Shown here one piece after another: positions 1 through 64,000 of a stretch of 64,000 bases of DNA; position 1 is the first letter of the stretch, and every line of letters starts with the position of its first letter. The notes below the pieces were generated by a model. It did not search any database and was not told the DNA's origin. It worked only from the letters and a program-made list of their open reading frames with translations. Both the position numbers and the translations under genes were made by a program. Source of the stretch: Desulfobacterales bacterium (lineage in GTDB: Bacteria; Desulfobacterota; Desulfobacteria; Desulfobacterales; JAFDCJ01); contig JBATKU010000672.1 in the NCBI GenBank assembly GCA_049669725.1, positions 9,286 to 73,285 on the forward strand, read 5' to 3'.

Positions 1-60
1 GCTGTTCAATCAAATTTAAGGTACATTTCGGGCTGCCGCTGTTTGTTTAATTTGCTTTAA

Positions 61-236
61 GAAATCCCAAATTTCAAGCACCAAATTACAAATAAATTTC
101 AAATTCCAATATCCAATGACCGAAACCAATTTGGCATATTTTGACTCATATCCAGGTATTGTTCTTAGGTTTTGAATTTCGAATTTTGGTCATTGTGATT
201 TATTTGAAATTTGGGATTTGTTATTTGAAATTTTTT
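61..236. repeat. Long imperfect intergenic hairpin with arms built of 7-nt units (CAAATNN family)
   Basis: Left arm 61-130 reads as heptads (CAAATTT CAAGCAC CAAATTA CAAATAA ...). Right arm 169-236 is its imperfect reverse complement; AAATCCCAAATTTCAA pairs with TTGAAATTTGGGATTT, and CAATGACCGAAA pairs with TTTTGGTCATTG. Confidence 0.6.
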
Positions 237-266
237 AGTGGTCGCTAAGTTTTGGAGGGTGCTGAA

Positions 267-1082
267 ATGGAATTACAAGGTAAGGTTGCCCTTGTGCTGG
301 GAGCCATTAAGGGTATCGGCAAAGAAATCGGGCTGTCCCTGGCCAAGCACGGGGTAAAGGTAGCCCTGAATTATTTTGACTGGGAAGAAAAACTTGAGGG
401 GCTGAAACAGGATTTCGCCGCTACCGGCCGCCCTCATCTTATCCTTAAAACCAATCTGCTTAAAGTTGAAAAAACAGCCGGCCTGATTCAACGGGTCGTC
501 GATCATTTCGGCCGTCTTGACATTCTCATCAACAATATCGAACGCGGTGGCTGGCCCGTAGTTCACGGACCCTATATACCGGACCAGTGGGACCTTGAAA
601 TGGAGACCACCTTACGTGCCAAACGGTGGGCTTTTGAGGCCGCCCTGCCGCACCTGAAGGCCTCCGGAGACGGTGTCGTCGTCAATTTTTCCTCGATTGC
701 CGCAATCGTCGGACGCAGCGGACCGGCTGGCATGGTTTTCAACGATGGGTATGCGGCTGCTAATCGGGGGGTTTCGTCGTTGACCGAAACCTGGGCCCGC
801 CTGGGCGCCCCCCGGGTAAGGGTAAACGAGATCATGCTGGGCTTCGTCGCCACCCGTCACGCAGAAAAAACCCGGGGTTGGGATTTGCTGACCGAGGCTG
901 AGAAAAAAGCGCTTTTCGATCACACCCTGCTGCAACGCACCGGAACGGTGGACGATGTCGTTAAAGCCGTTCTCTTTATCCTCAAGGATGCGTCCTTTAT
1001 GACCGGCGCCGTGCTGCGACTGGATGGGGGGTATGTGCTGGGGGGCGAAAAAGTTCCCGATATGCCTCCCGGTGTGGTTTAG
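267..1082 (+). CDS. Short-chain dehydrogenase/reductase (SDR) family oxidoreductase
   Basis: ORF 252-1082. GGAGGG at 254-259 precedes ATG 267. It has an N-terminal Rossmann glycine motif (GAIKGIG) and an SDR-like layout. The expected YxxxK reads YAAAN(R), so it is atypical. Confidence 0.75.
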   Translation: MELQGKVALVLGAIKGIGKEIGLSLAKHGVKVALNYFDWEEKLEGLKQDFAATGRPHLILKTNLLKVEKTAGLIQRVVDHFGRLDILINNIERGGWPVVHGPYIPDQWDLEMETTLRAKRWAFEAALPHLKASGDGVVVNFSSIAAIVGRSGPAGMVFNDGYAAANRGVSSLTETWARLGAPRVRVNEIMLGFVATRHAEKTRGWDLLTEAEKKALFDHTLLQRTGTVDDVVKAVLFILKDASFMTGAVLRLDGGYVLGGEKVPDMPPGVV

Positions 1083-1110
1083 TAGCGTATTAAAAATCCT
1101 GCGGTTTGAG

Positions 1111-1250
1111 TCTAAGATACTCGATGCTGAATGCTCGATTCTCGTCTCTCGATACTCGATGAACGAGCAGCAAAATGGTCCTTACCGAGTATCGAGCATC
1201 CGGCATCGAGGATCCAGTATCAAATATCCAGCATCCAGAATCATGCATCG
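1111..1250. repeat. Heptamer-array hairpin between convergent genes
   Basis: Left arm: GATACTC GATGCTG AATGCTC GATTCTC GTCTCTC GATACTC GATGAAC. Right arm: ATCGAGC ATCCGGC ATCGAGG ATCCAGT ATCAAAT ATCCAGC ATCCAGA ATCATGC. The arms are mutually complementary (imperfectly). Confidence 0.75.
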
Positions 1251-1254
1251 CGCC

Positions 1255-2037
1255 CTATCGCAGGCGAATGTTTTTCCCCTTAATTCCCCAGATAAAGAGC
1301 TTGACCCACTCAAATCCGAACTTGAGCAATTGCAGATCGTCGGTTTTTAGCTTTTTGAGTAAAGCGGATTTTACCTTGTAGCGCCCTAAAAAACTGCTTT
1401 GGAAAATAAAATCCCGGAAGCGGTCGATATTGTATGTCGCCATGAAAGCCATTTTGGCTTTCGTTCCCTCGGAGCCTTCCATTCCCCAGGGATCTTCCTG
1501 GAACAGTCGTTTTACCTCTGCCCACCGCATGGTCATCTTGCGGTAAAGTTCTGCATCCTGATCCCGGGTCCATTCGGATATGGTCCACTCCTCTTTTTCA
1601 TCCTGCCCGCGGCAAAATTCCGGCGGTTTGAAGAAGTATACCGGCGTGTCTCTTTTCTGATCGGCATCATAGATCATCCCCACTTCGAAGGGAAAGGACC
1701 GGCAGGTATCCGGTCGGTCGGGATAAACGCGACACCCGGAAGCGGTCAAAAAAGGGCAGGATCTCTCCCGGGTTGACGACATGCGCAGCAGCACTTCAGG
1801 AAAGAAATTGGAAGGCCTTAGCACAACATCGACATGTTTATCTAGAAACTCATCTGAGGTTATACCCATGTATTGCTTTAACCGGACAACATCGTAAGGG
1901 TACAAATAAAGGTTCAAATTTCGGCAACAACGATTGAAGCAAGAAACATCAGAATAACAGCGAAAATTGAAGGTGTCATCCTTTTTAATGCGAATGCCGG
2001 GCAGGTTGCCTAATTTGTCAATATCAACTTTTTTCAT
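1255..2037 (-). CDS. YkgJ/UPF0153-type cysteine-cluster (putative Fe-S or Zn) protein
   Basis: 260-aa ORF with CFNRCCRN (CxxCC) and a second CPFL...C.VYPDRPDTCRSFP motif typical of the family. Confidence 0.7.
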   Translation of the reverse strand: MKKVDIDKLGNLPGIRIKKDDTFNFRCYSDVSCFNRCCRNLNLYLYPYDVVRLKQYMGITSDEFLDKHVDVVLRPSNFFPEVLLRMSSTRERSCPFLTASGCRVYPDRPDTCRSFPFEVGMIYDADQKRDTPVYFFKPPEFCRGQDEKEEWTISEWTRDQDAELYRKMTMRWAEVKRLFQEDPWGMEGSEGTKAKMAFMATYNIDRFRDFIFQSSFLGRYKVKSALLKKLKTDDLQLLKFGFEWVKLFIWGIKGKNIRLR

Positions 2038-2043
2038 AAAACC

Positions 2044-2117
2044 AAGGTGTCAGGTTTCAGGTGTCGGGTTTCAGAAATCCTGACCCGCAGAAATTGAAAC
2101 CTGACACCTGAAACCTT
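2044..2117. repeat. Heptamer-array hairpin (GGTGTCA/GGTTTCA units)
   Basis: GGTGTCA GGTTTCA GGTGTCG GGTTTCA faces TTGAAACCTGACACCTGAAACC. It fills the gap between two same-strand genes. Confidence 0.75.
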
Positions 2118-2120
2118 GCA

Positions 2121-2735
2121 TCAGTCCTTTTTCATTTGCGTTATACTCAAGATCATCTCAGCCACAGTCATTTTGATCTTACCCTCTATCCCAACCGTCT
2201 GTTTAAATTCGTTCTCCAGCTTAGCCATCTCTAAATAAAAGGGGGTTCGATCGAACTTAAAATAACCTTTGTGCGAACAACAATCATCAAAGGTGCCACA
2301 ACCCGGTCCCTGGATGACCTTTTGACCGGGTTTTTGAAGTTGGTGCGGAATGCCGTGCATCCGGCATATCATAGGTCTGACTGGATACAGGGTGCACAGG
2401 CTGCCATAATTCAACGGACACATCAGCCGTAACGGCATTTCTTTTTCATCTGCTCTGGCAGTGTCCCGGCAGACTTCTTCGGCCTTTGAAAGTATCTCGC
2501 CCTTTTTTCGAAAGTCCAGTTTTTCAAAACCCCTGCGAAGATAGTAATATTCCAGATAGGTATGATGATAGAAGCGGGTCAGGCAGCAATTATCCCTACA
2601 CCCGTCACACTGAAATTGATAGTGCTCGGTTGCCCGGTTATATTCCTGGTCCATGGCGGTAAAAATATCTCGCAACCGCTCAAGGAAATCAGTCAAAAGG
2701 CGGTCATCAAATTGAATTGGATTCGGTTCTAACAC
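2121..2735 (-). CDS. YkgJ-type cysteine-cluster protein (paralogous architecture)
   Basis: 204-aa ORF with CDGCRDNCC and MCPL..C.LYPVRPMICR motifs. Confidence 0.65.
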   Translation of the reverse strand: MLEPNPIQFDDRLLTDFLERLRDIFTAMDQEYNRATEHYQFQCDGCRDNCCLTRFYHHTYLEYYYLRRGFEKLDFRKKGEILSKAEEVCRDTARADEKEMPLRLMCPLNYGSLCTLYPVRPMICRMHGIPHQLQKPGQKVIQGPGCGTFDDCCSHKGYFKFDRTPFYLEMAKLENEFKQTVGIEGKIKMTVAEMILSITQMKKD

Positions 2736-2749
2736 AATTTAAACAAACC

Positions 2750-3808
2750 TTAGACAACAGGGGACGGGAAAAAGATTTTTTTATATAAATTCAGGGCATA
2801 ACGGTCGGTCATGGAGGCGATGACGTCACAGACAGTGCGTTCTTTGGTGTGATGGCTGTTGTAGCACCTGTCCATTTTCAGTTCGGCCAGCTTCTGTTCA
2901 AGGATTTGATCATTTCCAAGAAAATAGCTGTATAGCTCTGACAATATCTTTTTGGCTTTTTCAAAATCTTTATGAACTTTTGCTGAACGATACACGTTTT
3001 CGTAGAGAAATTGTCTCAACTCATTCATGGCAGCGTATACATCATCGGTCATTTGCAGTCGAAGTTCACCGTCCCGAACTTCACTGGTGGAAATAAGATC
3101 CCGAATCATTACCGTAGCCCGCTCTGAATGGGATTTCCCCAGGATTTTTATACAGGCTGGCGGCACCTGTGAGGCACGAACCACCTGGCTGCGAATCGCA
3201 TCTTCCAGGTCATGGTTCAGGTAGGCCATGATATCGGCAATTCTGACGATTTGCCCCTCATAAGTGCATGCCATTTCAGCAGGATCATCGGGGATGATTT
3301 TACCGAACCCCTTGGAGTGTTTCAATATCCCGTCTCTAACCTCATAGGTCAGATTGAGTCCCTGCCCATTATTCTCCAAGATCTCCACAACACGCAAACT
3401 CTGTTCGTTGTGTGAAAAATCCGCGGAATAAATTTCTTTTAGAGCAGTCTCACCGCTGTGCCCGAAGGGCGTATGGCCAAGATCGTGCCCCAGGGCGACG
3501 GCCTCTGCCAAATCCTCGTTGAGAAACAGAGCCCGCGTAATAGCTCTGGCCATTTGCGACACTTCCAGGGTGTGGGTTAATCGGGTCCGGTAATCATCGC
3601 CCAACGGAGAAAGAAAAACCTGGGTTTTGTGCTTAAGCCGACGGAAGCCGTTGGAATAAACAATGCGATCGCGATCCAGTTGAAAGGCCGTTCGGACCGG
3701 ACAATTCTTTTCCTCCTTTTCACGACCCCGACTTTCAGCACTCGGGCAGCCAAATGGTGACATAAATTTCTTTTCGCGTTTTTCAAATTCTTCCCGGATA
3801 GACATCAT
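2750..3808 (-). CDS. dGTP triphosphohydrolase-like HD-domain protein
   Basis: 352-aa ORF with RLTHTLEVSQ and GHDLGHTPFGHSGE (HD superfamily, dGTPase-like). Confidence 0.85.
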   Translation of the reverse strand: MMSIREEFEKREKKFMSPFGCPSAESRGREKEEKNCPVRTAFQLDRDRIVYSNGFRRLKHKTQVFLSPLGDDYRTRLTHTLEVSQMARAITRALFLNEDLAEAVALGHDLGHTPFGHSGETALKEIYSADFSHNEQSLRVVEILENNGQGLNLTYEVRDGILKHSKGFGKIIPDDPAEMACTYEGQIVRIADIMAYLNHDLEDAIRSQVVRASQVPPACIKILGKSHSERATVMIRDLISTSEVRDGELRLQMTDDVYAAMNELRQFLYENVYRSAKVHKDFEKAKKILSELYSYFLGNDQILEQKLAELKMDRCYNSHHTKERTVCDVIASMTDRYALNLYKKIFFPSPVV

Positions 3809-3883
3809 TCACCCTACTTAACAAAGTTGAAAAAGGTGTTATATTACCTCCAAGTATGTTTTATTGTAAAGGAATATATCATC

Positions 3884-4040
3884 CGTTCCGGGTTCAGGGT
3901 TCAAGAGTTCAAGGTTAGGTCAAATCTGATTGTCAGAAAAATGGCCTTAAACAATGAATCCGCCAAAGATCTGCCCACCAACAGCGGCCTTTTCTCGGAT
4001 CCTATACCCCTGAACGGTGAACCCTGAACCCGGAACCTTC
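3884..4040. repeat. Heptamer-array hairpin (GGGTTCA units) in a divergent promoter gap
   Basis: TTCCGGGTTCAGGGTTCA (3886-3903) pairs exactly with TGAACCCTGAACCCGGAA (4018-4035). The listed ORF 3827-4027 lies inside it and is probably an artefact. Confidence 0.75.
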
Positions 4041-4044
4041 AATC

Positions 4045-4596
4045 ATGAATGGACACCATTTAATACTGGGGGAACTCGACGATTTCGTCACCGGCGAACC
4101 CATAAAAGATACCCACGATGAGCGTTACCGTCAACAACTGGCGCGTCTGATAGTCAATAGCAAGGGGTATCTCAAAAGCGACATCGAGCCGCGCAGAAGC
4201 CTGCTTGTAGTGGCCGGTAAAAGCAAGGCCGTTATAAAAATTGATTTCTTGATAAAACTCTCCGGCAAAGTTTGCATGGTCATAAAGTACGGCCCCGGCT
4301 CCATTGTCACGCGCCGTCGACCGCTTCTGGCCATATCCAGGATATTAGAACCCTATCAGATCCCCATCGCGGTGGTTACCAACGGCGAAGATGCCGAGAT
4401 TATTGAAGGATCATCGGGGAATGTCATTTCCCGGGGTTTGGGAACCGTACCTTCCAAATCACAATTGATTGAAATTGCGTCCGGAAATCATTTTAAACCG
4501 ATTGCAGCCGAACGGGCAGAAAGGGAATCCCGAATCGTGTATTGCTATGAGGTGGACGGAAGCTGTCCGTGCGATGAGGATATATGTATATTATAA
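4045..4596 (+). CDS. Type I restriction enzyme HsdR N-terminal-like (PD-(D/E)xK-like) domain protein with a Cys-rich C-terminus
   Basis: 183-aa ORF whose pattern (..IDFLI..VCMVIKYG.....IAVVTNGEDAEI) resembles the HSDR_N_2 family. Assigned from memory of the family only. Confidence 0.45.
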   Translation: MNGHHLILGELDDFVTGEPIKDTHDERYRQQLARLIVNSKGYLKSDIEPRRSLLVVAGKSKAVIKIDFLIKLSGKVCMVIKYGPGSIVTRRRPLLAISRILEPYQIPIAVVTNGEDAEIIEGSSGNVISRGLGTVPSKSQLIEIASGNHFKPIAAERAERESRIVYCYEVDGSCPCDEDICIL

Positions 4597-4661
4597 ATGA
4601 TAGTGACAACTCTGAACGATTGCGTTACTTATCCACCTATGCTGAAGACCATACAGAATGC

Positions 4662-4822
4662 TTAAAATCAGAAATTCGAATATCTAAATTCGAAGCACAA
4701 AAATCTAATGACAAAAACATAAAACGAATATAGCTGATGTAAGGTCGCGTTGTTTTGTTCATTGAAACATTATGATTTCGAATTTGTTTCGGATTTCGAA
4801 ATTCGTGCTTTGAATTTATACT
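4662..4822. repeat. Heptamer-array hairpin (AAATTCG units)
   Basis: GAAATTC GAATATC TAAATTC GAAGCAC AAAAATC ... faces GATTTCGAATTTGTTTCGGATTTCGAAATTCGTGCTTTGAATTT. Confidence 0.65.
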
Positions 4823-4892
4823 TTTTTTAGGGCTTATTTCCAGCACCGTGTAATTGGTATATACACAATAAAACTTTACGATCGGCGAAAAA

Positions 4893-5393
4893 ATGAATTA
4901 TGAACTATTCATGACAGAGGCTCTGGCCCTGGCCGGGGGTGCGCTCGAACGCGGAGAGTTCCCGGTGGGTTGTGTTATGGTCCATCGGGGGAAAATCCTT
5001 GCTACCGGTGCCCGTAAAGGCACCATCGGAGATGGTAGAAATGAGCTTGACCATGCCGAAACGGTGGCCTTGAGGCGATTGATTGACCTCGATGAGCCAA
5101 TCAACCATGGTGAGGTAACCGTTTTCTGCACAATGGAACCCTGCCTGATGTGCTATGCCGCCCTGATTCTTGCAGGTATCGGCAAAATAGTATACGCCTA
5201 CGAAGATGTCATGGGCGGCGGCAGCGCTTGTGAGCTGTCTCGTCTGAAACCGCTCTACAAAAATAGCCCTATCACGGTGATCCCCGAAGTCATGCGAACG
5301 GAAAGCCTCAAATTATTTCAGACCTATTTTTCCAATCCGGCCAACAGTTACTGGAAAAACAGCCTACTGGCCGAATATACGCTGGCGCAATAG
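4893..5393 (+). CDS. CMP/dCMP-type zinc deaminase (TadA/nucleoside deaminase-like)
   Basis: HAE (..LDHAETVAL..) and PCxxC (EPCLMCYAAL) zinc motifs; 166 aa. Confidence 0.8.
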   Translation: MNYELFMTEALALAGGALERGEFPVGCVMVHRGKILATGARKGTIGDGRNELDHAETVALRRLIDLDEPINHGEVTVFCTMEPCLMCYAALILAGIGKIVYAYEDVMGGGSACELSRLKPLYKNSPITVIPEVMRTESLKLFQTYFSNPANSYWKNSLLAEYTLAQ

Positions 5394-5492
5394 GGTTCAA
5401 AGGTCTGGGTTTTGGCAAATGTAAAACCAGCGGAAATATAACAACGAAGGATATCGCGGCTTCGCAACCCTGAAACTTGAACCTCTGAACCC
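5393..5492. repeat. Heptamer-array hairpin (GGGTTCA family)
   Basis: GGGTTCAAAGGTCTGGGTTTTGG faces CAACCCTGAAACTTGAACCTCTGAACCC. It starts right at the deaminase stop codon. Confidence 0.65.
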
Positions 5493-5708
5493 ATAAAGCC
5501 TATTTTATAGCCCTAATTGAAAATTTCGCTTGCATTTTTTTCTTGCATTTCTTATTTTTGTTGTATATTCAACCAGATGGATTTTTGTTGAAACGGGGGG
5601 AGGATTCGGTCACCGCTGATAAACGGTATTTAAAGGACTGAGAGCCCTCTAACATGTTTGCCTGCAATCGCAAACCAACGTCATAATTGATAAACGAGGA
5701 GATAAGAC

Positions 5709-6248
5709 ATAGCTGCACCAAGAAAACCGCATCGACCGATTCGTAAAGACAGAGTTAACATCAACAAAAATATCAGGGCTAGAGAGGTAAGAGTTATAGA
5801 CCCTGATGGTAACCAGGTAGGCATTATTCCTACGATAGAGGCGCTTGACCAGGCAGCTGAATTCGGTCTCGACCTGGTGGAAGTTTCACCCAATGCAAAC
5901 CCTCCTGTTTGCAAAATTATGGATTACGGTCGCTATCGTTATGAGCAGACCAAAAAGAAGCAGGAAGCAAAAAAGAAACAAAGCACATTCCAGGTAAAGG
6001 AGATTAAAGTTCGCCCCAAGACGGGTGAACATGATCTGCAGGTCAAAATCGGACACATAAAGAAGTTTATCGGTCGCCGAGATAAAGTCAAAGTGACCGT
6101 GGTTTTCAGAGGACGAGAAATCACCCTGTCCAAGCTGGGGATGGCCGTGCTCGAAAAAGTTGCCGAGGAGACCGAGGAATTCGCTTCAGTAGAGCAGGCC
6201 CCCAAATTTGAAGGCCGAACCCTGGCAATGATTTTAGGACCGAGATAG
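5709..6248 (+). CDS. infC: Translation initiation factor IF-3, non-AUG (ATA) start
   Basis: The frame of ORF 5877-6248 stays open back to a TAA at 5703. The extension reads ..INKNIRAREVRVIDPDGNQVGIIPTIEALDQAAEFGLDLVEV, a canonical IF-3 N-domain. GAGGAG at 5695-5700 sits 8 nt before ATA 5709, and no in-frame ATG lies upstream of 5910. Confidence 0.85.
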   Translation: MAAPRKPHRPIRKDRVNINKNIRAREVRVIDPDGNQVGIIPTIEALDQAAEFGLDLVEVSPNANPPVCKIMDYGRYRYEQTKKKQEAKKKQSTFQVKEIKVRPKTGEHDLQVKIGHIKKFIGRRDKVKVTVVFRGREITLSKLGMAVLEKVAEETEEFASVEQAPKFEGRTLAMILGPR

Positions 6249-6316
6249 TTTGACGTTTTATACCGCTAATACAAGGCACCGACCAAGAAACTAATTACAG
6301 TATTGATTCTGACGGT

Positions 6317-6356
6317 GGCGTGGGCCGGTCTTCGAAAGCTCACGCCATCTATTTTT
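6317..6356 (+). terminator. Hairpin plus T-tract downstream of infC (possible attenuator or terminator)
   Basis: GGCGTGGGC-12 nt-GCTCACGCC (one mismatch) followed by ATCTATTTTT. Confidence 0.35.
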
Positions 6357-6534
6357 AATTACTCTACAAAAATACTAATTTTTCGCCGGCTTAGATTTTA
6401 TACCGCTTTCCATAAATATGTTCCCAAATACAGAATTGCGGTATAAGTGGTTGTAGAAAAAACGTTTGAACAACGGAACGTTTTTTTGACAACTCCTATA
6501 AAATGTTTAAGCTGGCAGGTGAAGGAGAAGATTC

Positions 6535-6732
6535 ATGCCGAAGATAAAAACCAATCGTGCTGCTGCCAAACGTTTTAAAAGAACCGGAACTGGAAAATTT
6601 GTATTCAGAAAATCATGCGCCAGCCATATCCTGACCAAAAAGACCACCAAACGAAAACGATCGTTGCGGCAAGCACAGATTATTGCCAAATCCGACCGTA
6701 AGGAGATCCGGTTGCTGCTGCCCAACGGATAG
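6535..6732 (+). CDS. rpmI: 50S ribosomal protein L35
   Basis: [22 protein letters not shown]... is a canonical L35 N-terminus. GGAG lies upstream. Confidence 0.95.
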
Positions 6733-6879
6733 TTTTACAGATGACAAAAGGCAGATGGCAGAGAGTGACGGTCCAAACGATCGCAATTTATCCCATGAAA
6801 TTCTCTTGGCGACAGCGCAGCGTATTTCATCGGGACCATCAAAATGATCTTAACGATCTAAATAAACGAGGTACTTAAA

Positions 6880-7230
6880 ATGAGAATTAAACGCGGATTC
6901 AAAGCCAGGAGACGTCGCAAAAAGGTCTTGAAATTAGCCAAAGGTTTCCGCGGCGGCCGGAGTAAGCTGTTTCGTACAGCAGCAGATGCCGTCGATAAGG
7001 CGCTGATGTATTCTTATCGTGACCGCCGAACGCGCAAGCGCGATTTCCGAAGACTCTGGATTACCAGAATTAATGCTGCCTCCCGGCTCAACAAATTGCC
7101 CTACAGCAAATTCATTCGGGGGCTGAAGCTTGCCGGTGTTGAACTCGATCGCAAAGTTCTCGCCGAGCTGGCAATCTCAGACCCTGCCGGATTTGCGCAA
7201 ATTGCGAACCTAGCCGGCCAGCAACTATAG
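6880..7230 (+). CDS. rplT: 50S ribosomal protein L20
   Basis: [25 protein letters not shown]... is canonical L20. Confidence 0.95.
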
Positions 7231-7233
7231 GGA

Positions 7234-8277
7234 ATGACGAATGACATTCGTCATTCCAAGAGTGGAGATGTGGAAAATAATTTAGATCAAATACACCAGC
7301 AAGCACTCACAGAACTGAAAGGTGCTGAAAATGGCGGTGACATTGAGGATATCTCGATCCGCTACCTGGGTCGCAAAGGCATCCTGACCCAATTTTTACG
7401 AAATATTTCGAAACTGCCGGTCGTGCAAAGACCGGCGGCCGGCAAAAAGGCCAACGAAATTAAAAATGTCCTCGATAAGGTCTTTAAAGCTGCGGCTGAA
7501 AGGCTCGCATCCAAGAATGACGAAAAGGACAAAAGAATTGACGTCTCCCTGCCGGGCAGGATATCTACTCAAGGCACTTTGCATCCGATTACCCGGGTCA
7601 ACCAGGAAATATGTGACATTTTTTCTAGCCTGGGATTCGATATCGGAGAAGGACCGGAGGTAGAGTCGGACTGGTATAATTTTGAAGCCCTCAATTTTCC
7701 CAAAGATCATCCGGCAAGGGACATGCAGGATACCTTTTTTGTCAGCGAGGACATCGTATTAAGGACCCACACGTCGCCGCTTCAAATCCGTACCATGGAA
7801 AAACAGCCGCCGCCGGTAAGGATTATCACACCGGGTAAGGTGTACCGGTGCGATTCCGACCTGACCCATACCCCCATGTTCCACCAGGTGGAAGGGTTGC
7901 TGGTTGATGAATACATTTCTTTTGGCGATCTTAAAGGAATTCTCACCACCTTTGTCCACCAGATGTTTGATGAACAGACGAGTCTCCGTTTTCGGCCCAG
8001 TTTTTTTCCGTTTACCGAACCCAGTGCAGAGGTGGATATCCTTTGCGTCATGTGCCGGGGTCAGGGTTGCCGGGTCTGCTCACATACCGGATGGCTCGAA
8101 ATTCTCGGTTCCGGAATGGTTCACCCCGCCCTGTATGAGAATGTGGGCTATGAAGCCGATCGCTACACCGGGTTTGCATTCGGGATGGGAGTGGAACGAA
8201 TTGCCATGTTAAAATACGGCATCGATGATATCCGCCGGTTTTTTGAGAACGATATGCGGTTTCTGTTCCAATTCTGA
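7234..8277 (+). CDS. pheS: Phenylalanine--tRNA ligase alpha subunit
   Basis: 347 aa with class II aaRS motifs (..HPARDMQDTFF.., FRPSFFPFTEPS, GFAFGMGVERIAML). Confidence 0.95.
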   Translation: MTNDIRHSKSGDVENNLDQIHQQALTELKGAENGGDIEDISIRYLGRKGILTQFLRNISKLPVVQRPAAGKKANEIKNVLDKVFKAAAERLASKNDEKDKRIDVSLPGRISTQGTLHPITRVNQEICDIFSSLGFDIGEGPEVESDWYNFEALNFPKDHPARDMQDTFFVSEDIVLRTHTSPLQIRTMEKQPPPVRIITPGKVYRCDSDLTHTPMFHQVEGLLVDEYISFGDLKGILTTFVHQMFDEQTSLRFRPSFFPFTEPSAEVDILCVMCRGQGCRVCSHTGWLEILGSGMVHPALYENVGYEADRYTGFAFGMGVERIAMLKYGIDDIRRFFENDMRFLFQF

Positions 8278-8380
8278 GGGTCATCTAAAATACCGAGCAC
8301 CAAAAACACGATGAATTGAGCATAATTCCGGTTTTGTTAAATAACGTCAACTAACCGTATAATTTATTTATTAGAAGAAA

Positions 8381-10804
8381 ATGAAAGTTAGCCTCAGTTG
8401 GCTTAAAGACTACATAGACATCCAGATGGATGCCGCCGATCTGGCGGATGCGCTGACCATGGCGGGACTGGAAGTGGAATCGGTTGCGAATCGCTACGCT
8501 TACCTGCAAACTGTCTTCGTCGGACGCGTCACTGAGGTGAACCCCCACCCCAACGCCGACAAGTTGACAATCTGCCGAGTCGAGACGGGAGATCACAGCC
8601 GAACGGTGGTGTGTGGTGCGCCCAATGTTTCCGAGGGCATGCTGGCGCCTTTGGCATTGCCCGGAACCGTTTTACCGGACGGCACCCGGCTGGAAAAAAG
8701 TGTGATTCGCGGAGAAAAATCCGATGGCATGCTGTGCAGCGAAATGGAACTGGGACTCGGCATCGACAGCAGCGGTATCATGGCGCTGAATCCATCGTTG
8801 AAGGTGGGCGACCAGATCGCTGAAGCCCTCGGTCTTGAGGATACGGTATTTGAATTTGATCTGACCCCCAACCGGCCCGACTGTCTTAGTGTAATCGGCA
8901 TTGCGCGTGAAATTGCGGCCATCCAGAACACACCGCTTAATTATCCCGATTACAGCATCGCTGATAAAAAGGATAAGATTTCCACCTTAACGTCGGTCAT
9001 CATCGAAGCGCCCGATCACTGTCCGCGGTATTCTGCCAGACTGGTGGAAAACATTAAGGTAAAGCCGTCCCCCTTCTGGATACAGGACCGCCTGCTGTCT
9101 GTCGGATTGCGACCAATTAATAATATCGTAGACATCACCAACTATGTGTTGATGGAAACCGGCCAACCCCTGCATGCCTTTGATTTTGACCAATTGGCAC
9201 AAAATCGAATTGTCGTGAAAACCGCTATTGCCGGCGATAAGTTTGTCACCCTGGATCAAAAAGAGCGCCAACTCAATTCTCAGATGCTGATGATATGTGA
9301 CGGAGAAAAGCAGGTCGGGGTGGGCGGCGTTATGGGCGGTTTGAACTCGGAGATTGAAAATAGCACCCGCCGGGTGCTGATCGAGGGGGCCTATTTTAAT
9401 CCGGTAAGTATTCGAAAAACCTCCAAAACCTTAGGGTTGAACACCGACGCCTCCCATCGTTTTGAACGCGGGGTGGACCCGGAGGGCACGGTCAGGGCTG
9501 TCAATCGTGCTGCTCAACTGATGGTGGAGTTCGGCGAGGGCACCCTCATCGCAGGGATCATCGACGAATACCCGCAACCTCAAAAATTAAACAAGGTCAG
9601 CTTAAGCACTGCGCGCACCCACAGGCTTCTGGGCATCCATCCAGACGGCAAAGAGATCGTAAAACTGCTCGAATCCATTGAATTCAAAGTCGAAAAAATG
9701 ACCTCCGAGTCCGGAGACCAACAGCTGTTGGTGGTACCGCCATCGTTTCGGGTGGATATTTCGCGACCGGAGGATTTGATGGAAGAAATTGCCCGCCTCG
9801 CGGGCTACAATGATATCCCGATTACTTTTCCGGCAATGCCGGCCGAGGCCCGCCCGCCGGCACACAAGCTGGTACTTAGAAACCACCTGAAAGATTTAAT
9901 GACCGGTTTCGGATTTACCGAGGCGATCACTTACAGTTTTGTCGGGGAAGCGTCATGCGATCACCTGCGGCTTAAAGCAGACGATCCCCGGCGCAACTTG
10001 ATTCATATTTTAAACCCCCTGTCGGAAGATCAGGCGGTCATGCGAACGTCCCTGGCCACCGGGTTGATTGAAACAGCTGTTTATAATATCGCCCAGCAGG
10101 TCAAAAATTTGAAATTATTTGAAATCGGCAAATTATTTATTAAAACGGATTCCCAGGATCTGCCCCGGGAGCCGGAATTTCTGGCGGCACTGTGGACCGG
10201 ATCACGCCATAACGCCTCGTGGCACGGCCGCGAAATCGCCTGTGATTTTTACGATATAAAAGGTGTCGCCGAAGGACTGATCGGTGCCTTGAAAATCGAG
10301 AACATCCGATTCGCAGCTATGTCTGACGGTGATTGCGACTATACCCGACCCGGTTACACAGCTAAGATTTTAGCCGGTGACACTCCGATAGGTCTGGTGG
10401 GTGAAATTCACCCCGAGGTGCGGGAGGTGCTTGATTTAAAGCAATCAGCCTATATTTTCGAACTCGATCTGGATATAATCAATGCGTTGATACCACAAAC
10501 CATAAAATTTAAACTGCTTCCCAAATTCCCGGCTATTTACAGGGACATTACCATCATTATCGATCGCCGAATTGAAACCCAAACGGTGCTGGAAGCCGTT
10601 GAAAATATCCATGAAGATCTGGTGCAAAATCTGCTCCTATTTGATGTCTTTGAAGGGGATCCCATTGCGGCCGGCAAAAAAAGCGTGTCGTTTCGGATCA
10701 CCTATCGTTCGTCAGATAAGACCCTGGAGGATGATGACGTCAATGATCTTCACAAATCGATTACGGATAGACTTTTGAGAGCATTTGATGCCACCTTACC
10801 ATAG
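8381..10804 (+). CDS. pheT: Phenylalanine--tRNA ligase beta subunit
   Basis: 807 aa starting MKVSLSWLKDY. tRNA-binding, B3/4, B5 and FDX-ACB regions are recognisable. Confidence 0.95.
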   Translation: MKVSLSWLKDYIDIQMDAADLADALTMAGLEVESVANRYAYLQTVFVGRVTEVNPHPNADKLTICRVETGDHSRTVVCGAPNVSEGMLAPLALPGTVLPDGTRLEKSVIRGEKSDGMLCSEMELGLGIDSSGIMALNPSLKVGDQIAEALGLEDTVFEFDLTPNRPDCLSVIGIAREIAAIQNTPLNYPDYSIADKKDKISTLTSVIIEAPDHCPRYSARLVENIKVKPSPFWIQDRLLSVGLRPINNIVDITNYVLMETGQPLHAFDFDQLAQNRIVVKTAIAGDKFVTLDQKERQLNSQMLMICDGEKQVGVGGVMGGLNSEIENSTRRVLIEGAYFNPVSIRKTSKTLGLNTDASHRFERGVDPEGTVRAVNRAAQLMVEFGEGTLIAGIIDEYPQPQKLNKVSLSTARTHRLLGIHPDGKEIVKLLESIEFKVEKMTSESGDQQLLVVPPSFRVDISRPEDLMEEIARLAGYNDIPITFPAMPAEARPPAHKLVLRNHLKDLMTGFGFTEAITYSFVGEASCDHLRLKADDPRRNLIHILNPLSEDQAVMRTSLATGLIETAVYNIAQQVKNLKLFEIGKLFIKTDSQDLPREPEFLAALWTGSRHNASWHGREIACDFYDIKGVAEGLIGALKIENIRFAAMSDGDCDYTRPGYTAKILAGDTPIGLVGEIHPEVREVLDLKQSAYIFELDLDIINALIPQTIKFKLLPKFPAIYRDITIIIDRRIETQTVLEAVENIHEDLVQNLLLFDVFEGDPIAAGKKSVSFRITYRSSDKTLEDDDVNDLHKSITDRLLRAFDATLP

Positions 10805-11002
10805 AGGTGGTCCCAAAACCCCGCCTAAAGGGTGGAACGGGCAAAGCCATGCACTTAAATGATAAAACAGCAAACAAAAATAGGTTGCATACATAATTAA
10901 TTTCTTTTAAATATGAACTTGGCGTTTTGCGAAGGCTCCCATTTGAATAAACGATTATCTTTATCGACTTAAACCTTACTCGATAGGTTCGGTGGGGTGA
11001 CA

Positions 11003-11350
11003 ATGCAAAATAAAATGCCTTATCAAATAAAAATTCCTGACAAGCTCTATTTTAAAATTGGAGAAGTCAGCAAAATTTCCGGGCTTCCGAGCCATGTTTT
11101 AAGATTTTGGGAATCTGAGTTTAAAAAAATAAAGCCGCGCCGGACGTCTTCGGGGCAACGCTCATATACCCAAAAAGATGTTGCGATGATCCTGAAAATC
11201 AAGCATTTGCTCCATGAAAAAAAATTTACCATCGAAGGTGCCCGAAAATACTTAAGTTCCAGAACCAGGTTAAAATCAGATGACAACGATTTTCTGGAAG
11301 ACTTAAAAACGGAATTGGCAAGTATACGGGATTTGCTCGACAGTAATTAG
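11003..11350 (+). CDS. MerR-family transcriptional regulator
   Basis: The helix-turn-helix region reads YFKIGEVSKISGLPSHVLRFWESEF. The start is ambiguous (GTG 10997, ATG 11003 or ATG 11015). Confidence 0.8.
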   Translation: MQNKMPYQIKIPDKLYFKIGEVSKISGLPSHVLRFWESEFKKIKPRRTSSGQRSYTQKDVAMILKIKHLLHEKKFTIEGARKYLSSRTRLKSDDNDFLEDLKTELASIRDLLDSN

Positions 11351-11365
11351 TTTTGATGAAAGTTA

Positions 11366-11394
11366 TTGACAATTAAGAGAATTTGTCTTAAATA
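11366..11394 (+). promoter_or_regulatory. Sigma-70-like promoter (TTGACA-17 nt-TAAATA)
   Basis: TTGACA at 11366-11371 and TAAATA at 11389-11394. The only + strand gene downstream is tRNA-Gly, about 215 nt away. Confidence 0.45.
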
Positions 11395-11474
11395 TTCTAT
11401 CTTGGGCGTCAAGCGAGCAAGACCTTTGAAACTGGTAAAAATGGTGGATCGCAAAGGTCACCAAGCGAGACTTT

Positions 11475-11600
11475 CGCAAAATGTTCATTTTCGTTAAAGT
11501 TCAAGGAAGGATCAAATTTTAACCGCAGACATACATTGAGTATTTCGAGGATTAAAATTTGAGCCTGACGCAGAAATTGGACGAAAAGGGACGTTTTGCA
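11475..11600. repeat. Long imperfect hairpin immediately upstream of tRNA-Gly
   Basis: TCAAATTTTAACC pairs with GGATTAAAATTTGA, and GCAAAATGTTCATTTTCGTT pairs with GACGAAAAGGGACGTTTTGC, giving nested pairing with mismatches. Confidence 0.5.
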
Positions 11601-11611
11601 TGGGTCGCCGA

Positions 11612-11687
11612 GCGGGCATAGCTCAGTTGGTAGAGTACAAGCTTCCCAAGCTTGGTGTCGCGAGTTCGAATCTCGTTGCCCGCTCCA
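11612..11687 (+). tRNA. tRNA-Gly (anticodon CCC)
   Basis: A 76-nt cloverleaf folded by hand. Acceptor GCGGGCA/TGCCCGC, anticodon stem CAAGC/GCTTG with loop TTCCCAA, T-arm GCGAG-TTCGAAT-CTCGT, discriminator U, encoded CCA. Confidence 0.9.
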
Positions 11688-11836
11688 ACTTAAGTTCGCC
11701 GTTTCCGTTGTGCTTGATGGCTTGGGGTGGCACCGTTTCCGAATTGATGGATGAACTAAACTTTTTCCTTATGGCTATTTGTATGAACAGATAAACTTTC
11801 GCGCTGTACATCAAGAGGTCAACCTGAAACATGAGG

Positions 11837-11865
11837 AAACGGGCTATAGCCCGTTTTTGTGTTTT
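11837..11865 (+). terminator. Rho-independent terminator after tRNA-Gly
   Basis: AAACGGGC-TATA-GCCCGTTT followed by TTTGTGTTTT. Confidence 0.7.
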
Positions 11866-11875
11866 AAGAGCAACG

Positions 11876-12394
11876 TTGGAAGCAAAGAAAAAATATAGCA
11901 ACAAAAGATCCCACCAACGGAACCGTGGCCATAAACCTGTCAGCGAGCAGAAGGTAGCCGAACTGGTCAGATCACTGGCCGAACCGCTGTGTGCATCCGA
12001 GGGCTTGGAACTGGTGCACGTGGAATATCAGCGGGAAGCAAACGGCCGGATTCTGCGGCTTTACATTGACAAGCCCGATGGGATCAATTTGAATGATTGT
12101 GCCGGTGTCAGCCGTCAAATGGGAGATATCCTGGATGTCAACCTGGAGGACATAGGACCTTATAGTCTTGAAGTTACCTCACCGGGTCCGGAACGGCCGC
12201 TGGCGAAACATGAGGATTATGAAAAATTTAAGGGCAGCCGGGTAAAGATAAAAACGAGTCGACCGTTTAACGGGCAAAAAAACTTTACCGGGATTCTTAG
12301 GGGAATATCCGGCGGGCAGGTAAACCTGCAGATCGGCGAAGAAGCCATCGTGATACCGTATCAGGATATTTCGAAAGCACGACTTGCAGAATAA
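11876..12394 (+). CDS. rimP: Ribosome maturation factor RimP
   Basis: ..LAEPLCASEGLELVHVEYQREANGRILRLYIDKPDGI.. is RimP-like. The listed ATG 11831 overlaps the terminator hairpin, and the next in-frame start is TTG 11876. The start is uncertain. Confidence 0.8.
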   Translation: MEAKKKYSNKRSHQRNRGHKPVSEQKVAELVRSLAEPLCASEGLELVHVEYQREANGRILRLYIDKPDGINLNDCAGVSRQMGDILDVNLEDIGPYSLEVTSPGPERPLAKHEDYEKFKGSRVKIKTSRPFNGQKNFTGILRGISGGQVNLQIGEEAIVIPYQDISKARLAE

Positions 12395-12407
12395 ATGGAG
12401 ATCTCTG

Positions 12408-13892
12408 ATGTTTATCTCAGACATAAAACGTGTTGTTGAACAGGTTAGCCGGGATAAAGGTATAGACCGCGAAGTCCTTATCCGGGCGATGGAAGAAGCT
12501 TTGCGATCTGCTGCCAGGAAAAAATTCGGCAACAAACTGGATATCGAAGTTCAATACAATGATCAAAGCGGTGAGATCGAGGTGTTTCAGTTTAAGGAAG
12601 TTGCGGAGGTCGTCACCGAACCGGCCTATGAGATAAGTCTTGAGGAAGGCCGCAAACTGGATCCCGAGTGTGAGGTCGGAGACAGCCTGGGCACCAAGAT
12701 GGATGCCACCACATTCGGCCGCATCGCCGCTCAATCGGCCAAACAGGTCATCATACAGAAAATGAAAGATGCCGAAAAAGATGCGGTCTATGCCAATTTC
12801 ATCGACCGCAAAGGGGAAATCATCAACGGTATCGTTCAGCGAATTGACCGGGGGGACATTATTGTTAACCTGGGGCAAACCGATGGAATCGTGCCGGTTC
12901 GTGATCAGGTTCCAAGGGAATCCTATCGCCGGGGCGACCGCATTCGAGTCTATATTCTTGACGTGCTACACGAATCACGCGGCCCGCAAATTGTTCTCTC
13001 CCGGACGCATCCGAACTTTCTAATCGATCTGTTCCGGACAGAAGTGCCGGAGATTAGCGAAGGCATCGTCAACATTATGGGAGCATCCCGCGAACCCGGT
13101 GTACGAGCCAAGATCGCTGTGGCCTCAAATAATTCCGACATTGATCCGGTCGGTGCCTGTGTGGGAATGAAGGGCAGCCGCGTGCAAAACGTGGTGCAAG
13201 AGCTTCGGGGTGAAAAAATCGACATCATTCCATGGCATGTGGATGCAGCAAAATTTGTCTGCAATGCGCTGGCACCGGCCGAAATATCCAGAGTGATTAT
13301 CGACGAAAGAAACAATTCGATGGAAGTGATTGTCCCGGATGAATTCCTATCAATTGCCATTGGCAAAAAGGGCCAGAACGTAAGACTGGCATCCAAACTT
13401 ACCGGCTGGCATCTGGATGTAAAAAGTGAAACCCGCTATAACGAGGCAATGCAAACCGGCTACGACTCGTTGGTGGCACTGCCCGGAGTTGGAATCAGTT
13501 TAGCCGACGCATTGTATGAGACTGGCTTTTATTCGGCCGAGGAAATCATCGAAGCCAACATCGAAGATTTGGTTCAAATTCGAGGAATCGGAGAAGAAAA
13601 AGCTGTCAAACTCTTGGAGGCAGCCAAGAAATCAGTCGTGGATGCTGCCAAAGAAAAGAAAGTTGCCAAAGATGGAATAGGTGATGAGGCTACCGAAACT
13701 GAAACCATCAGCGAGGAAGGTGCGCAACAGCCATCGGAACCATCCGATGAAGTTGGATCGGAACCATCCATTGAGGTTGAACCGGAATCAACCGATGAAG
13801 TTGAACCGGAACCATCCATTGAAGTTGAACCGGAATCAACCGATAAAGTTGACCCGAAATCATCCGATGAAATTGGATCGGAAGAAAAATAA
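12408..13892 (+). CDS. nusA: Transcription termination/antitermination factor NusA with an acidic repeat tail
   Basis: N-domain, S1, KH1 and KH2 (..GACVGMKGSRVQ.., ..AIGKKGQNVRLA..) and an HhH region are recognisable. GGAG sits 8 nt before ATG 12408. Confidence 0.93.
   Translation: MFISDIKRVVEQVSRDKGIDREVLIRAMEEALRSAARKKFGNKLDIEVQYNDQSGEIEVFQFKEVAEVVTEPAYEISLEEGRKLDPECEVGDSLGTKMDATTFGRIAAQSAKQVIIQKMKDAEKDAVYANFIDRKGEIINGIVQRIDRGDIIVNLGQTDGIVPVRDQVPRESYRRGDRIRVYILDVLHESRGPQIVLSRTHPNFLIDLFRTEVPEISEGIVNIMGASREPGVRAKIAVASNNSDIDPVGACVGMKGSRVQNVVQELRGEKIDIIPWHVDAAKFVCNALAPAEISRVIIDERNNSMEVIVPDEFLSIAIGKKGQNVRLASKLTGWHLDVKSETRYNEAMQTGYDSLVALPGVGISLADALYETGFYSAEEIIEANIEDLVQIRGIGEEKAVKLLEAAKKSVVDAAKEKKVAKDGIGDEATETETISEEGAQQPSEPSDEVGSEPSIEVEPESTDEVEPEPSIEVEPESTDKVDPKSSDEIGSEEK
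13741..13883 (+). repeat. In-frame direct repeats encoding the acidic C-terminal tail of NusA
   Basis: CCATCCATTGA(G/A)GTTGAACCGGAATCAACCGAT(G/A)AAGTT occurs at 13764-13802 and 13812-13850. CATCCGATGAA(G/A)TTGGATCGGAA occurs at 13741 and 13861. Confidence 0.85.
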
Positions 13893-13947
13893 GTTGTGAT
13901 GTGGTTTTCGATCTATCAGATCGTTAAATAGGCTTTAGGGGGATGTA

Positions 13948-16533
13948 ATGGCAAAAACTAGGGTTTACGAACTCGCCAGAGATCTTAATCTGACAAACAA
14001 AATACTGCTCAGCAAGCTGAGTGATCTGGATATCTCTGTCAAAAGTCATATGAGTGCTCTGGATGATGAAGCCGTTGCCAGAATAAAGACCGTAATTTTC
14101 GGCAAAAAAGAAGAAGCCGTCGAGGAAACACGCATAAAGCCGACCGTTATTCGCAGACGCCGGAAAAAAGTAACGCTTGAAGCCGCACCGGAACCTCCGG
14201 CAGAGCCGGATGATGTATCGGACGCTGAAAAACCTGCCGAAGATGCCCCCGAAGAAATAGTGCCTGAAAAAGAAGCTGGCGCAGTCGAAAAGACCCCGGA
14301 AATTATAGATGAGAAAGCCTCTAAAGAAGCGGCGCCGGTAGCCGAAGCTGCTGAACCGGCTGATCTGAAGGAAAAGAAGCCTAAAAAGGCTGTAAAAAAA
14401 GTTAAAAAGGAATCTGCGGCCAAAATCATCCAATTGCCGGTAAAGCCGGTTCAAAAGCCCTCAAAGAAGAAAGCTACCCCGGGCGACAGAGCCAAAATTG
14501 AGAAACTTCCATCCCGCAAACCTGCTGATATAGGACCCGCTGCCACACCTGAAGATCTGCTGTCGAAGGAAGGGAAGAAAAAGAAAGGGAAGAAAAACCT
14601 TGAAGAGGGCGACCGCCCAAAAAGATTTTTAAAAAAGAAAATCTCGTTTCGAAAAAAATCAGTAATAGAAGGTCAAGATCTGTATGATAGCGGTTACAAG
14701 GGCCGCAAACCCCGCAAAGGGGCCAAAGCCAGGGCCGCTGCCCCGGCCCAAAAAACTCAGATCACTACGGCCAAGGCTATCAAACGACGCATCAAGGTCG
14801 ATGATGCCATTATTATTTCTGATTTGGCCAAGCGCATGGGAATTAAAGCCAACGAAATGCTAAAAACTCTCATGGACATGGGCTTTATGACCACCGTTAA
14901 TCAAAGTATTGACTTTGAAACAGCGGCTCTCGTGGCGTCCGAATTTGATTATGAAGTCGAACGCGCTGCATTTGAAGAAGAAATTGTGTTAAAGCAGGAA
15001 GCCGATGATCCGGAAAAATTACAGGAACGGCCGCCGGTGGTTACCATCATGGGCCATGTTGACCACGGTAAAACCTCCCTTCTCGATGTTATCCGCAAAA
15101 CCAGAATAACTGAAAACGAAGCCGGTGGAATTACACAGCACATTGGCGCCTACCACGTTGCCACTGAGAGGGGCAAGATTGCTTTTCTTGATACTCCCGG
15201 TCATGAGGCGTTTACCGCCATGCGTGCCCGCGGCGCAAAAATCACCGATCTCGTAATTCTGGTTGTCGCGGCCGACGACGGTGTCATGCCCCAGACCCTG
15301 GAGGCCATCAACCATTCAAAAGCGGCCGAGGTTCCGATTATTGTTGCCATAAACAAAATTGACAAGGCCAACGCGGATCCTGATCGGGTGAAGCGAGAAT
15401 TGGCTGAAAACGGCTTGACCCCCGAAGATTGGGGGGGCGACACGATCTTTGTCCATGTTTCGGCAAAGGAGCAACAGGGTATCGATGAACTGCTTGAAAT
15501 GATCTCGTTGCAGGCGGAGGTTTTGGAACTGAGAGCCAATCCTGATAAATTGGCCTACGGCCATGTCGTCGAGGCCAAAATTGATTCCGGCAGGGGTCCG
15601 GTCGCAACCGTACTGGTGCAGGACGGCACCCTGCGAAATGGAGATCCGGTGGTCTGCGGAATTCACTTCGGAAAAATCCGTGCCATGCTGAACGACATAG
15701 GGGCCCCGGTGGAAAGCGCCGGTCCTTCGATTCCGGTTGAAGTCCTGGGCTTAGCAGGCGTACCAATGGCCGGAGATGAGTTTATTGTTCTGGCCGATGA
15801 GAAAAGCGCCAAGCAGGTCAGCGGGCACCGTATCCAAAAGCAACGCTCAAAGGAATTGGCCCAGACCAATCGACTCAGTCTGGAAAAACTTTATGAGCAG
15901 ATACAGCAGGGCGAAGTCAAAGACCTCAACCTTATTATTAAGGCAGACGTACACGGCTCGATCGAAGCCCTGGGCGAAGCGCTAACCAAGCTTTCCAATG
16001 AGGAAGTAAAAGTTAATGTGGTGCACTCTGCCACCGGAACCATCACTGAATCCGATATCTCCCTGGCGGCGGTGTCCAATGCCATCATCATTGGATTTAA
16101 CGTGCGACCGACACCTAAAGTCCAGGCTTTCGCCGGTGAAGAAAATGTTGATATGCGCTTTTACAATGTCATTTACGACATCATCAAGGATGTCAAAGGC
16201 GCCATGGTGGGACTGATGGAATCCACTTACAAAGAACATGTGATGGGTACCGCGGAAGTTCGCGAAGTTTTTCAGATACCCAAAGTGGGTGCCATCGCCG
16301 GCAGCTATGTCACCGATGGAAAGATCGAACGTGGACAAAATATTCGGGTGGTTCGAGACGGCGTTGTGGTATATGAAGGAAAAAATTCTTCTCTGCGCCG
16401 GTTTAAAGATGACGCCAAAGAAGTACAGACCGGTTATGAATGCGGCATCGGGGTGGAGAATTTTAACGATATTAAAGTCGGCGATGTTCTCGAGTGTTAT
16501 TATCTCGAGGAAATCCGGCCCCATATTGAATAG
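13948..16533 (+). CDS. infB: Translation initiation factor IF-2
   Basis: 861 aa with a Lys/Glu/Ala/Pro-rich N-terminus and a GTPase domain ([21 protein letters not shown]). Confidence 0.97.
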
Positions 16534-16536
16534 ACC

Positions 16537-16824
16537 ATGGTTGTCGGAACAGGACTTATTACCCTGCGGCTGCATGATTGCCGTTCTTTGAAGGGCAAGC
16601 GCAAGGTTGTTAAATCGATGATCAGCCGATTGCGCAATGCGTTTAATTTGTCGGTGGCCGAGGTGGGATCAAACGATATTTATCAGAAAGCGGAAATTGG
16701 CTTTTCACTGGTCGGCAATGACAGCTCGCTGATTAACTCTAAGATCGATAAGATTTTCAATATGGCCGAAGATCTGGGCCTTGCTGAAATCATCGAAACG
16801 GAAATGGAAATTATTCATTTATGA
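16537..16824 (+). CDS. DUF503 (YlxP-like) protein
   Basis: 95 aa containing ..LRLHDCRSLKGKRKVVKS... The position between infB and rbfA is typical for this family. Confidence 0.75.
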   Translation: MVVGTGLITLRLHDCRSLKGKRKVVKSMISRLRNAFNLSVAEVGSNDIYQKAEIGFSLVGNDSSLINSKIDKIFNMAEDLGLAEIIETEMEIIHL

Positions 16825-17192
16825 CCTCTTTTTCCCGGGCGGACAGGGTCAGCGGTTTAATTCAGGAAACCCTGTCAGACTTATTAAAGAAGAGCATTCA
16901 CGATCCCCGCTTGGAAATGGCGACCATCACAAAGGTTAAAATGTCAGCCGATTTAAAGCTGGCGCGTATATATTTTGCGATTTACGGTGATGACAAAAAA
17001 TCGGAAGGTGCTGCCAAAGGGTTTGAGAGCGCACGCGGATTTATAAAACGAATTCTTGCACGCAAACTTGGTTTGCGCTATATGCCGGACTTAAAATTTT
17101 TTTATGATGACTCTCTGGACTACGGGTCTCATATCGATCAACTGCTTGAAAAGATAAAAACCGATAATGGACCAGATTATCAACCACATTAA
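16821..17192 (+). CDS. rbfA: Ribosome-binding factor A
   Basis: R..RVSGLIQETLSDLL... is RbfA-like, and the start overlaps the previous stop (ATGA). Confidence 0.9.
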   Translation: MTSFSRADRVSGLIQETLSDLLKKSIHDPRLEMATITKVKMSADLKLARIYFAIYGDDKKSEGAAKGFESARGFIKRILARKLGLRYMPDLKFFYDDSLDYGSHIDQLLEKIKTDNGPDYQPH

Positions 17193-18138
17193 AGAGGCGA
17201 ATCATATTTTGCTGGCTTCACATTCGGATCCCGATGGAGATGCCGTTGGTTCTCTTCTGGCCCTGGGAATAGCTATCGGCAGACGGGGCCAAAAAACGAC
17301 CATTTATAACGCCAGCCCGATTCCGGCTGTCTATCGTTTCTTGCCTTCCGTGGAGCGCATCGTCAGGCATATAAAAAAAGCTAGCACATACGACCTGGCG
17401 CTCATCATGGATTGCGGCGATCTGCCGCGCATTGGCCAAGCCAGCACTACCGTCAGTCAGATCCCAGTGGTTATCAACATCGATCACCATATTTCAAATA
17501 CCGGCTTCGGTGATGTTCAACTTATCGACCCGTTGGCCTGTTCTACGGCCGAAATAGTCTATCGGCTGATTAAAGCCCTGGATGTACCTTTAGATAAAGC
17601 AATTGCGACGTCTTTGTATACAGGTATTTTAACTGATACGGGATCATTTCGTTTTTCAAGCACCAACCAGGCGGCCTTTGCCATCAGCCAGGAAATGGCG
17701 GAACTGGGGGTCGAACCCCATGATGTCGCCCAGCATGTATATGGAACATACTCACTGGGTCGCATAAAGCTTTTAAACCTGGCCCTCGACTCAATTGAAA
17801 TATCGGAAAACGGTAAATTGTCGATTATGACCGTCACCGGCGCCATGTTTGCAGAAACCGGAACTCACCCGGAAGATGTTGACGGCATGATAAACTATGC
17901 CAGACGGATCGAAGATGTTAAAGTGGCCGCCCTGATTCAGGAACAGCAAAACGGTAACACCAATTCCAACAGTCATTGTCGTTACCATGTTAGCCTGCGA
18001 TCGGACGGAACCGTCGATGTGGCGGCCATCGCCTGCTCTTTCGGAGGTGGCGGCCATGCCAGCGCCGCAGGGTTTCAGATTGAGGCGACGCTGACCAAAT
18101 TAAAATCCGACATCATTACGTTGGCGCAGAATTTGTGA
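17167..18138 (+). CDS. nrnA: DHH-family phosphoesterase (NrnA-like oligoribonuclease/pAp phosphatase)
   Basis: HSDPDGDAVGS, NIDHH and GGGGHASAAG motifs. Confidence 0.85.
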   Translation: MDQIINHIKEANHILLASHSDPDGDAVGSLLALGIAIGRRGQKTTIYNASPIPAVYRFLPSVERIVRHIKKASTYDLALIMDCGDLPRIGQASTTVSQIPVVINIDHHISNTGFGDVQLIDPLACSTAEIVYRLIKALDVPLDKAIATSLYTGILTDTGSFRFSSTNQAAFAISQEMAELGVEPHDVAQHVYGTYSLGRIKLLNLALDSIEISENGKLSIMTVTGAMFAETGTHPEDVDGMINYARRIEDVKVAALIQEQQNGNTNSNSHCRYHVSLRSDGTVDVAAIACSFGGGGHASAAGFQIEATLTKLKSDIITLAQNL

Positions 18139-19052
18139 TTTTGAACGGTATTATCGTTATCGATAAGCCCGCAGATATAACATCTGCCAGGGTTGTGTCG
18201 ATTGTAAAAAAAACGCTCCTTGCGAAAAAAGTCGGGCACGCCGGCACCCTGGACCCGTTTGCCGAAGGCGTACTGATATGTTGTGTCAATCAGGCCACAA
18301 GGCTGGCCGACTTTTTACTGCACGGTACTAAAAAATATATCGCCGAGCTAAAACTCGGAGAAGAAACGGATACCCAGGATTTAACCGGTACCGTAATCTC
18401 AAGCGCGGAGCCGGAAAATTATTCGACAGAAACCATAAAAAAGGTATTCAAAGCATTCGAAGGACCCCTTGAGCAGCTGCCACCGGTCTACTCGGCATTA
18501 AAGCACAAAGGTGTTCCGCTATATAAACTGGCCCGCAGCGGCCAACCGGTTCAAAAACCGCCCCGGCGAGTCGAGATTTACGGTATTACCATACTGAACA
18601 TAGCGCTGCCGTTAATCCGTTTTGAGGTTTTATGTTCAGCCGGAACCTATATCCGGACACTGGGAGCCGATATTGGGAAAGTGTTGGGTTGCGGCGGTCA
18701 TCTAAATGCGCTAAAACGGACTGCAAGCAGCGGATTTACCCTGGATCAGGCGGTATCATTATCCGCCTTAAAAAAATTAACCCCCGGCACCCGACAGCCG
18801 GAAAACTTCATCAGCATGGCGGACGCATTGCCGGAAATGCCCACATGCAAGGCTGATACCCATTTGGTAAAAAAGATCCGGCACGGTCAGAAGATCACAT
18901 TACGGGATCTCGCCGGCGCTGGCGGATTGGACGCCGGCCCTATTGCGGGTTCTAAAATAAAAGTTGTTGATCAAACAGGGGAACTTGTTGCAATATTAAA
19001 CTATCAAGAGCATGATCAGCAGTTAAATTACTGTTGCGTGTTTGCCAAGTAA
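18135..19052 (+). CDS. truB: tRNA pseudouridine(55) synthase
   Basis: KVGHAGTLDPFAEGVL contains the catalytic Asp. GTG start overlaps the nrnA stop. Confidence 0.92.
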   Translation: MILNGIIVIDKPADITSARVVSIVKKTLLAKKVGHAGTLDPFAEGVLICCVNQATRLADFLLHGTKKYIAELKLGEETDTQDLTGTVISSAEPENYSTETIKKVFKAFEGPLEQLPPVYSALKHKGVPLYKLARSGQPVQKPPRRVEIYGITILNIALPLIRFEVLCSAGTYIRTLGADIGKVLGCGGHLNALKRTASSGFTLDQAVSLSALKKLTPGTRQPENFISMADALPEMPTCKADTHLVKKIRHGQKITLRDLAGAGGLDAGPIAGSKIKVVDQTGELVAILNYQEHDQQLNYCCVFAK

Positions 19053-19134
19053 GATGCCTAATCCGGTCGAGCCGGAGTAAACCATGCAAGAACTCATTTC
19101 GAAGGATTCTTAACAAGAGGAGGCAAAAAAGAAA

Positions 19135-19404
19135 GTGACTTTCACAACCGATGATAAGAAGAAACTGATCGAGAAATTCAAGTTGCACGAGACCGATACA
19201 GGGTCCCCGGAAGTACAGGTTGGACTTTTGACCCACCGAATTTCTTATCTCACCGAGCATTTAAAGATTCACAAGAAAGATCACCATTCCCGCAGGGGCC
19301 TGTTGATGCTGGTCGGAAGACGTCGACGGCTTCTTAACTATGTCAAATACAAAGATGTCAACCGTTATCGGACAATTATTGAAACCCTGGGATTAAAAAA
19401 GTAA
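19135..19404 (+). CDS. rpsO: 30S ribosomal protein S15
   Basis: ..[39 protein letters not shown].. is canonical S15. GTG start with GAGGAGG upstream. Confidence 0.93.
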
Positions 19405-19661
19405 ACAACCGGCCGCAATGCTTCTTTATGCCCATCCACACCAGAGGAAAATTGAAACCGGCGGTACCTAAATCACCACCCAATCTTCGCCCACTATTGT
19501 CGGGCAAGTTTCCCGATCAAAATTTGTTCTGTGGTCTTTGGTATCGCCCTATAGGTCCGGGATTTTACCGGAAAATGGCGACACGGACATTACTCAGATA
19601 GGCTTGTATTCGAATTTCAGGCAGATTCAGTTACAGTGTCGTTTAACAGTTAGGAGACAAC

Positions 19662-21761
19662 ATGGAAAATTTGTTTGAAGAAGAAATCGGCGGAAAAACT
19701 ATGAGCATTCAGACCGGCAAGGTTGCCAAGCAGGCATCCGGATCGGTTGTGGTCCAGTACGGCGACACCATCGTCCTGGTTACCACCGTATCCGCCCACG
19801 AAGAAAGAGCGTCCAGTTTTTTGCCCCTTACCGTCGAATATCAAGAAAAAATATATGCGGCCGGCCGGATCCCGGGTAACTATTTCCGCCGCGAAATCGG
19901 CCGTCCCAGTGAAAAAGAAACGTTGACGGCCCGCCTGATCGACCGGCCCATTCGCCCCCTGTTTCCAAAGCACTACCGCTACGAAACCCAGGTGATTGCA
20001 ACCGTCCTGTCCATGGACCAGGAAAATGACCCCGACACCCTGGCAATGGTAGGCGCTTCAGCGGCCCTTACGATTTCTGACATCCCCTTTGCCGGGCCCA
20101 TTGCCAGCGTACGGGTTTGCCGCATAGACGGCCAATTGAAAATAAATCCCGCCATACCGGAATGGGAAAACAGCGACATCAACATTATTGTCGCCGGCTC
20201 CAAGACCGGGGTGGTGATGGTGGAAGGCGGCGGAAATCTGGTCAGTGAGGCTGATATGCTGGAAGCCATATTATATGGTCACCAGGCCATGCAACCGCTG
20301 ATTGATATGCAGTTAAAACTTAAAGAATCCAACGGCGTGCCCAAAAGGCCGTTTACACCTCCGGAAAAAGATGAAAACCTGGTGCAACGGATAGAAACCG
20401 AAGCCTCGGCTCGCATCAAAGAAACCATTCTGATTCCAGAAAAAGTAAAGCGCAGCGCGGCTATGCGCAAACTTAAAACAGAGATTGTTGAAAATCTCGG
20501 TGAAGACTGGGCCGAGCGACAGTCAGAAGCCTATGAGGCCCTGGGTGATTTGCAGAAAAAAATCAGCCGGGATCTCATCCTGAAAGAAGGTCGTCGGATA
20601 GACGGCCGCCGGTTTGATGAAATCCGGCCGATTACCTGCGAGGTCGGCATCCTCCCCCGGCCCCACGGCAGCGGTCTTTTTACCCGGGGCGAAACCCAGG
20701 TGATCGGTGTGCTCACCCTGGGCTCCGGACAGGATGAGCAGCGGGTAGAAACGCTCAGCGGTGAAGAATTCCGTCCCTTTATGCTGCACTACAACTTTCC
20801 GCCCTATTCCGTCGGAGAGGTCAAACGCATGGGGGGGCCCAGCCGTCGGGATATCGGGCACGGCGGGTTGTCCACCCGCGCGATTGAAAAAATTCTGCCC
20901 GACAAAGAGGATTTTGACTATACGATTCGGCTGGTATCTGAGGTGTTGGAATCCAACGGATCATCCTCCATGGGAACCGTATGCTCATGCTGCCTGGCCC
21001 TCATGGACGGTGGCGTTCCCATCAAAGCACCGGTGGCCGGAATCGCCATGGGCCTTGTCAAAGAGGACGATCAGGTCGTCATCCTGTCCGACATTCTGGG
21101 CGATGAAGATCACACCGGTGATATGGATTTTAAAGTCGCCGGTACCCGGGAGGGAATTACAGCGCTTCAAATGGATATCAAAATCCTTGAACTGTCAAAG
21201 GACATCATGGAAAAAGCCCTGGAGCAGGCCAAAGCAGGGCGCTTGCATATCCTGGGCAAAATGGCGGAAGCACTGGAAAACCCGCGCCAGGAGATTTCCC
21301 CTTTTGCTCCGACCATTATCACCATTATGGTTAAACCGGATAAAATCCGCGAAATCATCGGCCCCGGTGGCAAGGTGATTCGCGGCATCCAGAGTGAAAC
21401 CGGCACCAGCGTTGAAATCGATGATTCCGGCACGGTAAAGGTAGCAGCGTTCTCCAAAGAGGAGGGCGACGCTGCTATTAAAATGATTGAAGAGCTTATC
21501 AGGGAACCGGAAGTCGGTGCCATTTACGAAGGCAAGGTTGTCAAAATTACGGATTTCGGCGCTTTTGTTCAGATAATGCCCGGCACCGATGGTCTGGTGC
21601 ACATCTCGCAACTGGCCAATCACCGGGTGACCAAAGTTTCCGATATCGTTAAGGAAGGTGACCAACTCAGGGTTAAGGTGCTTGAAATCAGCAGGGATGG
21701 AAAAATACGGCTGAGCCATAAAGTTTTATTGGATGAAGGAGATGGACGTGCCGATCGATAA
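19662..21761 (+). CDS. pnp: Polyribonucleotide nucleotidyltransferase (PNPase)
   Basis: 699 aa with two RNase PH domains, KH (..[11 protein letters not shown]..) and S1 (..[13 protein letters not shown]..). Confidence 0.97.
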
Positions 21762-23010
21762 AACCGTCCTTAAAAACGGCGTTCGGGTTCTTACCAAAAA
21801 AATGCCCCACACCCGCTCGGTGTCCATGGGGGTGTGGGTCGATGTGGGCGCCCGGGATGAAACCGAGACTGAAAGCGGGCTCGCCCACTTTATCGAGCAC
21901 ATGGTTTTTAAGGGTACCCGCAAACGCTCTGCCTATCAGATTGCCAAAGAATTTGATTCCATCGGCGGTCACACCAATGCCTTCACGACCATGGAAAATA
22001 CCTGCTACCATGCCAGGGTCATGGACACCCATACGGAGACCATGGTCGATATCCTCTCCGACATCTTTATCAACTCGGTATTTGACCCTGATGAAATGGA
22101 TAAAGAACGGCCGGTTATTCTGCAGGAAATCGGCATGGTTGAGGACAGCCCCGATGAATACGTCCATGTGCTTTCAGGCCATAATTTTTGGGGCGAGCAC
22201 CCGCTGGGGCAGTCCATTCTCGGCACACCGGAAAACATAATCCGATTTGATGCCGGAACGCTAAAAAATTTTCTCCACCGCCTGTATCAGCCCGAGCGCA
22301 TTCTAATTTCCGCTGCCGGCAATCTTGAACACAATTTTCTGGTAGACCTGATCAAGCCGGCCTTTGAAATCATCCCGACTGGAAAGGATTTTCCCCGGCG
22401 CCTGACGCCCCCCGATCGTTCAGTGGTTGATTTCAACCACCGCGATCTGGAGCAGATGCACATTTGCCTCAGCACCAGGGGATTGGCCATCACCGATCCG
22501 CGTCGTTACACGTTTTCCCTTTTGAACACCATCGTCGGCGGAAATATGAGTTCCAGGCTTTTTCAAGAGGTGCGGGAACGTCGGGGTCTGGCTTACAGCG
22601 TGTATTCCTTTATTTCTTCCCATGTGGATACCGGCATGTTCGGGTTCTATATGGGTGTTGATCCCAAGCGGGCACGTGAAACCATTCTGCTGGTTTTGGA
22701 CGAAATTATTAAATTGAAAACAGTGCCGGTTGAGGAATCAGAGCTGAAAGGCGCCATTGAGTATACCAAAGGCAGTTTATCACTGGCCTCGGAAAGTGCC
22801 GACAACCATATGGTACGAAACGCTCAGAATGAAATGCATTTTGGCGGCGATATTACCCTAGAGGAAATTATTGAAAAAATTGAAGCCGTCACCGCCGATG
22901 ATATCCTTGAACTGGCCGATGAACTCATCAACCCGGCTAAAATGACTTACACCCTGCTGGGACCGGTTGAAGACCACAAAATAGAATTGGGGAAAATATT
23001 ACCCAGTTAG
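21733..23010 (+). CDS. M16-family (pitrilysin-like) zinc peptidase
   Basis: Contains the [11 protein letters not shown] (HxxEH) motif. The true start may be GTG 21748, after AAGGAG. Confidence 0.88.
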
Positions 23011-23077
23011 AATTGTAGTTTTTTCTTTAGACACTTCGGATCGGCGTTTACTTTACATGTTCGGGGCTTCGCTCCAA

Positions 23078-23240
23078 ATGGAATGGTGGAATGCTGGAAT
23101 ATTGGAAAAATGGATTCTGGAATTCTGGATGGAAGGGTTAATGATCCTCTGAAAGCGGCACGAAGATAAAGATTAAAGTAGATATTAACTTTTGAATACC
23201 CAATATTCCATCCTTCCACTATTCCAATATTCCATGATTG
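23078..23240. repeat. Octamer-array hairpin element (NNNTGGAA / NNNATTCC units), copy 1
   Basis: AAATGGAA TGGTGGAA TGCTGGAA TATTGGAA ... faces GAATACCC AATATTCC ATCCTTCC ACTATTCC AATATTCC. The right arm matches 62743-62791 at 45 of 49 positions. Confidence 0.8.
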
Positions 23241-23316
23241 AGGCAGAAACTCACGGCCCAAAAAATACCCCGCATTTCCAATTCAGGATTAGAGATTAAG
23301 AGGTGGTTAATTATCT

Positions 23317-23775
23317 ATGACTTCTTTCCCGGTAATAAAATTTTTACGGCTACGCCCCGAGTCGGATTCAGATATTCCCCTGCCCCGCTATATGACCCCT
23401 CAGTCCGCAGGCATGGACATCTGTACCGCTCCCACTGAAGCGGTGTTGCTGGAAAAGGGTAAAATAGCCATGCTGCCCACCGGATTTGCCATGGCGCTTC
23501 CGCAGGGATATGAAGCCCAGATCCGTCCCCGCAGCGGTCTGGCGGTAAAACATGGAATCGGGCTCATCAACTCCCCCGGCACCATCGATGCCGACTACCG
23601 TGGTGAGGTCATGATCGCGGTAATCAATCTTGGTCCGCAACCTTACACCTTTCACCGGGGAGACCGGGTTGCCCAGATGGTTATCCAAAGGGTCTACCAG
23701 GCCGAATTGCAGGAAGCGCAATATCTTGACGAAACCCGCCGAAACACCGGCGGATTCGGGCATACGGGCAAATAA
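23317..23775 (+). CDS. dut: dUTP diphosphatase
   Basis: 152 aa containing ..SAGMDI.., ..RPRSGLAVKHGI.., ..GTIDADYRGEV.., ..RGDRVAQ... Confidence 0.93.
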   Translation: MTSFPVIKFLRLRPESDSDIPLPRYMTPQSAGMDICTAPTEAVLLEKGKIAMLPTGFAMALPQGYEAQIRPRSGLAVKHGIGLINSPGTIDADYRGEVMIAVINLGPQPYTFHRGDRVAQMVIQRVYQAELQEAQYLDETRRNTGGFGHTGK

Positions 23776-23852
23776 GCTCATAGCTCGTAGCTCAAAGCTC
23801 ATAGTAAAATAAGATTTTTAATCCTTTAGCCTATCAGCTGTGAGCTATGAGC
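23776..23852. repeat. Heptamer-array hairpin (GCTCATA units) starting at the dut stop
   Basis: GCTCATA GCTCGTA GCTCAAA GCTCATA faces CTATCAGCTGTGAGCTATGAGC. Confidence 0.75.
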
Positions 23853-23878
23853 AATTCAGCAATTAATAATGCATAATT

Positions 23879-24694
23879 ATGGTAATGCGTTCTAATACCT
23901 CAAACGATATAATTCAGCAGGAATTTTCCCTGGCCGTCTGCACCCTGGCCAGCGGAAGCAAAGGCAATGCCACCTATATATCGGACGGTGAAACATCAAT
24001 TCTCGTTGATGCCGGCTTATCCGGCATTGAGATTCAGCGCCGTTTAACATCGAGGGATCTGTCCCCCGAAGATCTGGATGCGATAATCGTCACCCACGAA
24101 CATTCCGATCATGTCCGAGGGGTCGGCATTCTCTCGCGCCGTTATAATTTGCCGGTATACATCAATCCCAAAACGCACAAAGCCTGCCCCGGCCTTGGAA
24201 GGCTGTATAAAACCAGGCCCTTTGAATGCGGAACGACCTTCCATTTCAACAATCTGGCCGTTCATCCTTTTGCCATATCTCACGATGCTGAAGACCCGGC
24301 CGGCTTTACCATCGGCCAGAACGGAACCACCATTGGAATCGCCACCGATCTTGGAATCGCTACCGCCATGGTCAGGCAACACTTAAAACACTGCGCACTG
24401 CTGATCCTGGAAGCCAATCACGATCTGACGATGCTGGAAACCGGCCCCTATCCCTGGCCCCTGAAACAGCGCATCCGGGGCCGAACCGGCCACCTGTCCA
24501 ATCCGGATTCTAAAAAACTGTTGAACGAGTTGCAGCACGACGACCTCCAGCATGTTATCCTGGGACACTTAAGTGAAATCAACAATACCCCTCAAAAAGC
24601 CTTTGACGAAGTATCCGGGGCAATTACCCGCTGCAACGCCGAGCTGACGGTAGCGGACCAGTATAGTTCAGGACCAGTAATTTATCTGAAATAA
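23879..24694 (+). CDS. MBL-fold metallo-hydrolase
   Basis: Has the THEHSDH motif and an overall beta-lactamase-fold layout; 271 aa. Confidence 0.85.
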   Translation: MVMRSNTSNDIIQQEFSLAVCTLASGSKGNATYISDGETSILVDAGLSGIEIQRRLTSRDLSPEDLDAIIVTHEHSDHVRGVGILSRRYNLPVYINPKTHKACPGLGRLYKTRPFECGTTFHFNNLAVHPFAISHDAEDPAGFTIGQNGTTIGIATDLGIATAMVRQHLKHCALLILEANHDLTMLETGPYPWPLKQRIRGRTGHLSNPDSKKLLNELQHDDLQHVILGHLSEINNTPQKAFDEVSGAITRCNAELTVADQYSSGPVIYLK

Positions 24695-24995
24695 CGGGCT
24701 GATCTCAGAACTTTCCCGATGTCTCCCTGATATAAACCGGAGCAATCTGCAATTTGGGGCTGAAAATTATTAGGTTACCAGAAGAAATATTCAAGATGAT
24801 GTGATGGTATATTCTAGCCGCAATCGCACCTTTCGCAAAATTAGCGATTGCGTATACCTAATATACAATCTTGGATAGTAACGTTAGCAAATCTCAAACG
24901 GCTCCATTCTCACAATACCACTAAAGGCAAGGCCGTTTCGGTGCCGCCAGTAGCCAAAAGGTGTAAAGGTCAATCAGCATAGCCTGATTGCCTTA

Positions 24996-25319
24996 TTAGT
25001 AACGCCCTCTGCCGCGTCTATCTCCCCCTCCGCGTCTATTTTCCTGTCCTCCTTTATCGCTACCGCGACGGTTGTCAGTGTGAGACCGAGCCTCATTGAC
25101 GGTAATCGTTCTCCCTTTCAGGGCCGTCCCATTTAAAGCTTCGATTGCAGACTGAGCCTCAGTTTGAACGGGCATTTCCACGAATCCAAAGCCTTTTGAG
25201 CGACCACTTTGTTTATCCTCGATAACAGTTGCGGACGCGACCTGCCCAAAGGCCTCAAAAGCCTGGTGCAAATCTTCTTCGGTGACATTGTATGAGAGGT
25301 TGCCAATGAAAATGTTCAT
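24996..25319 (-). CDS. RRM-type RNA-binding protein with a Gly/Arg-rich tail
   Basis: MNIFIGNLSY (RNP2) and KGFGFVEM (RNP1). GGGAG lies 7 nt upstream of ATG 25319. The tail reads RRGGGDRRGRGRY. Confidence 0.9.
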   Translation of the reverse strand: MNIFIGNLSYNVTEEDLHQAFEAFGQVASATVIEDKQSGRSKGFGFVEMPVQTEAQSAIEALNGTALKGRTITVNEARSHTDNRRGSDKGGQENRRGGGDRRGRGRY

Positions 25320-25500
25320 TTTAATCTCCCTTTTGTAAAACCTAAATCTTTGATGCCTTTTTAATACCTGCAATACTTGCCAAAATCGCAGTTTGCAGTT
25401 TTACAGGGATTATCGCAGACATTTATATCACAAGGTTTTCCGTGCTGTCAAAAGCTGAGAGATATAGAACCAGATCTCTCGCCCCCAGCATGCAAAGGTG

Positions 25501-25528
25501 AGCCTAAAAAGATGTCCTTAAAAGTCAA
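25501..25528 (-). promoter_or_regulatory. Candidate sigma-70 promoter for the RRM gene (TTGACT-16 nt-TAGGCT), implying a 5' UTR of roughly 170-180 nt
   Basis: Read on the minus strand, with an AT-rich UP-like tract upstream. Not validated. Confidence 0.3.
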
Positions 25529-26103
25529 GGCTTCTTTATAAAATAATTTTACTTCATTGACTTTGCACAATTCATGCATAAATTAAGAACAGTAGTTAAG
25601 TGCCACACCAACTTCAGCACCTACAAAATAAACCATGGGATGGCTCTCTTAGAGCCTCCAGAGGTTATAATTAAAAAAAGGGGGTTTGGCGGTGGCACTT
25701 AACAGATTTCTCGGGTGTGCGTGCATCTTTTATTATGGATTTTAACGGCACCTTTGAATTCCACTCATCTTTTAACCCCCAATAAGGGCCGCCTGTGAAG
25801 AAACTACTCAAAGCTCCTTAACTATGCTCCCAAATATGATGGGGATGTTCGGTCGGAAGGTAGCGACCCTTCATTTCCCTATTGGATACCACCAAGATCA
25901 TCTTACCGCATCTTTTAACCTTAACCACTTAGAGCCGTTCACCAAGACAAAGTCAACTCGATTCCTTTTACATAGGAGGATGTTCCCTTGAGGAAAATAC
26001 TCAAATGGTGCCGGCGTTGCTTCTGATAGAATGAATGTGATCTGTCGCGAGCTTCAAATGCTATTTGGTTCGTATACATAATAAGATAAAAGGAGGGTAT
26101 CAA

Positions 26104-26454
26104 ATGAAACCAGAAAATGCAGGCAAGGTTAAGTTTGGAGTTTGGGGCCTTATTTGCGGGGCAGTCATCGCAATGATCATCGGTTTTGCGTGGGGGGGTT
26201 GGACAACCTCCCCCACTACCCGAAAGATGTCCGAAGAGGCGGTCTTGGCGAGTCAGGCGGCGATCTGCGTTGCCCAATTTATGAAGGAACCGAACCATAA
26301 AGAGAAACTTAAAGAATTAGCGGAATTAAGTACATGGAAGAGGCCTGAATTCATTGAAAAAGAAGGCTGGGATAAAATGCCCGGCCAAGAAAAGGCTGAC
26401 TATTCTGTAAGCCGAGCATGCGCCGATGGGCTTGAACTTCTTTTCGAAAAATGA
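26104..26454 (+). CDS. Hypothetical single-pass membrane protein
   Basis: AAGGAGGG lies before ATG 26104. One hydrophobic helix (FGVWGLICGAVIAMIIGFAWGGW). No family recognised. Confidence 0.55.
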   Translation: MKPENAGKVKFGVWGLICGAVIAMIIGFAWGGWTTSPTTRKMSEEAVLASQAAICVAQFMKEPNHKEKLKELAELSTWKRPEFIEKEGWDKMPGQEKADYSVSRACADGLELLFEK

Positions 26455-26654
26455 GATGGATGAAATAGCTGTTAAAGGTGATTCACAATTTATTTTATGT
26501 AGGTCATATTTTTTGCGGATAATCTTCTTTCAGCGACAAGCATTAGGAGTTCTGCATTAAGAGTCAAGACTAAAATCGACATAACGAAAAAGTTGATGAT
26601 CAATTGGCAAAAAGCCCGACTAATCGGGAACGAGACAGAAAGGAGTGTGTCAAC

Positions 26655-26996
26655 ATGCAGGTAGAACGAATGAAGGTTGCGCCCGTTACAACAGCGTATG
26701 CAGACGGGGAGCAGCGCAAGCTAATAGTGGAGTTCGCAATCCCAGGAGCACCAACGGAGACCATCGATGTAAAGATCCTCAAAGATAGTGTCCATTTATT
26801 GGCGCCCGCAAGGGACCTTGAGTACGTTTCGGCACTGGCTTTGGGTTGGCCGGTGAAACCTGAAAAAGCTGAAGCGACTTACGAGCACGGATTGCTCCGA
26901 ATTGAGGTGCCTTTCAAAGATCCAATGGAAGATGCGGTGACAGTCGCCATCAAGCCAGGCAAGGGGAAAACCAAGACCAAAAAAATTACAGCCTGA
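26655..26996 (+). CDS. Hsp20/alpha-crystallin-family small heat-shock protein
   Basis: AAAGGAG lies before ATG 26655. The end ..ATYEHGLLRIEVPFKDP.. is a typical ACD terminus. Confidence 0.7.
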   Translation: MQVERMKVAPVTTAYADGEQRKLIVEFAIPGAPTETIDVKILKDSVHLLAPARDLEYVSALALGWPVKPEKAEATYEHGLLRIEVPFKDPMEDAVTVAIKPGKGKTKTKKITA

Positions 26997-27051
26997 TGAC
27001 CCGCTAGTGAGCTGGGTTTTTAATAGCGGGAAAACACAATTGATATTGAAG

Positions 27052-27088
27052 CCCTGTCTCATTGCGGTAGACAGGGTTTTTTGTTTTT
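27052..27088 (+). terminator. Rho-independent terminator of the Hsp20 gene
   Basis: CCCTGTCT-9 nt-AGACAGGG followed by TTTTTTGTTTTT. It overlaps the last codons of the convergent J-domain ORF. Confidence 0.65.
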
Positions 27089-27394
27089 ATCGGTACGGGA
27101 GAAAAACCTATCAATCTCATCAAGCAGCGATCTCCTGCTTTCTATAATCTCGGAAACTCGTGTGATTCTTATCTCCGATCCCTGTCGAGCGAGCTCTTTG
27201 TCATATCGCCTGCGTTTCACCTTGTCACCCAAGGTCTCATAGGCTTCCCGGATCTCCCGGAACTTCTCCGCGCCATCCTGCAACGCGGAAACTTCGGGAT
27301 GGTGCTTCTTTACAACCCTTCGGTGGGCCTTCTTGATTTTGTTTAAATCGGCCCCCCTGCTGATGCCCACTACGAGGTAGTAATCCTTTGGCAT
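27059..27394 (-). CDS. J-domain protein (short, HPE instead of HPD)
   Basis: DYYLVVGISRGADLNKIKKAHRRVVKKHHPE....KFREIREAYETLGDKVKRRRYD is a clear J-domain fold signature. Confidence 0.8.
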   Translation of the reverse strand: MPKDYYLVVGISRGADLNKIKKAHRRVVKKHHPEVSALQDGAEKFREIREAYETLGDKVKRRRYDKELARQGSEIRITRVSEIIESRRSLLDEIDRFFSRTDKNKKPCLPQ

Positions 27395-27495
27395 TGCATG
27401 TTCCTCCTCGGTCGGGAATACGCCGCAGCTCCGAAATCACATGAGATGCCGAGCATGTGCCTACTCGGGGAAATTGCAAGTTTCTGAGTTACCAC

Positions 27496-27627
27496 TCATC
27501 CTGTCTTCACCTCGATCTTCAGGGGCGCCGCCGCCTTGATCTTGGGTCTCAACCGGAGAACCCCTTCTCTCAGCTCAGCCTCGATATAATCCAGCCCAAT
27601 TAATGTTTCTTTCGAAGTGAAATACAA
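27496..27627 (-). pseudogene. Hsp20 C-terminal remnant (or 43-aa mini-ORF)
   Basis: My translation gives (TTG)YFTSKETLIGLDYIEAELREGVLRLRPKIKAAAPLKIEVKTG*. It matches only the last beta-strands of an alpha-crystallin domain, and no N-terminal part is present. Confidence 0.4.
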
Positions 27628-27787
27628 AGAATTTTAGTTTTCAATTAATTTCCTACCGCACTCATCAAGGTTGACATTAAATAGTGCAATCCCTTTCCAG
27701 CAAATAAATCGGAAAAAACAACATTTCCCAGAGCCGGTTAGTTATCTCCGGTGACTTCCTTTTCAACCAAATAATCCGCCAGCGAAA

Positions 27788-27991
27788 TCAATTACCGTCG
27801 GATTTTTCGTTGTCTTTCTTCGGCGAAGTCTCTTCGCTGCCGTACACCTCAACATAGGCGTCATGTGAGCTGCAACCTTTTTCCCAGTGATTTCTCACTT
27901 TCTTGCCGATAAATGAATCCGGATATTTGCGCCCGATGTTGCAGCCGGGGCAGATCTTGCTCCATCCTGCCAGCACTTTTTTCATTTCCAT
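27788..27991 (-). CDS. Hypothetical small Cys-containing protein (67 aa)
   Basis: GGAG lies 6 nt before ATG 27991. Sequence MEMKKVLAGWSKICPGCNIG...GCSSHD, with an acidic/lysine tail. No family recognised. Confidence 0.5.
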   Translation of the reverse strand: MEMKKVLAGWSKICPGCNIGRKYPDSFIGKKVRNHWEKGCSSHDAYVEVYGSEETSPKKDNEKSDGN

Positions 27992-28092
27992 GATTGTCTC
28001 CTTTCTGCAGGCGTACTGGTCTGCCATATAAAAGTTCGAAACTGTTCGGTGCGAAAATCTTAAATAAAAGGTATTCGCCTCACTTTAGCATC

Positions 28093-28109
28093 TGCAAATG
28101 AATTGCCAA
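28093..28109 (-). promoter_or_regulatory. Sigma-54 (-24/-12) promoter
   Basis: The minus strand reads TTGGCAATTCATTTGCA, matching TGGCAC-N5-TTGCA with correct GG-N10-GC spacing. It lies about 100 nt upstream of ATG 27991. Confidence 0.5.
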
Positions 28110-28740
28110 AAAATTGGTAGCAATTTTTAAACATGCTTGAGCTTCTTGTAATTTCCTTTAATTTGTGAAAATGTCCAAACCAAAGAAAAGATGATAAAAT
28201 TTGGCATTATCAATTGCTACTACAGCAATACCTGATAAAGAGAAACGGGTTGAATTCAAACACAGAAATGGCAATGGGCTATGATTTTTCTGGATCTGAT
28301 CAAATTAGGTCAGAAGTAGGAAATTTAACAACGGCCAGCAGGAATTAAATAGTGATGCGCGTAACAAGAGTTTCTGTGTGAGTCTTAGATCAAATTTTGA
28401 TGAATCCTAAAATATATTAATTTGATTGTCAAAAGGAAAATCTCATTCACGTTTTGGAACAAATTTTGTCTTAAGTTTGTAAACTGCGAGCCTGAATCGA
28501 ATCTTTATAGGCACTCGAAAAATTTGAGATTAGCGAAAGGAAGGTGCAAATTATTGCGATGATTGGTTTATAGCATCCGACCGCGACACTTCGTTTTCCG
28601 GTTATTCATGGAAGAAACAAAAATTTGTTTCTTAGAAGCCGTAAGACACGATTCAACCATAGTGTGGGTTGCTCATACCGATTAGACAGTTTCCAAAAAA
28701 CCATCTACCATGATAGCCATATCTTGATTCCTTGAAATTT

Positions 28741-30054
28741 TTAAGCCATGTCGGCAAGGACATCGGCCAAAACCTTCATGCCGTGGTCAATCTCTGTCGT
28801 GCTGATATTTAGGTGGGGCCTAAAACGAATACTTTTGGGGCCGCTACCCACGACCAGCACCCTGGCCCGGGCGCATTTTTCCACAAACCGTTTCTTGTGT
28901 TCAGGGTCAGGCAGGTCAAAGGCGCAAAGCAGGCCCTGCCCCCTGACGTTGGATATTCTATCGGCAAAGCGGGACTGCAATTCCTGTAGTTTGGCCAGTA
29001 GATAGGAGCCCTGTCGGTCTGCTGCATCCACAAGCCTCTCGGATTCGATAATTTCCAGGATGCGTTTGCAGCGCACCATATCCACCAGGTTGCCTCCGAA
29101 GGTGGAACCGATTCGCATTGATCGCTGAAAGACATTGTCTTGCACCTCGTCCATGATCGGCCCGGCCAGCATACCGCAGACCTGGGTCTTTTTCCCGAAA
29201 CTGATAATGTCCGGCTGAACGCCGTGGTGCTCGTGGGCCCAGAAGCGTCCGGTGAGCCCAATTCCGGTTTGCACTTCGTCGAGGATGAAAAGGATACGGT
29301 GTTCGGTGCATAAATCCCTGAGCGCACCCATGAACTCCGGCCGGAAGTGATTGTCGCCGCCTTCACTCTGGATGGGCTCGATGATCAGACCGGCAACACG
29401 GTCCCCATACTGGTGAATGGCCTGCTTGACCTGGTCCAGCGCTCGCGCTTCGGTTCTGGACACCCGTTGCACCTCGGCGGCGTCAACCGGAAATTGAAGC
29501 TTGGGATTGTCGATCCGCGGCCAATTGAATTTGGGAAAGAATTTGGTCTTGTCGGGATTAAATGTATTGGTCAGGGATAACGTATATCCACTGCGGCCGT
29601 GAAAGGCCTCCTTGAAATGGATAATCATATCCCCCGGAGTGTCATCCCTGCCGGAAGTCTGGTTCAGCCGGCTCTTCCAATCGAAAGCGGCTTTTAAGGC
29701 GTTCTCGACCGCCAGAGCACCGCCTTCGATAAAAAAAGCATGGGGCAGGTAGGCGGGAATGGCCACCCGTGCAAAGATCTCCAAGAACCGGGCCATCTCC
29801 ACGGTATAGATATCCGAGCAGATCGGCTTTTGTATGGCCGCCCGGGTAAGCTCATCGCTGATTTCCACCATCTTGGGATGGTTGTAGCCAATGGCTTGGG
29901 ATGCATACATGGTGTAGAGGTCCAGGTACTCAGTACCGTCTTTTTGGTCCACAATCCAACTGCCGTGGGACCTGTCCAGGTCCATGACCAAGTCCATACC
30001 ATCGGCCAACATGTGCCGACCCAGAATCTTGTGAACATTCATATCCGTTTTCAT
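28741..30054 (-). CDS. lat: Class-III aminotransferase, L-lysine 6-transaminase-like
   Basis: 437 aa. The N-terminus ..HKILGRHMLADGMDLVMDLDRSHGSWIVD.. and overall layout resemble LAT. The substrate is not provable from sequence. Confidence 0.7.
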   Translation of the reverse strand: MKTDMNVHKILGRHMLADGMDLVMDLDRSHGSWIVDQKDGTEYLDLYTMYASQAIGYNHPKMVEISDELTRAAIQKPICSDIYTVEMARFLEIFARVAIPAYLPHAFFIEGGALAVENALKAAFDWKSRLNQTSGRDDTPGDMIIHFKEAFHGRSGYTLSLTNTFNPDKTKFFPKFNWPRIDNPKLQFPVDAAEVQRVSRTEARALDQVKQAIHQYGDRVAGLIIEPIQSEGGDNHFRPEFMGALRDLCTEHRILFILDEVQTGIGLTGRFWAHEHHGVQPDIISFGKKTQVCGMLAGPIMDEVQDNVFQRSMRIGSTFGGNLVDMVRCKRILEIIESERLVDAADRQGSYLLAKLQELQSRFADRISNVRGQGLLCAFDLPDPEHKKRFVEKCARARVLVVGSGPKSIRFRPHLNISTTEIDHGMKVLADVLADMA

Positions 30055-30338
30055 AATGCATCCTTACCTCTGTCGGTCTGTTGTTGCCAACATTTACCAT
30101 TATAAAACGAAATCCGCCAGTTGTTTATATGCTTCCCCGTAATCAACACCAAATCCTTCCGTACTTATATCGTGTTATTGAAATTGCAAATTAGCCAGGA
30201 CAAATACACCCCTTTTTAAGCCTTCGTTAATTTTGGGCCTCTATCGAATCTTTTAAAAGGAGGAGAAAATTTTGGATTAGCTGAAGAAATAAGGATTTTT
30301 TTGGAAATTCAAGGTGCAGGTCGATTTGTTCGGTTGAT

Positions 30339-31133
30339 TCAATCAACTTTTCGCCAGACGGTCCTGGCTCTTGCCAACTCCTGACCGTCCTGCTGTCGAA
30401 TGAGGCTGTGATGAAATGAGGTGTTTTGTGAATCCAGAGGGTGGCATGCGGCCAGTATGTAGTCTTCATAAAAGGCTTCGGCCAGAAAGTTGATTTCCAA
30501 TTCCGCCAGCACCGAGGTGTTTAAAATCCCGATTGGAATACTTTCCACCAGCCATTCCACAAAGCTCGCATTGTTGACATGCTGATTGATATCGAGATCC
30601 CTGTAACGGACGACAAACTTTTTTTCATGGGTGCGAAACTCCAATCCCGGCAGCTTGTCGAGGGTATCGGGCAGAATGTGATCACCCTCAAGGGGCTTGA
30701 GTCTCTCCACGAAGGGCCCGATTCGGACCGGGCGCCGTTTTTGAACATCCAGGACCAGCCAGGCCGAGACAGCCGCGGCAACGACCTGATTATCCTTATC
30801 CTGTAATTTAAAATCCCGCAGTGCAAATAACCGCTGGGCCCCCGAGGGCCAGGTACTTATTTTTATCTGATCTTGCCAGACGGGAAAGGATGCAATTTTT
30901 ATTTTAAGGCGCGAAAGCAGCCAGGTATAATTTTCGGAAAGCAACTGTTGAATCGACACCCCCAGCGCTTCTGCATGCCTGCTGGCAGCCTCCTGCATAA
31001 TATTGAATATCGAAAGAACGGATAGCCTGTGATGGCAATCCACCTCATACGATCTGATCTGATAGGCTTCCTGCCAGATATTTGGCTCGGGCATGGAGAC
31101 TGAAGTCTTGGGCAGTGGGCCGGATGTTGTCAT
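30339..31133 (-). CDS. Acyl-ACP thioesterase (double hot-dog)
   Basis: ..YQIRSYEVDCHHRLSVLSIFNIMQEAASRHAEALG.. plus a second hot-dog half (..VRYRDLDINQHVNN..). Confidence 0.8.
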   Translation of the reverse strand: MTTSGPLPKTSVSMPEPNIWQEAYQIRSYEVDCHHRLSVLSIFNIMQEAASRHAEALGVSIQQLLSENYTWLLSRLKIKIASFPVWQDQIKISTWPSGAQRLFALRDFKLQDKDNQVVAAAVSAWLVLDVQKRRPVRIGPFVERLKPLEGDHILPDTLDKLPGLEFRTHEKKFVVRYRDLDINQHVNNASFVEWLVESIPIGILNTSVLAELEINFLAEAFYEDYILAACHPLDSQNTSFHHSLIRQQDGQELARARTVWRKVD

Positions 31134-31410
31134 GGTCTATTGTCCGTCGTTTGGTTTTTTAACCAATCGGGATAAGATATAACCCTGCCCCGCCTAGCTG
31201 TCAATCTGAGTTAACCACCTTTGAGGCATGAATGCGAATAATTCTGCTTGTGGTACGACAAGATTTCACATTGTTGACAACCTGCATGGGCGTGGCTATT
31301 TTGAATTTATAACAAAAATTGTCTGCTATTTCGGTCAGTTTCAAAGTCTTTGTTATTGATGACCAATTACTGATCTGAAGTGATTTCAAACACCTTATGG
31401 AGTCAGGCTC

Positions 31411-31872
31411 ATGTCCAACAACTTAATGGCTATAAAATTGTTTGACGAAGGGATTGCCGCTTATTTGAAAAGCAACTTTAACGATAGCATAGTAATTTTC
31501 ACCCAGGCTCTCAAGCACGACTCCAAATTTGCGTTGGCCTATTCGAGCCGCGGCGCCGCCCACTTAAAAGCAGGCCACACCAAAAAAGCAATTCCCGACT
31601 TTAACCGTTCCATCCGGTTGAATCCGAACTATGCACGCGCCCACCACCTGCGCGGGCTGGCCTACGAGCAGATGGGGGATTTTGCGAGTGCTTATTGCAA
31701 TTTTGATCGCGCGCTTGAGATTGACCCGGACCTGGCGGTGGCCTATCGTAAACGGGATTGTGTGCTTGACAAGCGCCTTGATGATTGCATCGAGGTAGAA
31801 GACCTGGAAATGGCCGACCATCTGGCGGCCATGCGGGTAGCTTTGTTTTCACCTGACCAAAAGGCCGCATAA
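31411..31872 (+). CDS. Tetratricopeptide-repeat protein
   Basis: Three or four TPR units (..A..Y..RG.A......A..DF..AI.L.P..). Confidence 0.8.
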   Translation: MSNNLMAIKLFDEGIAAYLKSNFNDSIVIFTQALKHDSKFALAYSSRGAAHLKAGHTKKAIPDFNRSIRLNPNYARAHHLRGLAYEQMGDFASAYCNFDRALEIDPDLAVAYRKRDCVLDKRLDDCIEVEDLEMADHLAAMRVALFSPDQKAA

Positions 31873-31876
31873 GAAA

Positions 31877-32097
31877 GATGAACGTCCAACATCGAACGCC
31901 CAACGTTGAACATCGAATGATGATGTCGCTTTGCTCAGCAATTTAGATTCATCCGTTTACTATTTCTGTTTCTTTTCAGCTGCTTTAATACTCGCAACAA
32001 AATCCTTAGTTGATTTTTGTGTTTCCGTCTTTCCTCATTCAAAATTCGATATCGGACGTTCGATGTTCATCCTCTCAGTGTCCAATGTTCATCCTTT
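31877..32097. repeat. Heptamer-array hairpin (NNNGAAC units) between convergent genes
   Basis: GATGAAC GTCCAAC ATCGAAC GCCCAAC GTTGAAC ATCGAAT faces TTCGATATCGGACGTTCGATGTTCATCC, with a spacer of about 110 nt. Confidence 0.75.
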
Positions 32098-32104
32098 CAT
32101 CGTA

Positions 32105-33265
32105 TTATCTCGGCTCTATTCCATCCGCACTGATGCCCTCGATATAATATTTTTGATCGTTTAAAAAACTCAGGAATATAACAATAAAAGCCACTGCAGC
32201 TTCCAGCATCAAATTCTTGTTTTGATATAAAATGTCGAGCTGCCGGCGACGCAGCCGGCTTGACTTTTGACCGAAGTAAGTTGAAAACAGCCCGTCCAGC
32301 AATTGACTGCCGTCGGGTTTGGTTACCAAATTGCTTCTGCCGCTGTAACAATACTGCATCGCCTCCAGAATAAGCCCTCGCTGGGTCGCCACATCTTTAA
32401 CATGGTAGCTGATCAAATGGATTAGCGTACGCTGGGCTTCATTCAGGCCAGCCTCTGAGACGGCATCGAAGAGAAGTTTTTGTGACTGCTGCCCGGTATC
32501 CGGCGCATGTCGACGAATCATAGACAGGAGCACGGCATTCTTAAACAGCTGATACAGCCGCTTGGCGCCATTGATAGCCGTAGCGGGGGCATGTTCCCTT
32601 TTCGGTATGTATCCCTGGTAATTGTTAACAAACATGATCTGAAAAATGTTTTCAAAAAAATCAATCCGGGCCAGTGAATCCTCAAGATCAATGCGCAAAT
32701 CCAGGGTGTTGTCAAGGCGGTCCGCCAGTTTTACCTCGACAACCCCGGGCGAATTCTGAGCATTTTCCAGCAGCCTGCCGATATACTGGTAATAGGATTC
32801 ATTTTCAAGCCGGGTTAAGCTCAGCATGTTTTCGGTCAGGTGGGATTCATCTTCCGGCGCCATCCGATCTAGAAGCCCGTAAAGTTGTTCCTCCATGGTT
32901 ATCCATTCTTGAACCTCAAACTGGCCCGGCTTAATATCTTCAAGAATATCATGAAACAATAAGGTAAGGAGTTCGACCAGATCGAGACGATCACGGGTTC
33001 GGGTAAACAGGGCTGCGGCTCTCAAGGGATGTAAGACAGCCATCGGGCCCAGGTGTCGATGTTTCTGACGGTAAACGCTGAACAGATAGCCCAGCGCTTC
33101 CATAACAATACCCTTTTTCTCACGGTCTAAAGTATCATCATCATCCAGGCGCTTGTTGTCGGTGATATACATCAATACATTGTAGCGATTCAATGATGCC
33201 GCGCTCAGGTTATAATTTAGAGCAGATGACAATTTGAAAAATTCGGTCAGGTCAAAAAGCGGCAT
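32105..33265 (-). CDS. HD-domain protein resembling the RelA/SpoT (p)ppGpp-hydrolase domain
   Basis: ..LHPLRAAALF....LLTLLFHDILEDI.. (H...HDxxED). Probable start is ATG 33265, after a GGGGGA Shine-Dalgarno-like tract. No synthetase domain. Confidence 0.6.
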   Translation of the reverse strand: MPLFDLTEFFKLSSALNYNLSAASLNRYNVLMYITDNKRLDDDDTLDREKKGIVMEALGYLFSVYRQKHRHLGPMAVLHPLRAAALFTRTRDRLDLVELLTLLFHDILEDIKPGQFEVQEWITMEEQLYGLLDRMAPEDESHLTENMLSLTRLENESYYQYIGRLLENAQNSPGVVEVKLADRLDNTLDLRIDLEDSLARIDFFENIFQIMFVNNYQGYIPKREHAPATAINGAKRLYQLFKNAVLLSMIRRHAPDTGQQSQKLLFDAVSEAGLNEAQRTLIHLISYHVKDVATQRGLILEAMQYCYSGRSNLVTKPDGSQLLDGLFSTYFGQKSSRLRRRQLDILYQNKNLMLEAAVAFIVIFLSFLNDQKYYIEGISADGIEPR

Positions 33266-33513
33266 TCTATCATCCCCCCTAATGGTTAAACCGTAAATTA
33301 AGCGCACGAAATCCGCAACGCTAAATAATATCAAAATTCAACATAACTCGTTCCTTTTATCTTAATCAGACAACAGATAAAAATCAAGGCAGCTATTTTT
33401 TTACTGGCTTCGCCGGCCAAGATCAGGTAAGTTAGCGGCGGAACTAAATCCAATAAAACCGTATTTAACCCTGTCCCACTAAAAAACTACTTCAGATGGC
33501 GAGGAGCGCATTG

Positions 33514-34965
33514 ATGGGCCAAAGTGTAAACAAAATTTTAGAAATTTTCCAGCAGATCAATGAAATTCCGCGGTGTTCAAAAAATGAGAGAAAAATTGTT
33601 CTCTGGCTCAAGCAGTGGGCCGAGGGAAAACAATTCCCGGTAAAAGTGGATGCAGCCGGCAACATGGTGGTCACCGTGGCCCCGACTGCCGGATATGAGC
33701 ATTCACCGGGCATCGTCATCCAGGGCCATGTGGACATGGTCTGTGAAAAATCTCCCGACTCAGACCATAATTTTACCGAAGACCCTATCCGCCATGTATT
33801 TGACGGTGACTGGCTGAAGGCGGATAAGACCACTCTGGGCGCTGACAACGGCATTGCCATCGCCATGGCCATGGCCGCCGCAACCGATGATAAAGTGGCC
33901 CATCCGCAACTCGAGTTGCTGTTCACGGTTGACGAGGAAACCGGTTTAAATGGTGCCAAACTGCTCGAGCCCGGATTTGTGAAAGGCAAAATTCTGCTGA
34001 ATGTCGATTCGGAAACCGAAGGTGAGTTTACCGTCGGATGCGCAGGCGGCAGAAATACCCTTGTGTCCCGCCAGGTGACCTTTAAGGATCTAAACGGGGA
34101 CAGGGCCTTATTTACTTTAAATGTGCAGGGGCTGCATGGCGGGCATTCGGGAATCGATATCCACAAACAACGTGCCAACGCCAATAAAGTTCTGGCCCGC
34201 ACCCTGGATCAGCTAATCAAGACATGCCATATTCGGCTGGTTTCGCTAAAAGGCGGGTCGGCTCACAATGCCATTCCGCGGGATGCGGCTGCTGTATTCG
34301 CCTGTGATTCATCTGAGGCGGCAACTGTTGCTAAAACTGTCAGGGATTTTGAAAAAACGGTTCAATCCGAGTACGCGACCATCGAGCCTTCACTGGCCAT
34401 CGCCCTGACCCCGGTTGATTCCGGGCCAAATAGCAATAAGGGTCTCAGCCGGCAGGATACCCTTGAAGTGATTAATCTTATCTTGTCTGTTCCCCATGGT
34501 GTTATCGGAATGTCGCCGGATTTTAAAGGTCTGGTTGAAACCTCGAACAACCTGGCCACGGTAGAAATAACTGACGGATCTCTCCGGATATTAACCAGCC
34601 AACGAAGCTCGGTGATGTCCAGAATGGATGAGATTACAACGATTGTCAATGCCACCGCGGCCCTGGCCGGGGCCGACACCCAGTCCGACAGCGAATTTTC
34701 CCCCTGGAGGCCGGACATGCAATCAGCGGTTCTCAAGCGCTGCTCAGAAGTCTATCAAAAGGTGTCCGGCCGGGAACCAACAATACAATCGCTTCACGCC
34801 GGGCTCGAATGCGCCATTATCGGAGAAAAATATAAAGGCATGGACATGATTTCCTTTGGACCCACCATGGAAGATCCCCATTCACCAAATGAGCGGCTCT
34901 TCATCCCATCCATCGGACGGGTGTGGGATTTTATGGTAGCACTGCTTGAATCGTATAAACAGTGA
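33514..34965 (+). CDS. pepD: Aminoacyl-histidine (Xaa-His) dipeptidase, M20 family
   Basis: IQGHVDMVCEK, GADNGIA, LFTVDEETGLNGA and a PepD-like N-terminus (..IPRCSKNE..). GAGGAG lies 7 nt before ATG 33514. Confidence 0.88.
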   Translation: MGQSVNKILEIFQQINEIPRCSKNERKIVLWLKQWAEGKQFPVKVDAAGNMVVTVAPTAGYEHSPGIVIQGHVDMVCEKSPDSDHNFTEDPIRHVFDGDWLKADKTTLGADNGIAIAMAMAAATDDKVAHPQLELLFTVDEETGLNGAKLLEPGFVKGKILLNVDSETEGEFTVGCAGGRNTLVSRQVTFKDLNGDRALFTLNVQGLHGGHSGIDIHKQRANANKVLARTLDQLIKTCHIRLVSLKGGSAHNAIPRDAAAVFACDSSEAATVAKTVRDFEKTVQSEYATIEPSLAIALTPVDSGPNSNKGLSRQDTLEVINLILSVPHGVIGMSPDFKGLVETSNNLATVEITDGSLRILTSQRSSVMSRMDEITTIVNATAALAGADTQSDSEFSPWRPDMQSAVLKRCSEVYQKVSGREPTIQSLHAGLECAIIGEKYKGMDMISFGPTMEDPHSPNERLFIPSIGRVWDFMVALLESYKQ

Positions 34966-34969
34966 AAAG

Positions 34970-35440
34970 AAATGCCTAAAGTGCACTAAATTGCCTAAAT
35001 TGCCTAAAATTAAGAAATTCTATCTAAATGAGGGGTCGGAGAGTTTTCCGATCCCTGCTCTGGCCGCAAGGGAATAGCCCGTGCGAGCCGTAACAATGTT
35101 ATTGAGGAGCTTTCGTACGGCAGCTATCACGCTACGATTAGATCTGAACCAGACCCAAGATACATATTCCCACGGCGGCGATGATCGTCTCTGCCTGTAT
35201 GGGCTTATCGCAAAGGATAGGGGGCGTGTACGGAGTACGGTACGCATTTGTTGCGGCTCGCACGGGCTATTCCCTGGCGGACCGCTGACAATCGGTGAAA
35301 CGCTGACGGTTCACTCAAAATGAATTTAGGGAAAAACTCCCCGAGCCCTCATCTAATTTAGATCATTGCAAATTTAAAATGGAAACCTTCAATATTTAAT
35401 TTTAGGCATTTTAGCGCACTTTAGACATTTTAGGCATTTT
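34970..35440. repeat. Composite nested inverted repeat (about 470 nt) with a long near-perfect internal stem; candidate structured RNA or MITE-like element
   Basis: The outer arms are built of approximately 9-nt units (AAATGCCTA AAGTGCACTA AATTGCCTA AATTGCCTA, with the complement at 35397-35440). A middle helix pairs 35030-35049 with 35329-35350. The inner stem pairs 35064-35090 with 35254-35280, 27 bp with one mismatch. Confidence 0.7.
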
Positions 35441-35445
35441 CTTAG

Positions 35446-36609
35446 ATGGAAAAAATAGTAATTATAGGTGGGGGCGGCACCGGGGCTGCGATCGCCCATG
35501 ACCTTGTTCTGCGTGGGTTTGAGGTTTCGCTTTTCGAACGCGGCGAGCTTTTATCCGGAACTACCGGCCGCCATCATGGACTGCTGCACAGCGGGGCCCG
35601 CTATGCCGTTCACGATCCGGCGGCCGCGCGCGAATGCATCCAGGAGAATAAGATCCTGCGGCATATTGCGCCCCAGGCCATCGAACAAAACGACGGACTT
35701 TTCGTTGGGTTAGATGAGGCCGATCGGACCTTTAAATCATCGTTTCTGGAAAATTGTCGGGCGTGCGGGATTCCCACCAGAGAGCTAACCGCCAAACAGG
35801 CCCTGGCCCTGGAACCAGAATTAAACCCATCTCTTAAAATGGCGGTTCAGGTACCGGACGCCACCATCGATGCCTGGCGGCTGCCCTTGCATTTTTACGC
35901 CACTGCCAGAGCCAACGGTGCCCGCATCCACAATTTTTCCGATGTCATCGGCTTTTATCAAGCCAATGGCGCCGTCACAGGTATCCGGATTTTTGACCAT
36001 CAAACCCATCGTGAATTCGATGTTCAGGGGGATGTATTTATTAATGCAGCCGGTGCCTGGGCGGGAAAAATTGGTGCCCTGGCCGGGGTTCAGCTACCGA
36101 TTCTACCGGGACCCGGCGTAATGGTGGCACTCAATACCCGTCTGACAAATATGGTAATTAACCGGCTCCACAAAGCCGGCGAGGGAGACATTATCGTCCC
36201 TCAGCGCCAACTCACTATTCTTGGGACCTCAATCTGGCTGGCAGATGATCCGGATCATGTGGAATTGCCCCGGGATCATGAACACAGGTTAATTGAATTG
36301 TGCGCCAAACTGATCCCCCGGGTTAAGAAAGCAGATGTACATTCGACGTGGTATGCCATCCGGCCGCTGATTGCCCTGTCGCAGACAGGGAACCCGCTGG
36401 AGATCAGCCGCGACTTCGACTGCTTCGATCACAAAGATAGGGATAATCTGTCCGGACTTGTGTCGGTCATCGGCGGCAAGGCCACCACGTTAAGACTTAT
36501 GGCGGAAAAAACCGCCGATCTCATCTGCCGCCAAACCGGCCGGGATATTGCCTGCAAAACGAAAACCAAAAAATTGCTACACTATCGGCATTTTTACAAA
36601 CAAAACTAA
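35446..36609 (+). CDS. FAD-dependent oxidoreductase, glycerol-3-phosphate dehydrogenase (GlpA/GlpD)-like core
   Basis: IIGGGGTGAAIAHDL dinucleotide fold, GLLHSGARY and GGKATTLRLMAE. At 387 aa it lacks the C-terminal domains of full-length GlpA. Confidence 0.7.
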   Translation: MEKIVIIGGGGTGAAIAHDLVLRGFEVSLFERGELLSGTTGRHHGLLHSGARYAVHDPAAARECIQENKILRHIAPQAIEQNDGLFVGLDEADRTFKSSFLENCRACGIPTRELTAKQALALEPELNPSLKMAVQVPDATIDAWRLPLHFYATARANGARIHNFSDVIGFYQANGAVTGIRIFDHQTHREFDVQGDVFINAAGAWAGKIGALAGVQLPILPGPGVMVALNTRLTNMVINRLHKAGEGDIIVPQRQLTILGTSIWLADDPDHVELPRDHEHRLIELCAKLIPRVKKADVHSTWYAIRPLIALSQTGNPLEISRDFDCFDHKDRDNLSGLVSVIGGKATTLRLMAEKTADLICRQTGRDIACKTKTKKLLHYRHFYKQN

Positions 36610-36614
36610 TATTT

Positions 36615-36747
36615 AACCACGGATTGACACACCGGGAAAACAAAGAGATTAAAAGTAATACATAGAATATCAGCGAAGCGATTGATATTTTTGTTCGGCG
36701 GCCACGCCGAATAAAAGATCCGTGAAATTCCGTGTAACTCCGTGGTA
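36615..36747. repeat. Hairpin element between the flavoprotein and Fe-S subunit genes
   Basis: ACCACGGATTGACACACCGGG faces GATCCGTGAAATTCCGTGTAACTCCGTGGT. An inner hairpin TTCGGCG-GCCA-CGCCGAA is also present. Confidence 0.6.
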
Positions 36748-36761
36748 AAAAATTCTCTGCC

Positions 36762-37457
36762 ATGTCAATAAAGAAAATTACATTGAAAATCTTACGCTAC
36801 AAACCTGGCCACATCGATCCACCCCGGTATCAGGAATTCTCCATTGAGGCTGATCCGGAAATGAGGGTGCTGGATGCTCTGGAAGCAATCCGTCTCAAAC
36901 AGGATTCCACTTTGATGTACCGGCATTCCTGCCATCATTCTTCCTGCGGCACCTGCGCCTGTAAAATCAACGGCCGGGAGCGTCTGACCTGCACCACTAA
37001 ACTCACAGAATTTAAAGGGAAGACCATCACGCTGACACCCCTGGACGGGTTTAAGCCAATTGGAGATCTGGTAGTCGATATATCACCGTTTTATAAGGAC
37101 ATTTCTGAAAACTGGAGTTATCTTAAAAAGTCCGAAAATTTAAAAACCGCTCAATTGCCGAAAAGCATCAAAGAATTCGAACGCTTTGAAAACTGCATCG
37201 AATGCGGAGCCTGTATCTCAGCCTGCCCCGTAACCTCTAAAAACAAAGGCTTTGCAGGACCTGCAGTACTTGCGGCGGTGAGCAATGAAATAAGGAAATC
37301 ATCGCAAAAATTGGAAAGTCTTCTCGAACTAGCAGGCCATAAACACGGTGAGCGTCTATGTGAGCGGGCGCTGAACTGCAGCCGGGTATGCCCCACGGGA
37401 GTTTACCCGGCCAGGCACATAGCGGATCTGCGAAAATTGCTGGCAAGTAAAACATGA
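36762..37457 (+). CDS. Succinate dehydrogenase/fumarate reductase iron-sulfur-subunit-like protein
   Basis: SCHHSSCGTCACKINGRERLTC (2Fe-2S), CIECGACISACP (4Fe-4S) and CERALNCSRVCP (third cluster). Confidence 0.8.
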   Translation: MSIKKITLKILRYKPGHIDPPRYQEFSIEADPEMRVLDALEAIRLKQDSTLMYRHSCHHSSCGTCACKINGRERLTCTTKLTEFKGKTITLTPLDGFKPIGDLVVDISPFYKDISENWSYLKKSENLKTAQLPKSIKEFERFENCIECGACISACPVTSKNKGFAGPAVLAAVSNEIRKSSQKLESLLELAGHKHGERLCERALNCSRVCPTGVYPARHIADLRKLLASKT

Positions 37458-37528
37458 CCCGGTTGCTACAATAGTCTCTATTTATTCCTTTGCCTGATGG
37501 CAGATCCATATTACAAAAGGGGGGAACC

Positions 37529-37771
37529 ATGGAATTAGAAATGATTCGCGCGTTTTTCGCATGGTGTTCAGTCATAAACATGGCGCTGTTGCTCTGGTGG
37601 GCAATGTGGTTGTTGTTTGCCCACGATTGGACCTATCGTCTTCACAGCAAATGGTTTAAGATGTCGGTTGAAAAGTTTGATTCCATTCACTATGCCGGTA
37701 TAGCAATTTTTAAATTGGGGGTATTTATGTTCAATCTGGTGCCTTATTTTGCTTTGCGAATAATTGGATGA
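37529..37771 (+). CDS. Small hypothetical membrane protein (two predicted helices)
   Basis: GGGGGG lies before ATG 37529. Sequence MELEMIRAFFAWCSVINMALLLWWAMWLLF... No confident family recognised. Confidence 0.5.
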   Translation: MELEMIRAFFAWCSVINMALLLWWAMWLLFAHDWTYRLHSKWFKMSVEKFDSIHYAGIAIFKLGVFMFNLVPYFALRIIG

Positions 37772-37913
37772 ATCAGAAGAACATGCCAAAGATCACAGGG
37801 CCAAGGCGGAACAGGTGGATGGTATTTACCTGACAATGGATCAGGCGATTTATTCCATCCCGGTGGTACAAAGTGCCCTTTTCGCTTTTAAATAAACCTG
37901 CAGGAGAAAACAC

Positions 37914-38267
37914 ATGAATTTCCAAAACGAAACGCTTCCCCAGGAGGCCAAAAAATTTGGCTCCACGCCTACCATGACCGAAGAAACCGTGGTGCCGGGC
38001 ATTTTAAAGAAGCATCTTGCCCCAAGAGGCAGATTCGGGTACCTGGTCGTCGAAGAAGGTGCGCTTCAATTTGTCTGGGAAGATGATGCAGATAATGCTT
38101 TGGATGCAGATCCTGAACATCCGATCGTCATATTTCCCGAACGCTTTCACCATGTAACCATAACTGGAAAGGTGCGATTTCGAGTCGAATTCTATGACGT
38201 TGGTGGTATCGATATCGATGCCGGTTTACAGCAAAAAGGCGACCGCCCGGGGCAAGATTTTATTTGA
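37914..38267 (+). CDS. DUF1971 (YeaR/TehB-N-like) domain protein
   Basis: ..PGILKKHLAPRGRFGYLVVEEGALQFVW....HPIVIFPERFHHV.. resembles DUF1971. Confidence 0.5.
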   Translation: MNFQNETLPQEAKKFGSTPTMTEETVVPGILKKHLAPRGRFGYLVVEEGALQFVWEDDADNALDADPEHPIVIFPERFHHVTITGKVRFRVEFYDVGGIDIDAGLQQKGDRPGQDFI

Positions 38268-38360
38268 TGCTTACCCGACAATAACGACTTGAGTATTGGA
38301 CACAACGTCTGGATTTGAAACCAATTTCATTAATATTAATGATCGGTAACAGGAGCCGGT

Positions 38361-40328
38361 ATGGATTCTCAGCCACAAAACGAATCCGGGCTAGAAATTC
38401 CCAATCAGCGGATGCTCGAATTTTTGCGCTCGGTACCCCCCTTTGACACCCTGGGTTCCAGCGAACTGGTGCACGTAATATCGCGGATGGAGATGGCCTT
38501 TTTCCCCCGGGGAGAGCGTATTCAGACCAAAGGAAATAACCCTTTTCAGCATCTGTACATCATTCAGAAGGGCTTCGCCAGAATATCCCTGATCGATGAT
38601 GAGGGTGAGGATCTGCTCGTCGATGTGCGCGGAGAGGGAGACTATTTCGGCGCCACCAGCATTCTGCAGGATAAACCGGCCATGTTTGACATTTCTGCCC
38701 GCCAGGATCTCATCTGCCTGATGCTTCCGGCCGAAGAAGTCCGGCAGTTGGTAAACAGCTACCCGGTATTTGGGCGCTACTTCAGTTTTTCGCTGGCCAG
38801 GACCATCAAAGCGGTACGTCAGACGGCAGATTTCCAGCGACCGCAACCGATCGGGCAAAAAGCCATCAGCATGGAGGTGTTTCTTACCGGTAAACGGGTT
38901 GCCGACATAATGAATAAAAATTTGCTGACCTGCGCACCTAATGAATCCGTTCAGGCAGCCGCCAGGCTGATGGTTCAACGCCGGGTGAGCTCGATTGTGG
39001 TCACCGGCAACGGCCTCTACCCACTAGGCATCCTGACAGACAACGATTTGCGTACCAAAGTGCTGGCGGCCGGCCTCAGCCCGGAGGCAGCGGTTGCCCG
39101 CATCATGAGCCAGCCGGTGCAGACCATTGCTCAGGACGCTTATGCCTTTGATGCCCTGTTGTCCATGAGCCATCATGGTGTCAGACTTCTGGTGGTGGTT
39201 GAAAACGACCGCATGATCGGCATTATCAGCGAGCATGATTTGCAGATGGAGACCGGCAGCTCTCCGATCCAGGTTATCGGAGAAATTAAGCGCACCGCCT
39301 CGCTGGAGACACTTATCGGCATGCGGTACAAAATCGACAGCGTTCTTGAAATGATGCTGCGCCAGGGGGGCCCGGTCAAACAGCTGGTCGCTCTGGTTAC
39401 CGAGCTCAACGACCGCCTGACTTTTCGGGTTCTCCAACTCGTCGAAAAAGAGATGGAAAGCGAGGGACTTGGAAAACCGCCGGCACCATACGGCTGGCTG
39501 GCCTTCGGCAGCGAAGGCCGCATGGAACAGACCCTGCATACCGACCAGGACAACGCTCTCTTTTTTGCCAGCACTGCGGAAACTGATGAAGCCGATTGCC
39601 TAAAATGGTTTTTGAATTTTTCGGAGCGGGTGGTGGGATACCTGGAGCGTTCCGGCATTCCAAGGTGTTTAGGAGGCGTCATGGCCTCCAATCCGAAGTG
39701 GTGCCAGCCGGAAGAAAAGTGGCAGGCAACGTTTCTGGAGTGGATCATGGAACCCAATCCGGAAACATTGCTGATGGCATCTATTTTTTTTGATTTTCGG
39801 CCGATATATGCCGGCACCCAATTCCCATATATTTTGCATGACCACCTGCTCAGGGTAATCCGAAAAAGAAAGCTTTTTATCCGCTTTATGGCCAAAGTGG
39901 CCCTCACCAATCGGCCGCCGCTCAGCTTGCTCAAGCGGTTTGTGGTTGAAAAATCCGGCGAGAACAAGAATAAGTTCGACCTGAAATTGCGGGGACTGAA
40001 CCCGGTGGTGGACGCCGCCCGCGTGCTCAGTCTGGATCTGGGGATTAAAGCCCAGAACACCCTTGACCGTCTGGCGGAAATCCAGAAACGGGGCGTCATC
40101 GACAGCCAATTTTATGCTGATATACGCGAAGCTTATGAATTTGTTGTATATCTCCAAATCAGCCGACACCTTGACGCCCTCGCCAAGGGAGAAGAGCCGG
40201 ATAATTTTCTGGATCCCGCAAGCCTGAACGGATTGCAACGCAAGATGTTGAAGGAAACCTTTTCGATTGTCCGTCAGTTGCAGGATATTATTGAATTTCG
40301 CTATCAGACCAAATTGGTGGAGGTCTGA
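38361..40328 (+). CDS. cNMP-binding / tandem-CBS / DUF294 nucleotidyltransferase-domain signalling protein
   Basis: N-terminal cyclic-nucleotide-binding fold (..FPRGERI...GDYFGATSIL..), a CBS pair (39.0-39.3 kb), and an NTase motif GSEGRMEQTLHTDQDNALFF with a DUF294_C-like tail. Confidence 0.75.
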   Translation: MDSQPQNESGLEIPNQRMLEFLRSVPPFDTLGSSELVHVISRMEMAFFPRGERIQTKGNNPFQHLYIIQKGFARISLIDDEGEDLLVDVRGEGDYFGATSILQDKPAMFDISARQDLICLMLPAEEVRQLVNSYPVFGRYFSFSLARTIKAVRQTADFQRPQPIGQKAISMEVFLTGKRVADIMNKNLLTCAPNESVQAAARLMVQRRVSSIVVTGNGLYPLGILTDNDLRTKVLAAGLSPEAAVARIMSQPVQTIAQDAYAFDALLSMSHHGVRLLVVVENDRMIGIISEHDLQMETGSSPIQVIGEIKRTASLETLIGMRYKIDSVLEMMLRQGGPVKQLVALVTELNDRLTFRVLQLVEKEMESEGLGKPPAPYGWLAFGSEGRMEQTLHTDQDNALFFASTAETDEADCLKWFLNFSERVVGYLERSGIPRCLGGVMASNPKWCQPEEKWQATFLEWIMEPNPETLLMASIFFDFRPIYAGTQFPYILHDHLLRVIRKRKLFIRFMAKVALTNRPPLSLLKRFVVEKSGENKNKFDLKLRGLNPVVDAARVLSLDLGIKAQNTLDRLAEIQKRGVIDSQFYADIREAYEFVVYLQISRHLDALAKGEEPDNFLDPASLNGLQRKMLKETFSIVRQLQDIIEFRYQTKLVEV

Positions 40329-41053
40329 TGGCCGGTCTATTGTTCGCCCGTCTGCGTAATCGTCTGGTCCGAACCCGTCTGCGGGGAAGAAATCTTCATC
40401 CTCTCGCGCAGACAAACCTGAGGGCCCTGGATCAAATTTCGCGCAATCAAAACGCCAAAAGCCTGCGCTACGTGGTCTTGGACCTGGAAACCACCGGTCT
40501 GAGCCTTACCCGAGACCGGGTGGTCAGTCTGGCCGCATACCGGATCGTTGACGGCCGAATACTCCTTGGCGACGTGTTCCATTCACTGGTAAGTCCGGGG
40601 CGGGACATACCCTCGTCCGCCGTTAAAATACACGGCATTATGCCGTCTATGGTGGCAGGTGCGCCGTTATTTACAAATGTATTTGAACAATTTCTCCAGT
40701 TTGTGGGGACGGATATTCTGGTTGGCTATCATGTTCGGTTTGATTTGAACTTTCTAAATATCTACATGCGACAGAATCACGGTTTTCCCATTCAGAATCT
40801 GGTTCTCGATGCCTATCCCATTTGTCGCAAAGTTTGCTTTCCGAGGCATCTGCGATCCTATGCGAAACGGATCGGGTCCAATCAGGACCTGGATGCGGTG
40901 GCCCGGCACTTCGGTATCGAAATTCAAAAACGGCACACGGCCATCGGAGATGCGCTGGCAACCGCAATGATTTTTCAACGGATCCTTGTGGAAATGGAAA
41001 AAGCGGGGACGGGGCGATTGAGAAACCTTCTGGCCGTCAGCCGGAGGGTGTAA
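40328..41053 (+). CDS. DEDDh 3'-5' exonuclease (DnaQ/epsilon-like)
   Basis: VVLDLETTGL (Exo I), GYHVRFDLNFL (Exo II) and HTAIGDALATA (Exo III). The ATG overlaps the upstream TGA (ATGA-type coupling). Confidence 0.85.
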   Translation: MAGLLFARLRNRLVRTRLRGRNLHPLAQTNLRALDQISRNQNAKSLRYVVLDLETTGLSLTRDRVVSLAAYRIVDGRILLGDVFHSLVSPGRDIPSSAVKIHGIMPSMVAGAPLFTNVFEQFLQFVGTDILVGYHVRFDLNFLNIYMRQNHGFPIQNLVLDAYPICRKVCFPRHLRSYAKRIGSNQDLDAVARHFGIEIQKRHTAIGDALATAMIFQRILVEMEKAGTGRLRNLLAVSRRV

Positions 41054-41274
41054 TTTCGTGGATAGATAGCCCGGATAGATAATTATTCAGAACGATGGTC
41101 ATGTTCTGCAAATATTTTAAGCGGTTGTCGAAATTGAAAAGGAAGATGATAGTGTCGATATTATCAGCAAAGGCATCCATGAACGCTTCATCATTAATGC
41201 TAAAAAATTCAACCACAAAGTAAAACAAAAGGCCGGACGAAAAAATGATATCATTTGAAATTAAGGAGGTATCA

Positions 41275-42132
41275 ATGTCAGAGAAAAGAGAAACCGCACT
41301 GGTAACCGGGGCAAGCAGTGGCATCGGTCGCGAAACCGCCCTCAAACTGGCTGAGAAGGGTTTTGCAGTCATCGCGGCTGCCCGGCGTAAGGAGCGTCTC
41401 GTCGAATTGGCCGGTCAGGCACAGGGAATCACTCCTGTACAGGTTGACCTTTCACAGCCCGAAGACACTGAAAAGTTTTGCGACTACCTTGCACAATTGC
41501 CAACACCTGTTTCAGTACTCGTAAACAATGCCGGCTACAGTGTTCGGGGTGCCCTGGAAGATGTCTCCATTGAGGCCGTCAAACGCCTATTCGAAGTCAA
41601 CCTGTTTGCACTCATCCGCATCACCCAGGCCTGCCTGCCGGCTATGCGCAGCCAGAGAAAGGGGATCATTGTCAATTTGAGTTCCATTGTCGGTAAATTT
41701 ACCTTCCCCGGCAGTGGTGTCTATGCATCTTCAAAGCATGCCCTCGAAGCCATTACGGATGCAATGCGGTTAGAATTGGAGCCTATGGGAATAAAGGTGG
41801 TGACCATTCGCCCCGGCCCCATTGCGACGGAATTCAATGACGTTGCCACCCAGATGACCGGCGACCTTATGGAGAGGACCGATCCGGATTATAAGCGGAT
41901 TTACCAGACAGCCGGCGAGCATACGGGTAAATTGTTTGCCGATCTGCACATTCCCGGTCCTGAGCTTATCGCCAATTTGATCTTGGAAGCCATTCTCTCA
42001 GAGACGCCTAAAATAGTTTATTCCGCAGGCCCCATTAACGATGAGTTTCTCGGAAACCGCGCCGATTTGGATGACGAAGGCTTTCATCACTTCATGCTGG
42101 AAAAATTCGGTCTTAAGGATTTAATTGTTTAA
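41275..42132 (+). CDS. SDR-family oxidoreductase
   Basis: AAGGAGG lies before ATG 41275. Motifs TGASSGIGRETA, NNAG and YASSKHA (YxxxK). Confidence 0.88.
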   Translation: MSEKRETALVTGASSGIGRETALKLAEKGFAVIAAARRKERLVELAGQAQGITPVQVDLSQPEDTEKFCDYLAQLPTPVSVLVNNAGYSVRGALEDVSIEAVKRLFEVNLFALIRITQACLPAMRSQRKGIIVNLSSIVGKFTFPGSGVYASSKHALEAITDAMRLELEPMGIKVVTIRPGPIATEFNDVATQMTGDLMERTDPDYKRIYQTAGEHTGKLFADLHIPGPELIANLILEAILSETPKIVYSAGPINDEFLGNRADLDDEGFHHFMLEKFGLKDLIV

Positions 42133-42285
42133 GTGTTCAGGTGTCAGGTGTCAGTAAACAGAGGTCAGATCGGGTGATTTACCTTCCAGTTTTTTATCAT
42201 CTGTCTTCTGGCGTCTGATATCGACACTGCTGAGCTCGTCGCAGGCTGTCCTCTGACACCTGAAACCTGACACCTGACACCTAAA
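42133..42285. repeat. Heptamer-array hairpin (GGTGTCA units) starting at the SDR stop
   Basis: GTGTTCA GGTGTCA GGTGTCA GTAAACA GAGGTCA faces CTCTGAC ACCTGAA ACCTGAC ACCTGAC ACCTAAA. It shares GAAACCTGACACCTGA with 2095-2110. Confidence 0.75.
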
Positions 42286-42364
42286 ATAGATGAATCAACA
42301 ATGCTAAAATCTATCCGTTTTTTGTAGTCTATCTGTGAGAAACAATACTAGAAAAGAATCAGTC

Positions 42365-42823
42365 ATGCTCACCATAAAGCCAGTCGATCCGGCTCAGATT
42401 GAGGTAATGGACCTCATTGAACAATTGGACGAATACCAGTCTTCCCTGTATCCGCCGGAAAGTAATCATCTGGATTCGATCGAGGAGTTATCCAAATCAA
42501 ATGCTCTTTTCCTGGCAGCCTATCTGGACGCTGAAATTTGCGGAATCGGTTCGGTAAAAATAATGGGAGAATATGGTGAGCTAAAGCGTGTTTACGTCAC
42601 TTCAAACCAGAGAGGCAAAGGAATCGCCAAAGCCATAGTGAAAGATTTGGAAAGCCGTCTTATCAAACAGGCAGTAACTTATGCGCGTCTTGAAACCGGT
42701 ATACATCAAAAGGAAGCCGTCAAATTGTATGAAAAGCTGGGGTATTACAGAATCGATTCATTTGGAGGATACAAAGCGGATCCTTTGAGTGTTTTTATGG
42801 AAAAAAAACTGTTGCGATCCTAG
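42365..42823 (+). CDS. GNAT-family N-acetyltransferase
   Basis: ..VYVTSNQRGKGIAKAIV.. (acetyl-CoA binding Q/RxxGxG/A); 152 aa. Confidence 0.85.
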   Translation: MLTIKPVDPAQIEVMDLIEQLDEYQSSLYPPESNHLDSIEELSKSNALFLAAYLDAEICGIGSVKIMGEYGELKRVYVTSNQRGKGIAKAIVKDLESRLIKQAVTYARLETGIHQKEAVKLYEKLGYYRIDSFGGYKADPLSVFMEKKLLRS

Positions 42824-42849
42824 TAGCGATCTCAAAAAGGAGGGGGCAG

Positions 42850-43560
42850 TTGCCGGATTCCAGTCGTTTATTTCCTGCCTGGCTGATTTTATCCATCCAG
42901 CAGCAAAAAATTATTCTCTTTGGTGCGGCTGACCTCCGAAAATTTAGCACGCCAAAGGATTCCGGCGGGCAAGGATTTCCATTCGCCTTATCTTATGCCA
43001 TTCTCATGACCCCCGCAATCATGGCCGGGATCCAAAACGGCCCCAACCAGGCCTATGCCGATGAATACGCGCGAGTAAATAATTTGATTAATGCGGCGGC
43101 AGCCGGATTAACAGCCGAAATCAAAAATAGAGGTTACCGGGCACAACCGCTGGCGGCCTCAGAACGATCAGATCCGGTCAACGTAAAAGGAGATTTTCCC
43201 CATAAAACCGCTGCCACCAGGGCCGGTCTGGGTTGGATCGGCCGCCATTGCCAGCTAATCACCCGCAAATTCGGCTCCTGGGTTCGTCTGGGAACCGTAT
43301 TTACGGACATGGCGCTTTCCTGCGGGACGCCCGTGGAGCGCAGCTATTGCGGCACCTGCATGCGTTGTGTCGAGGCCTGCCCGGCCGGTGCACTGAAGGG
43401 CAGCGCCTGGGTGGCCGGAATGCCGCGGGAAGAAATCCTGGATGTTGAAGCCTGCGACCGTTGGAAAAAAGAAAACTACTACCGGTACCACAACGGGCAC
43501 AACTGCGGGATCTGCTCGGCGGTGTGTACCTACAGTCTAAAGAGGCTAAACATAGAATAA
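42850..43560 (+). CDS. 4Fe-4S dicluster protein, epoxyqueuosine-reductase (QueG)/reductive-dehalogenase-like C-terminal domain
   Basis: ..AATRAGLGWIGRHCQLIT..FGSWVRLG.., CGTCMRCVEACP and CGICSAVC. TTG start after AAGGAGGGGG. Confidence 0.6.
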   Translation: MPDSSRLFPAWLILSIQQQKIILFGAADLRKFSTPKDSGGQGFPFALSYAILMTPAIMAGIQNGPNQAYADEYARVNNLINAAAAGLTAEIKNRGYRAQPLAASERSDPVNVKGDFPHKTAATRAGLGWIGRHCQLITRKFGSWVRLGTVFTDMALSCGTPVERSYCGTCMRCVEACPAGALKGSAWVAGMPREEILDVEACDRWKKENYYRYHNGHNCGICSAVCTYSLKRLNIE

Positions 43561-43580
43561 TTCATAAGGAGGACATCATA

Positions 43581-44018
43581 TTGGGTAGCTCGGCACTCTT
43601 AATTATTGTGGCTGTTATCGGCGGCATCACGGTAGCTTTGCAGGCCCAGATGATGGGTCTGCTGGACAAAGCCATCGGCACCCTGGAGGGTGTGTTCATT
43701 ACCTACGCCGGTGGCGGCCTGTTGATTACCCTGGTATTGATTCTAATGCGAGGCGGAAACCTGGGAGCCTGGCAGAGTGTGCCCTGGTATGCGTACTCTT
43801 CAGGTGCTTTAGGGCTGATCATAGTGGGTGCCATCGGTTACAGTGCACCCCGCCTGGGCCTGGTTGCCACCTTTACCATCATAGTGTCTTCCCAGTTTGT
43901 TGTTGCAGCCCTGATAGATCATTTCGGTGTTTTGGGTGCCACAACCCGGCCCATAGACCTCTCCCGAATGCTCGGCATGGCGCTTTTACTTGCAGGTATC
44001 TGGCTGACGGTGCGCTGA
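43581..44018 (+). CDS. DMT-superfamily small transporter (DUF606/YdcZ-like)
   Basis: AAGGAGG lies before the in-frame TTG 43581. Five hydrophobic helices. The upstream part of the listed ORF overlaps the previous gene. Confidence 0.6.
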   Translation: MGSSALLIIVAVIGGITVALQAQMMGLLDKAIGTLEGVFITYAGGGLLITLVLILMRGGNLGAWQSVPWYAYSSGALGLIIVGAIGYSAPRLGLVATFTIIVSSQFVVAALIDHFGVLGATTRPIDLSRMLGMALLLAGIWLTVR

Positions 44019-44049
44019 GCATCTATGCAAATCAAAGGAATCCTTAAAA

Positions 44050-44904
44050 ATGAAAATTCGGATAATTAAAGTTCCCTATGATTGCGGATACAAAAAACAG
44101 CGGCAGGGTTTAGGGCCTGATCAGTTTCTTCAACATAATCTTGACCGCATGCTTGAAGCCGACGGTCATCAGGTGGAGATTTCTCAAATCGAATCCCAGT
44201 CAAATTTCACCATCGAAGTTATGACCGCCTTCGAGCTCAACCGCCTGCTGGCCGATGAGGTCCGCCGCGGCATTGAAGAGGGTTTTTTCCCCGTGGTCCT
44301 GTCAGGCAACTGCAACAGCTGCCTGGGAACCATCGCCGGGATCAGCCCTGACCACCTGGGGGTGGTCTGGTTCGATGCCCATGGTGAATTCAACACCCCC
44401 GATACGACCCTCAGCGGTTTTCTGGACGGAATGCCCATTGCCATGGCTACCGGTCGCTGCTGGAAATCAGTGGCCAAGACCATACCGGGATTTAGTCCAT
44501 TGGCTGAAAAAAATTTAGTACTGGTCGGCGCCCGCGACCTGGATGCAGAGGAACAGCGACAATTGGAGCAGAGTGAGATAAACCTGATCCGGACGGTAGA
44601 CGGAAGGGAAACTGAAATTTTCAGGGGCCTAGAAGCAGCATTGGTCCAGCTTCAAAGCCGGGTAGCCGGAATTTATTTGCATATCGACATGGATGCCTTT
44701 GAAGTCGGCGAGGGAGCCGCCAATCATTACGGGGCCAGCGGGGGAATATCGCCGGAATTTATGATCAAGGCCATTGGGGTAGTCAAAGACTACATCCCAG
44801 TGCGGGGATGCGCCATCGCTTCCTACGATCCGGCATTCGATAGTGACAGCAGGTTCTTGGAGGCAGGGCTTCAGAGTATCAGGCAGATTGTAAACCCTAA
44901 TTGA
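44050..44904 (+). CDS. Arginase/agmatinase/formiminoglutamase-fold protein (divergent metal site)
   Basis: WFDAHGEFNTPDT and HIDMDAF motifs are present. The expected GGDHS reads SGNCNS. Confidence 0.7.
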   Translation: MKIRIIKVPYDCGYKKQRQGLGPDQFLQHNLDRMLEADGHQVEISQIESQSNFTIEVMTAFELNRLLADEVRRGIEEGFFPVVLSGNCNSCLGTIAGISPDHLGVVWFDAHGEFNTPDTTLSGFLDGMPIAMATGRCWKSVAKTIPGFSPLAEKNLVLVGARDLDAEEQRQLEQSEINLIRTVDGRETEIFRGLEAALVQLQSRVAGIYLHIDMDAFEVGEGAANHYGASGGISPEFMIKAIGVVKDYIPVRGCAIASYDPAFDSDSRFLEAGLQSIRQIVNPN

Positions 44905-45222
44905 GCCAATAACAAATAACTTCCAATCGGACTCTCAGCGCACCATATTATAAAACCCCCTACCGATCCAGAATAAACCGAGGCAATCGAAAAAATAATC
45001 CAGCCAGGTGGCATCGCCCGTAAAAACTCACCCCCCGGAAACAAACCCGATACCGATAAGCACAACGCCTGATATGATATCGCCAAGGCCTTTTATAACC
45101 TCATTTTTAAACAGGGCTGCCAGATTGTGCTTTAGACGCCGATGAGCAGGATGACCATCTAATGCTTCAATATTAGATTTCATCCTTGGCAGGAATTACT
45201 TTAGAATTTTGAGATAGCTTCG

Positions 45223-46641
45223 TTACATCTGCCTGAGAGTACGCAGGTGGGTTAGAAGAACTGCGACGGGGTCCTGATTGCTCACAGGCAGCAAACTGAC
45301 AGTTTGATCGGTGGCAATACGCGGTAAACGAGGTTTGTGGATGGTAAGGCCGGGATTAGTTTTTTGCAAGAAATCGCAAAGAATTTCACCGGCCATTTTC
45401 GCTGCAGCATACTCACCCATATCAGGGGGAAGTTCTTCTATCGCTGAAGATGACGGATAGAATATCTTTTGCAAACCGGTTGACCCAGCGGCCAGTGCCT
45501 GAAAAGTCCGGAGGAACCCTGTGACATAATACTCAATAAAGCCGCCAAAGCGCTGCAGTGAAAATTTACCTTTGGCCGCTCCAAATATAAAGGGTGTGGC
45601 AAAGTAATATAAATACAAAGGGTTCGGATGATTTGCGATCATATGCGACAGTTCTTGCGGTGGCTCCAGCACATCCAACGGCAGGCATGTTGCTTTCGCT
45701 CCGTGAGAAACTAGGTCTTCTACAATCTGTCCGGCATCCTTTTCACCATGATAGTAGGTAATAATGACCTCGGCGCCTCCGGCGGCCAGGAGTTTGGCAC
45801 TGACTTCCCCCAAACCGCGAGAACCCCCGACAATCAGCGCCCGTTGTTCTGAAAATTCTCCTGATTCAACTTTCTGACAGAATTCTGTGAAAGCAGGTTG
45901 TTTTTGAGGTTGTGGTCGATAAAAGGCTTTGATCTGTCCTTTCATCCCGGGTCCTTCAACATCCATTCGGATCAGGGCCAGGCGTTTATTGCAATCCGTT
46001 ACCTGATAACTCATACTAGGGGCTCCGCTATCGGCTGCATCAAATGTCAGATTGAGTTCCGAAAAAATGGAGTGGTAGCCGGGGCATTCCATGCCGACCA
46101 GTCGAGTGGTAGCCAGCAAAATGGCAAGCTGCATGGGAGGTAACCCCCGCACGAGGTTGGGAAAAAGCCGTCCAGCGGATTCTTTATCAAAATACAAAGG
46201 GAGGTTGCCCGAAGCCGCTGCCACCTCGTCTATGGAGCGCTCCCTGCATTTTTCCGGTTCTTGAGATGCCGCCGGCAGAGTGTCTGTCTGCTTTTGCCCT
46301 GAGGGGCTCAAGGCTATTTGAAACCAGGCGGCGGGCGTTTGGTCGGCCTCCAGTATTATTTCAACCAGGTGTTCATCTGGGGTGCTATAAATGCAATTTG
46401 CCATCTGCCCTAACCCTAAACCGGCCTGAAAATTCGCTTTGACAGTCACCAGCCCCAGAGGTTGCGTCCGGGTTTTTACATAATTGTCCGCGCTCCATAA
46501 CAAGGCATGCAGGCCGTGAACGATCTGCCGCCCAAACAGGAGGCGCCGGGCAATGGCGGGGTCCGTGTGCAAAGGATTATCGTCGCCGGAGAGTCTTGCA
46601 AAAGCGAGCTGATCGTCAGATGTAAATACGCGCTGTGGCAT
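45223..46641 (-). CDS. MaoC-like (R)-hydratase hot-dog domain(s) fused to an SDR ketoreductase-like domain
   Basis: N-terminus ..FARLSGDDNPLHTDP..A......IVHG..; C-terminal half ALIVGGSRGLGEVSAKLLAAGGAEVIITY (Rossmann). Confidence 0.7.
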   Translation of the reverse strand: MPQRVFTSDDQLAFARLSGDDNPLHTDPAIARRLLFGRQIVHGLHALLWSADNYVKTRTQPLGLVTVKANFQAGLGLGQMANCIYSTPDEHLVEIILEADQTPAAWFQIALSPSGQKQTDTLPAASQEPEKCRERSIDEVAAASGNLPLYFDKESAGRLFPNLVRGLPPMQLAILLATTRLVGMECPGYHSIFSELNLTFDAADSGAPSMSYQVTDCNKRLALIRMDVEGPGMKGQIKAFYRPQPQKQPAFTEFCQKVESGEFSEQRALIVGGSRGLGEVSAKLLAAGGAEVIITYYHGEKDAGQIVEDLVSHGAKATCLPLDVLEPPQELSHMIANHPNPLYLYYFATPFIFGAAKGKFSLQRFGGFIEYYVTGFLRTFQALAAGSTGLQKIFYPSSSAIEELPPDMGEYAAAKMAGEILCDFLQKTNPGLTIHKPRLPRIATDQTVSLLPVSNQDPVAVLLTHLRTLRQM

Positions 46642-46700
46642 TGTTTGTTAGTATCTTAATTGTTATTTTTTCTGCCTTCTGTGGCTGAACTATTTATTAC

Positions 46701-46788
46701 GAAAGCACGAGAAAGAAAATATCGTGCTTTCTCCGCCGGCGGATGTTTTCGTGATTATTGATCTTTTATGGTTCTCCGCCTTCGGCGG
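46701..46788. repeat. Cluster of three short GC-rich hairpins inside the ACP-cassette gap
   Basis: GAAAGCACGA-12 nt-TCGTGCTTTC, TCCGCCGGCGGA, and TCCGCC-TTC-GGCGGA. Confidence 0.6.
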
Positions 46789-46802
46789 ATCCGGATTAGG
46801 CA

Positions 46803-48485
46803 CTATTGAACAAGTTCAATCGCCTTGGGGATCGCAAATGGCATCTTTGAATCATGAATAAAACGATCTCCCTGCTGCTGAAATCGGGGAGCTAAGCTTT
46901 GAAAAAAATCCAAACACGGCTTATTTTTGGATGTTCGAATATAGCGGGCGGACACATCTTTTACCCCCGATTCCCGCACATGATTTATTGCGATGGCAAG
47001 CATGGCTTCTTCTATTTTTCGTCCCATCACCCGACAGCTCAAAATAAAATCCACAATTTGAGCGTTCTGGTCCTGAATTTCCAGGCTGACGATACCGGTT
47101 AAACCGGCATCACCAAATTTATCAGAAACTCGCAAGGTCCAAAGCATGTGGTTTTTGGCTTCGGCCCAGGCCATGAGTTCTGCCTCCGACATACGTCGGG
47201 TTGATAGGTTCATTTGATTGGTTTTGTTCAGCAGTTGCGCCGCTCTTTGCAGATTTGCAGGATGAAGTTCTTCAACCCGGACGCGAATACATAGGCGGGT
47301 TAACCATTCCTCCAGTGAACCGACTGTTTTTTTCATTGCCTGGCGTTTGTTTTCTGAAAGATACAGGGTGGTTCTGACAAGATCTTCCTGGCTCAGCGAG
47401 GGCATCTCAAAACACCGTAAGCTGAGAAGGGCCGACGGATAAAACAGCGGATCTTTCGGCCAATCAGGTACAAGCAATTCAGGCAGACTCTCGTTAATCC
47501 TCGCCCGTTCAGCGCGATTATCGTCTATGAACACGGCAGACTGGGGCCCAAGATTCAATTCGGCCATCAGGTCAACGACATTTTGGGCTTTATCCTGCCA
47601 ATTAATTCGCCATCCCGCAAAATCTTCCAGCTTGAGCACCATTTCAGGATTTTTTCTGATCGCTTCCAACGCGATCGGCTCCTCATTTTTACTCGCTATT
47701 GCCAGAAGAATTCCTCGGTTCTTCATAGATTTCAGTGCTTGTTGAAAGTCTACGTAGGCTTCCCCGAGGTGATGATGCCCTCCCAATACAAGATTCTCCC
47801 AGCCGACATCGCCGACAATGCCTCCCCATAAGGTATCATCCAGATCGAGGATGATGAGTTTGCGGGCAAACCCGAGCAAACCGCTGAACGCCGCTTTGAC
47901 ATCCCGGACGGCAGCCTTGAAGACCTCATTGCCAAATACGATTTTGCCCAGATACCATAGTTTAGGACTGAAAGCGTGGTTCCCTGTCTGCTCAATCCAT
48001 TTGTGCGTATTGAGAACATAGATATTGGACGCCTTTTCCAGATTTTCGGCCAGCCGCAAATTCATCCGCATAAGGGTGTTCGTCAGGCCGATCTCGGTCT
48101 TCATGTCAAGCACTCCGAAGACGCTTCGATATGAGGGAAGCACCCAGGATGGCACGAATGCGTACTTCACCCATTCACTCATGGCTACCAACAAAGAGGA
48201 ATATTCATCGACCTGTTGCAGCACCTTCGGCAGCCGAACCTGCTCATACCTGAGGAGGGCATTAAAATCAGGGATAACGGCCTGGGGTTGGGTCCAGATC
48301 ACGGCGACGTCCGGCGTATTTTGCCAGCACGGTGCGTCTTGGTGTAACAAGGTTGATACAGGCTGTCCAATCGGGGCGGTAATCGCATGAATGTGGGGAA
48401 ATTCCGCATCATTGGCGAGGTAACCGGAGAAATTTTGCAGATTAAAATCTGAGACAAGTACGCAGGTATGTTGTTGCTTATCCAT
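46803..48485 (-). CDS. HAD-IIIC family phosphatase, FkbH-like
   Basis: LIILDLDDTLWGG (HAD motif I), ..IASKN.. and ..VFIDDN.., followed by a C-terminal GNAT-like region. 560 aa, the typical FkbH-like size. Confidence 0.75.
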   Translation of the reverse strand: MDKQQHTCVLVSDFNLQNFSGYLANDAEFPHIHAITAPIGQPVSTLLHQDAPCWQNTPDVAVIWTQPQAVIPDFNALLRYEQVRLPKVLQQVDEYSSLLVAMSEWVKYAFVPSWVLPSYRSVFGVLDMKTEIGLTNTLMRMNLRLAENLEKASNIYVLNTHKWIEQTGNHAFSPKLWYLGKIVFGNEVFKAAVRDVKAAFSGLLGFARKLIILDLDDTLWGGIVGDVGWENLVLGGHHHLGEAYVDFQQALKSMKNRGILLAIASKNEEPIALEAIRKNPEMVLKLEDFAGWRINWQDKAQNVVDLMAELNLGPQSAVFIDDNRAERARINESLPELLVPDWPKDPLFYPSALLSLRCFEMPSLSQEDLVRTTLYLSENKRQAMKKTVGSLEEWLTRLCIRVRVEELHPANLQRAAQLLNKTNQMNLSTRRMSEAELMAWAEAKNHMLWTLRVSDKFGDAGLTGIVSLEIQDQNAQIVDFILSCRVMGRKIEEAMLAIAINHVRESGVKDVSARYIRTSKNKPCLDFFQSLAPRFQQQGDRFIHDSKMPFAIPKAIELVQ

Positions 48486-48843
48486 CGCGTTTTTCGTTTA
48501 GCAGCCGTTGGAGGTATTCTGCAAGGGTACCGAGGGTGCTGAAGACCGCTTTAACCTGGGACATGGTGCGGTCATCGGTTAACAGGATGGGCCTGCCAAG
48601 CTCTTCGGCTGTCTTTTGTTCTGTCAGGACAATTAAATTAATCAATCCGGCTGAATCTAATCTTCCGGAATCACCTGTTAAAGGTGCCGCCAGGTTTTTC
48701 TCCAGGTGTTCTTCGGCCGGCCGAAGCTCGTTTAGTTCGTCAATGACGTTAAACAGCATTCGGGTAATTTCTTCGCGCTTTGCCAAATGTCTTCTCCGAA
48801 ATTCAGAAGAGTTAATAAAAAGCGAGATCTCCGTCTCCGCCAT
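48478..48843 (-). CDS. Acyl/peptidyl carrier protein
   Basis: ..GRLDSAGLINLIVLTE.. contains the phosphopantetheine Ser motif DSxxxxxL. A start at ATG 48759 would give a 93-aa ACP with Ser at a canonical position. Confidence 0.65.
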   Translation of the reverse strand: MAETEISLFINSSEFRRRHLAKREEITRMLFNVIDELNELRPAEEHLEKNLAAPLTGDSGRLDSAGLINLIVLTEQKTAEELGRPILLTDDRTMSQVKAVFSTLGTLAEYLQRLLNEKRDG

Positions 48844-49918
48844 GTAAGCGATAGTTTGTCAAGGACACATCTGCCGATGCTTTTGATAAAGAAAATCCCC
48901 TTGAAATCCCTTTGGCAGACCAATAGGGACAGCCAAGCTCCGGAAAACTTGCCACTAACTGCTGATCATAGAGGCTAAGAGCACTCACATCCATCGCCAG
49001 CGCTTGATAGGCCACGGCGGCGGCAATGGACAGGGTATGTTGGCTCTCAAAATAAGCATACAAAAGGCTCATGCGATCATCGCGCACTTTCAGCATGAAA
49101 AATCCTACCATTTGGTTATCCTGCGCAAACACCTTGACACCAAGATAGAAAAATCTGTTGGCGCGTGACGAAAAATAGTATCTTTTGCCGGAAGAATCCT
49201 TTAACGGTGCCGATAATATCCAGGGGTACGTCATGATCCAATTAAAATCGGCCTTTTCTTTTCGGGTCAAATCAAACTGGTAATGTCGTTGGATAAATTG
49301 GCCTGTCTCCTCATCTATGGAAGAAATATACTCAAAGGTTAGACCCTGACAGATATCGTTGCGCCGCTTCCAGAAAAAATTTCTGAGATTCACGATTTCA
49401 TCCATCATGTCATCGAAGATTTTAAACACTACCTGGAATATTTTCAACGCTGGGCGTTTCCGAAGGATGGCGCCGGTCACATTCAGCCGAAACTTGATAT
49501 CCAGTCCTTTCAAGGTTTGTAAGGCCATAAACTTTTGAGATGCATCAAGCACCTTCCTGGCTTCCTTTGAGCCTCCCGAAACGCCAAGCTTTTGCTGATA
49601 GGCGTTTAGGGCTTTAAAAAGAAGAATGGCGCCAACTCCCATGGTAGCAGAGGATGGATCAACCCACCAGCTGGTCAACCAGCCAATTTTGTACACTGCA
49701 TCGTTGACAAAGATTTTATCGGGAAGAATTCCAAGATAGCCGATCACCTGACTATCCTGATACGCAACCAACAAGACAGGATCATCATTATCTGCCCGGG
49801 GATTCTGAATGAATGATATCGCTCTGTGTTTTGTTATCGGCAGGGTTTTTGTATGCCAAAATTCCGCTGAAAACAGTGCTGTCTTTAAATCGGCGACAGT
49901 AAACGCTTTAATTTCCAT
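48812..49918 (-). CDS. Hypothetical protein, probably a tandem GNAT-fold acyltransferase
   Basis: 368 aa. ..VIGYLGILP......IGWLTSWWVDP..... is GNAT-like by eye only. The operon context is with the ACP and FkbH-like genes. Confidence 0.4.
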   Translation of the reverse strand: MEIKAFTVADLKTALFSAEFWHTKTLPITKHRAISFIQNPRADNDDPVLLVAYQDSQVIGYLGILPDKIFVNDAVYKIGWLTSWWVDPSSATMGVGAILLFKALNAYQQKLGVSGGSKEARKVLDASQKFMALQTLKGLDIKFRLNVTGAILRKRPALKIFQVVFKIFDDMMDEIVNLRNFFWKRRNDICQGLTFEYISSIDEETGQFIQRHYQFDLTRKEKADFNWIMTYPWILSAPLKDSSGKRYYFSSRANRFFYLGVKVFAQDNQMVGFFMLKVRDDRMSLLYAYFESQHTLSIAAAVAYQALAMDVSALSLYDQQLVASFPELGCPYWSAKGISRGFSLSKASADVSLTNYRLHGGDGDLAFY

Positions 49919-50319
49919 CGCGTCTCTTATGTCTTTTAAGTTTACCTGATAAATTAAGATATTAGCCCGTATTCATAAGTGCCGAGTATAGCGCAAAAGA
50001 ATTGTGTGTCAACCTGGAACTCTATAGTTTGTCTTATTGAAGCACAAAAGAGGCAAGCAATATATTTTAGATTTCGACTTGATACCCATAACAATTCAGG
50101 ATTGTGTATAGAGCACGAAACATAAAAATTTAGGCAAGCCAAAATTTGTTACCTTACCTTATGCATTATGTATTCAGGATCCTCGAGCACGTAAGTTGCA
50201 CCGAGTATGGCTAAGTTGACCAACTCTTGAAATACCAATTGATTCCCTGTTGTGTATCATGTATCCAGTATGAAATCACAGGTTACCTTTTTTCAAAACG
50301 ATATGGTATAGTCCTGACG

Positions 50320-50886
50320 ATGCTGCAACAAGACTTACATATTCATACCACATTCTCGACAAGTGACAACTCGGTCGTACCCGAGCAAACTGTTTCCCTC
50401 GTCGCTGCTGTTAGGCATGCTATCATCGTTGGCATCAGCGACCATTTTGAATGTCTGGTGAACGGGAGTTTTGAAGGTTACGAAAAAGAAATTCGTCAAG
50501 TCGGATTGAAAGTTGGCGTCGAGGTGGACGGACACCCTTGGGTCGATGATGCAACAAATTATGATGTCGACTATTATATTTTTCACTGCCGGGATCAGAA
50601 TGCTGACTATTGCTCTATTGACAAATTGCTCACGACCGGAAAGCCTGTCATTATTGCTCATCCCAACTCTTTGCACACAAACCTGAACCAGGTGCCCTCT
50701 GAATGCTTGATTGAAATCAATAACCGGTACATCTGGCGTAGTGACTGGAAGCAGTACTATGGCCCATTCACAAATCAATTCAAGTTCGTCATCGGTTCGG
50801 ACGCTCATCAGCCGAACTGGCTATCTCAAGCTGTCGCCCACTACGCTGCTGCGCAGCTTGGCATAGAGGAACATCTGGTTTTCTAA
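50320..50886 (+). CDS. PHP-domain metal-dependent phosphoesterase
   Basis: MLQQDLHIHTTFS (HxH), ..ISDH.., ..IIAHP.., ..GSDAH... Confidence 0.7.
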   Translation: MLQQDLHIHTTFSTSDNSVVPEQTVSLVAAVRHAIIVGISDHFECLVNGSFEGYEKEIRQVGLKVGVEVDGHPWVDDATNYDVDYYIFHCRDQNADYCSIDKLLTTGKPVIIAHPNSLHTNLNQVPSECLIEINNRYIWRSDWKQYYGPFTNQFKFVIGSDAHQPNWLSQAVAHYAAAQLGIEEHLVF

Positions 50887-50988
50887 AATCGCCCGAATCA
50901 AAGCTTTCATAAGTAAAGATAGCCCGCTGATGCACTCATATGTTAATGGCTCTGCCTTTTTATTTGTATATCAACATCTATTCGCAAC

Positions 50989-51020
50989 TGAGCCTCAATT
51001 ACCGATATCTCTATAGTATC
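50989..51020 (+). repeat. Left copy of an imperfect direct repeat flanking the ICMT-like gene
   Basis: TGAGCCTCAATTACCGATATCTCTATAGTATC, compared with 51745-51777 TGAGCCTAAATTACAGATATCCTGCTATGCTAC. Confidence 0.5.
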
Positions 51021-51181
51021 GGCAAAAAATCGGCACTCTCAAAAGCACTGATACTGTAAACGTCTATGCAGAATTGACCGCCCTTCAAAATCTGTGATAT
51101 CAGATTACGATATCTGTAATTTTGCAAGGGTTGGGGTTACATCTTAACAAATGTTGCGAGAAAAGTCAGAGGTTCGATGAG

Positions 51182-51712
51182 ATGAAGTCTAAAATAGCTG
51201 AAACTCTGATAGCTTCACTCGGAACACTATTCTTCCTATTTTTGATAATTCCTTTCTTTTTGATCTGGATACCACGTAGAATCCTCTTATCGCCTGAACA
51301 TATTTACCGTTTTGACATAGGTGTATATCAGTATTTCGGTCTGGCTCCTATTGTTCTCGGTGTTGCAATATACATTTTGTGTTCTGGTAGTTTTGTATTT
51401 ATTGGCAAAGGTACGCCAATACCTTTTACGCCAACTAAAGAGTTAATAGTGACTGGATTATACAGATTTGTTAGAAATCCATTGTACATTGCTGGCGTTC
51501 TTGTTTTGGCAGGAGAAACAATTCTATTTCAATCTGTAGGCATATTTATTTATTGCTTGGTAATGTTTGGGGTTTTCAATGTCCATGTTCTCATGGAGGA
51601 AACGTTATTAGCAGAAAAATTTGGTGCGAGATACGAACAATATTGCAAGTCTGTTCCTCGCTGGATTCCAAGATTAAACCTCTATAGGAAAAAAGATATA
51701 GAGTCCAAATAA
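51182..51712 (+). CDS. Isoprenylcysteine carboxyl methyltransferase (ICMT)/phospholipid methyltransferase-family membrane protein
   Basis: ..LIVTGLYRFVRNPLYIAGVLVLAGE.. signature in a multi-pass membrane protein. Codon usage is AT-rich. Confidence 0.75.
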   Translation: MKSKIAETLIASLGTLFFLFLIIPFFLIWIPRRILLSPEHIYRFDIGVYQYFGLAPIVLGVAIYILCSGSFVFIGKGTPIPFTPTKELIVTGLYRFVRNPLYIAGVLVLAGETILFQSVGIFIYCLVMFGVFNVHVLMEETLLAEKFGARYEQYCKSVPRWIPRLNLYRKKDIESK

Positions 51713-51744
51713 ATAAATCTGCGAAGTCTCCAACTTATTTCAGG

Positions 51745-51777
51745 TGAGCCTAAATTACAGATATCCTGCTATGCTAC
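51745..51777 (+). repeat. Right copy of the direct repeat flanking the ICMT-like gene
   Basis: See 50989-51020. By hand the two copies agree at the TGAGCCT, AATTAC and GATATC blocks and in part of the tail. Confidence 0.5.
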
Positions 51778-52091
51778 CCCTGTTTCAAGTATTTTCCCTT
51801 ATTCAACGACCAAATCATGCAATTTATCATAAACTGAAGAATATTTGGTTTTTAACCAACTTTACACTTTTAAGATTTTTGCTATCCCCTGAGTAATCAA
51901 CTTTTGCTAATTCTTTTTTTCTCCTAAGAGTGTCCCTATAAATCCAGGTTTTAATCTCTCCTTCCTGAAAACATTCGACTTTCATTACAAATTATTCTTA
52001 AGAGTTAATATAGAAATACCGATAAAGAATATGGGCTTAAAATCTTTGAAAATATCCATTGTCCATTATTTCTTAATCAAAAATTATTCAT

Positions 52092-52193
52092 ATGGAAACC
52101 GAGCTAACCAGCGTAAGCCAAAATATTAAGCGTGTTCGGGAGTTGATCAACCAAGTTGCAGGACCATGCTTAAACACTGTGATAGTGTATTAA
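52092..52193 (+). pseudogene. Possible remnant of a sigma-54 enhancer-binding-protein AAA+ domain start
   Basis: My translation METELTSVSQNIKRVRELINQVAGPCLNTVIVY* resembles ..S..m..v..li..vA..d.tVLI.GE... The Walker A motif is missing. Confidence 0.3.
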
Positions 52194-52331
52194 CGGAGTG
52201 CCACTTATTCGCATATTATCATAAGCTTTTAGCCTTATACATCTCCGCCTTGGTCAAGAGGACGAGTCCCAGACTGAAAACAAAAAGGCTCAACAGATTT
52301 ACCACTACTTATTGAAATACAGGTAATTATC

Positions 52332-54830
52332 ATGTCTATAAAACTTGCCTATGAAAAACTGGAACAACCAATCCAAAATTTGGAGCAAGCAGAACTAGAA
52401 AACACAGCTGCGGGAGAGCAAAAAAAATACAGAAGCATCATTGAACGAATTGAAGATGGTTATTATGAAGTTGACCTTGCCGGCAACTTTACTTTTTTTA
52501 ATGAATCGATGCTCAAAATTCTTGGATATTCCAGGGATGAATTAACAGGCATGAATAATAGACGGTATATGGACGAGAAAAATTCCAAGAAAGTCTTCAA
52601 TGCCTTCAATCGGGTCTATAAAACGAGGGAATCCTACAAGGCATTTGATTGGGAATTGATACGAAAGGATGGGTCCAGGTGCTATGTTGAGACCTCAGTG
52701 GTTATTATTGAGGATTCAAAAGGTCAGCCAATAGGTTTTCAGGGTATTGCGCGCGACATCACTGAACGCAAGCGCGCAGAGCAAAGGTTGGCAGATGAAT
52801 CGAATTTCCAGCGGGTGCTCGGAGAAATCGCAAATGAGTTTATTAATATCCCTTCTGCGACAATTGATGAGGGAATAAACCGAGCTTTGAAGACGGCCGG
52901 ACAATTCGCGAGAGCAGACCGAAGCTATGTCATCAGATTTGATTTCGAAGCAGGCACAATAAGAAATACGCATGAATGGTGCAGGACTGACATTGAACCA
53001 CAAATTGACAACCTGCAGGACGTGCCGATTGAAATGTTTAGCTGGGTTATCGACAAATTGATCAACCTTCAAGTTGTAAATATTCCGCATGTGGCTGAAT
53101 TGCCTCCGGAAGCCAAAGAGGCAAAGGATGAGTTCGAGGCAGAGGGCATCCAATCAGTGCTATTGGTACCGCTGATCTCAGAGGCCAGGTGTTTCGGAAC
53201 TGTGGGATTCGACTTCGTTAAGCAAGCGGAGTTTTGTACTGAGAGCAAAATAAGACTTTTGAAAATGTCGGGCGCGACACTATCCAACGCCCTCGCCCGC
53301 AAGCGGGCCGAGGAAGCATTGCGGCAAAGCAAGGAACGTTACAAAACTCTCACCAATAATCTTCATGTAGGAATTTATCGCAACACACCTGGATCTCAAG
53401 GCAAGTTTATAGAGGCTAATCCAGCAATAGTGGAAATGTTTGGTTATCAAAGTAGAGATAAATTTATAGCCGTAAATGTTGCCAATTTATATCAAAATCC
53501 TGAGGACAGGAATAAATTTACGGAGGAAATTTCAAAATATGGGTCTGTCAATAAGTATGAGGTGAAACTTAAGAAAATAGATGGAACCCCTTTTGTTGGT
53601 TCAGTATCAGCTGTATCTGTAAAAGACGCAAATGGCAAAATAAAATACTATGACGGAATTATAGAAAACACTACTGGGAAACGAGAACTTGAACTGCAGC
53701 TTCAGCAAGCCCAAAAAATGGAAGCAATTGGAACCCTTGCTGGAGGTATCGCACATGATTTCAACAACATCCTTTCAGCTATTATAGGCTACACTGAACT
53801 GTCCTTAAACGATATTGAAAAAGAGTCTACTCTCTACCAAAATTTGCAGGAAGTATTCCGGGCCGGTGGACGGGCCAAAGATTTGGTTAAACAGATACTC
53901 ACTTTCAGTCGGCAAACTGCGCAGGAGCTCAAACCGGTTCAGGTAAAACTCATTTGTAAAGAAGCGATTAAATTTTTGCGGGCATCACTACCTACGACCA
54001 TTGAAATAAACCAGGAAATCGAAAATGATTCGCTGGTAATGGCGGACCCGACACAAATTCATCAGGTTTTGATGAACCTTTGTACCAATGCGGGACATGC
54101 CATGGGGGAAAAAGGGGGTGTGTTGGAGGTAAAAATAGCAGATGTTCAACTTGAGGCAGATTTTATGGCTCAGCACAAGGAGCTGAAACCCGGACCATAT
54201 CTCGAATTATCAGTAAGCGATACTGGTTATGGCATACCAGCACATTTACTGGATCGGATCTTTGACCCGTTTTTTACAACAAAAGAAAAAAGTGAAGGAA
54301 CCGGTATGGGGCTATCGGTGGTCCATGGCATTGTCGGTAGCTATGGAGGTAAGATAATAGTTACCAGCGAACCGGGTAAAGGCACAACTTTTAAAATCTA
54401 CCTTCCAACAGTGGAAAGGGACGAGGCACCACAGCCGATAGCAGAAGAATCTATTGCCGGCGGGACCGAACGGATTCTTTTTGTAGATGATGAACCTGCC
54501 CTTGTAAAAATCGGAAAACAAATGCTTGAATCTCTGGGTTATAAAGTTACCGGCAGAACTAGTAGCGTAGAGGCTTTAGAACTTTTTAAGGCCAAAGCGG
54601 ACAGCTTTGATCTGGTAATCACCGATATGACCATGCCGAACATGACGGGTGATGAATTGGCAAGAGAACTAATACATATAAAACCTGAGATCCCGGTTAT
54701 ACTTTGCACAGGTTATAGCGCTCGGATTAATCAACAACAGGCAGCTGCCATGGGCATTCGAGCATTTGTATCAAAACCAGTGCCAAGAATGGATATTGCC
54801 AAGACCATTCGAAATATTATAGACGATTAA
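52332..54830 (+). CDS. Hybrid sensor histidine kinase/response regulator (PAS-GAF-PAS-HisKA-HATPase-REC)
   Basis: H-box GIAHDFNNILSAI, N/G boxes (..NLCTNAGHAM.., ..DTGYGIP.., GTGMGLS), and REC with ..ILFVDDE.. and ..DLVITDMTMP... Confidence 0.9.
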   Translation: MSIKLAYEKLEQPIQNLEQAELENTAAGEQKKYRSIIERIEDGYYEVDLAGNFTFFNESMLKILGYSRDELTGMNNRRYMDEKNSKKVFNAFNRVYKTRESYKAFDWELIRKDGSRCYVETSVVIIEDSKGQPIGFQGIARDITERKRAEQRLADESNFQRVLGEIANEFINIPSATIDEGINRALKTAGQFARADRSYVIRFDFEAGTIRNTHEWCRTDIEPQIDNLQDVPIEMFSWVIDKLINLQVVNIPHVAELPPEAKEAKDEFEAEGIQSVLLVPLISEARCFGTVGFDFVKQAEFCTESKIRLLKMSGATLSNALARKRAEEALRQSKERYKTLTNNLHVGIYRNTPGSQGKFIEANPAIVEMFGYQSRDKFIAVNVANLYQNPEDRNKFTEEISKYGSVNKYEVKLKKIDGTPFVGSVSAVSVKDANGKIKYYDGIIENTTGKRELELQLQQAQKMEAIGTLAGGIAHDFNNILSAIIGYTELSLNDIEKESTLYQNLQEVFRAGGRAKDLVKQILTFSRQTAQELKPVQVKLICKEAIKFLRASLPTTIEINQEIENDSLVMADPTQIHQVLMNLCTNAGHAMGEKGGVLEVKIADVQLEADFMAQHKELKPGPYLELSVSDTGYGIPAHLLDRIFDPFFTTKEKSEGTGMGLSVVHGIVGSYGGKIIVTSEPGKGTTFKIYLPTVERDEAPQPIAEESIAGGTERILFVDDEPALVKIGKQMLESLGYKVTGRTSSVEALELFKAKADSFDLVITDMTMPNMTGDELARELIHIKPEIPVILCTGYSARINQQQAAAMGIRAFVSKPVPRMDIAKTIRNIIDD

Positions 54831-54973
54831 ACAGATATTCATTCATAAAGCCGAAATTTTATTAGTTTGGCCAATCTAACTAACACCAAAATCTGAATCC
54901 CTCCAAATTCCACCATCGGGTATGACACCCTTTTAGACAAGCCGAAGTTGGTTACATTAGATATTGAATGGAA

Positions 54974-56230
54974 TTATAAAACTGTGGTTTGACGGAGCAA
55001 TTCATGAAACGGCAGAAAGAAAAGAGCTGTCTTGTTTATTTTAAGGGTTTTGCTCAAATCGAGATTGATGATATACGCTTGTTCCGGGTTGTATTTGGCA
55101 ATGAAGCTGCGTAAAGATGCCGGCACTTTATCCTGTTTAAGATGCTTATATTTAACCTCCACCGGAATGAGCCTTTTGCCGGCTTCGATCACAAAATCCA
55201 CCTCGGCTTTATCCTTTGTTCGCCAGTAATTCAACTTGGCTGCTTTGAATCTTAACTTTTGTCTTAGAAGCAAAAAGACAAGGTTTTCAAAAACGAATCC
55301 CTTTTCAAACGGGCTTTCAAGGTGCCCAAAAAGCCCCAGGGAATAATTTCTGAGGCCTAAATCCCAAAAATAGGGCACAGGTGATTTGCTGATTTCTTTT
55401 CTTACATTGCGCGCATAGGGTGCGATGAGTTCTACTAAAAATATCTTTTGAGCATACCACAGGTAGTTTTTAACAGTTGCGAAAGATACATTTAAAGTCG
55501 ATGACAGTTCAGTGTAATTCATCAACTGGCCGATCTGGCCGGCAAGTACCTTGATAAGAGCGCTGAAGACATCTGGTTTATCCAGTTTTAAAAGGTAGGC
55601 GATATCCTTTTCCAGGATACTGCGGTAAATTTCGTCGATGAGGCGAAGTTTTTCACGTTGTTCGGTTGCCATGACAATTCTGGGGTATCCACCGAACTGC
55701 ATGTATTCGGACAACAACTGATGTGCCCTGTCTGTTTCAATTGCCATAAAATCGGCAAGGTTTTCTTCATAGCGATAATCCGTCCGATGGTTGATAAATT
55801 CTCCGAGGGTTACGGTGGACAACTCAAACAGTCTTTTGCGGCCAACCAGCGATTCATGGATTTTTTGTTTTAGTTCCAGACTGCCGGAGCCGGAAATGAT
55901 GAACTTATAAGGCAATTTAAGATCAAAAAGGCCTTTTAAAAACAGGCCGGAATCATCTTTGCGCTGAATTTCATCAATAAAAACATAACCGCGCTGTCGG
56001 CCCAGTTCCAACTCGATTTTTTTGATGAGGGCTGCCTGAGATTCAAAATGAGGTCTGTCCCACTCGATGTCGAGGTTTAAAAAAAGTGTCCGCTCGCCGC
56101 GATTATCCAGATGTTGCTTCAGCATCTCCATCAGGGTCGTTTTGCCGGCCTGCCTTGGGCCGATAATTAGGCTCATCTCCTTTTGCGGAAGATGATCAAC
56201 CAGTTCTGAAAACAACTTTCGTTTAATCAT
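54974..56230 (-). CDS. AAA-family ATPase with a DUF4143-like C-terminal domain
   Basis: Walker A GPRQAGKTTL and Walker B ..YVFIDEIQ... The C-terminal ..EVDFVIE....IPVEVKY.. is PD-(D/E)xK-like. Confidence 0.8.
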   Translation of the reverse strand: MIKRKLFSELVDHLPQKEMSLIIGPRQAGKTTLMEMLKQHLDNRGERTLFLNLDIEWDRPHFESQAALIKKIELELGRQRGYVFIDEIQRKDDSGLFLKGLFDLKLPYKFIISGSGSLELKQKIHESLVGRKRLFELSTVTLGEFINHRTDYRYEENLADFMAIETDRAHQLLSEYMQFGGYPRIVMATEQREKLRLIDEIYRSILEKDIAYLLKLDKPDVFSALIKVLAGQIGQLMNYTELSSTLNVSFATVKNYLWYAQKIFLVELIAPYARNVRKEISKSPVPYFWDLGLRNYSLGLFGHLESPFEKGFVFENLVFLLLRQKLRFKAAKLNYWRTKDKAEVDFVIEAGKRLIPVEVKYKHLKQDKVPASLRSFIAKYNPEQAYIINLDLSKTLKINKTALFFLPFHELLRQTTVL

Positions 56231-56330
56231 TATTTAATAATAACCCGATATTTTATAAAGTCAATATAATTATATATCGTTTATTTTTGCCATGAACGTC
56301 AACTGGAAATTTTAGGGAATAAACCGAATA

Positions 56331-56936
56331 TTACGGCCGCATCGCTTTATAAAATCTATCCGCCATAATTTTGTATCCGGCATCATTGGGATGAATCGGA
56401 TCGCTCATTAATTTGCGGTCTCCCATGATGCCTTCAAGGATGTTGGGAATCAGAATAGCGCCGGTCTGATCGGCCAATTTTTGATATCCCCTTCCAAAAC
56501 CGCGGTCTCTTAATGGAATATGCAGTCCGCCGATAATAACATGGACTCCCTGCTTCTGAATCGATTCGACTATTTTCCTTAAATTTTCAAAGGCAACTTC
56601 TTTGGCTATGCCGTTTTTCAAATCATTGCCGCCCAGGGTGATTAGCACGATATCTGGTGAGTATGGTAAGACATCCCGCTCGATCCGCTGCAGCGCGCGG
56701 GCCGTTGTATCACCGGGCACGCCGGCATTAATCACCGGTCTGGAAATCATCTTCGACAACTGCGACGGATAGTCCTGTCCGCTGGATGCCCCGGTCCCGA
56801 AAGTCAGACTGTCACCAAAACAGACTATCCTTTCGCCGGCGAAACCATTGCTGAAGTCCTGGTGGGTAGACGTCAGAAATTTATACCCCGCCAACAAAAT
56901 TAGAGCCGCCAATATAAAATAGATAAACTTTTTCAT
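56331..56936 (-). CDS. SGNH/GDSL-family esterase (TesA/arylesterase-like), secreted
   Basis: Signal-peptide-like N-terminus, plus FGDSLTFG, GGNDL and DPIHPN blocks. Confidence 0.85.
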   Translation of the reverse strand: MKKFIYFILAALILLAGYKFLTSTHQDFSNGFAGERIVCFGDSLTFGTGASSGQDYPSQLSKMISRPVINAGVPGDTTARALQRIERDVLPYSPDIVLITLGGNDLKNGIAKEVAFENLRKIVESIQKQGVHVIIGGLHIPLRDRGFGRGYQKLADQTGAILIPNILEGIMGDRKLMSDPIHPNDAGYKIMADRFYKAMRP

Positions 56937-57131
56937 AAGATTGCAAACGCCTGCAATTTATCGCGGCTGGAAGCCGCTCCCACATGATTTATCAGAAAAT
57001 AATGAACTACCCCGCAGCAAGCAACGAGGTATCGATCGGAATATTTTTTAACGCCCCAAAGGGCGGGGAATTAAGCCGACGTCCGCCGATGGTGGAGATC
57101 TTCTATCCCCGTGACCAACCGGGACGATTCT

Positions 57132-58064
57132 TTATATACTGCGTCGGAGCGGATATACCGGCGGCTCCTCTCTGGTTTTCCAGTGCACAACCAAAATTCC
57201 GGCTACGATGAAAACCAGAGCCAGCAGGATCTTGAAAGTAATCGGCTCATCTAAAACCAGACCCCCCAGGGCAACCCCGGCAATCGGCATAATAAACACG
57301 AAGGCATGCAGGGATACCGCCCCGTATTTCTTGAGCAAAGTGTTCCAGGCCACAAACCCGAAAGAGGCGGTCACCAGACTCTGGTAGAGCAATGCGCCGA
57401 TGACCGGTGCATCCAGATGAAACACCATGGCATCGTCCCACAGCAGGGCTTCGATAAGAAAGAAGGGCACTGAAAACAAGGTTGAATACATCACCAATTG
57501 AAAAGGGCTGAAGGTGCCGATGACCCGTTTTAAATAAACAGTGGAACAGGACCAGATAAAAACCGCCAGCAGGATAATAAGATCACCGGTCCGAAACCCA
57601 CTGCTAAGGCTTTCCTCATCTAAAAACATGAACACCACTCCGGCAAAGCCTAGAAGGATTCCAAAAAATTTCTGTTTGGTGATTCGATCCCCCGCAATAA
57701 AGAAATGCGCCAGAAATAAAATAAAGAATGGAAGCAGATTCGCCAGCAAGGTTCCACGGGAGGCATTGGATTTGCTGAGTCCCAGGTAAAATAATGACAG
57801 CTGAACCGTAAACAGCGAAGAAAAAATCAACACCTGGTGCAGTTGTCCTTTTTTTAAAGCGGTGTTCTGTCCGGTGATTTTGGCCCAGAGGAAAATGGCA
57901 ACGGCCGCAACACCGAATCGAATGGCGGCTGTGGTAAAAACACCCAGTCCTGAGAAGGTTATTTTTATCGCGACCGCATTAGACCCGAAAAGAATGCACA
58001 GAAATACTGCAAACACCCCAGCGGCAAATGTGAGGTCTTCATTCGGCGGTTGATGTTCAGACAT
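57132..58064 (-). CDS. DMT-superfamily (EamA-like) transporter
   Basis: Ten hydrophobic segments in a duplicated EamA layout. Probable start is ATG 58064 (MSEHQPP..). Confidence 0.8.
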   Translation of the reverse strand: MSEHQPPNEDLTFAAGVFAVFLCILFGSNAVAIKITFSGLGVFTTAAIRFGVAAVAIFLWAKITGQNTALKKGQLHQVLIFSSLFTVQLSLFYLGLSKSNASRGTLLANLLPFFILFLAHFFIAGDRITKQKFFGILLGFAGVVFMFLDEESLSSGFRTGDLIILLAVFIWSCSTVYLKRVIGTFSPFQLVMYSTLFSVPFFLIEALLWDDAMVFHLDAPVIGALLYQSLVTASFGFVAWNTLLKKYGAVSLHAFVFIMPIAGVALGGLVLDEPITFKILLALVFIVAGILVVHWKTREEPPVYPLRRSI

Positions 58065-58243
58065 TGTGATGCAATCTCCGGGAACTGCATTATAGGTCCT
58101 AAAAGAGTTGTAGTATTTACACCACGCAGAGTGGCTTGGCAAGGAGATAAGGTCAGTTATAAACCGATAGAAAAATTACTTGATTGGATAGAATGAAAAC
58201 TTTGACAAAAAAATACAATTATGAAAAGGTGCGGGACTGTAAA

Positions 58244-58287
58244 AATGAACATCGAACATTGAACGTCCAACATCGAATGCTGAACGG
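58244..58287. repeat. Solo heptamer array (NNNGAAC units), no obvious partner arm
   Basis: AATGAAC ATCGAAC ATTGAAC GTCCAAC ATCGAAT GCTGAAC. It shares the 17-mer GAACGTCCAACATCGAA with 31880-31896. Confidence 0.65.
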
Positions 58288-58328
58288 AAAAAATAAGACA
58301 AAATCGATAGCACAGGAGACTTTACCCC

Positions 58329-59783
58329 ATGGATCTGAATGTAAAAAGATTCAATTCAACCCCGCTGGAGTACCTGTCCGAAGAACAGATGCGTGACATT
58401 CACTCAGCTGCCCTTGATATCCTGGAAGATTGCGGAACGATTATTCATCACGAAAAGTCCATAGACCTATTGCACAGAGCCGGCGCCTATGTGAAGGACG
58501 ACAAGCACGTGTTCATCCCCAGCGGCCTGGTGGAGTCAGCCATCCGTTCGGCTCCCCCAAGGGTCACCATTTATGACAGAACCGGCCGGCCGGCCATGTT
58601 TCTGGAGGGACGCAACGTTTATTACGGTACCGGTTCCGACTGTCCCTATCTGCTGGACAGCCTTACCGGGGAGCGCAGGGAATTTCTGTCCGCAGATGTT
58701 GAAGATGCCGTCAGACTGGTGGATGCTTTGCCGAACATTGACTTTACCATGTCAAACGGGCTGGCGCCTGATTTTCCAGCTGAACTGCAATACCAGTACA
58801 AATATGCCCTCATGATTCGCAACTCAATTAAACCCCAGGTGATTACAGCCGCCGACAAAACATCCTTAAACGATATCGCGGATATGGCGGCCGCTGTAGT
58901 TGGCGGGCGCCAAGAACTCAGCCGCAAACCCATCTTCGTATTGTATGACGAACCGACCTCACCCCTGGTGCATATCAGTGAAGCCATGGAAAAGCTGATG
59001 TTTATGGCGGAGCATAATCTGCCCACCAACTATTCTCCGGGAATCATGGCGGGTGGCACAAGCCCGGTCACCATGGCCGGCGCCATTGCCCAGGCCGACG
59101 CCGAAATTTTGGCCGGGCTCGTCATTCACCAGTTGACCAATGCGGGGGCCCCTTTTATTTTTGGTGCCGGCATGTCTCCCATGGACATGCAGAGCATGCA
59201 GCCCACCTATTCAGCTCCTGAAGCCATGATGACCCAGGCGGGGCTGTGTCAAATCGGCCGCTGTCTTTATGAACTCCCGACCTGGGGGTTTGGCGGCTGC
59301 AGCGCCGCTAAGCTGGCCGATGAGCAGGCGGTCAATGAAGCAGCCACCTACATCATGATGGCCGGATGGGCAGGTACCAATCTCGTGCATGATGTCGGTT
59401 ATCTGGAATTCGGGCTCACTTATTCCTTCGACCTGCTGGTGATGTGTAACGAATTTATCGGCCAGGTCAGGCGTATGATGGGGGGCATCCCGGTTGACAG
59501 GGAAAACCTGGCAGTTGAAAGCATCAAACGCGTCGGGCCAGGTGGGCATTTTCTCAGTGATGACCACACCCTGGATCATTTCCGTGAAAACTGGCAGCCT
59601 GATTTAACCGACAGAAGGACATATGAAGACTGGCAAAGCAGGGGCGCTAAAAGTATGGGACAGCTGGCCAAAGAAAAAATCAAGAAAATTAAGGCAAGCC
59701 ATCAAACGGAACCGCTCCCGCCGGAAATTGATGCGGAAATCGAAAGAGTGCTCGAACACGCAAGGAGTCGGTTAACCGGTTAG
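58329..59783 (+). CDS. MttB-superfamily (trimethylamine methyltransferase-like) protein, non-pyrrolysine type
   Basis: 484 aa and MttB-like throughout (..YGTGSDCPY.., ..GAGMSPMDM.., ..GPGGHFL..). There is no in-frame TAG. AGGAG lies 10 nt upstream. Confidence 0.75.
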   Translation: MDLNVKRFNSTPLEYLSEEQMRDIHSAALDILEDCGTIIHHEKSIDLLHRAGAYVKDDKHVFIPSGLVESAIRSAPPRVTIYDRTGRPAMFLEGRNVYYGTGSDCPYLLDSLTGERREFLSADVEDAVRLVDALPNIDFTMSNGLAPDFPAELQYQYKYALMIRNSIKPQVITAADKTSLNDIADMAAAVVGGRQELSRKPIFVLYDEPTSPLVHISEAMEKLMFMAEHNLPTNYSPGIMAGGTSPVTMAGAIAQADAEILAGLVIHQLTNAGAPFIFGAGMSPMDMQSMQPTYSAPEAMMTQAGLCQIGRCLYELPTWGFGGCSAAKLADEQAVNEAATYIMMAGWAGTNLVHDVGYLEFGLTYSFDLLVMCNEFIGQVRRMMGGIPVDRENLAVESIKRVGPGGHFLSDDHTLDHFRENWQPDLTDRRTYEDWQSRGAKSMGQLAKEKIKKIKASHQTEPLPPEIDAEIERVLEHARSRLTG

Positions 59784-59907
59784 TATCGCGAAAGAATCTG
59801 TATTTAAATTCAAAAAAGCGTTTAATCTCTGCCTGTCATGCCGGACTTGATCCGGCACCCAGTAGCTATTCTTTGAAGCACTAAAGTTTGTAGATGGAGG
59901 ATTTACT

Positions 59908-61149
59908 ATGAATGATCACAAACCGTTTTTTATGCGCGATCCATGGATATATGACCCCGCAGCACGGCGGTCGAAGCGTGCCGATGGTGATATGGGCTTT
60001 GACACCCGGGCGTTGCATGCCGGGTTTCATCCCCTGCAGGATCTGGAACCGTACCGGTCATTTGTACCGCCGATCACTCAATCCATGACATTTCCCTATA
60101 AGACATTTGACGACATACCATGCCCTGTTTACGGCCGGACCCGCACCCCGACCAACACCCTGCTGGAAGAGCGTCTGGCATCGCTGGAGGGCGGCGAGGC
60201 CTGCATTACGGCCGGATCGGGATCCCAGGCCTTGTTCAATCTCATTTTCACCATAGCGCGGCCGGGCGATAATGTGGTCACCTCCCTGAATGTCTTCGGA
60301 GAGGGCTATAAACAGGCCGCCACCATATTTCCGGAACGATGTCAGGTAGAATTTCGATTTGTGCAGGATCCGGGCAATCCCGACTCCTGGGATTCACTGA
60401 TTGATCAGAACACCAAATTGATCTGGGTGGAGACCCCCAGCAATCCCTGTCTTTTTATCACCAACATTGCTGCGGTTGCAGATGTGGCCCATTCCCGCAG
60501 CGTCCCACTAATGGTGGACAACACCACAGCCACCGCCGCACTGCAGACCCCCATGGACATGGGGGCGGATATAATTCTGCTTTCCATCACCAAGTTTTTG
60601 GCCGGCAACGCCACGGTCATCGGAGGCGCCGTTGTCGGGCCGGAAAACCTGGTGGAAGACATCCGCTGGAATACCACTGAATTTTTGGGTTCGGTTATCC
60701 CTCCGCTGGAGGCCTGGATGACCTTGCAGTATTTAGAAACACTTTCCATGCGGATGCAGCGACACAGTTCGAACGCCCAGGCCATCGCCGAGTATTTGGC
60801 ATCCCATCCCGGGGTAACCCGCGTCAATTATTCCGGACTGCCGGATCACCCCCAGCATGAGTTGGCAAAGCAACAGATGAAAACCCACGGCGGCCTGTTA
60901 TCATTTGTGGTGCAAAATGGCATGGCAGGAGCGGCTGCAGTAATGAATGCCTTTAAGCTGGTTGTACATGCCGTCACTTTCGGAACCAGCAAAACCATCT
61001 GCATGCACCCGGCAACCATCACCCACGAGCACATGACACCCCGGGAGCGCACCGAAGCAGGCATCGATGACGGGCTGATCCGATTTTCGGTGGGCCTTGA
61101 GAATCCGGAAGACATCATTGCGGATTTGGACCAGGCATTATCAAAATAG
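59908..61149 (+). CDS. Cys/Met-metabolism PLP-dependent enzyme family (gamma-lyase/sulfhydrylase-like)
   Basis: ..VDNTTATAALQTPMDMGADIILLSITKFLAG.. contains the PLP-Lys block, and ..FSVGLENPEDIIADLDQAL.. is the typical C-terminus. Confidence 0.8.
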   Translation: MNDHKPFFMRDPWIYDPAARRSKRADGDMGFDTRALHAGFHPLQDLEPYRSFVPPITQSMTFPYKTFDDIPCPVYGRTRTPTNTLLEERLASLEGGEACITAGSGSQALFNLIFTIARPGDNVVTSLNVFGEGYKQAATIFPERCQVEFRFVQDPGNPDSWDSLIDQNTKLIWVETPSNPCLFITNIAAVADVAHSRSVPLMVDNTTATAALQTPMDMGADIILLSITKFLAGNATVIGGAVVGPENLVEDIRWNTTEFLGSVIPPLEAWMTLQYLETLSMRMQRHSSNAQAIAEYLASHPGVTRVNYSGLPDHPQHELAKQQMKTHGGLLSFVVQNGMAGAAAVMNAFKLVVHAVTFGTSKTICMHPATITHEHMTPRERTEAGIDDGLIRFSVGLENPEDIIADLDQALSK

Positions 61150-61225
61150 CTGATAGCTCGTGGCTGATAGCTGATAGTCTAAAAGATTGAAATCCATTTG
61201 ACTATGAGCTATAGGACATGAGCTC
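61149..61225. repeat. Heptamer-array hairpin (GCTGATA units) starting at the stop codon
   Basis: GCTGATA GCTCGTG GCTGATA GCTGATA faces CTATGAGCTATAGGACATGAGCTC. Same family as 23776-23852. Confidence 0.75.
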
Positions 61226-61298
61226 TTGACTATTTTACTCACGAACCAAATCTGGATTTAAACAGATTATAGCAGGCTCATTTAATGGAGGACTTAAG

Positions 61299-62603
61299 GT
61301 GAAAAAAAGGTATGACGCTATCATTATCGGGGCCGGGGTTATCGGTGCCGCCATCGCTTTCGAGTTGGCCAAAAAAGGCTACAAAACCCTTAATGTCGAC
61401 AAACTGCCATCGGCCGGCTACGGATCTACCTCCGGCTCATGTGCCGTCATCCGCTTCCATTACTCCACTCCCGACGGCGTGGCCACGGCCCGGGAAGGGT
61501 ATTATTACTGGATCAACTGGCCCGAATATCTGCGGGCCGAAGACGAACTCGGCCTGGTAAATTTCATTAATACCGGCTGTCTGGTGTTTAAAACCGAACT
61601 CAATCAGTACCTAAAAAATGTCATGAACAGTCTTACAGACCTCGACATTGATTATGAGGAACTGGATATCGCAGAAATTAAAGCACGCTATCCCTTTCTG
61701 GATACCCGCAAGTATTTTCCGGTAAAATTGCCCGACGACCCCGGGTTTGCAGAGGCCACCGGTGATGCTGTAGCAGGGGCCATATTTATCCCCGAGTCGG
61801 GCTATATCTCCGATCCCCAGCTTTCCACCCACAACCTTCAGCGGGCGGCAGAGGCCAGGGGCGGCCGGTTTCTTTTCAATGCCGAGGTGGTTGATATTCA
61901 TAAGGAAAACAACCGGGTGGCCGGTGTTGCACTGAAGGACGGCACCCGGATCGATGCCCCTATTGTCGTTAATGTCGCCGGTCCGCACTCCTATATTATC
62001 AACCGCCTGGCCGGTGTGGAAGAAGGCATGAATATCAAGACCCGGGCTCTGCGCCAGGAAGTCTGCCATATTCCGCCACCCGATGGCATGGACTACCAGA
62101 AAGAGGGGGTGATGATTTCCGACAGTGATATCGGGTGCTATTCCAGACCCGAGACGGGCAACCATATACTGGTGGGTTCGGAAGATCCGGAATGCGATGA
62201 GCGCGAATGGGTGGATCCGGACAACTATGACAGAAATTTTTCCAAACAGTGGACAGCCCAGGTTTTGCGGGAAGCGCAACGCATTAAGGGACTGCGTGTG
62301 CCGAATCAAATGCAGGGAGTGGTAGATCTTTACGACGTTTCAGATGACTGGATCCCTATCTACGACAAATCGGATCTGGCCGGTTTTTATATGGCTGTCG
62401 GCACTTCCGGCAACCAGTATAAAAATGCCCCCGTGGCGGGGGCGATGATGGCTGAACTGATAGATAAAGTGGAGGCCGGACACGACCATGACGGCAACCC
62501 GGTACAATTCTTTATGAAATACACCGGGCGAACCTTTAATATGGGTTTTTATTCCCGCCTGCGAGAAATTAATCCGGCCAGCAGTTTTTCGGTGGTCGGC
62601 TGA
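61299..62603 (+). CDS. FAD-dependent oxidoreductase (DAO family; sarcosine/dimethylglycine-oxidase-like)
   Basis: YDAIIIGAGVIGAAIAFELAKKG dinucleotide fold. GTG start after GGAGGA. 434 aa. Confidence 0.75.
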   Translation: MKKRYDAIIIGAGVIGAAIAFELAKKGYKTLNVDKLPSAGYGSTSGSCAVIRFHYSTPDGVATAREGYYYWINWPEYLRAEDELGLVNFINTGCLVFKTELNQYLKNVMNSLTDLDIDYEELDIAEIKARYPFLDTRKYFPVKLPDDPGFAEATGDAVAGAIFIPESGYISDPQLSTHNLQRAAEARGGRFLFNAEVVDIHKENNRVAGVALKDGTRIDAPIVVNVAGPHSYIINRLAGVEEGMNIKTRALRQEVCHIPPPDGMDYQKEGVMISDSDIGCYSRPETGNHILVGSEDPECDEREWVDPDNYDRNFSKQWTAQVLREAQRIKGLRVPNQMQGVVDLYDVSDDWIPIYDKSDLAGFYMAVGTSGNQYKNAPVAGAMMAELIDKVEAGHDHDGNPVQFFMKYTGRTFNMGFYSRLREINPASSFSVVG

Positions 62604-62631
62604 CCGGCTCACAGGCAAGGTGATTCGCCCC

Positions 62632-62790
62632 AATTGGAATTGTGGAATACCGAAATTTTGGAATATGGGTCTTGGGGAAACGCAACATCAGGTAAATGGC
62701 AAAACTCGTCTTGAAGAATGATTTTATAATGAATGATATCCCTTGAATACCCATTATTCCATCGTTCCACTATTCCATTATTCCATGAAT
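62632..62790. repeat. Octamer-array hairpin element, copy 2 (paralogue of 23078-23240)
   Basis: CCAATTGG AATTGTGG AATACCGA AATTTTGG faces GAATACCC ATTATTCC ATCGTTCC ACTATTCC ATTATTCC. Confidence 0.8.
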
Positions 62791-62860
62791 GGGTTTAAAA
62801 CTCAGGCCTCAAAAATTCTCCTATATTTTCATTAAGTAATAAAAATTACGAGATGTTTAA

Positions 62861-64000
62861 CTAGGCTACGGCAATCTTTTTGGCCGCTGCGGCTGCGGCA
62901 TCAATTCCGTTGCCGTCCAGCTCCTTTAACACCGCATCCAGCCCGGCACCTAGATCCGTCTTAATTCCTTGAACCGCCAGGGCCCGGCTGATGGCAGGTA
63001 TAAAAAACATAACGTTGTCGGCCGAAGAAGAATAGCCCATCAAACCCACACGCCAGACCTTGCCGGCCAGACGTCCGAACCCGCCGCCGATATCCAGCTT
63101 GAATTTGTCCAGCAGGTAGCGCCTTAGTTTCAAATCGTCCACCCCATCGGGTATCACAACCGTATTCAGGGTCGGCAGGCGGTATTCCGGCTCGACCAGC
63201 ATCTTGAGACCCAGGGCCTCAATGCCCGCCACCAGGGCCTTGTGGTTCTTTAAATGGCGTGTAAACCGCACGTGCAGGCCTTCCTCGTGGATTAGCAGCA
63301 GCGCTTCCAGCAATGCATAATTGAGCGTGCTAGAACTGGTGTGATGGTAGACCCGCTCATCACCCCAGTATTTCTCAATCAGCGATAGATCCAGGTACCA
63401 GCTGCGCACGGCAGTTTTGCGATTCTTAACCACTTCAACGGCCCGATCACTAAAAGTGATGGGTGCCAAACCGGGCGGGCATCCGATACATTTCTGCGAA
63501 CAGCTGAAACAGACATCGACCCCCCATTTGTCCACCTTTATTTCGATCCCGCCCAGAGATGAAACCGTGTCCAGAAGAAGCATGGTACCGTATTCCCTGG
63601 CCAGCCGGGCGATGTCGTCCATGGGCTGGAGAACACCGGTCGATGTTTCGGCATGGACGACCGTTACTAATTTGTACGACTTCTGTTTCAGTTCCGCTTC
63701 CACCCGCTGCGGATCGGTGGGCTTTCCCCATTCCTCTTCAAGAACCGTAATGTCAGCCTCCTGGCGTTCGGCCATCTGGCGGACGCGATCCCCGAAATAA
63801 CCATGGGCACAAACCAGCACCCGATCTCCCGGCTCCAGCAGATTGGCGACGGCGGCTTCCATACCCGAACTGCCGGTGCCGGGCATGGCGTTGGTGATGC
63901 CGCCTTTGCGGCCGAAAACCGGCGGCAGCAGCTCACCGATGCGGTCCAAAACCTTGAGATACACAGGGTCCATGTATCCGATAACCGGTGAGGACAGGGC
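62861..64000 (-). CDS. Class-V aminotransferase (alanine-glyoxylate/serine-pyruvate type), 5' end beyond the window
   Basis: ..GTGSSGMEAAVANLLEPGDRVLV.., ..VHAETSTGV.. and ..SCSQKCIGCPPGL.. (PLP-Lys). The frame stays open to position 64000. Confidence 0.85.
   Translation of the reverse strand, partial: ALSSPVIGYMDPVYLKVLDRIGELLPPVFGRKGGITNAMPGTGSSGMEAAVANLLEPGDRVLVCAHGYFGDRVRQMAERQEADITVLEEEWGKPTDPQRVEAELKQKSYKLVTVVHAETSTGVLQPMDDIARLAREYGTMLLLDTVSSLGGIEIKVDKWGVDVCFSCSQKCIGCPPGLAPITFSDRAVEVVKNRKTAVRSWYLDLSLIEKYWGDERVYHHTSSSTLNYALLEALLLIHEEGLHVRFTRHLKNHKALVAGIEALGLKMLVEPEYRLPTLNTVVIPDGVDDLKLRRYLLDKFKLDIGGGFGRLAGKVWRVGLMGYSSSADNVMFFIPAISRALAVQGIKTDLGAGLDAVLKELDGNGIDAAAAAAKKIAVA

Follow-up and report, generated by a model that had tools for sequence, protein, structure and literature searches.

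In Geobacter metallireducens, Aklujkar et al. (2009) described paired opposite-strand arrays of 7-9-nt repeats, divided into classes 1-3 and labelled “putative global regulator binding sites” (PMC2700814), and in Xanthomonas, Rehm et al. (2015) reported 70-75 convergent inverted GGGAATC pairs per genome (PMC4692102); a function was established in neither study. For the TAACTGA repeats of the Beggiatoaceae, MacGregor suggested a protein that binds single strands and covers about 7 nt (PMC4679880), and in Nostoc the deletion of heptamer repeats altered reporter expression (bioRxiv 10.1101/2022.06.06.494920). As far as Mrazek (2007) is quoted in PMC4679880 and PMC4692102, heptanucleotides outnumber every other class of long simple-sequence repeat in the majority of prokaryotic genomes, an abundance for which slippage of the polymerase was put forward as the cause.

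The window analyzed here, a 64,000-nt stretch of DNA from an uncultured Desulfobacterales bacterium of the sulfate-reducer type, carries hairpins in about one-third of its intergenic gaps, each with two arms made up of 7-9-base units in tandem. They occupy convergent, tandem, and divergent gaps alike.

Periodicity and architecture

Intergenic DNA, 11,992 nt in all, has a base identity of 0.2906 at lag 7, whereas 200 dinucleotide shuffles give 0.2606 ± 0.0041 (z 7.3). Lags 14 and 21 follow with z 5.2 and 5.1, and for all the other lags between 1 and 24 z is no higher than 1.7. The same autocorrelation of coding DNA gives only a period-3 signal, with no excess at lags 7, 14, or 21, and all 13 strict period-7 segments are intergenic, although non-coding DNA makes up 19% of the window. 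The preliminary description had presented the arrays as non-coding and confined to intergenic DNA, which is borne out by these results, and the sequences and coordinates that it cited were all found in place. The low-complexity ORFs that it had ascribed to the arrays, at 1024-1350 (+), 3827-4027 (+), and 23007-23261 (−), are present, overlap elements, and are spurious. The census comprises 17 loci: 14 two-armed hairpins, a collapsed 27-nt palindrome, a single-arm array, and a remnant, which together take up some 2.3 kb, close to 19% of the intergenic DNA (Table 1).

The architecture, an imperfect inverted repeat with arms built of tandem 7-, 8-, or 9-nt units, is likewise borne out, with the arrays reported by Tandem Repeats Finder (TRF) and with inverted arms that are 19-51 nt long and 73-100% complementary. 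Within the window, nine of the 13 period-7 segments face an inverted partner; when 160 further loci are included, 33 of 103 period-7 arrays have one within 300 nt, compared with 1-3 for partners in the reversed, complement, and direct control orientations. Fold z-scores, calculated from the RNA fold energy against 100 shuffles, run from −4.9 to −7.2 in six hairpins and from −2 to −4 in the others, with −12 for the large element 34970-35440 (Table 1); most hairpins are far more stable than their shuffles. Arm complementarity is therefore better than that of both shuffles and control orientations. On the sense strand, 24 stem mismatches of the G.U type stand against 24 of the A.C type, a strand-symmetric spectrum in which transversions outnumber transitions. 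This is what a DNA-level process predicts, and it gives no sign of selection for pairing at the RNA level; of the roles suggested at the outset, a structure selected in the RNA is not supported by this spectrum.

Table 1. Array elements of the window, with their units, surroundings, and supporting evidence (I, inverted repeat; D, direct-repeat family; z, fold z-score, with the folded interval in brackets where it was given separately)
Position	Element and units	Context	Evidence
61-236	Hairpin, AAATYYC/GAAATTT family; arms ~61-123 and 176-236	T6 run after	TRF period 7 (202-233); I9, I11, I19; z −3.6
1116-1247	Hairpin, GATACTC/GATGCTG; arms 1116-1164 and 1186-1247	Between convergent genes	TRF period 7 (1116-1160, 1191-1242); I3 and I8, 74-86% complementary; z −3.1/−4.0
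2044-2117	Hairpin, GGTGTCA/GGTTTCA, CTGA core; arms 2044-2075 and 2093-2117; TCAG arm 5'	Fills 83-nt gap between minus-strand genes	TRF period 7 (2045-2074, 2095-2116); I16, 22 nt, 95% complementary; z −7.2 (2040-2120)
3884-4040	Hairpin, GTTCAGG/CCTGAAC	Divergent gap; ends 5 nt before ATG at 4045	TRF period 7 (3885-3916, 4008-4037); I20, 19 nt, 100% complementary; z −6.5 (3880-4042)
4662-4822	Hairpin, AAATTCG family	T7 run after	Sequence read; z −2.0
5393-5492	Hairpin, GGTTCAR/CTGAACC	Begins at deaminase-gene stop codon	TRF period 7 (5466-5491); z −2.5/−3.3
6735-6762	Remnant, short single array, CAGATGR	rpmI-rplT spacer	Period-7 segment
7234-7260	Perfect 13+1+13 palindrome, GACGAAT	Directly past rplT stop codon	Alignments and spacer series
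23076-23242	Hairpin, period-8 arms TGGAATnn/nnATTCCA		TRF period 8 (23079-23129, 23200-23234); I10, I18; homologous over its full length to 62610-62815
23776-23852	Hairpin, GCTCATA/GCTCGTA	Begins at dUTPase stop codon	TRF period 7 (23775-23804, 23831-23852); I24; z −6.0 (23772-23856)
31877-32067	Hairpin, GAACATC/GAACGTC/CAACATC	Between convergent genes	TRF period 14; I5; z −3.5
34970-35440	Large element, period-9 arms TGCCTAAAT / ATTTTAGGC; arms 34970-35013 and 35396-35440; 380-nt structured core inside		TRF period 9 (34973-35008, 35399-35440); I2, I4, I7; z −12
36616-36754	Hairpin, CCGTG-containing units, period ~10	Fills DAO/Fer2_3 gap	TRF period 10 (36719-36744); I21; z −4.9 (36606-36758)
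42127-42290	Composite hairpin, outer GGTGTCA and inner CAGAnnn/TCTGnnn arrays	Begins at stop codon	TRF period 7 (42133-42154, 42253-42282); I1, I6, I14, I15; z −5.5 (42125-42295)
58244-58290	Single-arm array, GAACATC family	39 nt upstream of MTTB-family gene	TRF period 7 (58247-58277); D3, common to 31888-31923; no inverted partner, no plus-strand fold signal
61146-61230	Hairpin, ATAGCTG/ATAGCTC	Stop codon of upstream gene is part of first unit; Pfam match of its protein ends at residue 411 of 413	TRF period 7 (61146-61177); z −6.1 (61143-61235)
62640-62790	Hairpin, period-8 arms, TGGAATnn family	Between convergent genes	TRF period 8 (62751-62786); second copy of 23076-23242 (D2, 119 nt, 72% identical)

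Dispersed copies and the CTGA core

Six unit families at least are found more than once in the window: GGTGTCA at 2044 and 42133, GCTCATA at 23776 and 61146, TGGAATnn at 23076 and 62640, GAACATC at 31877 and 58244, GTTCAGG at 3884 and 5393, and AAATTTC at 61 and 4662. Three pairs are homologous across loop and flanks as well, namely 23050-23265 with 62610-62815, 23755-23875 with 61125-61255 (inverted), and 40-260 with 4640-4845 (inverted); element 61-236 is also homologous to L095 1000-1240. The same families are found in relatives and phage contigs (the GAACATC family of 31877-32067 in phage contig L175, for example), and the initial impression that units differ between loci was mistaken. They also occupy non-orthologous sites in genomes of which the HD-domain protein is only ~75% identical. 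At such a site, L082 17630-17840 is homologous to the composite element 42127-42290, with the outer GGTGTCA and inner CAGAnnn order kept and 24 of 24 arm bases identical, versus the ~75% identity of the HD-domain protein. The arms of 34970-35440 recur without the core in L019 and L083, and no homologue of the core was found in the further loci compared.

The most enriched tetranucleotide in the array consensus units is CTGA/TCAG, present in 21 of 105 arrays versus 5.7 expected (z 6.7) and, beyond the clade of the window, in 9 versus 3.0 expected. The TCAG arm is 5' in 26 of 28 hairpins and in all eight Geobacter class 3 pairs; these chirality and motif counts are inflated by the common ancestry of family copies. 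CTGA-core heptamers of the same chirality occur in contigs of GC 0.48-0.69 and in Geobacter. Genuine tailed-phage genomes carry array families, and identical 17-mers are shared by phage genomes differing in GC content. Identical GGTGTCA arrays are present in contigs of mean GC 0.59 (window 0.48), including genuine phages, in which they lie directly upstream of start codons. Compact phage genomes have an array in many intergenic gaps, as in L224, with 22 arrays in 13.6 kb.

Gain and loss between relatives

Period-7 arrays number 20 per 100 kb in the window, 97 in L001, and 28 in relatives of 75-79% identity, compared with 5.7 and 2.8 in two reference groups of other loci; periods 5, 8, 10, and 11 reach ~1-2 arrays per 100 kb in the same two reference groups. 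In comparisons with genomes 80-89% identical at the nucleotide level, a clean insertion of 166 nt against L001 accounts for 3884-4040, and its junction alignment contains a possible 5-bp target duplication, the direct repeat ATGAT. That duplication is based on one junction, a point that counts against the foldback reading given below. Element 4662-4822 is missing from the orthologous L001 site, and L001 in turn carries arrays absent from the window. At the L001 site orthologous to 1116-1247, a direct array of ~20 units of the same GATACTC/GATGCTG family is found.

The rpmI-rplT spacer differs in content in every relative, from 49 nt and empty in L167 through 132 nt in L163-165 and 146 nt in the window up to L001, in which arrays are stacked over more than 230 nt. 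The rplT-pheS locus occurs in four states, with conserved outer units and with inner units that by reading number ~2/2, 7/3, 8/5, and 5/5; in the palindrome at 7234-7260, a hairpin that measures 75-117 nt in relatives has collapsed. A hairpin after rplT is kept at one site over ~17% nucleotide divergence, a retention that selection could account for.

Possible origins of the hairpins

The reading that we favor, tentatively and at somewhat less than even confidence, takes the hairpins for dispersed repeats of a non-autonomous foldback type that slippage of heptamers has reshaped. Short non-coding repeats of several families, each with inverted 7-nt (sometimes 8-, 9-, or 10-nt) arrays around a variable loop, would have reached intergenic spacers through transposition in trans or ectopic copying, and phages, which carry copies, may transfer them among genomes. 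Remodeling at the DNA level would then proceed rapidly in place: replication slippage could add or remove whole units, template switching between the arms could keep them roughly complementary, and central deletions could reduce long hairpins to short palindromes. Copies would persist only where genes stay unbroken, and elements would therefore crowd against stop and start codons. Effects through an mRNA hairpin or a DNA-binding protein would be a consequence rather than a selected function. In favor of this reading stand the loop and flank homology of copies at unrelated loci, the composite element common to the window and L082, the gain and loss between relatives, the rplT-pheS and rpmI-rplT series, the strand-symmetric mismatches, the occupation of all three kinds of gap, the clade-specific bloom, the presence of the families in tailed phages, and the prokaryotic heptamer excess quoted above. 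Against it, genes for a transposase, RAYT, or reverse transcriptase are absent from the window, and none lies between distant inverted arrays in the further contigs compared. The presence of at least eight unit families in one genome would require many mobilizing enzymes, or one that recognizes structure and not sequence.

The main rival, which we consider doubtful, holds that the arrays are cis-acting recognition sites for a conserved host factor and that phages copy host signals. The factor might be a nucleoid or DNA-bending protein (IHF/HU, for instance, which Aklujkar et al. proposed for Geobacter) or, following MacGregor for TAACTGA, a single-strand binder with a ~7-nt footprint (a cold-shock-domain, S1, or RRM protein); the window encodes an RRM-domain protein. 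Operons would be punctuated by the inverted pair, which would form a hairpin or bend conditionally and act in insulation, processing, termination, or translation start. The enrichment of CTGA, also beyond the clade of the window, the fixed chirality, the retained rplT hairpin, and the Nostoc reporter result argue for this explanation, as do the GGTGTCA arrays ahead of start codons in higher-GC contigs and phages. In the window itself, four genes (2037, 4045, 35446, 36762) start 5-8 nt past a 3' arm, and inspection by eye shows no Shine-Dalgarno sequence for them; this position echoes that of the Beggiatoaceae TAACTGA repeats. The recurrence of CTGA across the GC range and the array density of phage genomes are explained by a sequence-specific host factor no less well than by a selfish element, and together with the rplT retention they weigh against the foldback reading. 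However, many unrelated unit families coexist, the CTGA core is present in only about one-fifth of arrays, unit copy number ranges without constraint from 2 to ~20, spacer occupants are quickly gained, lost, or swapped for another family between close relatives, and the stems lack a G.U bias. In addition, a protein that binds such arrays has been identified in no organism, and ancestry shared among copies inflates the motif and chirality counts.

It is improbable that the hairpins are of purely local origin. In that case each would have arisen where it stands, a small palindrome already present (a terminator stem, for example) being extended as heptamers slipped on both arms and template switching corrected them; nothing would be mobile, and common units would reflect convergent mutational bias. 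The rplT-pheS series does look like growth and collapse in situ, the direct arrays of L001 are long and their units drift, distant loci show a weak period-7 excess (2.8 arrays per 100 kb versus ~1-1.6 for periods 5, 8, 10, and 11), and heptamers are in general excess in prokaryotes in so far as this is quoted in the papers cited above. Nevertheless, local growth is disfavored by the loop and flank homology of copies at unrelated loci, the composite order common to the window and L082, and the clean 166-nt insertion; the 17-mers shared with phages of other GC content and the one-sided chirality also speak against it. Selected RNA elements, whether factor-independent terminators, REP-like 3'-end stabilizers as in E. 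coli, or RNase III processing sites, are likewise quite unlikely. By reading, nine of 16 elements start no more than 8 nt from a stop codon, stable RNA folds are predicted, and T6-T7 runs follow 61-236, 4662-4822, and the L001 rplT hairpin, so a canonical terminator role, as first suggested, suits only two elements of the window; a scan of positions 1-8000 for canonical terminators was not above chance, with seven found versus 9.2 expected and none at gene ends. In most elements a U tract is missing by eye, divergent promoter gaps are also occupied (3884-4040, 58244), single-arm arrays exist, canonical short GC-rich terminator-like hairpins stand elsewhere in the window (e.g., ~46690-46790 and 6460-6490), and the mismatch symmetry and the many transversions do not suit RNA pairing.

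Comparison with known systems

Rfam gave zero matches at the gathering and E≤1 thresholds; the elements match no described family of known function. An identity with REP was rejected because the GTAG/CGTC tags are absent, and CRISPR was rejected as well. The original claim that they are unlike classical families holds for these two and is otherwise not supported, since their architecture is the same as that of the paired classes 1-3 of Geobacter metallireducens and the inverted GGGAATC pairs of Xanthomonas. What is new here is the clade-specific bloom seen in the array excess, the CTGA core enrichment with its arm chirality, the lack of any sign of selection for RNA pairing, the gain and loss between close relatives, and orthologous elements that keep their outer units but vary inside. 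The hairpins are a real, fast-evolving repeat class, the architecture of which is not new and was catalogued earlier in Geobacter and Xanthomonas.

Periodicity and Pairing of the Intergenic Elements

On a crude gene map of the window (55 ORFs, 81% coding), the intergenic set amounted to 11,992 nt, and its nucleotide identity at lag 7 was 0.2906, as against 0.2606 +/- 0.0041 in 200 dinucleotide-preserving shuffles (z 7.3). Identity was also raised at lags 14 and 21 (z 5.2 and 5.1, respectively), the rest of lags 1-24 all had z <=1.7, and in the coding DNA of the window the codon period alone was visible over the same lags. Tandem Repeats Finder placed period-7 arrays at fourteen places, and all 13 period-7 segments returned by a strict sliding detector lie within the non-coding 19% of the window. 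The array sequences quoted in the preliminary description were found at their window coordinates, and the census gave 17 loci, which together cover ~2.3 kb or about one-fifth of the intergenic DNA, at a density of about one element per 4 kb. The three ORFs that the preliminary description had regarded as odd are present, and all three pass through elements. With head-to-tail 7-nt copies that are over-represented in intergenic DNA, the window arrays have the properties of long heptanucleotide simple sequence repeats (SSRs).

The arms form inverted repeats of 19-51 nt that are 73-100% complementary, and 14 of 15 elements were predicted to fold more stably than 100 shuffles (z -7.2 to -2), so that the hairpin architecture first proposed by inspection holds. 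An inverted partner within <=300 nt was present for 33 of 103 period-7 arrays in the window and 160 loci, compared with 1-3 in three controls; in the window alone, the proportion was 9 of 13.

The genes between the elements are ordinary and include those for an SDR, an HD phosphohydrolase, a deaminase, an IF3 C-terminal-domain protein, L35, L20, PheS, a PheT-like synthetase beta subunit, a dUTPase, peptidases, oxidoreductases and an MTTB-family methyltransferase. No transposase, RAYT (IS200/IS605-type tyrosine transposase) or reverse transcriptase was detected among 40 scanned ORFs of the window.

Recurring Unit Families and Their Dispersal

The repeat units had been thought to differ from locus to locus, which is not borne out, as no fewer than six unit families are each found at more than one place in the window (see table), and in three of the six recurring pairs the alignment extends through the loop and flank. 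A composite element at 42127-42290, with GGTGTCA arrays outside and CAGAnnn arrays inside, is homologous to positions 17630-17840 of comparison locus L082 at a non-orthologous site, and one arm stretch is identical at 24 of 24 positions despite the HD-domain protein being only ~75% identical between the two. Window positions 40-260 similarly match 1000-1240 of comparison locus L095. Family 14-mers (<=2 mismatches) were enriched in the window, L001, L082, L083 and L092 only, with ~13 chance matches expected in 2 Mb. Since copies of a family recur and align at separate loci, these are dispersed repeat families rather than independent local products.

Recurring unit families and longer-period arrays located in the window
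Feature	Window position	Method
GGTGTCA family	2044 and 42133	
GCTCATA family	23776 and 61146	
TGGAATnn family	23076 and 62640	
GAACATC family	31877 and 58244	
GTTCAGG family	3884 and 5393	
AAATTTC family	61 and 4662	
Period-8 arrays	23079-23129, 23200-23234, 62751-62786	Tandem Repeats Finder
Period-9 arrays	34973-35008, 35399-35440	Tandem Repeats Finder

Gain, Loss and Remodelling between Relatives

A Logan assembly of SRR28060675 and a JGI metagenome contig both contain the population of the window, elements included, at 99.95-100% identity, and the fetched loci L161, L162 and L166 belong to it at the same level of identity. The nearest fragment is L001, from a 'Deltaproteobacteria bacterium' MAG, which is collinear with window 311-7320 (HD protein 89% identical, nucleotides 80-89%); the next relatives are Desulfosarcina/Desulfobacteraceae MAGs at ~70%, and the metagenome scan for relatives closer than L001 returned none. 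Compared with L001, the window carries a clean insertion of 166 nt at 3884-4040, and this one filled-versus-empty junction shows what may be a 5-bp duplication, ATGAT; the element at 4662-4822 is missing from L001. Where the window has the hairpin at 1116-1247, L001 has a direct array of ~20 units of the same unit family; at the site 2044-2117, L001 holds different units together with a GGTTTAAGGTGTCAG remnant, and a TTTTAGGCAT array of L001 has no counterpart at the matching window position.

Changes of unit number at a fixed site are seen after rplT, for which an exact-match look-up of ribosomal protein L20 provided four further distinct contexts. Directly after the rplT stop codon, the ends of the element are kept in every genome compared, with GGAATGnCGAA at the start and TTCGTCATTyC at the end, while the interior differs. 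The window and L166 have a perfect 13+1+13 palindrome, L167 has ~7/3 units, L163-165 have 8/5 units, and L001 has 5/5 units, a larger loop and a T7 tail (unit readings by eye). Because long forms occur in all relatives, the palindrome of the window would most simply have arisen by central collapse. The neighbouring rpmI-rplT spacer also varies: in L167 it is empty, at 49 nt, L163-165 have a TTAGTTA-type hairpin there, the window has CAGATGn units, and in L001 stacked arrays take up >230 nt. Upstream of rpmI, 6393-6500 is a 108-nt insertion relative to L001 that is not heptamer-periodic; its hairpins are ordinary (TATACCGC/GCGGTATA, and AACGTT...AACGTTTTTTT with the look of a terminator).

Per 100 kb, period-7 arrays number 20 in the window, 97 in L001, 28 in relatives at 75-79%, 5.7 in other Desulfobacterales-like loci and 2.8 in all others, and periods 5, 8, 10 and 11 each occur at ~1-2 per 100 kb in the last two groups. 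Array density thus drops with distance from the window, which reveals a clade-specific bloom atop a weak general heptamer excess.

In a scan for clean insertions across 17 closely related locus pairs, 15 inserts were found, none of them heptamer-periodic. One insert, in comparison locus L034 (2963-3120, relative to L097), is classical and MITE-like, with terminal inverted repeats (GTAAGCGTTTACAGGGCACC...), no heptamer periodicity and a 10-bp target duplication, ATGATAACTT; ordinary MITEs are therefore also active in these lineages.

CTGA Core, Chirality and Phage Carriage

The most enriched tetranucleotide in the consensus units is CTGA/TCAG (21 of 105 arrays versus 5.7 expected, z 6.7; 9 versus 3.0 expected outside the clade of the window), and of 28 CTGA-core hairpins, 26 have the TCAG-type arm 5'. 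Common descent of the copies inflates these numbers, yet they extend over several families and over genomes that differ widely in composition. As a hairpin composed of an arm, a loop and the reverse complement of that arm is identical when read from either strand, the arm order is a true chirality. In loci picked by a housekeeping gene and not by motif, the commonest exactly doubled unit was ACACCTG, which is equivalent to GGTGTCA. A Desulfobacterales-like metagenome contig, L092, carries at 241-469 a giant hairpin of ~19 + 13 heptamer units, in which CAGTTGT/CAGTGGC units stand opposite AACTGAC/AACTGAA and an exact TAACTGA is included.

The arrays are also carried by phages. The 17-mer CAGGTGTCAGGTGTCAG has 72 exact matches in the viral contig collection, and the fetched viral stretches that contain it have a mean GC of 0.59, compared with 0.48 in the window; some of these matches are tight inverted pairs that end a few bases before a start codon. 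Genuine tailed phages are represented by two of the fetched contigs, L188 and L175, which encode portal, protease, major head, tape measure and primase proteins, and L175 shares the GAACATC, CAGAGGT, GTTCAGG and GGTGTCA families with the window. In two others, L224 (13.6 kb, GC 0.62, with a Mu-like prophage protease/scaffold gene) and L220 (11.4 kb, GC 0.69), many successive intergenic gaps are occupied by heptamer arrays (22 and 19, respectively) that belong to many families, and both contigs carry GGGGATT, the Nostoc unit, along with CAGTTGT/ACTGACn, which are close to TAACTGA. No autonomous element with matching ends was found in the window, and the ORFs between distant inverted arrays of the fetched contigs encode phage structural proteins only.

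Four genes of the window, starting at 2037 (-), 4045, 35446 and 36762, begin 5-8 nt past the 3' arm of a hairpin and have no recognisable Shine-Dalgarno sequence. Their Pfam domains begin at residues 3-32, and the start calls therefore look right; a like placement next to start codons is reported for the TAACTGA repeats of Beggiatoaceae. A small RNA-binding protein with an RRM_1 domain (24996-25373 (-), Pfam E 3.5e-24) is encoded between unusually long non-coding stretches (24695-24995 and 25374-26064). Cyanobacteria, another lineage rich in heptamer repeats, typically have RRM proteins as well.

Pairing at the RNA or DNA Level

In elements with a defined direction of transcription, stem mismatches on the sense strand comprise 24 G.U and 24 A.C pairs, and all stems together contain 86 transversion and 63 transition mismatches. 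This symmetry bears no signature of selection for RNA pairing, which leaves an RNA structure under purifying selection unsupported; stem symmetry is a DNA-level property. Canonical intrinsic terminators were also considered and rejected, with 7 sites versus 9.2 expected in 1-8000 and none at elements. Short GC-rich hairpins of canonical terminator-like form were seen at other places in the window, and a T run of >=6 follows an element in two cases only (61-236 and 4662-4822, by eye). Elements are present in convergent, tandem and divergent gaps alike. In the Rfam search, no element was matched at the gathering threshold or at E<=1; tRNA-Gly alone exceeded the gathering threshold in the window, and E<=1 added two weak matches unrelated to the elements. 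A triple-frame stop trap, in which a stop-bearing heptamer supplies stops in three frames after three units, was another candidate. By our own count, about 5/7 of the period-7 families have a stop codon on some arm versus ~49% expected, a difference that is not significant, and the idea was dropped.

Other Features of the Window

The period-9 element encloses, as its loop, a 380-nt core (35014-35395) that is GC-richer and highly structured, with an internal inverted repeat of 33 nt at 94% complementarity (35064-35096 / 35248-35280) and a fold z of -12 for the whole element. Neither an Rfam match nor a homologue among the fetched loci was found for the core, and the period-9 arms alone recur with short loops in comparison loci L019 and L083; the core could be another element nested within the first one, or an undescribed RNA. 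At 27395-28740, 1.35 kb of an otherwise dense window has no ORF of >=90 aa and may contain small genes, pseudogenes or non-coding RNA. A 34-nt inverted repeat (51089-51122 / 51752-51785, 74% complementary) surrounds a PEMT/ICMT-like methyltransferase ORF (51122-51712) in the low-GC region at 50-56 kb (0.39-0.42), where genes for a PAS/GAF hybrid histidine kinase and for an AAA/DUF4143 ATPase are also located. The arrangement may represent an acquired island or a segment capable of inversion. Six in-frame 24-nt (8-aa) repeats at 13711-13902, at the 3' end of ORF 12384-13892 and just upstream of an 861-aa ORF (13948-16533), are coding and unrelated to the heptamer elements. The MTTB-family (trimethylamine methyltransferase-like) ORF at 58329-59783 is uninterrupted over 484 aa and contains a sub-threshold PYLIS_3 match at 59290-59397 (25.7 bits versus gathering 38, E 0.31); it presumably belongs to the non-pyrrolysine members, since an in-frame stop is absent.

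Possible Origin of the Elements

Homologous copies of the elements are dispersed among loci, individual sites are gained and lost, unit number changes at fixed sites, stem mismatches are strand-symmetric, and phages carry the arrays. The reading with the best support, plausible though far from assured, is that the elements are non-autonomous foldback-type dispersed repeats. A mobilising activity would have placed copies, carried by phages, into intergenic spacers, where slippage of units, template switching between the arms and deletions in the centre would then have reshaped them, presumably with no selected role. That the elements grew purely locally is improbable, as the homology of loop and flank between loci, the composite at a non-orthologous site in L082 and the clean 166-nt insertion all argue against it. 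A similarly low probability is assigned to selected RNA terminators or stabilisers, which are disfavored by the below-chance terminator scan and by the equal numbers of G.U and A.C mismatches.

The main alternative, possible but less likely, is that the arrays are recognition sites of a conserved host factor and punctuate operons as hairpins or bends that form conditionally. The CTGA core with its fixed chirality, the array density in compact phage genomes and the hairpin retained after rplT would all suit such a factor, whereas many unrelated families, fast turnover and free copy number would not. If host-factor-bound, the elements would mark a hitherto undescribed operon-punctuation layer. 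A broader proposal, considerably more doubtful, is that the fixed-chirality CTGA-core arrays (TCAG-type 5', CTGA-type 3') are recognition arrays of one conserved sequence-specific machinery common to Desulfobacterota, Beggiatoaceae, cyanobacteria and their phages. Such machinery could be a protein with a ~7-nt footprint that binds or nicks the arrays, or an array-writing enzyme, and Geobacter class 3 sites, Beggiatoa TAACTGA repeats and the GGTGTCA hairpins would then be a single cross-phylum intergenic punctuation system. If the elements are instead selfish, they would be the prokaryotic equivalent of the Foldback transposons of eukaryotes, and many of the spurious ORFs and assembly breaks in Desulfobacterales MAGs would come from this large, unannotated source. 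The question is open to testing in the culturable Geobacter metallireducens GS-15.

Comparison with Known Systems

Foldback elements (Drosophila FB, Galileo) have inverted arms that are themselves built of short tandem units and vary in length between copies, and to our knowledge the Foldback class has so far included no element from a prokaryote. The window elements share with MITEs and Foldback elements a small size, the lack of coding capacity, inverted ends (terminal inverted repeats, as in MITEs) and dispersed homologous copies, but they have no known partner transposase, and a possible target duplication was found at a single junction. REP/BIME/REPIN sequences are likewise abundant intergenic palindromic repeats, often in inverted doublets in operon spacers. 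REP units are palindromes of 20-40 nt with GTAG or CGTC tags and RAYT transposases (PMC3733652). In contrast, the window arms are periodic tandem arrays that are not palindromic and lack the tags (one GTAG and three CGTC in 1,144 nt of arms versus ~9 each by chance), and a REP/REPIN identity was rejected. CRISPR arrays, with identical repeats of 24-48 nt and unique spacers, were rejected because the units here are 7-9 nt, contiguous and arranged in inverted pairs, and integron attC sites were set aside on inspection, because the RYYYAAC-like strings in 31877-31925 lie among housekeeping genes with no cassette array.

A close precedent is found in Geobacter metallireducens, for which 'putative global regulator binding sites' of classes 1-3 were catalogued (Aklujkar et al. 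2009, BMC Microbiol 9:109, PMC2700814), consisting of 24 pairs with four octanucleotide repeats GTTGCTYN, 21 pairs with three TCTCCGTS[Y] repeats and eight pairs with five heptanucleotide repeats MTYCTGA, respectively. The paired sites lie on opposite strands with variable spacing, e.g., between proB and proA, a fixed distance separates IS elements from class 1 sites, and IHF/HU binding was put forward as a hypothesis only; that study did not deal with evolutionary dynamics, phage carriage or dispersal. The window elements fit the same definition, being intergenic opposite-strand pairs at variable distance, with 3-5 tandem 7-9-nt repeats, in multiple copies and several classes per genome. Two alternating unit variants occur in both (ATTCTGA/CTCCTGA in Geobacter, GGTGTCA/GGTTTCA in the window), pairs lie inside operons in both, and both hosts belong to Desulfobacterota. 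Class 3 MTYCTGA furthermore has the CTGA core and the same chirality, with the TCAG-type arm 5' in 8 of 8 pairs, which GGTGTCA, GTTCAGG and CAGAnnn share, and 36616-36754 has TCCGTG in common with class 2 (by eye). However, the unit sequences and families differ, none of the window families being equal to a Geobacter consensus unit, and 8-24 pairs per class per genome contrast with >1,000 elements extrapolated here.

Xanthomonas genomes each contain 70-75 convergent inverted pairs in which GGGAATC arrays have stem-loop potential; the pairs lie between the same genes in sister species and vary in length (Rehm et al. 2015, PLoS One, PMC4692102). These arrays and those of Nostoc GGGGAYT are intergenic heptamer arrays like those of the window, and GGGGATT arrays occur in the viral contig L220; the Xanthomonas genomes, in contrast, have one G-rich unit each, studied as a G-quadruplex former, while the window has many families that are mostly not G-rich, so that quadruplex formation is impossible for most. 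TAACTGA direct repeats near start codons were described in Beggiatoaceae, cyanobacteria and Bacteroidetes (MacGregor 2015, PMC4679880). They resemble the window arrays in being CTGA-core heptamers, intergenic, often a few nucleotides from a start without a Shine-Dalgarno sequence, and patchily distributed across phyla, but 169 sets in Beggiatoa are direct and one is inverted, whereas the inverted pair is the rule in the window. As cited in PMC4679880 and PMC4692102, Mrazek 2007 found heptanucleotides to be the commonest long SSR in prokaryotes and raised polymerase slippage as an idea.

The elements first noticed in the window are thus real, strikingly dense and were carefully described, but the kind is not new, having been catalogued before without a function. 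The literature search found no paper on heptamers of Desulfobacterales or on the GGTGTCA repeat. The cyanobacterial STRR sequences are an earlier instance of intergenic heptamer arrays, which have been noticed repeatedly, in cyanobacteria, Xanthomonas, Beggiatoaceae and Geobacter, each time as a local oddity. The window is an extreme case of such arrays, and the scattered reports may be connected through the inverted-pair architecture, the CTGA core, the fixed chirality and carriage by tailed phages.

Follow-up and report, generated by a model that had tools for sequence, protein, structure and literature searches.

A probable MITE whose core occurs in both orientations, lodged in a spacer hairpin of a Desulfobacterales bacterium

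The pepD–oxidoreductase spacer and its palindrome

The window, by which we mean the whole 64-kb stretch of DNA that was analysed, contains a 470-nt palindrome in the spacer between two genes of the + strand. The upstream gene encodes an M20-family aminoacyl-histidine dipeptidase (pepD-like; Pfam Peptidase_M20 and M20_dimer), whose homologues in Desulfobacterales are named dipeptidase D, and the downstream gene an FAD-dependent oxidoreductase of the DAO family (Pfam DAO). A gene for a 2Fe-2S/4Fe-4S protein follows. The preliminary description called the downstream gene glpA-like. Homologues of the window's proteins come from uncultured Desulfobacteraceae/Desulfobacterales. Among the 49 larger ORFs compared with Pfam are pheST, nusA-infB-rbfA-truB-pnp and metabolic enzymes, and no transposase, recombinase or reverse transcriptase was found among these 49.

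Inspection of positions 34700–35700, combined with a repeat finder, recovered the outer arms, the middle helix and the inner stem much as they had been reported before. The outer arms pair 34970–35013 with 35396–35439 (44 nt, 77% complementary); their best sub-register is 34970–34999 with 35401–35430 (30 nt, 90%), and they consist of roughly 9-nt units, AAATGCCTA / AAATTGCCT. The middle helix joins 35025–35047 to 35333–35355 (87% complementary). The inner stem, 35064–35096 with 35248–35280, is 94% complementary over 33 nt and includes 22 contiguous Watson-Crick pairs (35069–35090), with an A/G mismatch at 35068 and a G-T wobble at 35091. The stem that had been given as 27 bp around a 163-nt core is thus real, although slightly longer than described, and the core that it encloses is 151 nt (35097–35247). 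Also present are the asymmetric stretch on the 3' side, of about 48–51 nt (35281–35332), and the GTACGG repeats, both noted earlier. The 21-nt core of the inner stem occurs once in the window, where no copies would be expected by chance.

As RNA, the region 34960–35445 was predicted to fold at -199.7 kcal/mol on the + strand (z = -10.4) and at -195.7 kcal/mol on the - strand (z = -10.1), and in neither case was any of 100 shuffles as good. Because the two strands fold almost equally well, a palindrome at the DNA level is favoured over a strand-specific RNA. The palindrome is not one structure; it consists of two independent layers plus a split mini-palindrome. The outer arms, previously taken as the outermost of three concentric helices of a single element, form a separate, locus-specific hairpin. 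The earlier suggestion of a non-autonomous mobile element held for 35029–35351, which has terminal inverted repeats (TIRs), a target-site duplication (TSD) and many copies elsewhere, but not for the outer arms. We consider it likely that 35029–35351 is a copy of a MITE inserted in the loop of an older local hairpin, and that the outer arms come from the latter. The features of the locus are:

33496–34965, + strand: pepD-like gene, M20-family aminoacyl-histidine dipeptidase
34970–35013, no strand: left arm of the locus-specific spacer hairpin, units of about 9 nt, outside the mobile element (inverted repeats and relatives)
35023–35028, no strand: left TSD copy, TCTAAA, abutting the TGAGGGG terminus; 5/6 match with 35352–35357
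35029–35351, + strand: likely MITE, complete non-autonomous element of 323 nt (nhmmer family profile; aligns over its full length with 23 copies at other loci)
35029–35047, + strand: left TIR, TGAGGGGTCGGAGAGTTTT; family consensus TGAGGGGTCGGGGAGTTTT (alignment of copies)
35048–35063, + strand: short left spacer separating the TIR from the internal inverted repeat (IR), variable in the family (column variability about 0.20)
35064–35096, + strand: left arm of the internal IR (the inner stem), 94% complementary to 35248–35280
35097–35247, + strand: core of 151 nt (148–157 nt in the family), with a conserved centre of about 75 nt (alignment)
35263 to 35138, - strand: 41-codon ORF with a GTG start in the internal IR and AGGGGA 7 nt upstream
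35248–35280, + strand: right arm of the internal IR (repeat finder and alignment)
35281–35332, + strand: long right spacer (the bulge of the preliminary description), variable in the family (alignment)
35333–35351, + strand: right TIR, AAAACTCCCCGAGCCCTCA, complementary to the left TIR at 17/19 positions
35352–35357, no strand: right TSD copy, TCTAAT (family-wide TSD test)
35397–35440, no strand: right arm of the older spacer hairpin (repeat finder)
35446–36609, + strand: gene for the FAD-dependent oxidoreductase of the DAO family

The order pepD–DAO is kept in relatives with PepD 80–87% identical. The spacer between the two genes measures 122–480 nt, and its sequence is unrelated between relatives. 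Five relatives (L002–L005 and L108) have a different hairpin element in it, of the same family as window positions 49–232. Three others (L006, L007 and L109) have 31 nt of the left outer arm (97%) at the orthologous position, followed by another palindrome, and lack both the right outer arm and the MITE, while L009 and L010 carry yet other sequence. In L008 the spacer holds a truncated sequence similar to the window's middle and inner left arms, which is 75% identical to the window copy and up to 83% identical to other copies. The MITE is absent from the orthologous spacers of L002–L007, L009 and L108–L111. Since the spacer differs between relatives, the 470-nt structure is not a conserved feature of the locus; the spacer is a dumping ground for palindromic elements.

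Because the left outer arm is found in relatives without the MITE, it is taken to be ancestral, and the right outer arm may have originated by inverted duplication. Among the relatives examined, including four further loci from closer relatives, no empty site with the two outer arms was seen. When 35029–35351 and one TSD copy were removed from the sequence, a spacer of 151 nt was left, for which DNA folding still gives one hairpin (-31.6 kcal/mol, z = -6.8). With the left TSD copy kept, the insertion point lies midway through a 14-bp palindrome, approximately ATCTAAA|TTTAGAT. The MITE would thus have inserted into the middle of a small palindrome, within the loop of a hairpin already present in the pepD–oxidoreductase spacer, and this older hairpin would have supplied the outer arms. 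The window genome has many spacer hairpins built of short repeat units.

Copies of the element and signs of transposition

When one genome per species was scanned for exact occurrences of the 19-mer GGAATAGCCCGTGCGAGCC, six matches were found, comprising three true loci and three chance matches within coding sequence (L011, L012 and L015). In a deltaproteobacterial MAG (L013 and L014), a homologue of about 320 nt, 79% identical to window positions 35025–35342, lies downstream of cysS, in a context unrelated to pepD. The contigs of L013 and L014 share at least 3.2 kb at 91% identity and probably represent one locus in two strains. The genome scan also detected a solo end of the element in another Desulfobacterales MAG. 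Metagenome contigs were scanned with a gapped pattern based on the conserved left module, and it matched 87 loci; about 40 are true members, and about half of the matches lie in coding sequence. The window locus is present in SRR28060675, and the JGI metagenomes from which contigs Ga0265303_*, Ga0255054_* and Ga0255055_* come have several copies each.

Besides the window's own, there are 21 distinct full-length copies of 323–341 nt (termini included), all with differing flanks, and about 10 truncated copies. Some copies are truncated on one side (L016/L063, L039, L079, L076, L078 and L008), and short derivatives of about 90–125 nt (L029, L086, L089 and L014:1961–2075) have differing internal deletion junctions. 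The preliminary description had proposed a check for other genomic copies and for TSDs; more than 20 full-length copies were found, at other loci. The set used for alignment had 24 sequences, including the window, L013 and L014, and two of its members, L051 and L088, are the same locus.

The copies occupy spacers between genes, at unrelated intergenic sites in Desulfobacterales genomes and metagenomes. In co-directional spacers the two orientations of the element were seen 8 and 4 times, and divergent and convergent spacers are also occupied. No protein family was found to recur beside the copies. With the family profile (nhmmer), 35029–35351 matches model positions 1–325 (E = 1.6e-102) and is the only copy in the window; exact, mismatch and blastn searches likewise found no second one in the 64 kb. 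Among the other loci, the profile recovered further truncated copies. Plasmids, phages and viral contigs gave no true matches to the element; viral contigs had three single 19-mer matches, which is at chance level. L061 and L065 are not an inherited insertion, as only the element, and not the flanks, aligns between the two loci. A separate inner element nested in an outer frame was considered and rejected as well: three short derivatives differ in their junctions, each keeping the start of the left IR arm, and the IR and the core were never seen outside the outer frame.

All copies share one architecture, with 43 nt, a 26-nt IR arm, a core of 151 nt (148–157), a second 26-nt IR arm and 79 nt, and the length of the internal IR ranges from 26 to 37 bp across the family. 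The termini read 5'-TGAGGGGTCGGGGAGTTTT...AAAACTCCCCGACCCCTCA-3' in all 21 distinct full-length copies with both ends recognisable, so that the right end is ...CCCCTCA-3' and the tips are 5'-TG...CA-3'. The left TIR of the window departs from the consensus once, by a private G-to-A substitution at position 12, and the TIR helix (helix 1) is 97% paired across the family. The left/right asymmetry of the element comes from the long right spacer. Both arms of every full-length copy but one contain the 26-nt IR core GGAATAGCCCGTGCGAGCCGTAACAA, and in the exception, L033, the two arms share a co-varied variant. An inner stem that is near-perfect, which had been read as suggesting recent origin or selection, is a property of the whole family and not a sign of recent origin at this locus. 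Folded alone as single-stranded DNA, the MITE has z = -8.4.

Column variability was lowest at the TIR tips (0.05), the internal IR (0.07–0.10) and the core centre (35149–35223; 0.04–0.16 over five 15-nt bins, with a minimum of 0.036 at 35179–35193), and highest in the spacers and core edges (0.18–0.27). As decay after insertion should be uniform along the element, this pattern would reflect constraint on active "master" copies, and it suggests that the IR and the core centre matter for the element's own propagation or for another function. The conserved centre of the core might have a role in propagation, perhaps by binding the transposase or an accessory protein. To find a core centre as conserved as the TIR tips, with a variability of 0.04–0.06, is unusual for the interior of a MITE and hints at function.

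A 6-bp TSD was perfect in 11 of the 24 copies and matched at 5/6 positions or better in 16 of them. Mismatched left and right partners, used as a control, gave 2.5% perfect and 20% at 5/6 or better, and none of 20,000 permutations reached the observed values. Because the control rate is itself high, a preference for AT-rich, ATTAAT-like targets is indicated. Examples of perfect TSDs are ATTAAC, ATTAAT, ACTATT, AATAAT, GATAAT, ACTAAA, GTTAAT, AATAAC, TTTATT and ATTATT, and perfect TSDs are also kept by the short deletion derivatives L029, L086 and L089. No TSD could be recognised in about a third of the copies. In the window, the pair is TCTAAA/TCTAAT. A family-wide preference for insertion in hairpins was rejected: palindromic flanks were seen only in the window (z = -5.2) and in L096, where they are probably a fold-back assembly artefact at a contig end.

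The element is therefore small and non-coding, has TIRs at fixed boundaries and a TSD, and is found at non-homologous sites, and at the orthologous site it is present in the window and absent from the relatives' spacers. These copies appear to constitute a previously undescribed MITE family of Desulfobacterales; nothing relevant emerged from full-text searches of the literature on Desulfobacter* MITEs and on invertible MITEs, or from searches with the terminal and IR sequences. The element would be moved in trans by a transposase encoded elsewhere, presumably of the DDE type. The TG...CA tips and the short staggered duplication may point to a DDE transposase of the IS3, IS481, IS21 or Mu/Tn552 kind. 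No pair of termini 1–10 kb apart, as would be expected of an autonomous parent, was present in about 110 fetched loci, and no parent with matching termini was found in plasmids, phages or viral contigs. The termini (TGAGGGGTCGGGGAG and its reverse complement) give a handle for locating the parent transposon. For uncultured marine Desulfobacterales, the family is now defined by its boundaries, termini, 6-bp target duplication and subfamilies, which should aid annotation and explains assembly breaks and hypervariable spacers in these genomes.

Inversion of the core

In most respects the element is ordinary selfish DNA, save that its middle segment has been flipped several times in related copies. 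A first alignment failed in the middle of five copies and was clean once their cores had been flipped. In these 5 of the 24 aligned copies (L033, L049, L051, L088 and L084), the core is reverse-complemented, whereas the asymmetric outer parts keep their usual orientation. The outer parts and the cores gave concordant neighbour-joining trees, which placed L051/L088 with the window, L019 and L054, and L049 and L084 with L034, L061 and L065, leaving L033 apart. Since the inverted copies belong to different subfamilies, in at least two to three lineages, the core has flipped at least twice and probably three times or more. A repeatedly flipped core inside a MITE is an unusual design.

Pairs changed on both sides were counted in the same alignment. 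There were 14 of them: the internal IR accounts for 12, and the TIR helix and the predicted core helices contain no such pair. In L033, an identical 8-nt insertion is present in both IR arms. The stems contain about 15 G-U against 8 A-C combinations with one column set aside, which is not a significant difference, the counts not being independent. Recombination or gene conversion between the IR arms would keep the arms alike, and an occasional crossover between them would flip the 151-bp core, which would account both for the near-perfect stems and for the flipped cores. We favour flips that are rare and passive (non-enzymatic). Such flips between long inverted repeats are well known, as in the hairpin loops of plastid spacers.

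Alternative readings and related elements

Were the flips driven by an enzyme, the element would be a MITE whose 26–37-bp internal IRs serve as sites for a site-specific invertase acting in trans, and its core would be a payload or directional signal, whether an enhancer, an alternative-sigma-factor promoter or an RNA, with each insertion seeding a phase-variable switch. Much of the architecture suits this idea, since the IRs flank a segment of nearly fixed length (148–157 nt), both orientations of that segment occur, as in invertons, and arose at least two to three times, the IR and the core centre are the most conserved parts of the element, and the IR arms co-vary. However, the three loci available in 2–3 independent assemblies each showed one core orientation (inverted in L051/L088/L092, direct in L054/L075 and in window/L001), although assemblies report the majority state only. 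A dedicated tyrosine or serine recombinase, as would be expected of an inverton, was not found among the 49 ORFs of the window, and no protein family recurs near the copies; a distant, global invertase might still act on them. The invertible segment has no conserved ORF, and 34900–35500 no sigma-70-like promoter, by which inversion might change expression or coding. The orientation of the core relative to neighbouring genes was evenly divided (6 vs 6), and the passive flips known from plastid spacers need no such apparatus. We regard an enzyme-driven switch as unlikely. If it were true, transposition would seed reversible phase-variable control beside many genes of sulfate-reducing Desulfobacterales, and such a transposable phase-variation module would interest the fields of invertons and of mobile-element domestication.

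The reading as a MITE with a passively flipping core has also to be set against those that place function in RNA or protein or that need no transposition. It is very improbable that the region is a structured non-coding or cis-regulatory RNA, a structured RNA being one of the two readings that the preliminary description had proposed for the palindrome. Such an RNA might be a processed sRNA, or might belong to the UTR of pepD or of the oxidoreductase gene. The very low folding energy, the compensatory changes in the inner helix and several invariant G-U pairs in small + strand core hairpins would fit such an RNA, and the long duplex of a read-through transcript may be an RNase III target, as it is in the Correia elements of Neisseria. 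Yet a check against Rfam, suggested earlier, gave no match to the element, either for the region at E<10 or for the whole window at the gathering threshold (where only a tRNA at 11612–11684 was found), and eight other family members at E<5 gave only noise, with no match inside the element. The strands do not differ in how well they fold, the element is oriented either way with respect to flanking genes without bias (8 vs 4 in co-directional spacers), and its core is found both ways round. Among relatives, conservation of the orthologous spacer is lacking, and it is DNA transposition of which TSDs and truncated copies are the hallmarks. The covariation looked for earlier was present in the internal IR but absent from the core and TIR helices, and because the compensatory changes are limited to the internal IR, homogenisation of the arms at the DNA level explains them equally well. 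What had seemed a 470-nt structured-RNA candidate is accordingly two layers of selfish or neutral palindromic DNA, which removes a false lead. Read-through from pepD may still place a very stable duplex in the transcript, and this could affect processing or termination.

Each IR arm carries AGGGGA-N7-GTG reading inward, and the window has an 80-codon ORF on the + strand besides the 41-codon ORF on the - strand, which ends in a membrane-like tail (ETIIAAVGICILGLVQI in the window, ...ICLLGLVQI in the family consensus). That the element is a carrier of a small hydrophobic peptide, in the manner of a type I toxin gene, is nonetheless highly improbable. The - strand ORF is open in most copies and its Shine-Dalgarno-like motif is well placed, but its variability by codon position is flat (0.106, 0.089 and 0.079), distinct variants have a synonymous fraction of 0.305, where neutrality predicts 0.287, and several copies have premature stops. 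This ORF stays open because the DNA is conserved, and not the reverse. With no purifying selection on the protein of the - strand ORF, the + strand ORF broken in most copies, and neither a Pfam match nor codon periodicity within the element, we agree with the earlier view that there is no convincing coding signal. A negligible probability attaches to growth of the whole 470 nt in place, by template-switching or inverted duplication. The left outer arm without its right partner in relatives, and the many spacer hairpins of short repeat units in this genome, are in keeping with such growth, and inverted duplication may explain the outer arms. The inner 323 nt, however, recur with identical boundaries and TSDs at more than 20 unrelated loci and cannot have arisen locally, so that local growth is ruled out for 35029–35351 and possible for the outer arms only.

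Among bacterial MITEs, the Correia (CREE/NEMIS) elements of Neisseria, RUP of Streptococcus pneumoniae, ERIC/IRU, MITEAba12 and the Tn3-derived TIMEs are all, like the element described herein, shorter than 500 bp and non-coding, with TIRs, a TSD, many intergenic copies in either orientation, truncated derivatives and a long hairpin if transcribed. It differs from them in its termini, TGAGGGGTCGGGGAGTTTT, and in its 6-bp AT-rich TSD; the TSD is TA in Correia and RUP, 5 bp in Tn3-derived elements and 9 bp in MITEAba12. It also has a second, longer internal IR of its own around a conserved, repeatedly flipped core. To our knowledge, no named MITE family has a second internal IR enclosing such a core, and no MITE of this kind was described in the full-text literature searched.

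With invertons, such as fimS of E. coli, the hin/gin-type systems and the invertible promoters of Bacteroides, the element shares IRs of tens of bp, a segment of at most a few hundred bp and the occurrence of both orientations, and its total size of 323 bp is close to the 314 bp of fimS. Unlike these, it has no invertase gene nearby, no internal sigma-70-like promoter and an orientation fixed at each locus sampled, and its switch-like module sits in a transposable element, at many loci. The hairpin-associated small inversions of plastids share with it the recurrent, independent flipping of loops between perfect stems whose arms stay alike; here, the stems are longer (26–37 bp), the loop is 151 bp and the whole lies inside a mobile element.

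Retron msr/msd regions also have flanking inverted repeats around a structured non-coding region. The preliminary description had considered a retron and dismissed it, and the dismissal stands: no ORF in the 64 kb has a reverse transcriptase domain, Rfam gave no retron match, and a multi-copy distribution with TSDs does not fit. The dispersed intergenic hairpin palindromes of the REP/BIME and REPIN type, which are mobilised by RAYT, are alike in their distribution and form. REPINs, however, lack a TSD, are considerably shorter and occur in linkage with a RAYT gene, and the window element has none of these properties. IS elements are known to insert in REP/BIME palindromes, and the MITE of the window likewise appears to have inserted in a palindrome.

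Palindromic elements in the pepD-DAO spacer

In the relatives with an orthologous region (L002-L010 and L108-L111), the spacer between the dipeptidase gene pepD and the FAD-oxidoreductase gene (DAO) varies from 122 to 480 nt in length, while the flanking genes are conserved and co-directional. A different palindromic element occupies this spacer in nearly every one of these relatives, and the spacer is an insertion hotspot. L008, a relative with 82% identity in PepD, carries two truncated copies of the MITE family:

L008:3808-3861, truncated copy in the pepD-DAO spacer, at about the same place as the MITE of the window
L008:5912-6056, second truncated copy, two genes downstream of the first

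The copy in the spacer shares 75% identity with the window MITE and up to 83% with other copies; it is no nearer to the window copy than to these, and may reflect either shared descent or repeated insertion.

The spacers of other relatives contain sequences related to a second hairpin element of the window:

window 49-232, family B hairpin element, with CAATGACC...GGTCATTG enclosed by arms that consist of AAATTTCAAAT-like units

L002-L005 carry this element over 172 nt (77% identity to window 49-232), and parts of it were found in L108 and L110/L111, in all cases inside the orthologous pepD-DAO spacer. It was also found in L009/L010 and in L014, a locus of a deltaproteobacterial MAG. Family B is dispersed, and it is probably another MITE family.

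Other palindromic spacers

Four further intergenic hairpins of the window have arms composed of short tandem units:

window 2052-2116, intergenic hairpin
window 3885-4036, intergenic hairpin
window 23090-23239, intergenic hairpin
window 42118-42296, intergenic hairpin

The arm units across these four are GGTGTCAGGTTTCA (two sites), GGTTCAGGGTTCA and TGGAATATTGGAA, and the genome seems to be rich in low-complexity palindromic spacers. Adjoining the MITE copy of L049, the segment L049:1198-1419 gave weak matches, on both strands, to the leader-peptide RNA models His_leader and Thr_leader (E = 0.6-4.6); it is probably yet another palindromic spacer element.

Variation and assembly of the MITE copies

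The MITE of the window contains a small open reading frame on the minus strand:

window 35263-35138, minus strand, 41-codon ORF with a GTG start within the internal inverted repeat

A Shine-Dalgarno-like AGGGGA lies 7 nt upstream of the GTG, and the predicted C-terminus is hydrophobic. The frame is open in most MITE copies, with no sign across them of selection at the protein level.

The copies of L022, L024 and L093 form one subfamily, in which the GC-rich mini-hairpin GTCCCGCCGCAGGCGGGAC replaces GCAGCTATCCCG in the core (columns 111-128 of A3, the alignment of 24 family copies), giving a core of 157 nt.

In L096:1-430, the 53 nt at the contig start that precede the MITE are a perfect reverse complement of its right flank; the inverted repeats of the MITE most likely led to a fold-back artefact here during assembly. 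L013 and L014, two contigs of the MAG MFD03804.bin.2.142, have at least 3.2 kb in common at 91% identity, MITE included, and L013 contains frameshifted genes, with cysS split over three frames; both observations suggest that strains are mixed in this bin and that indel errors from long reads are present.
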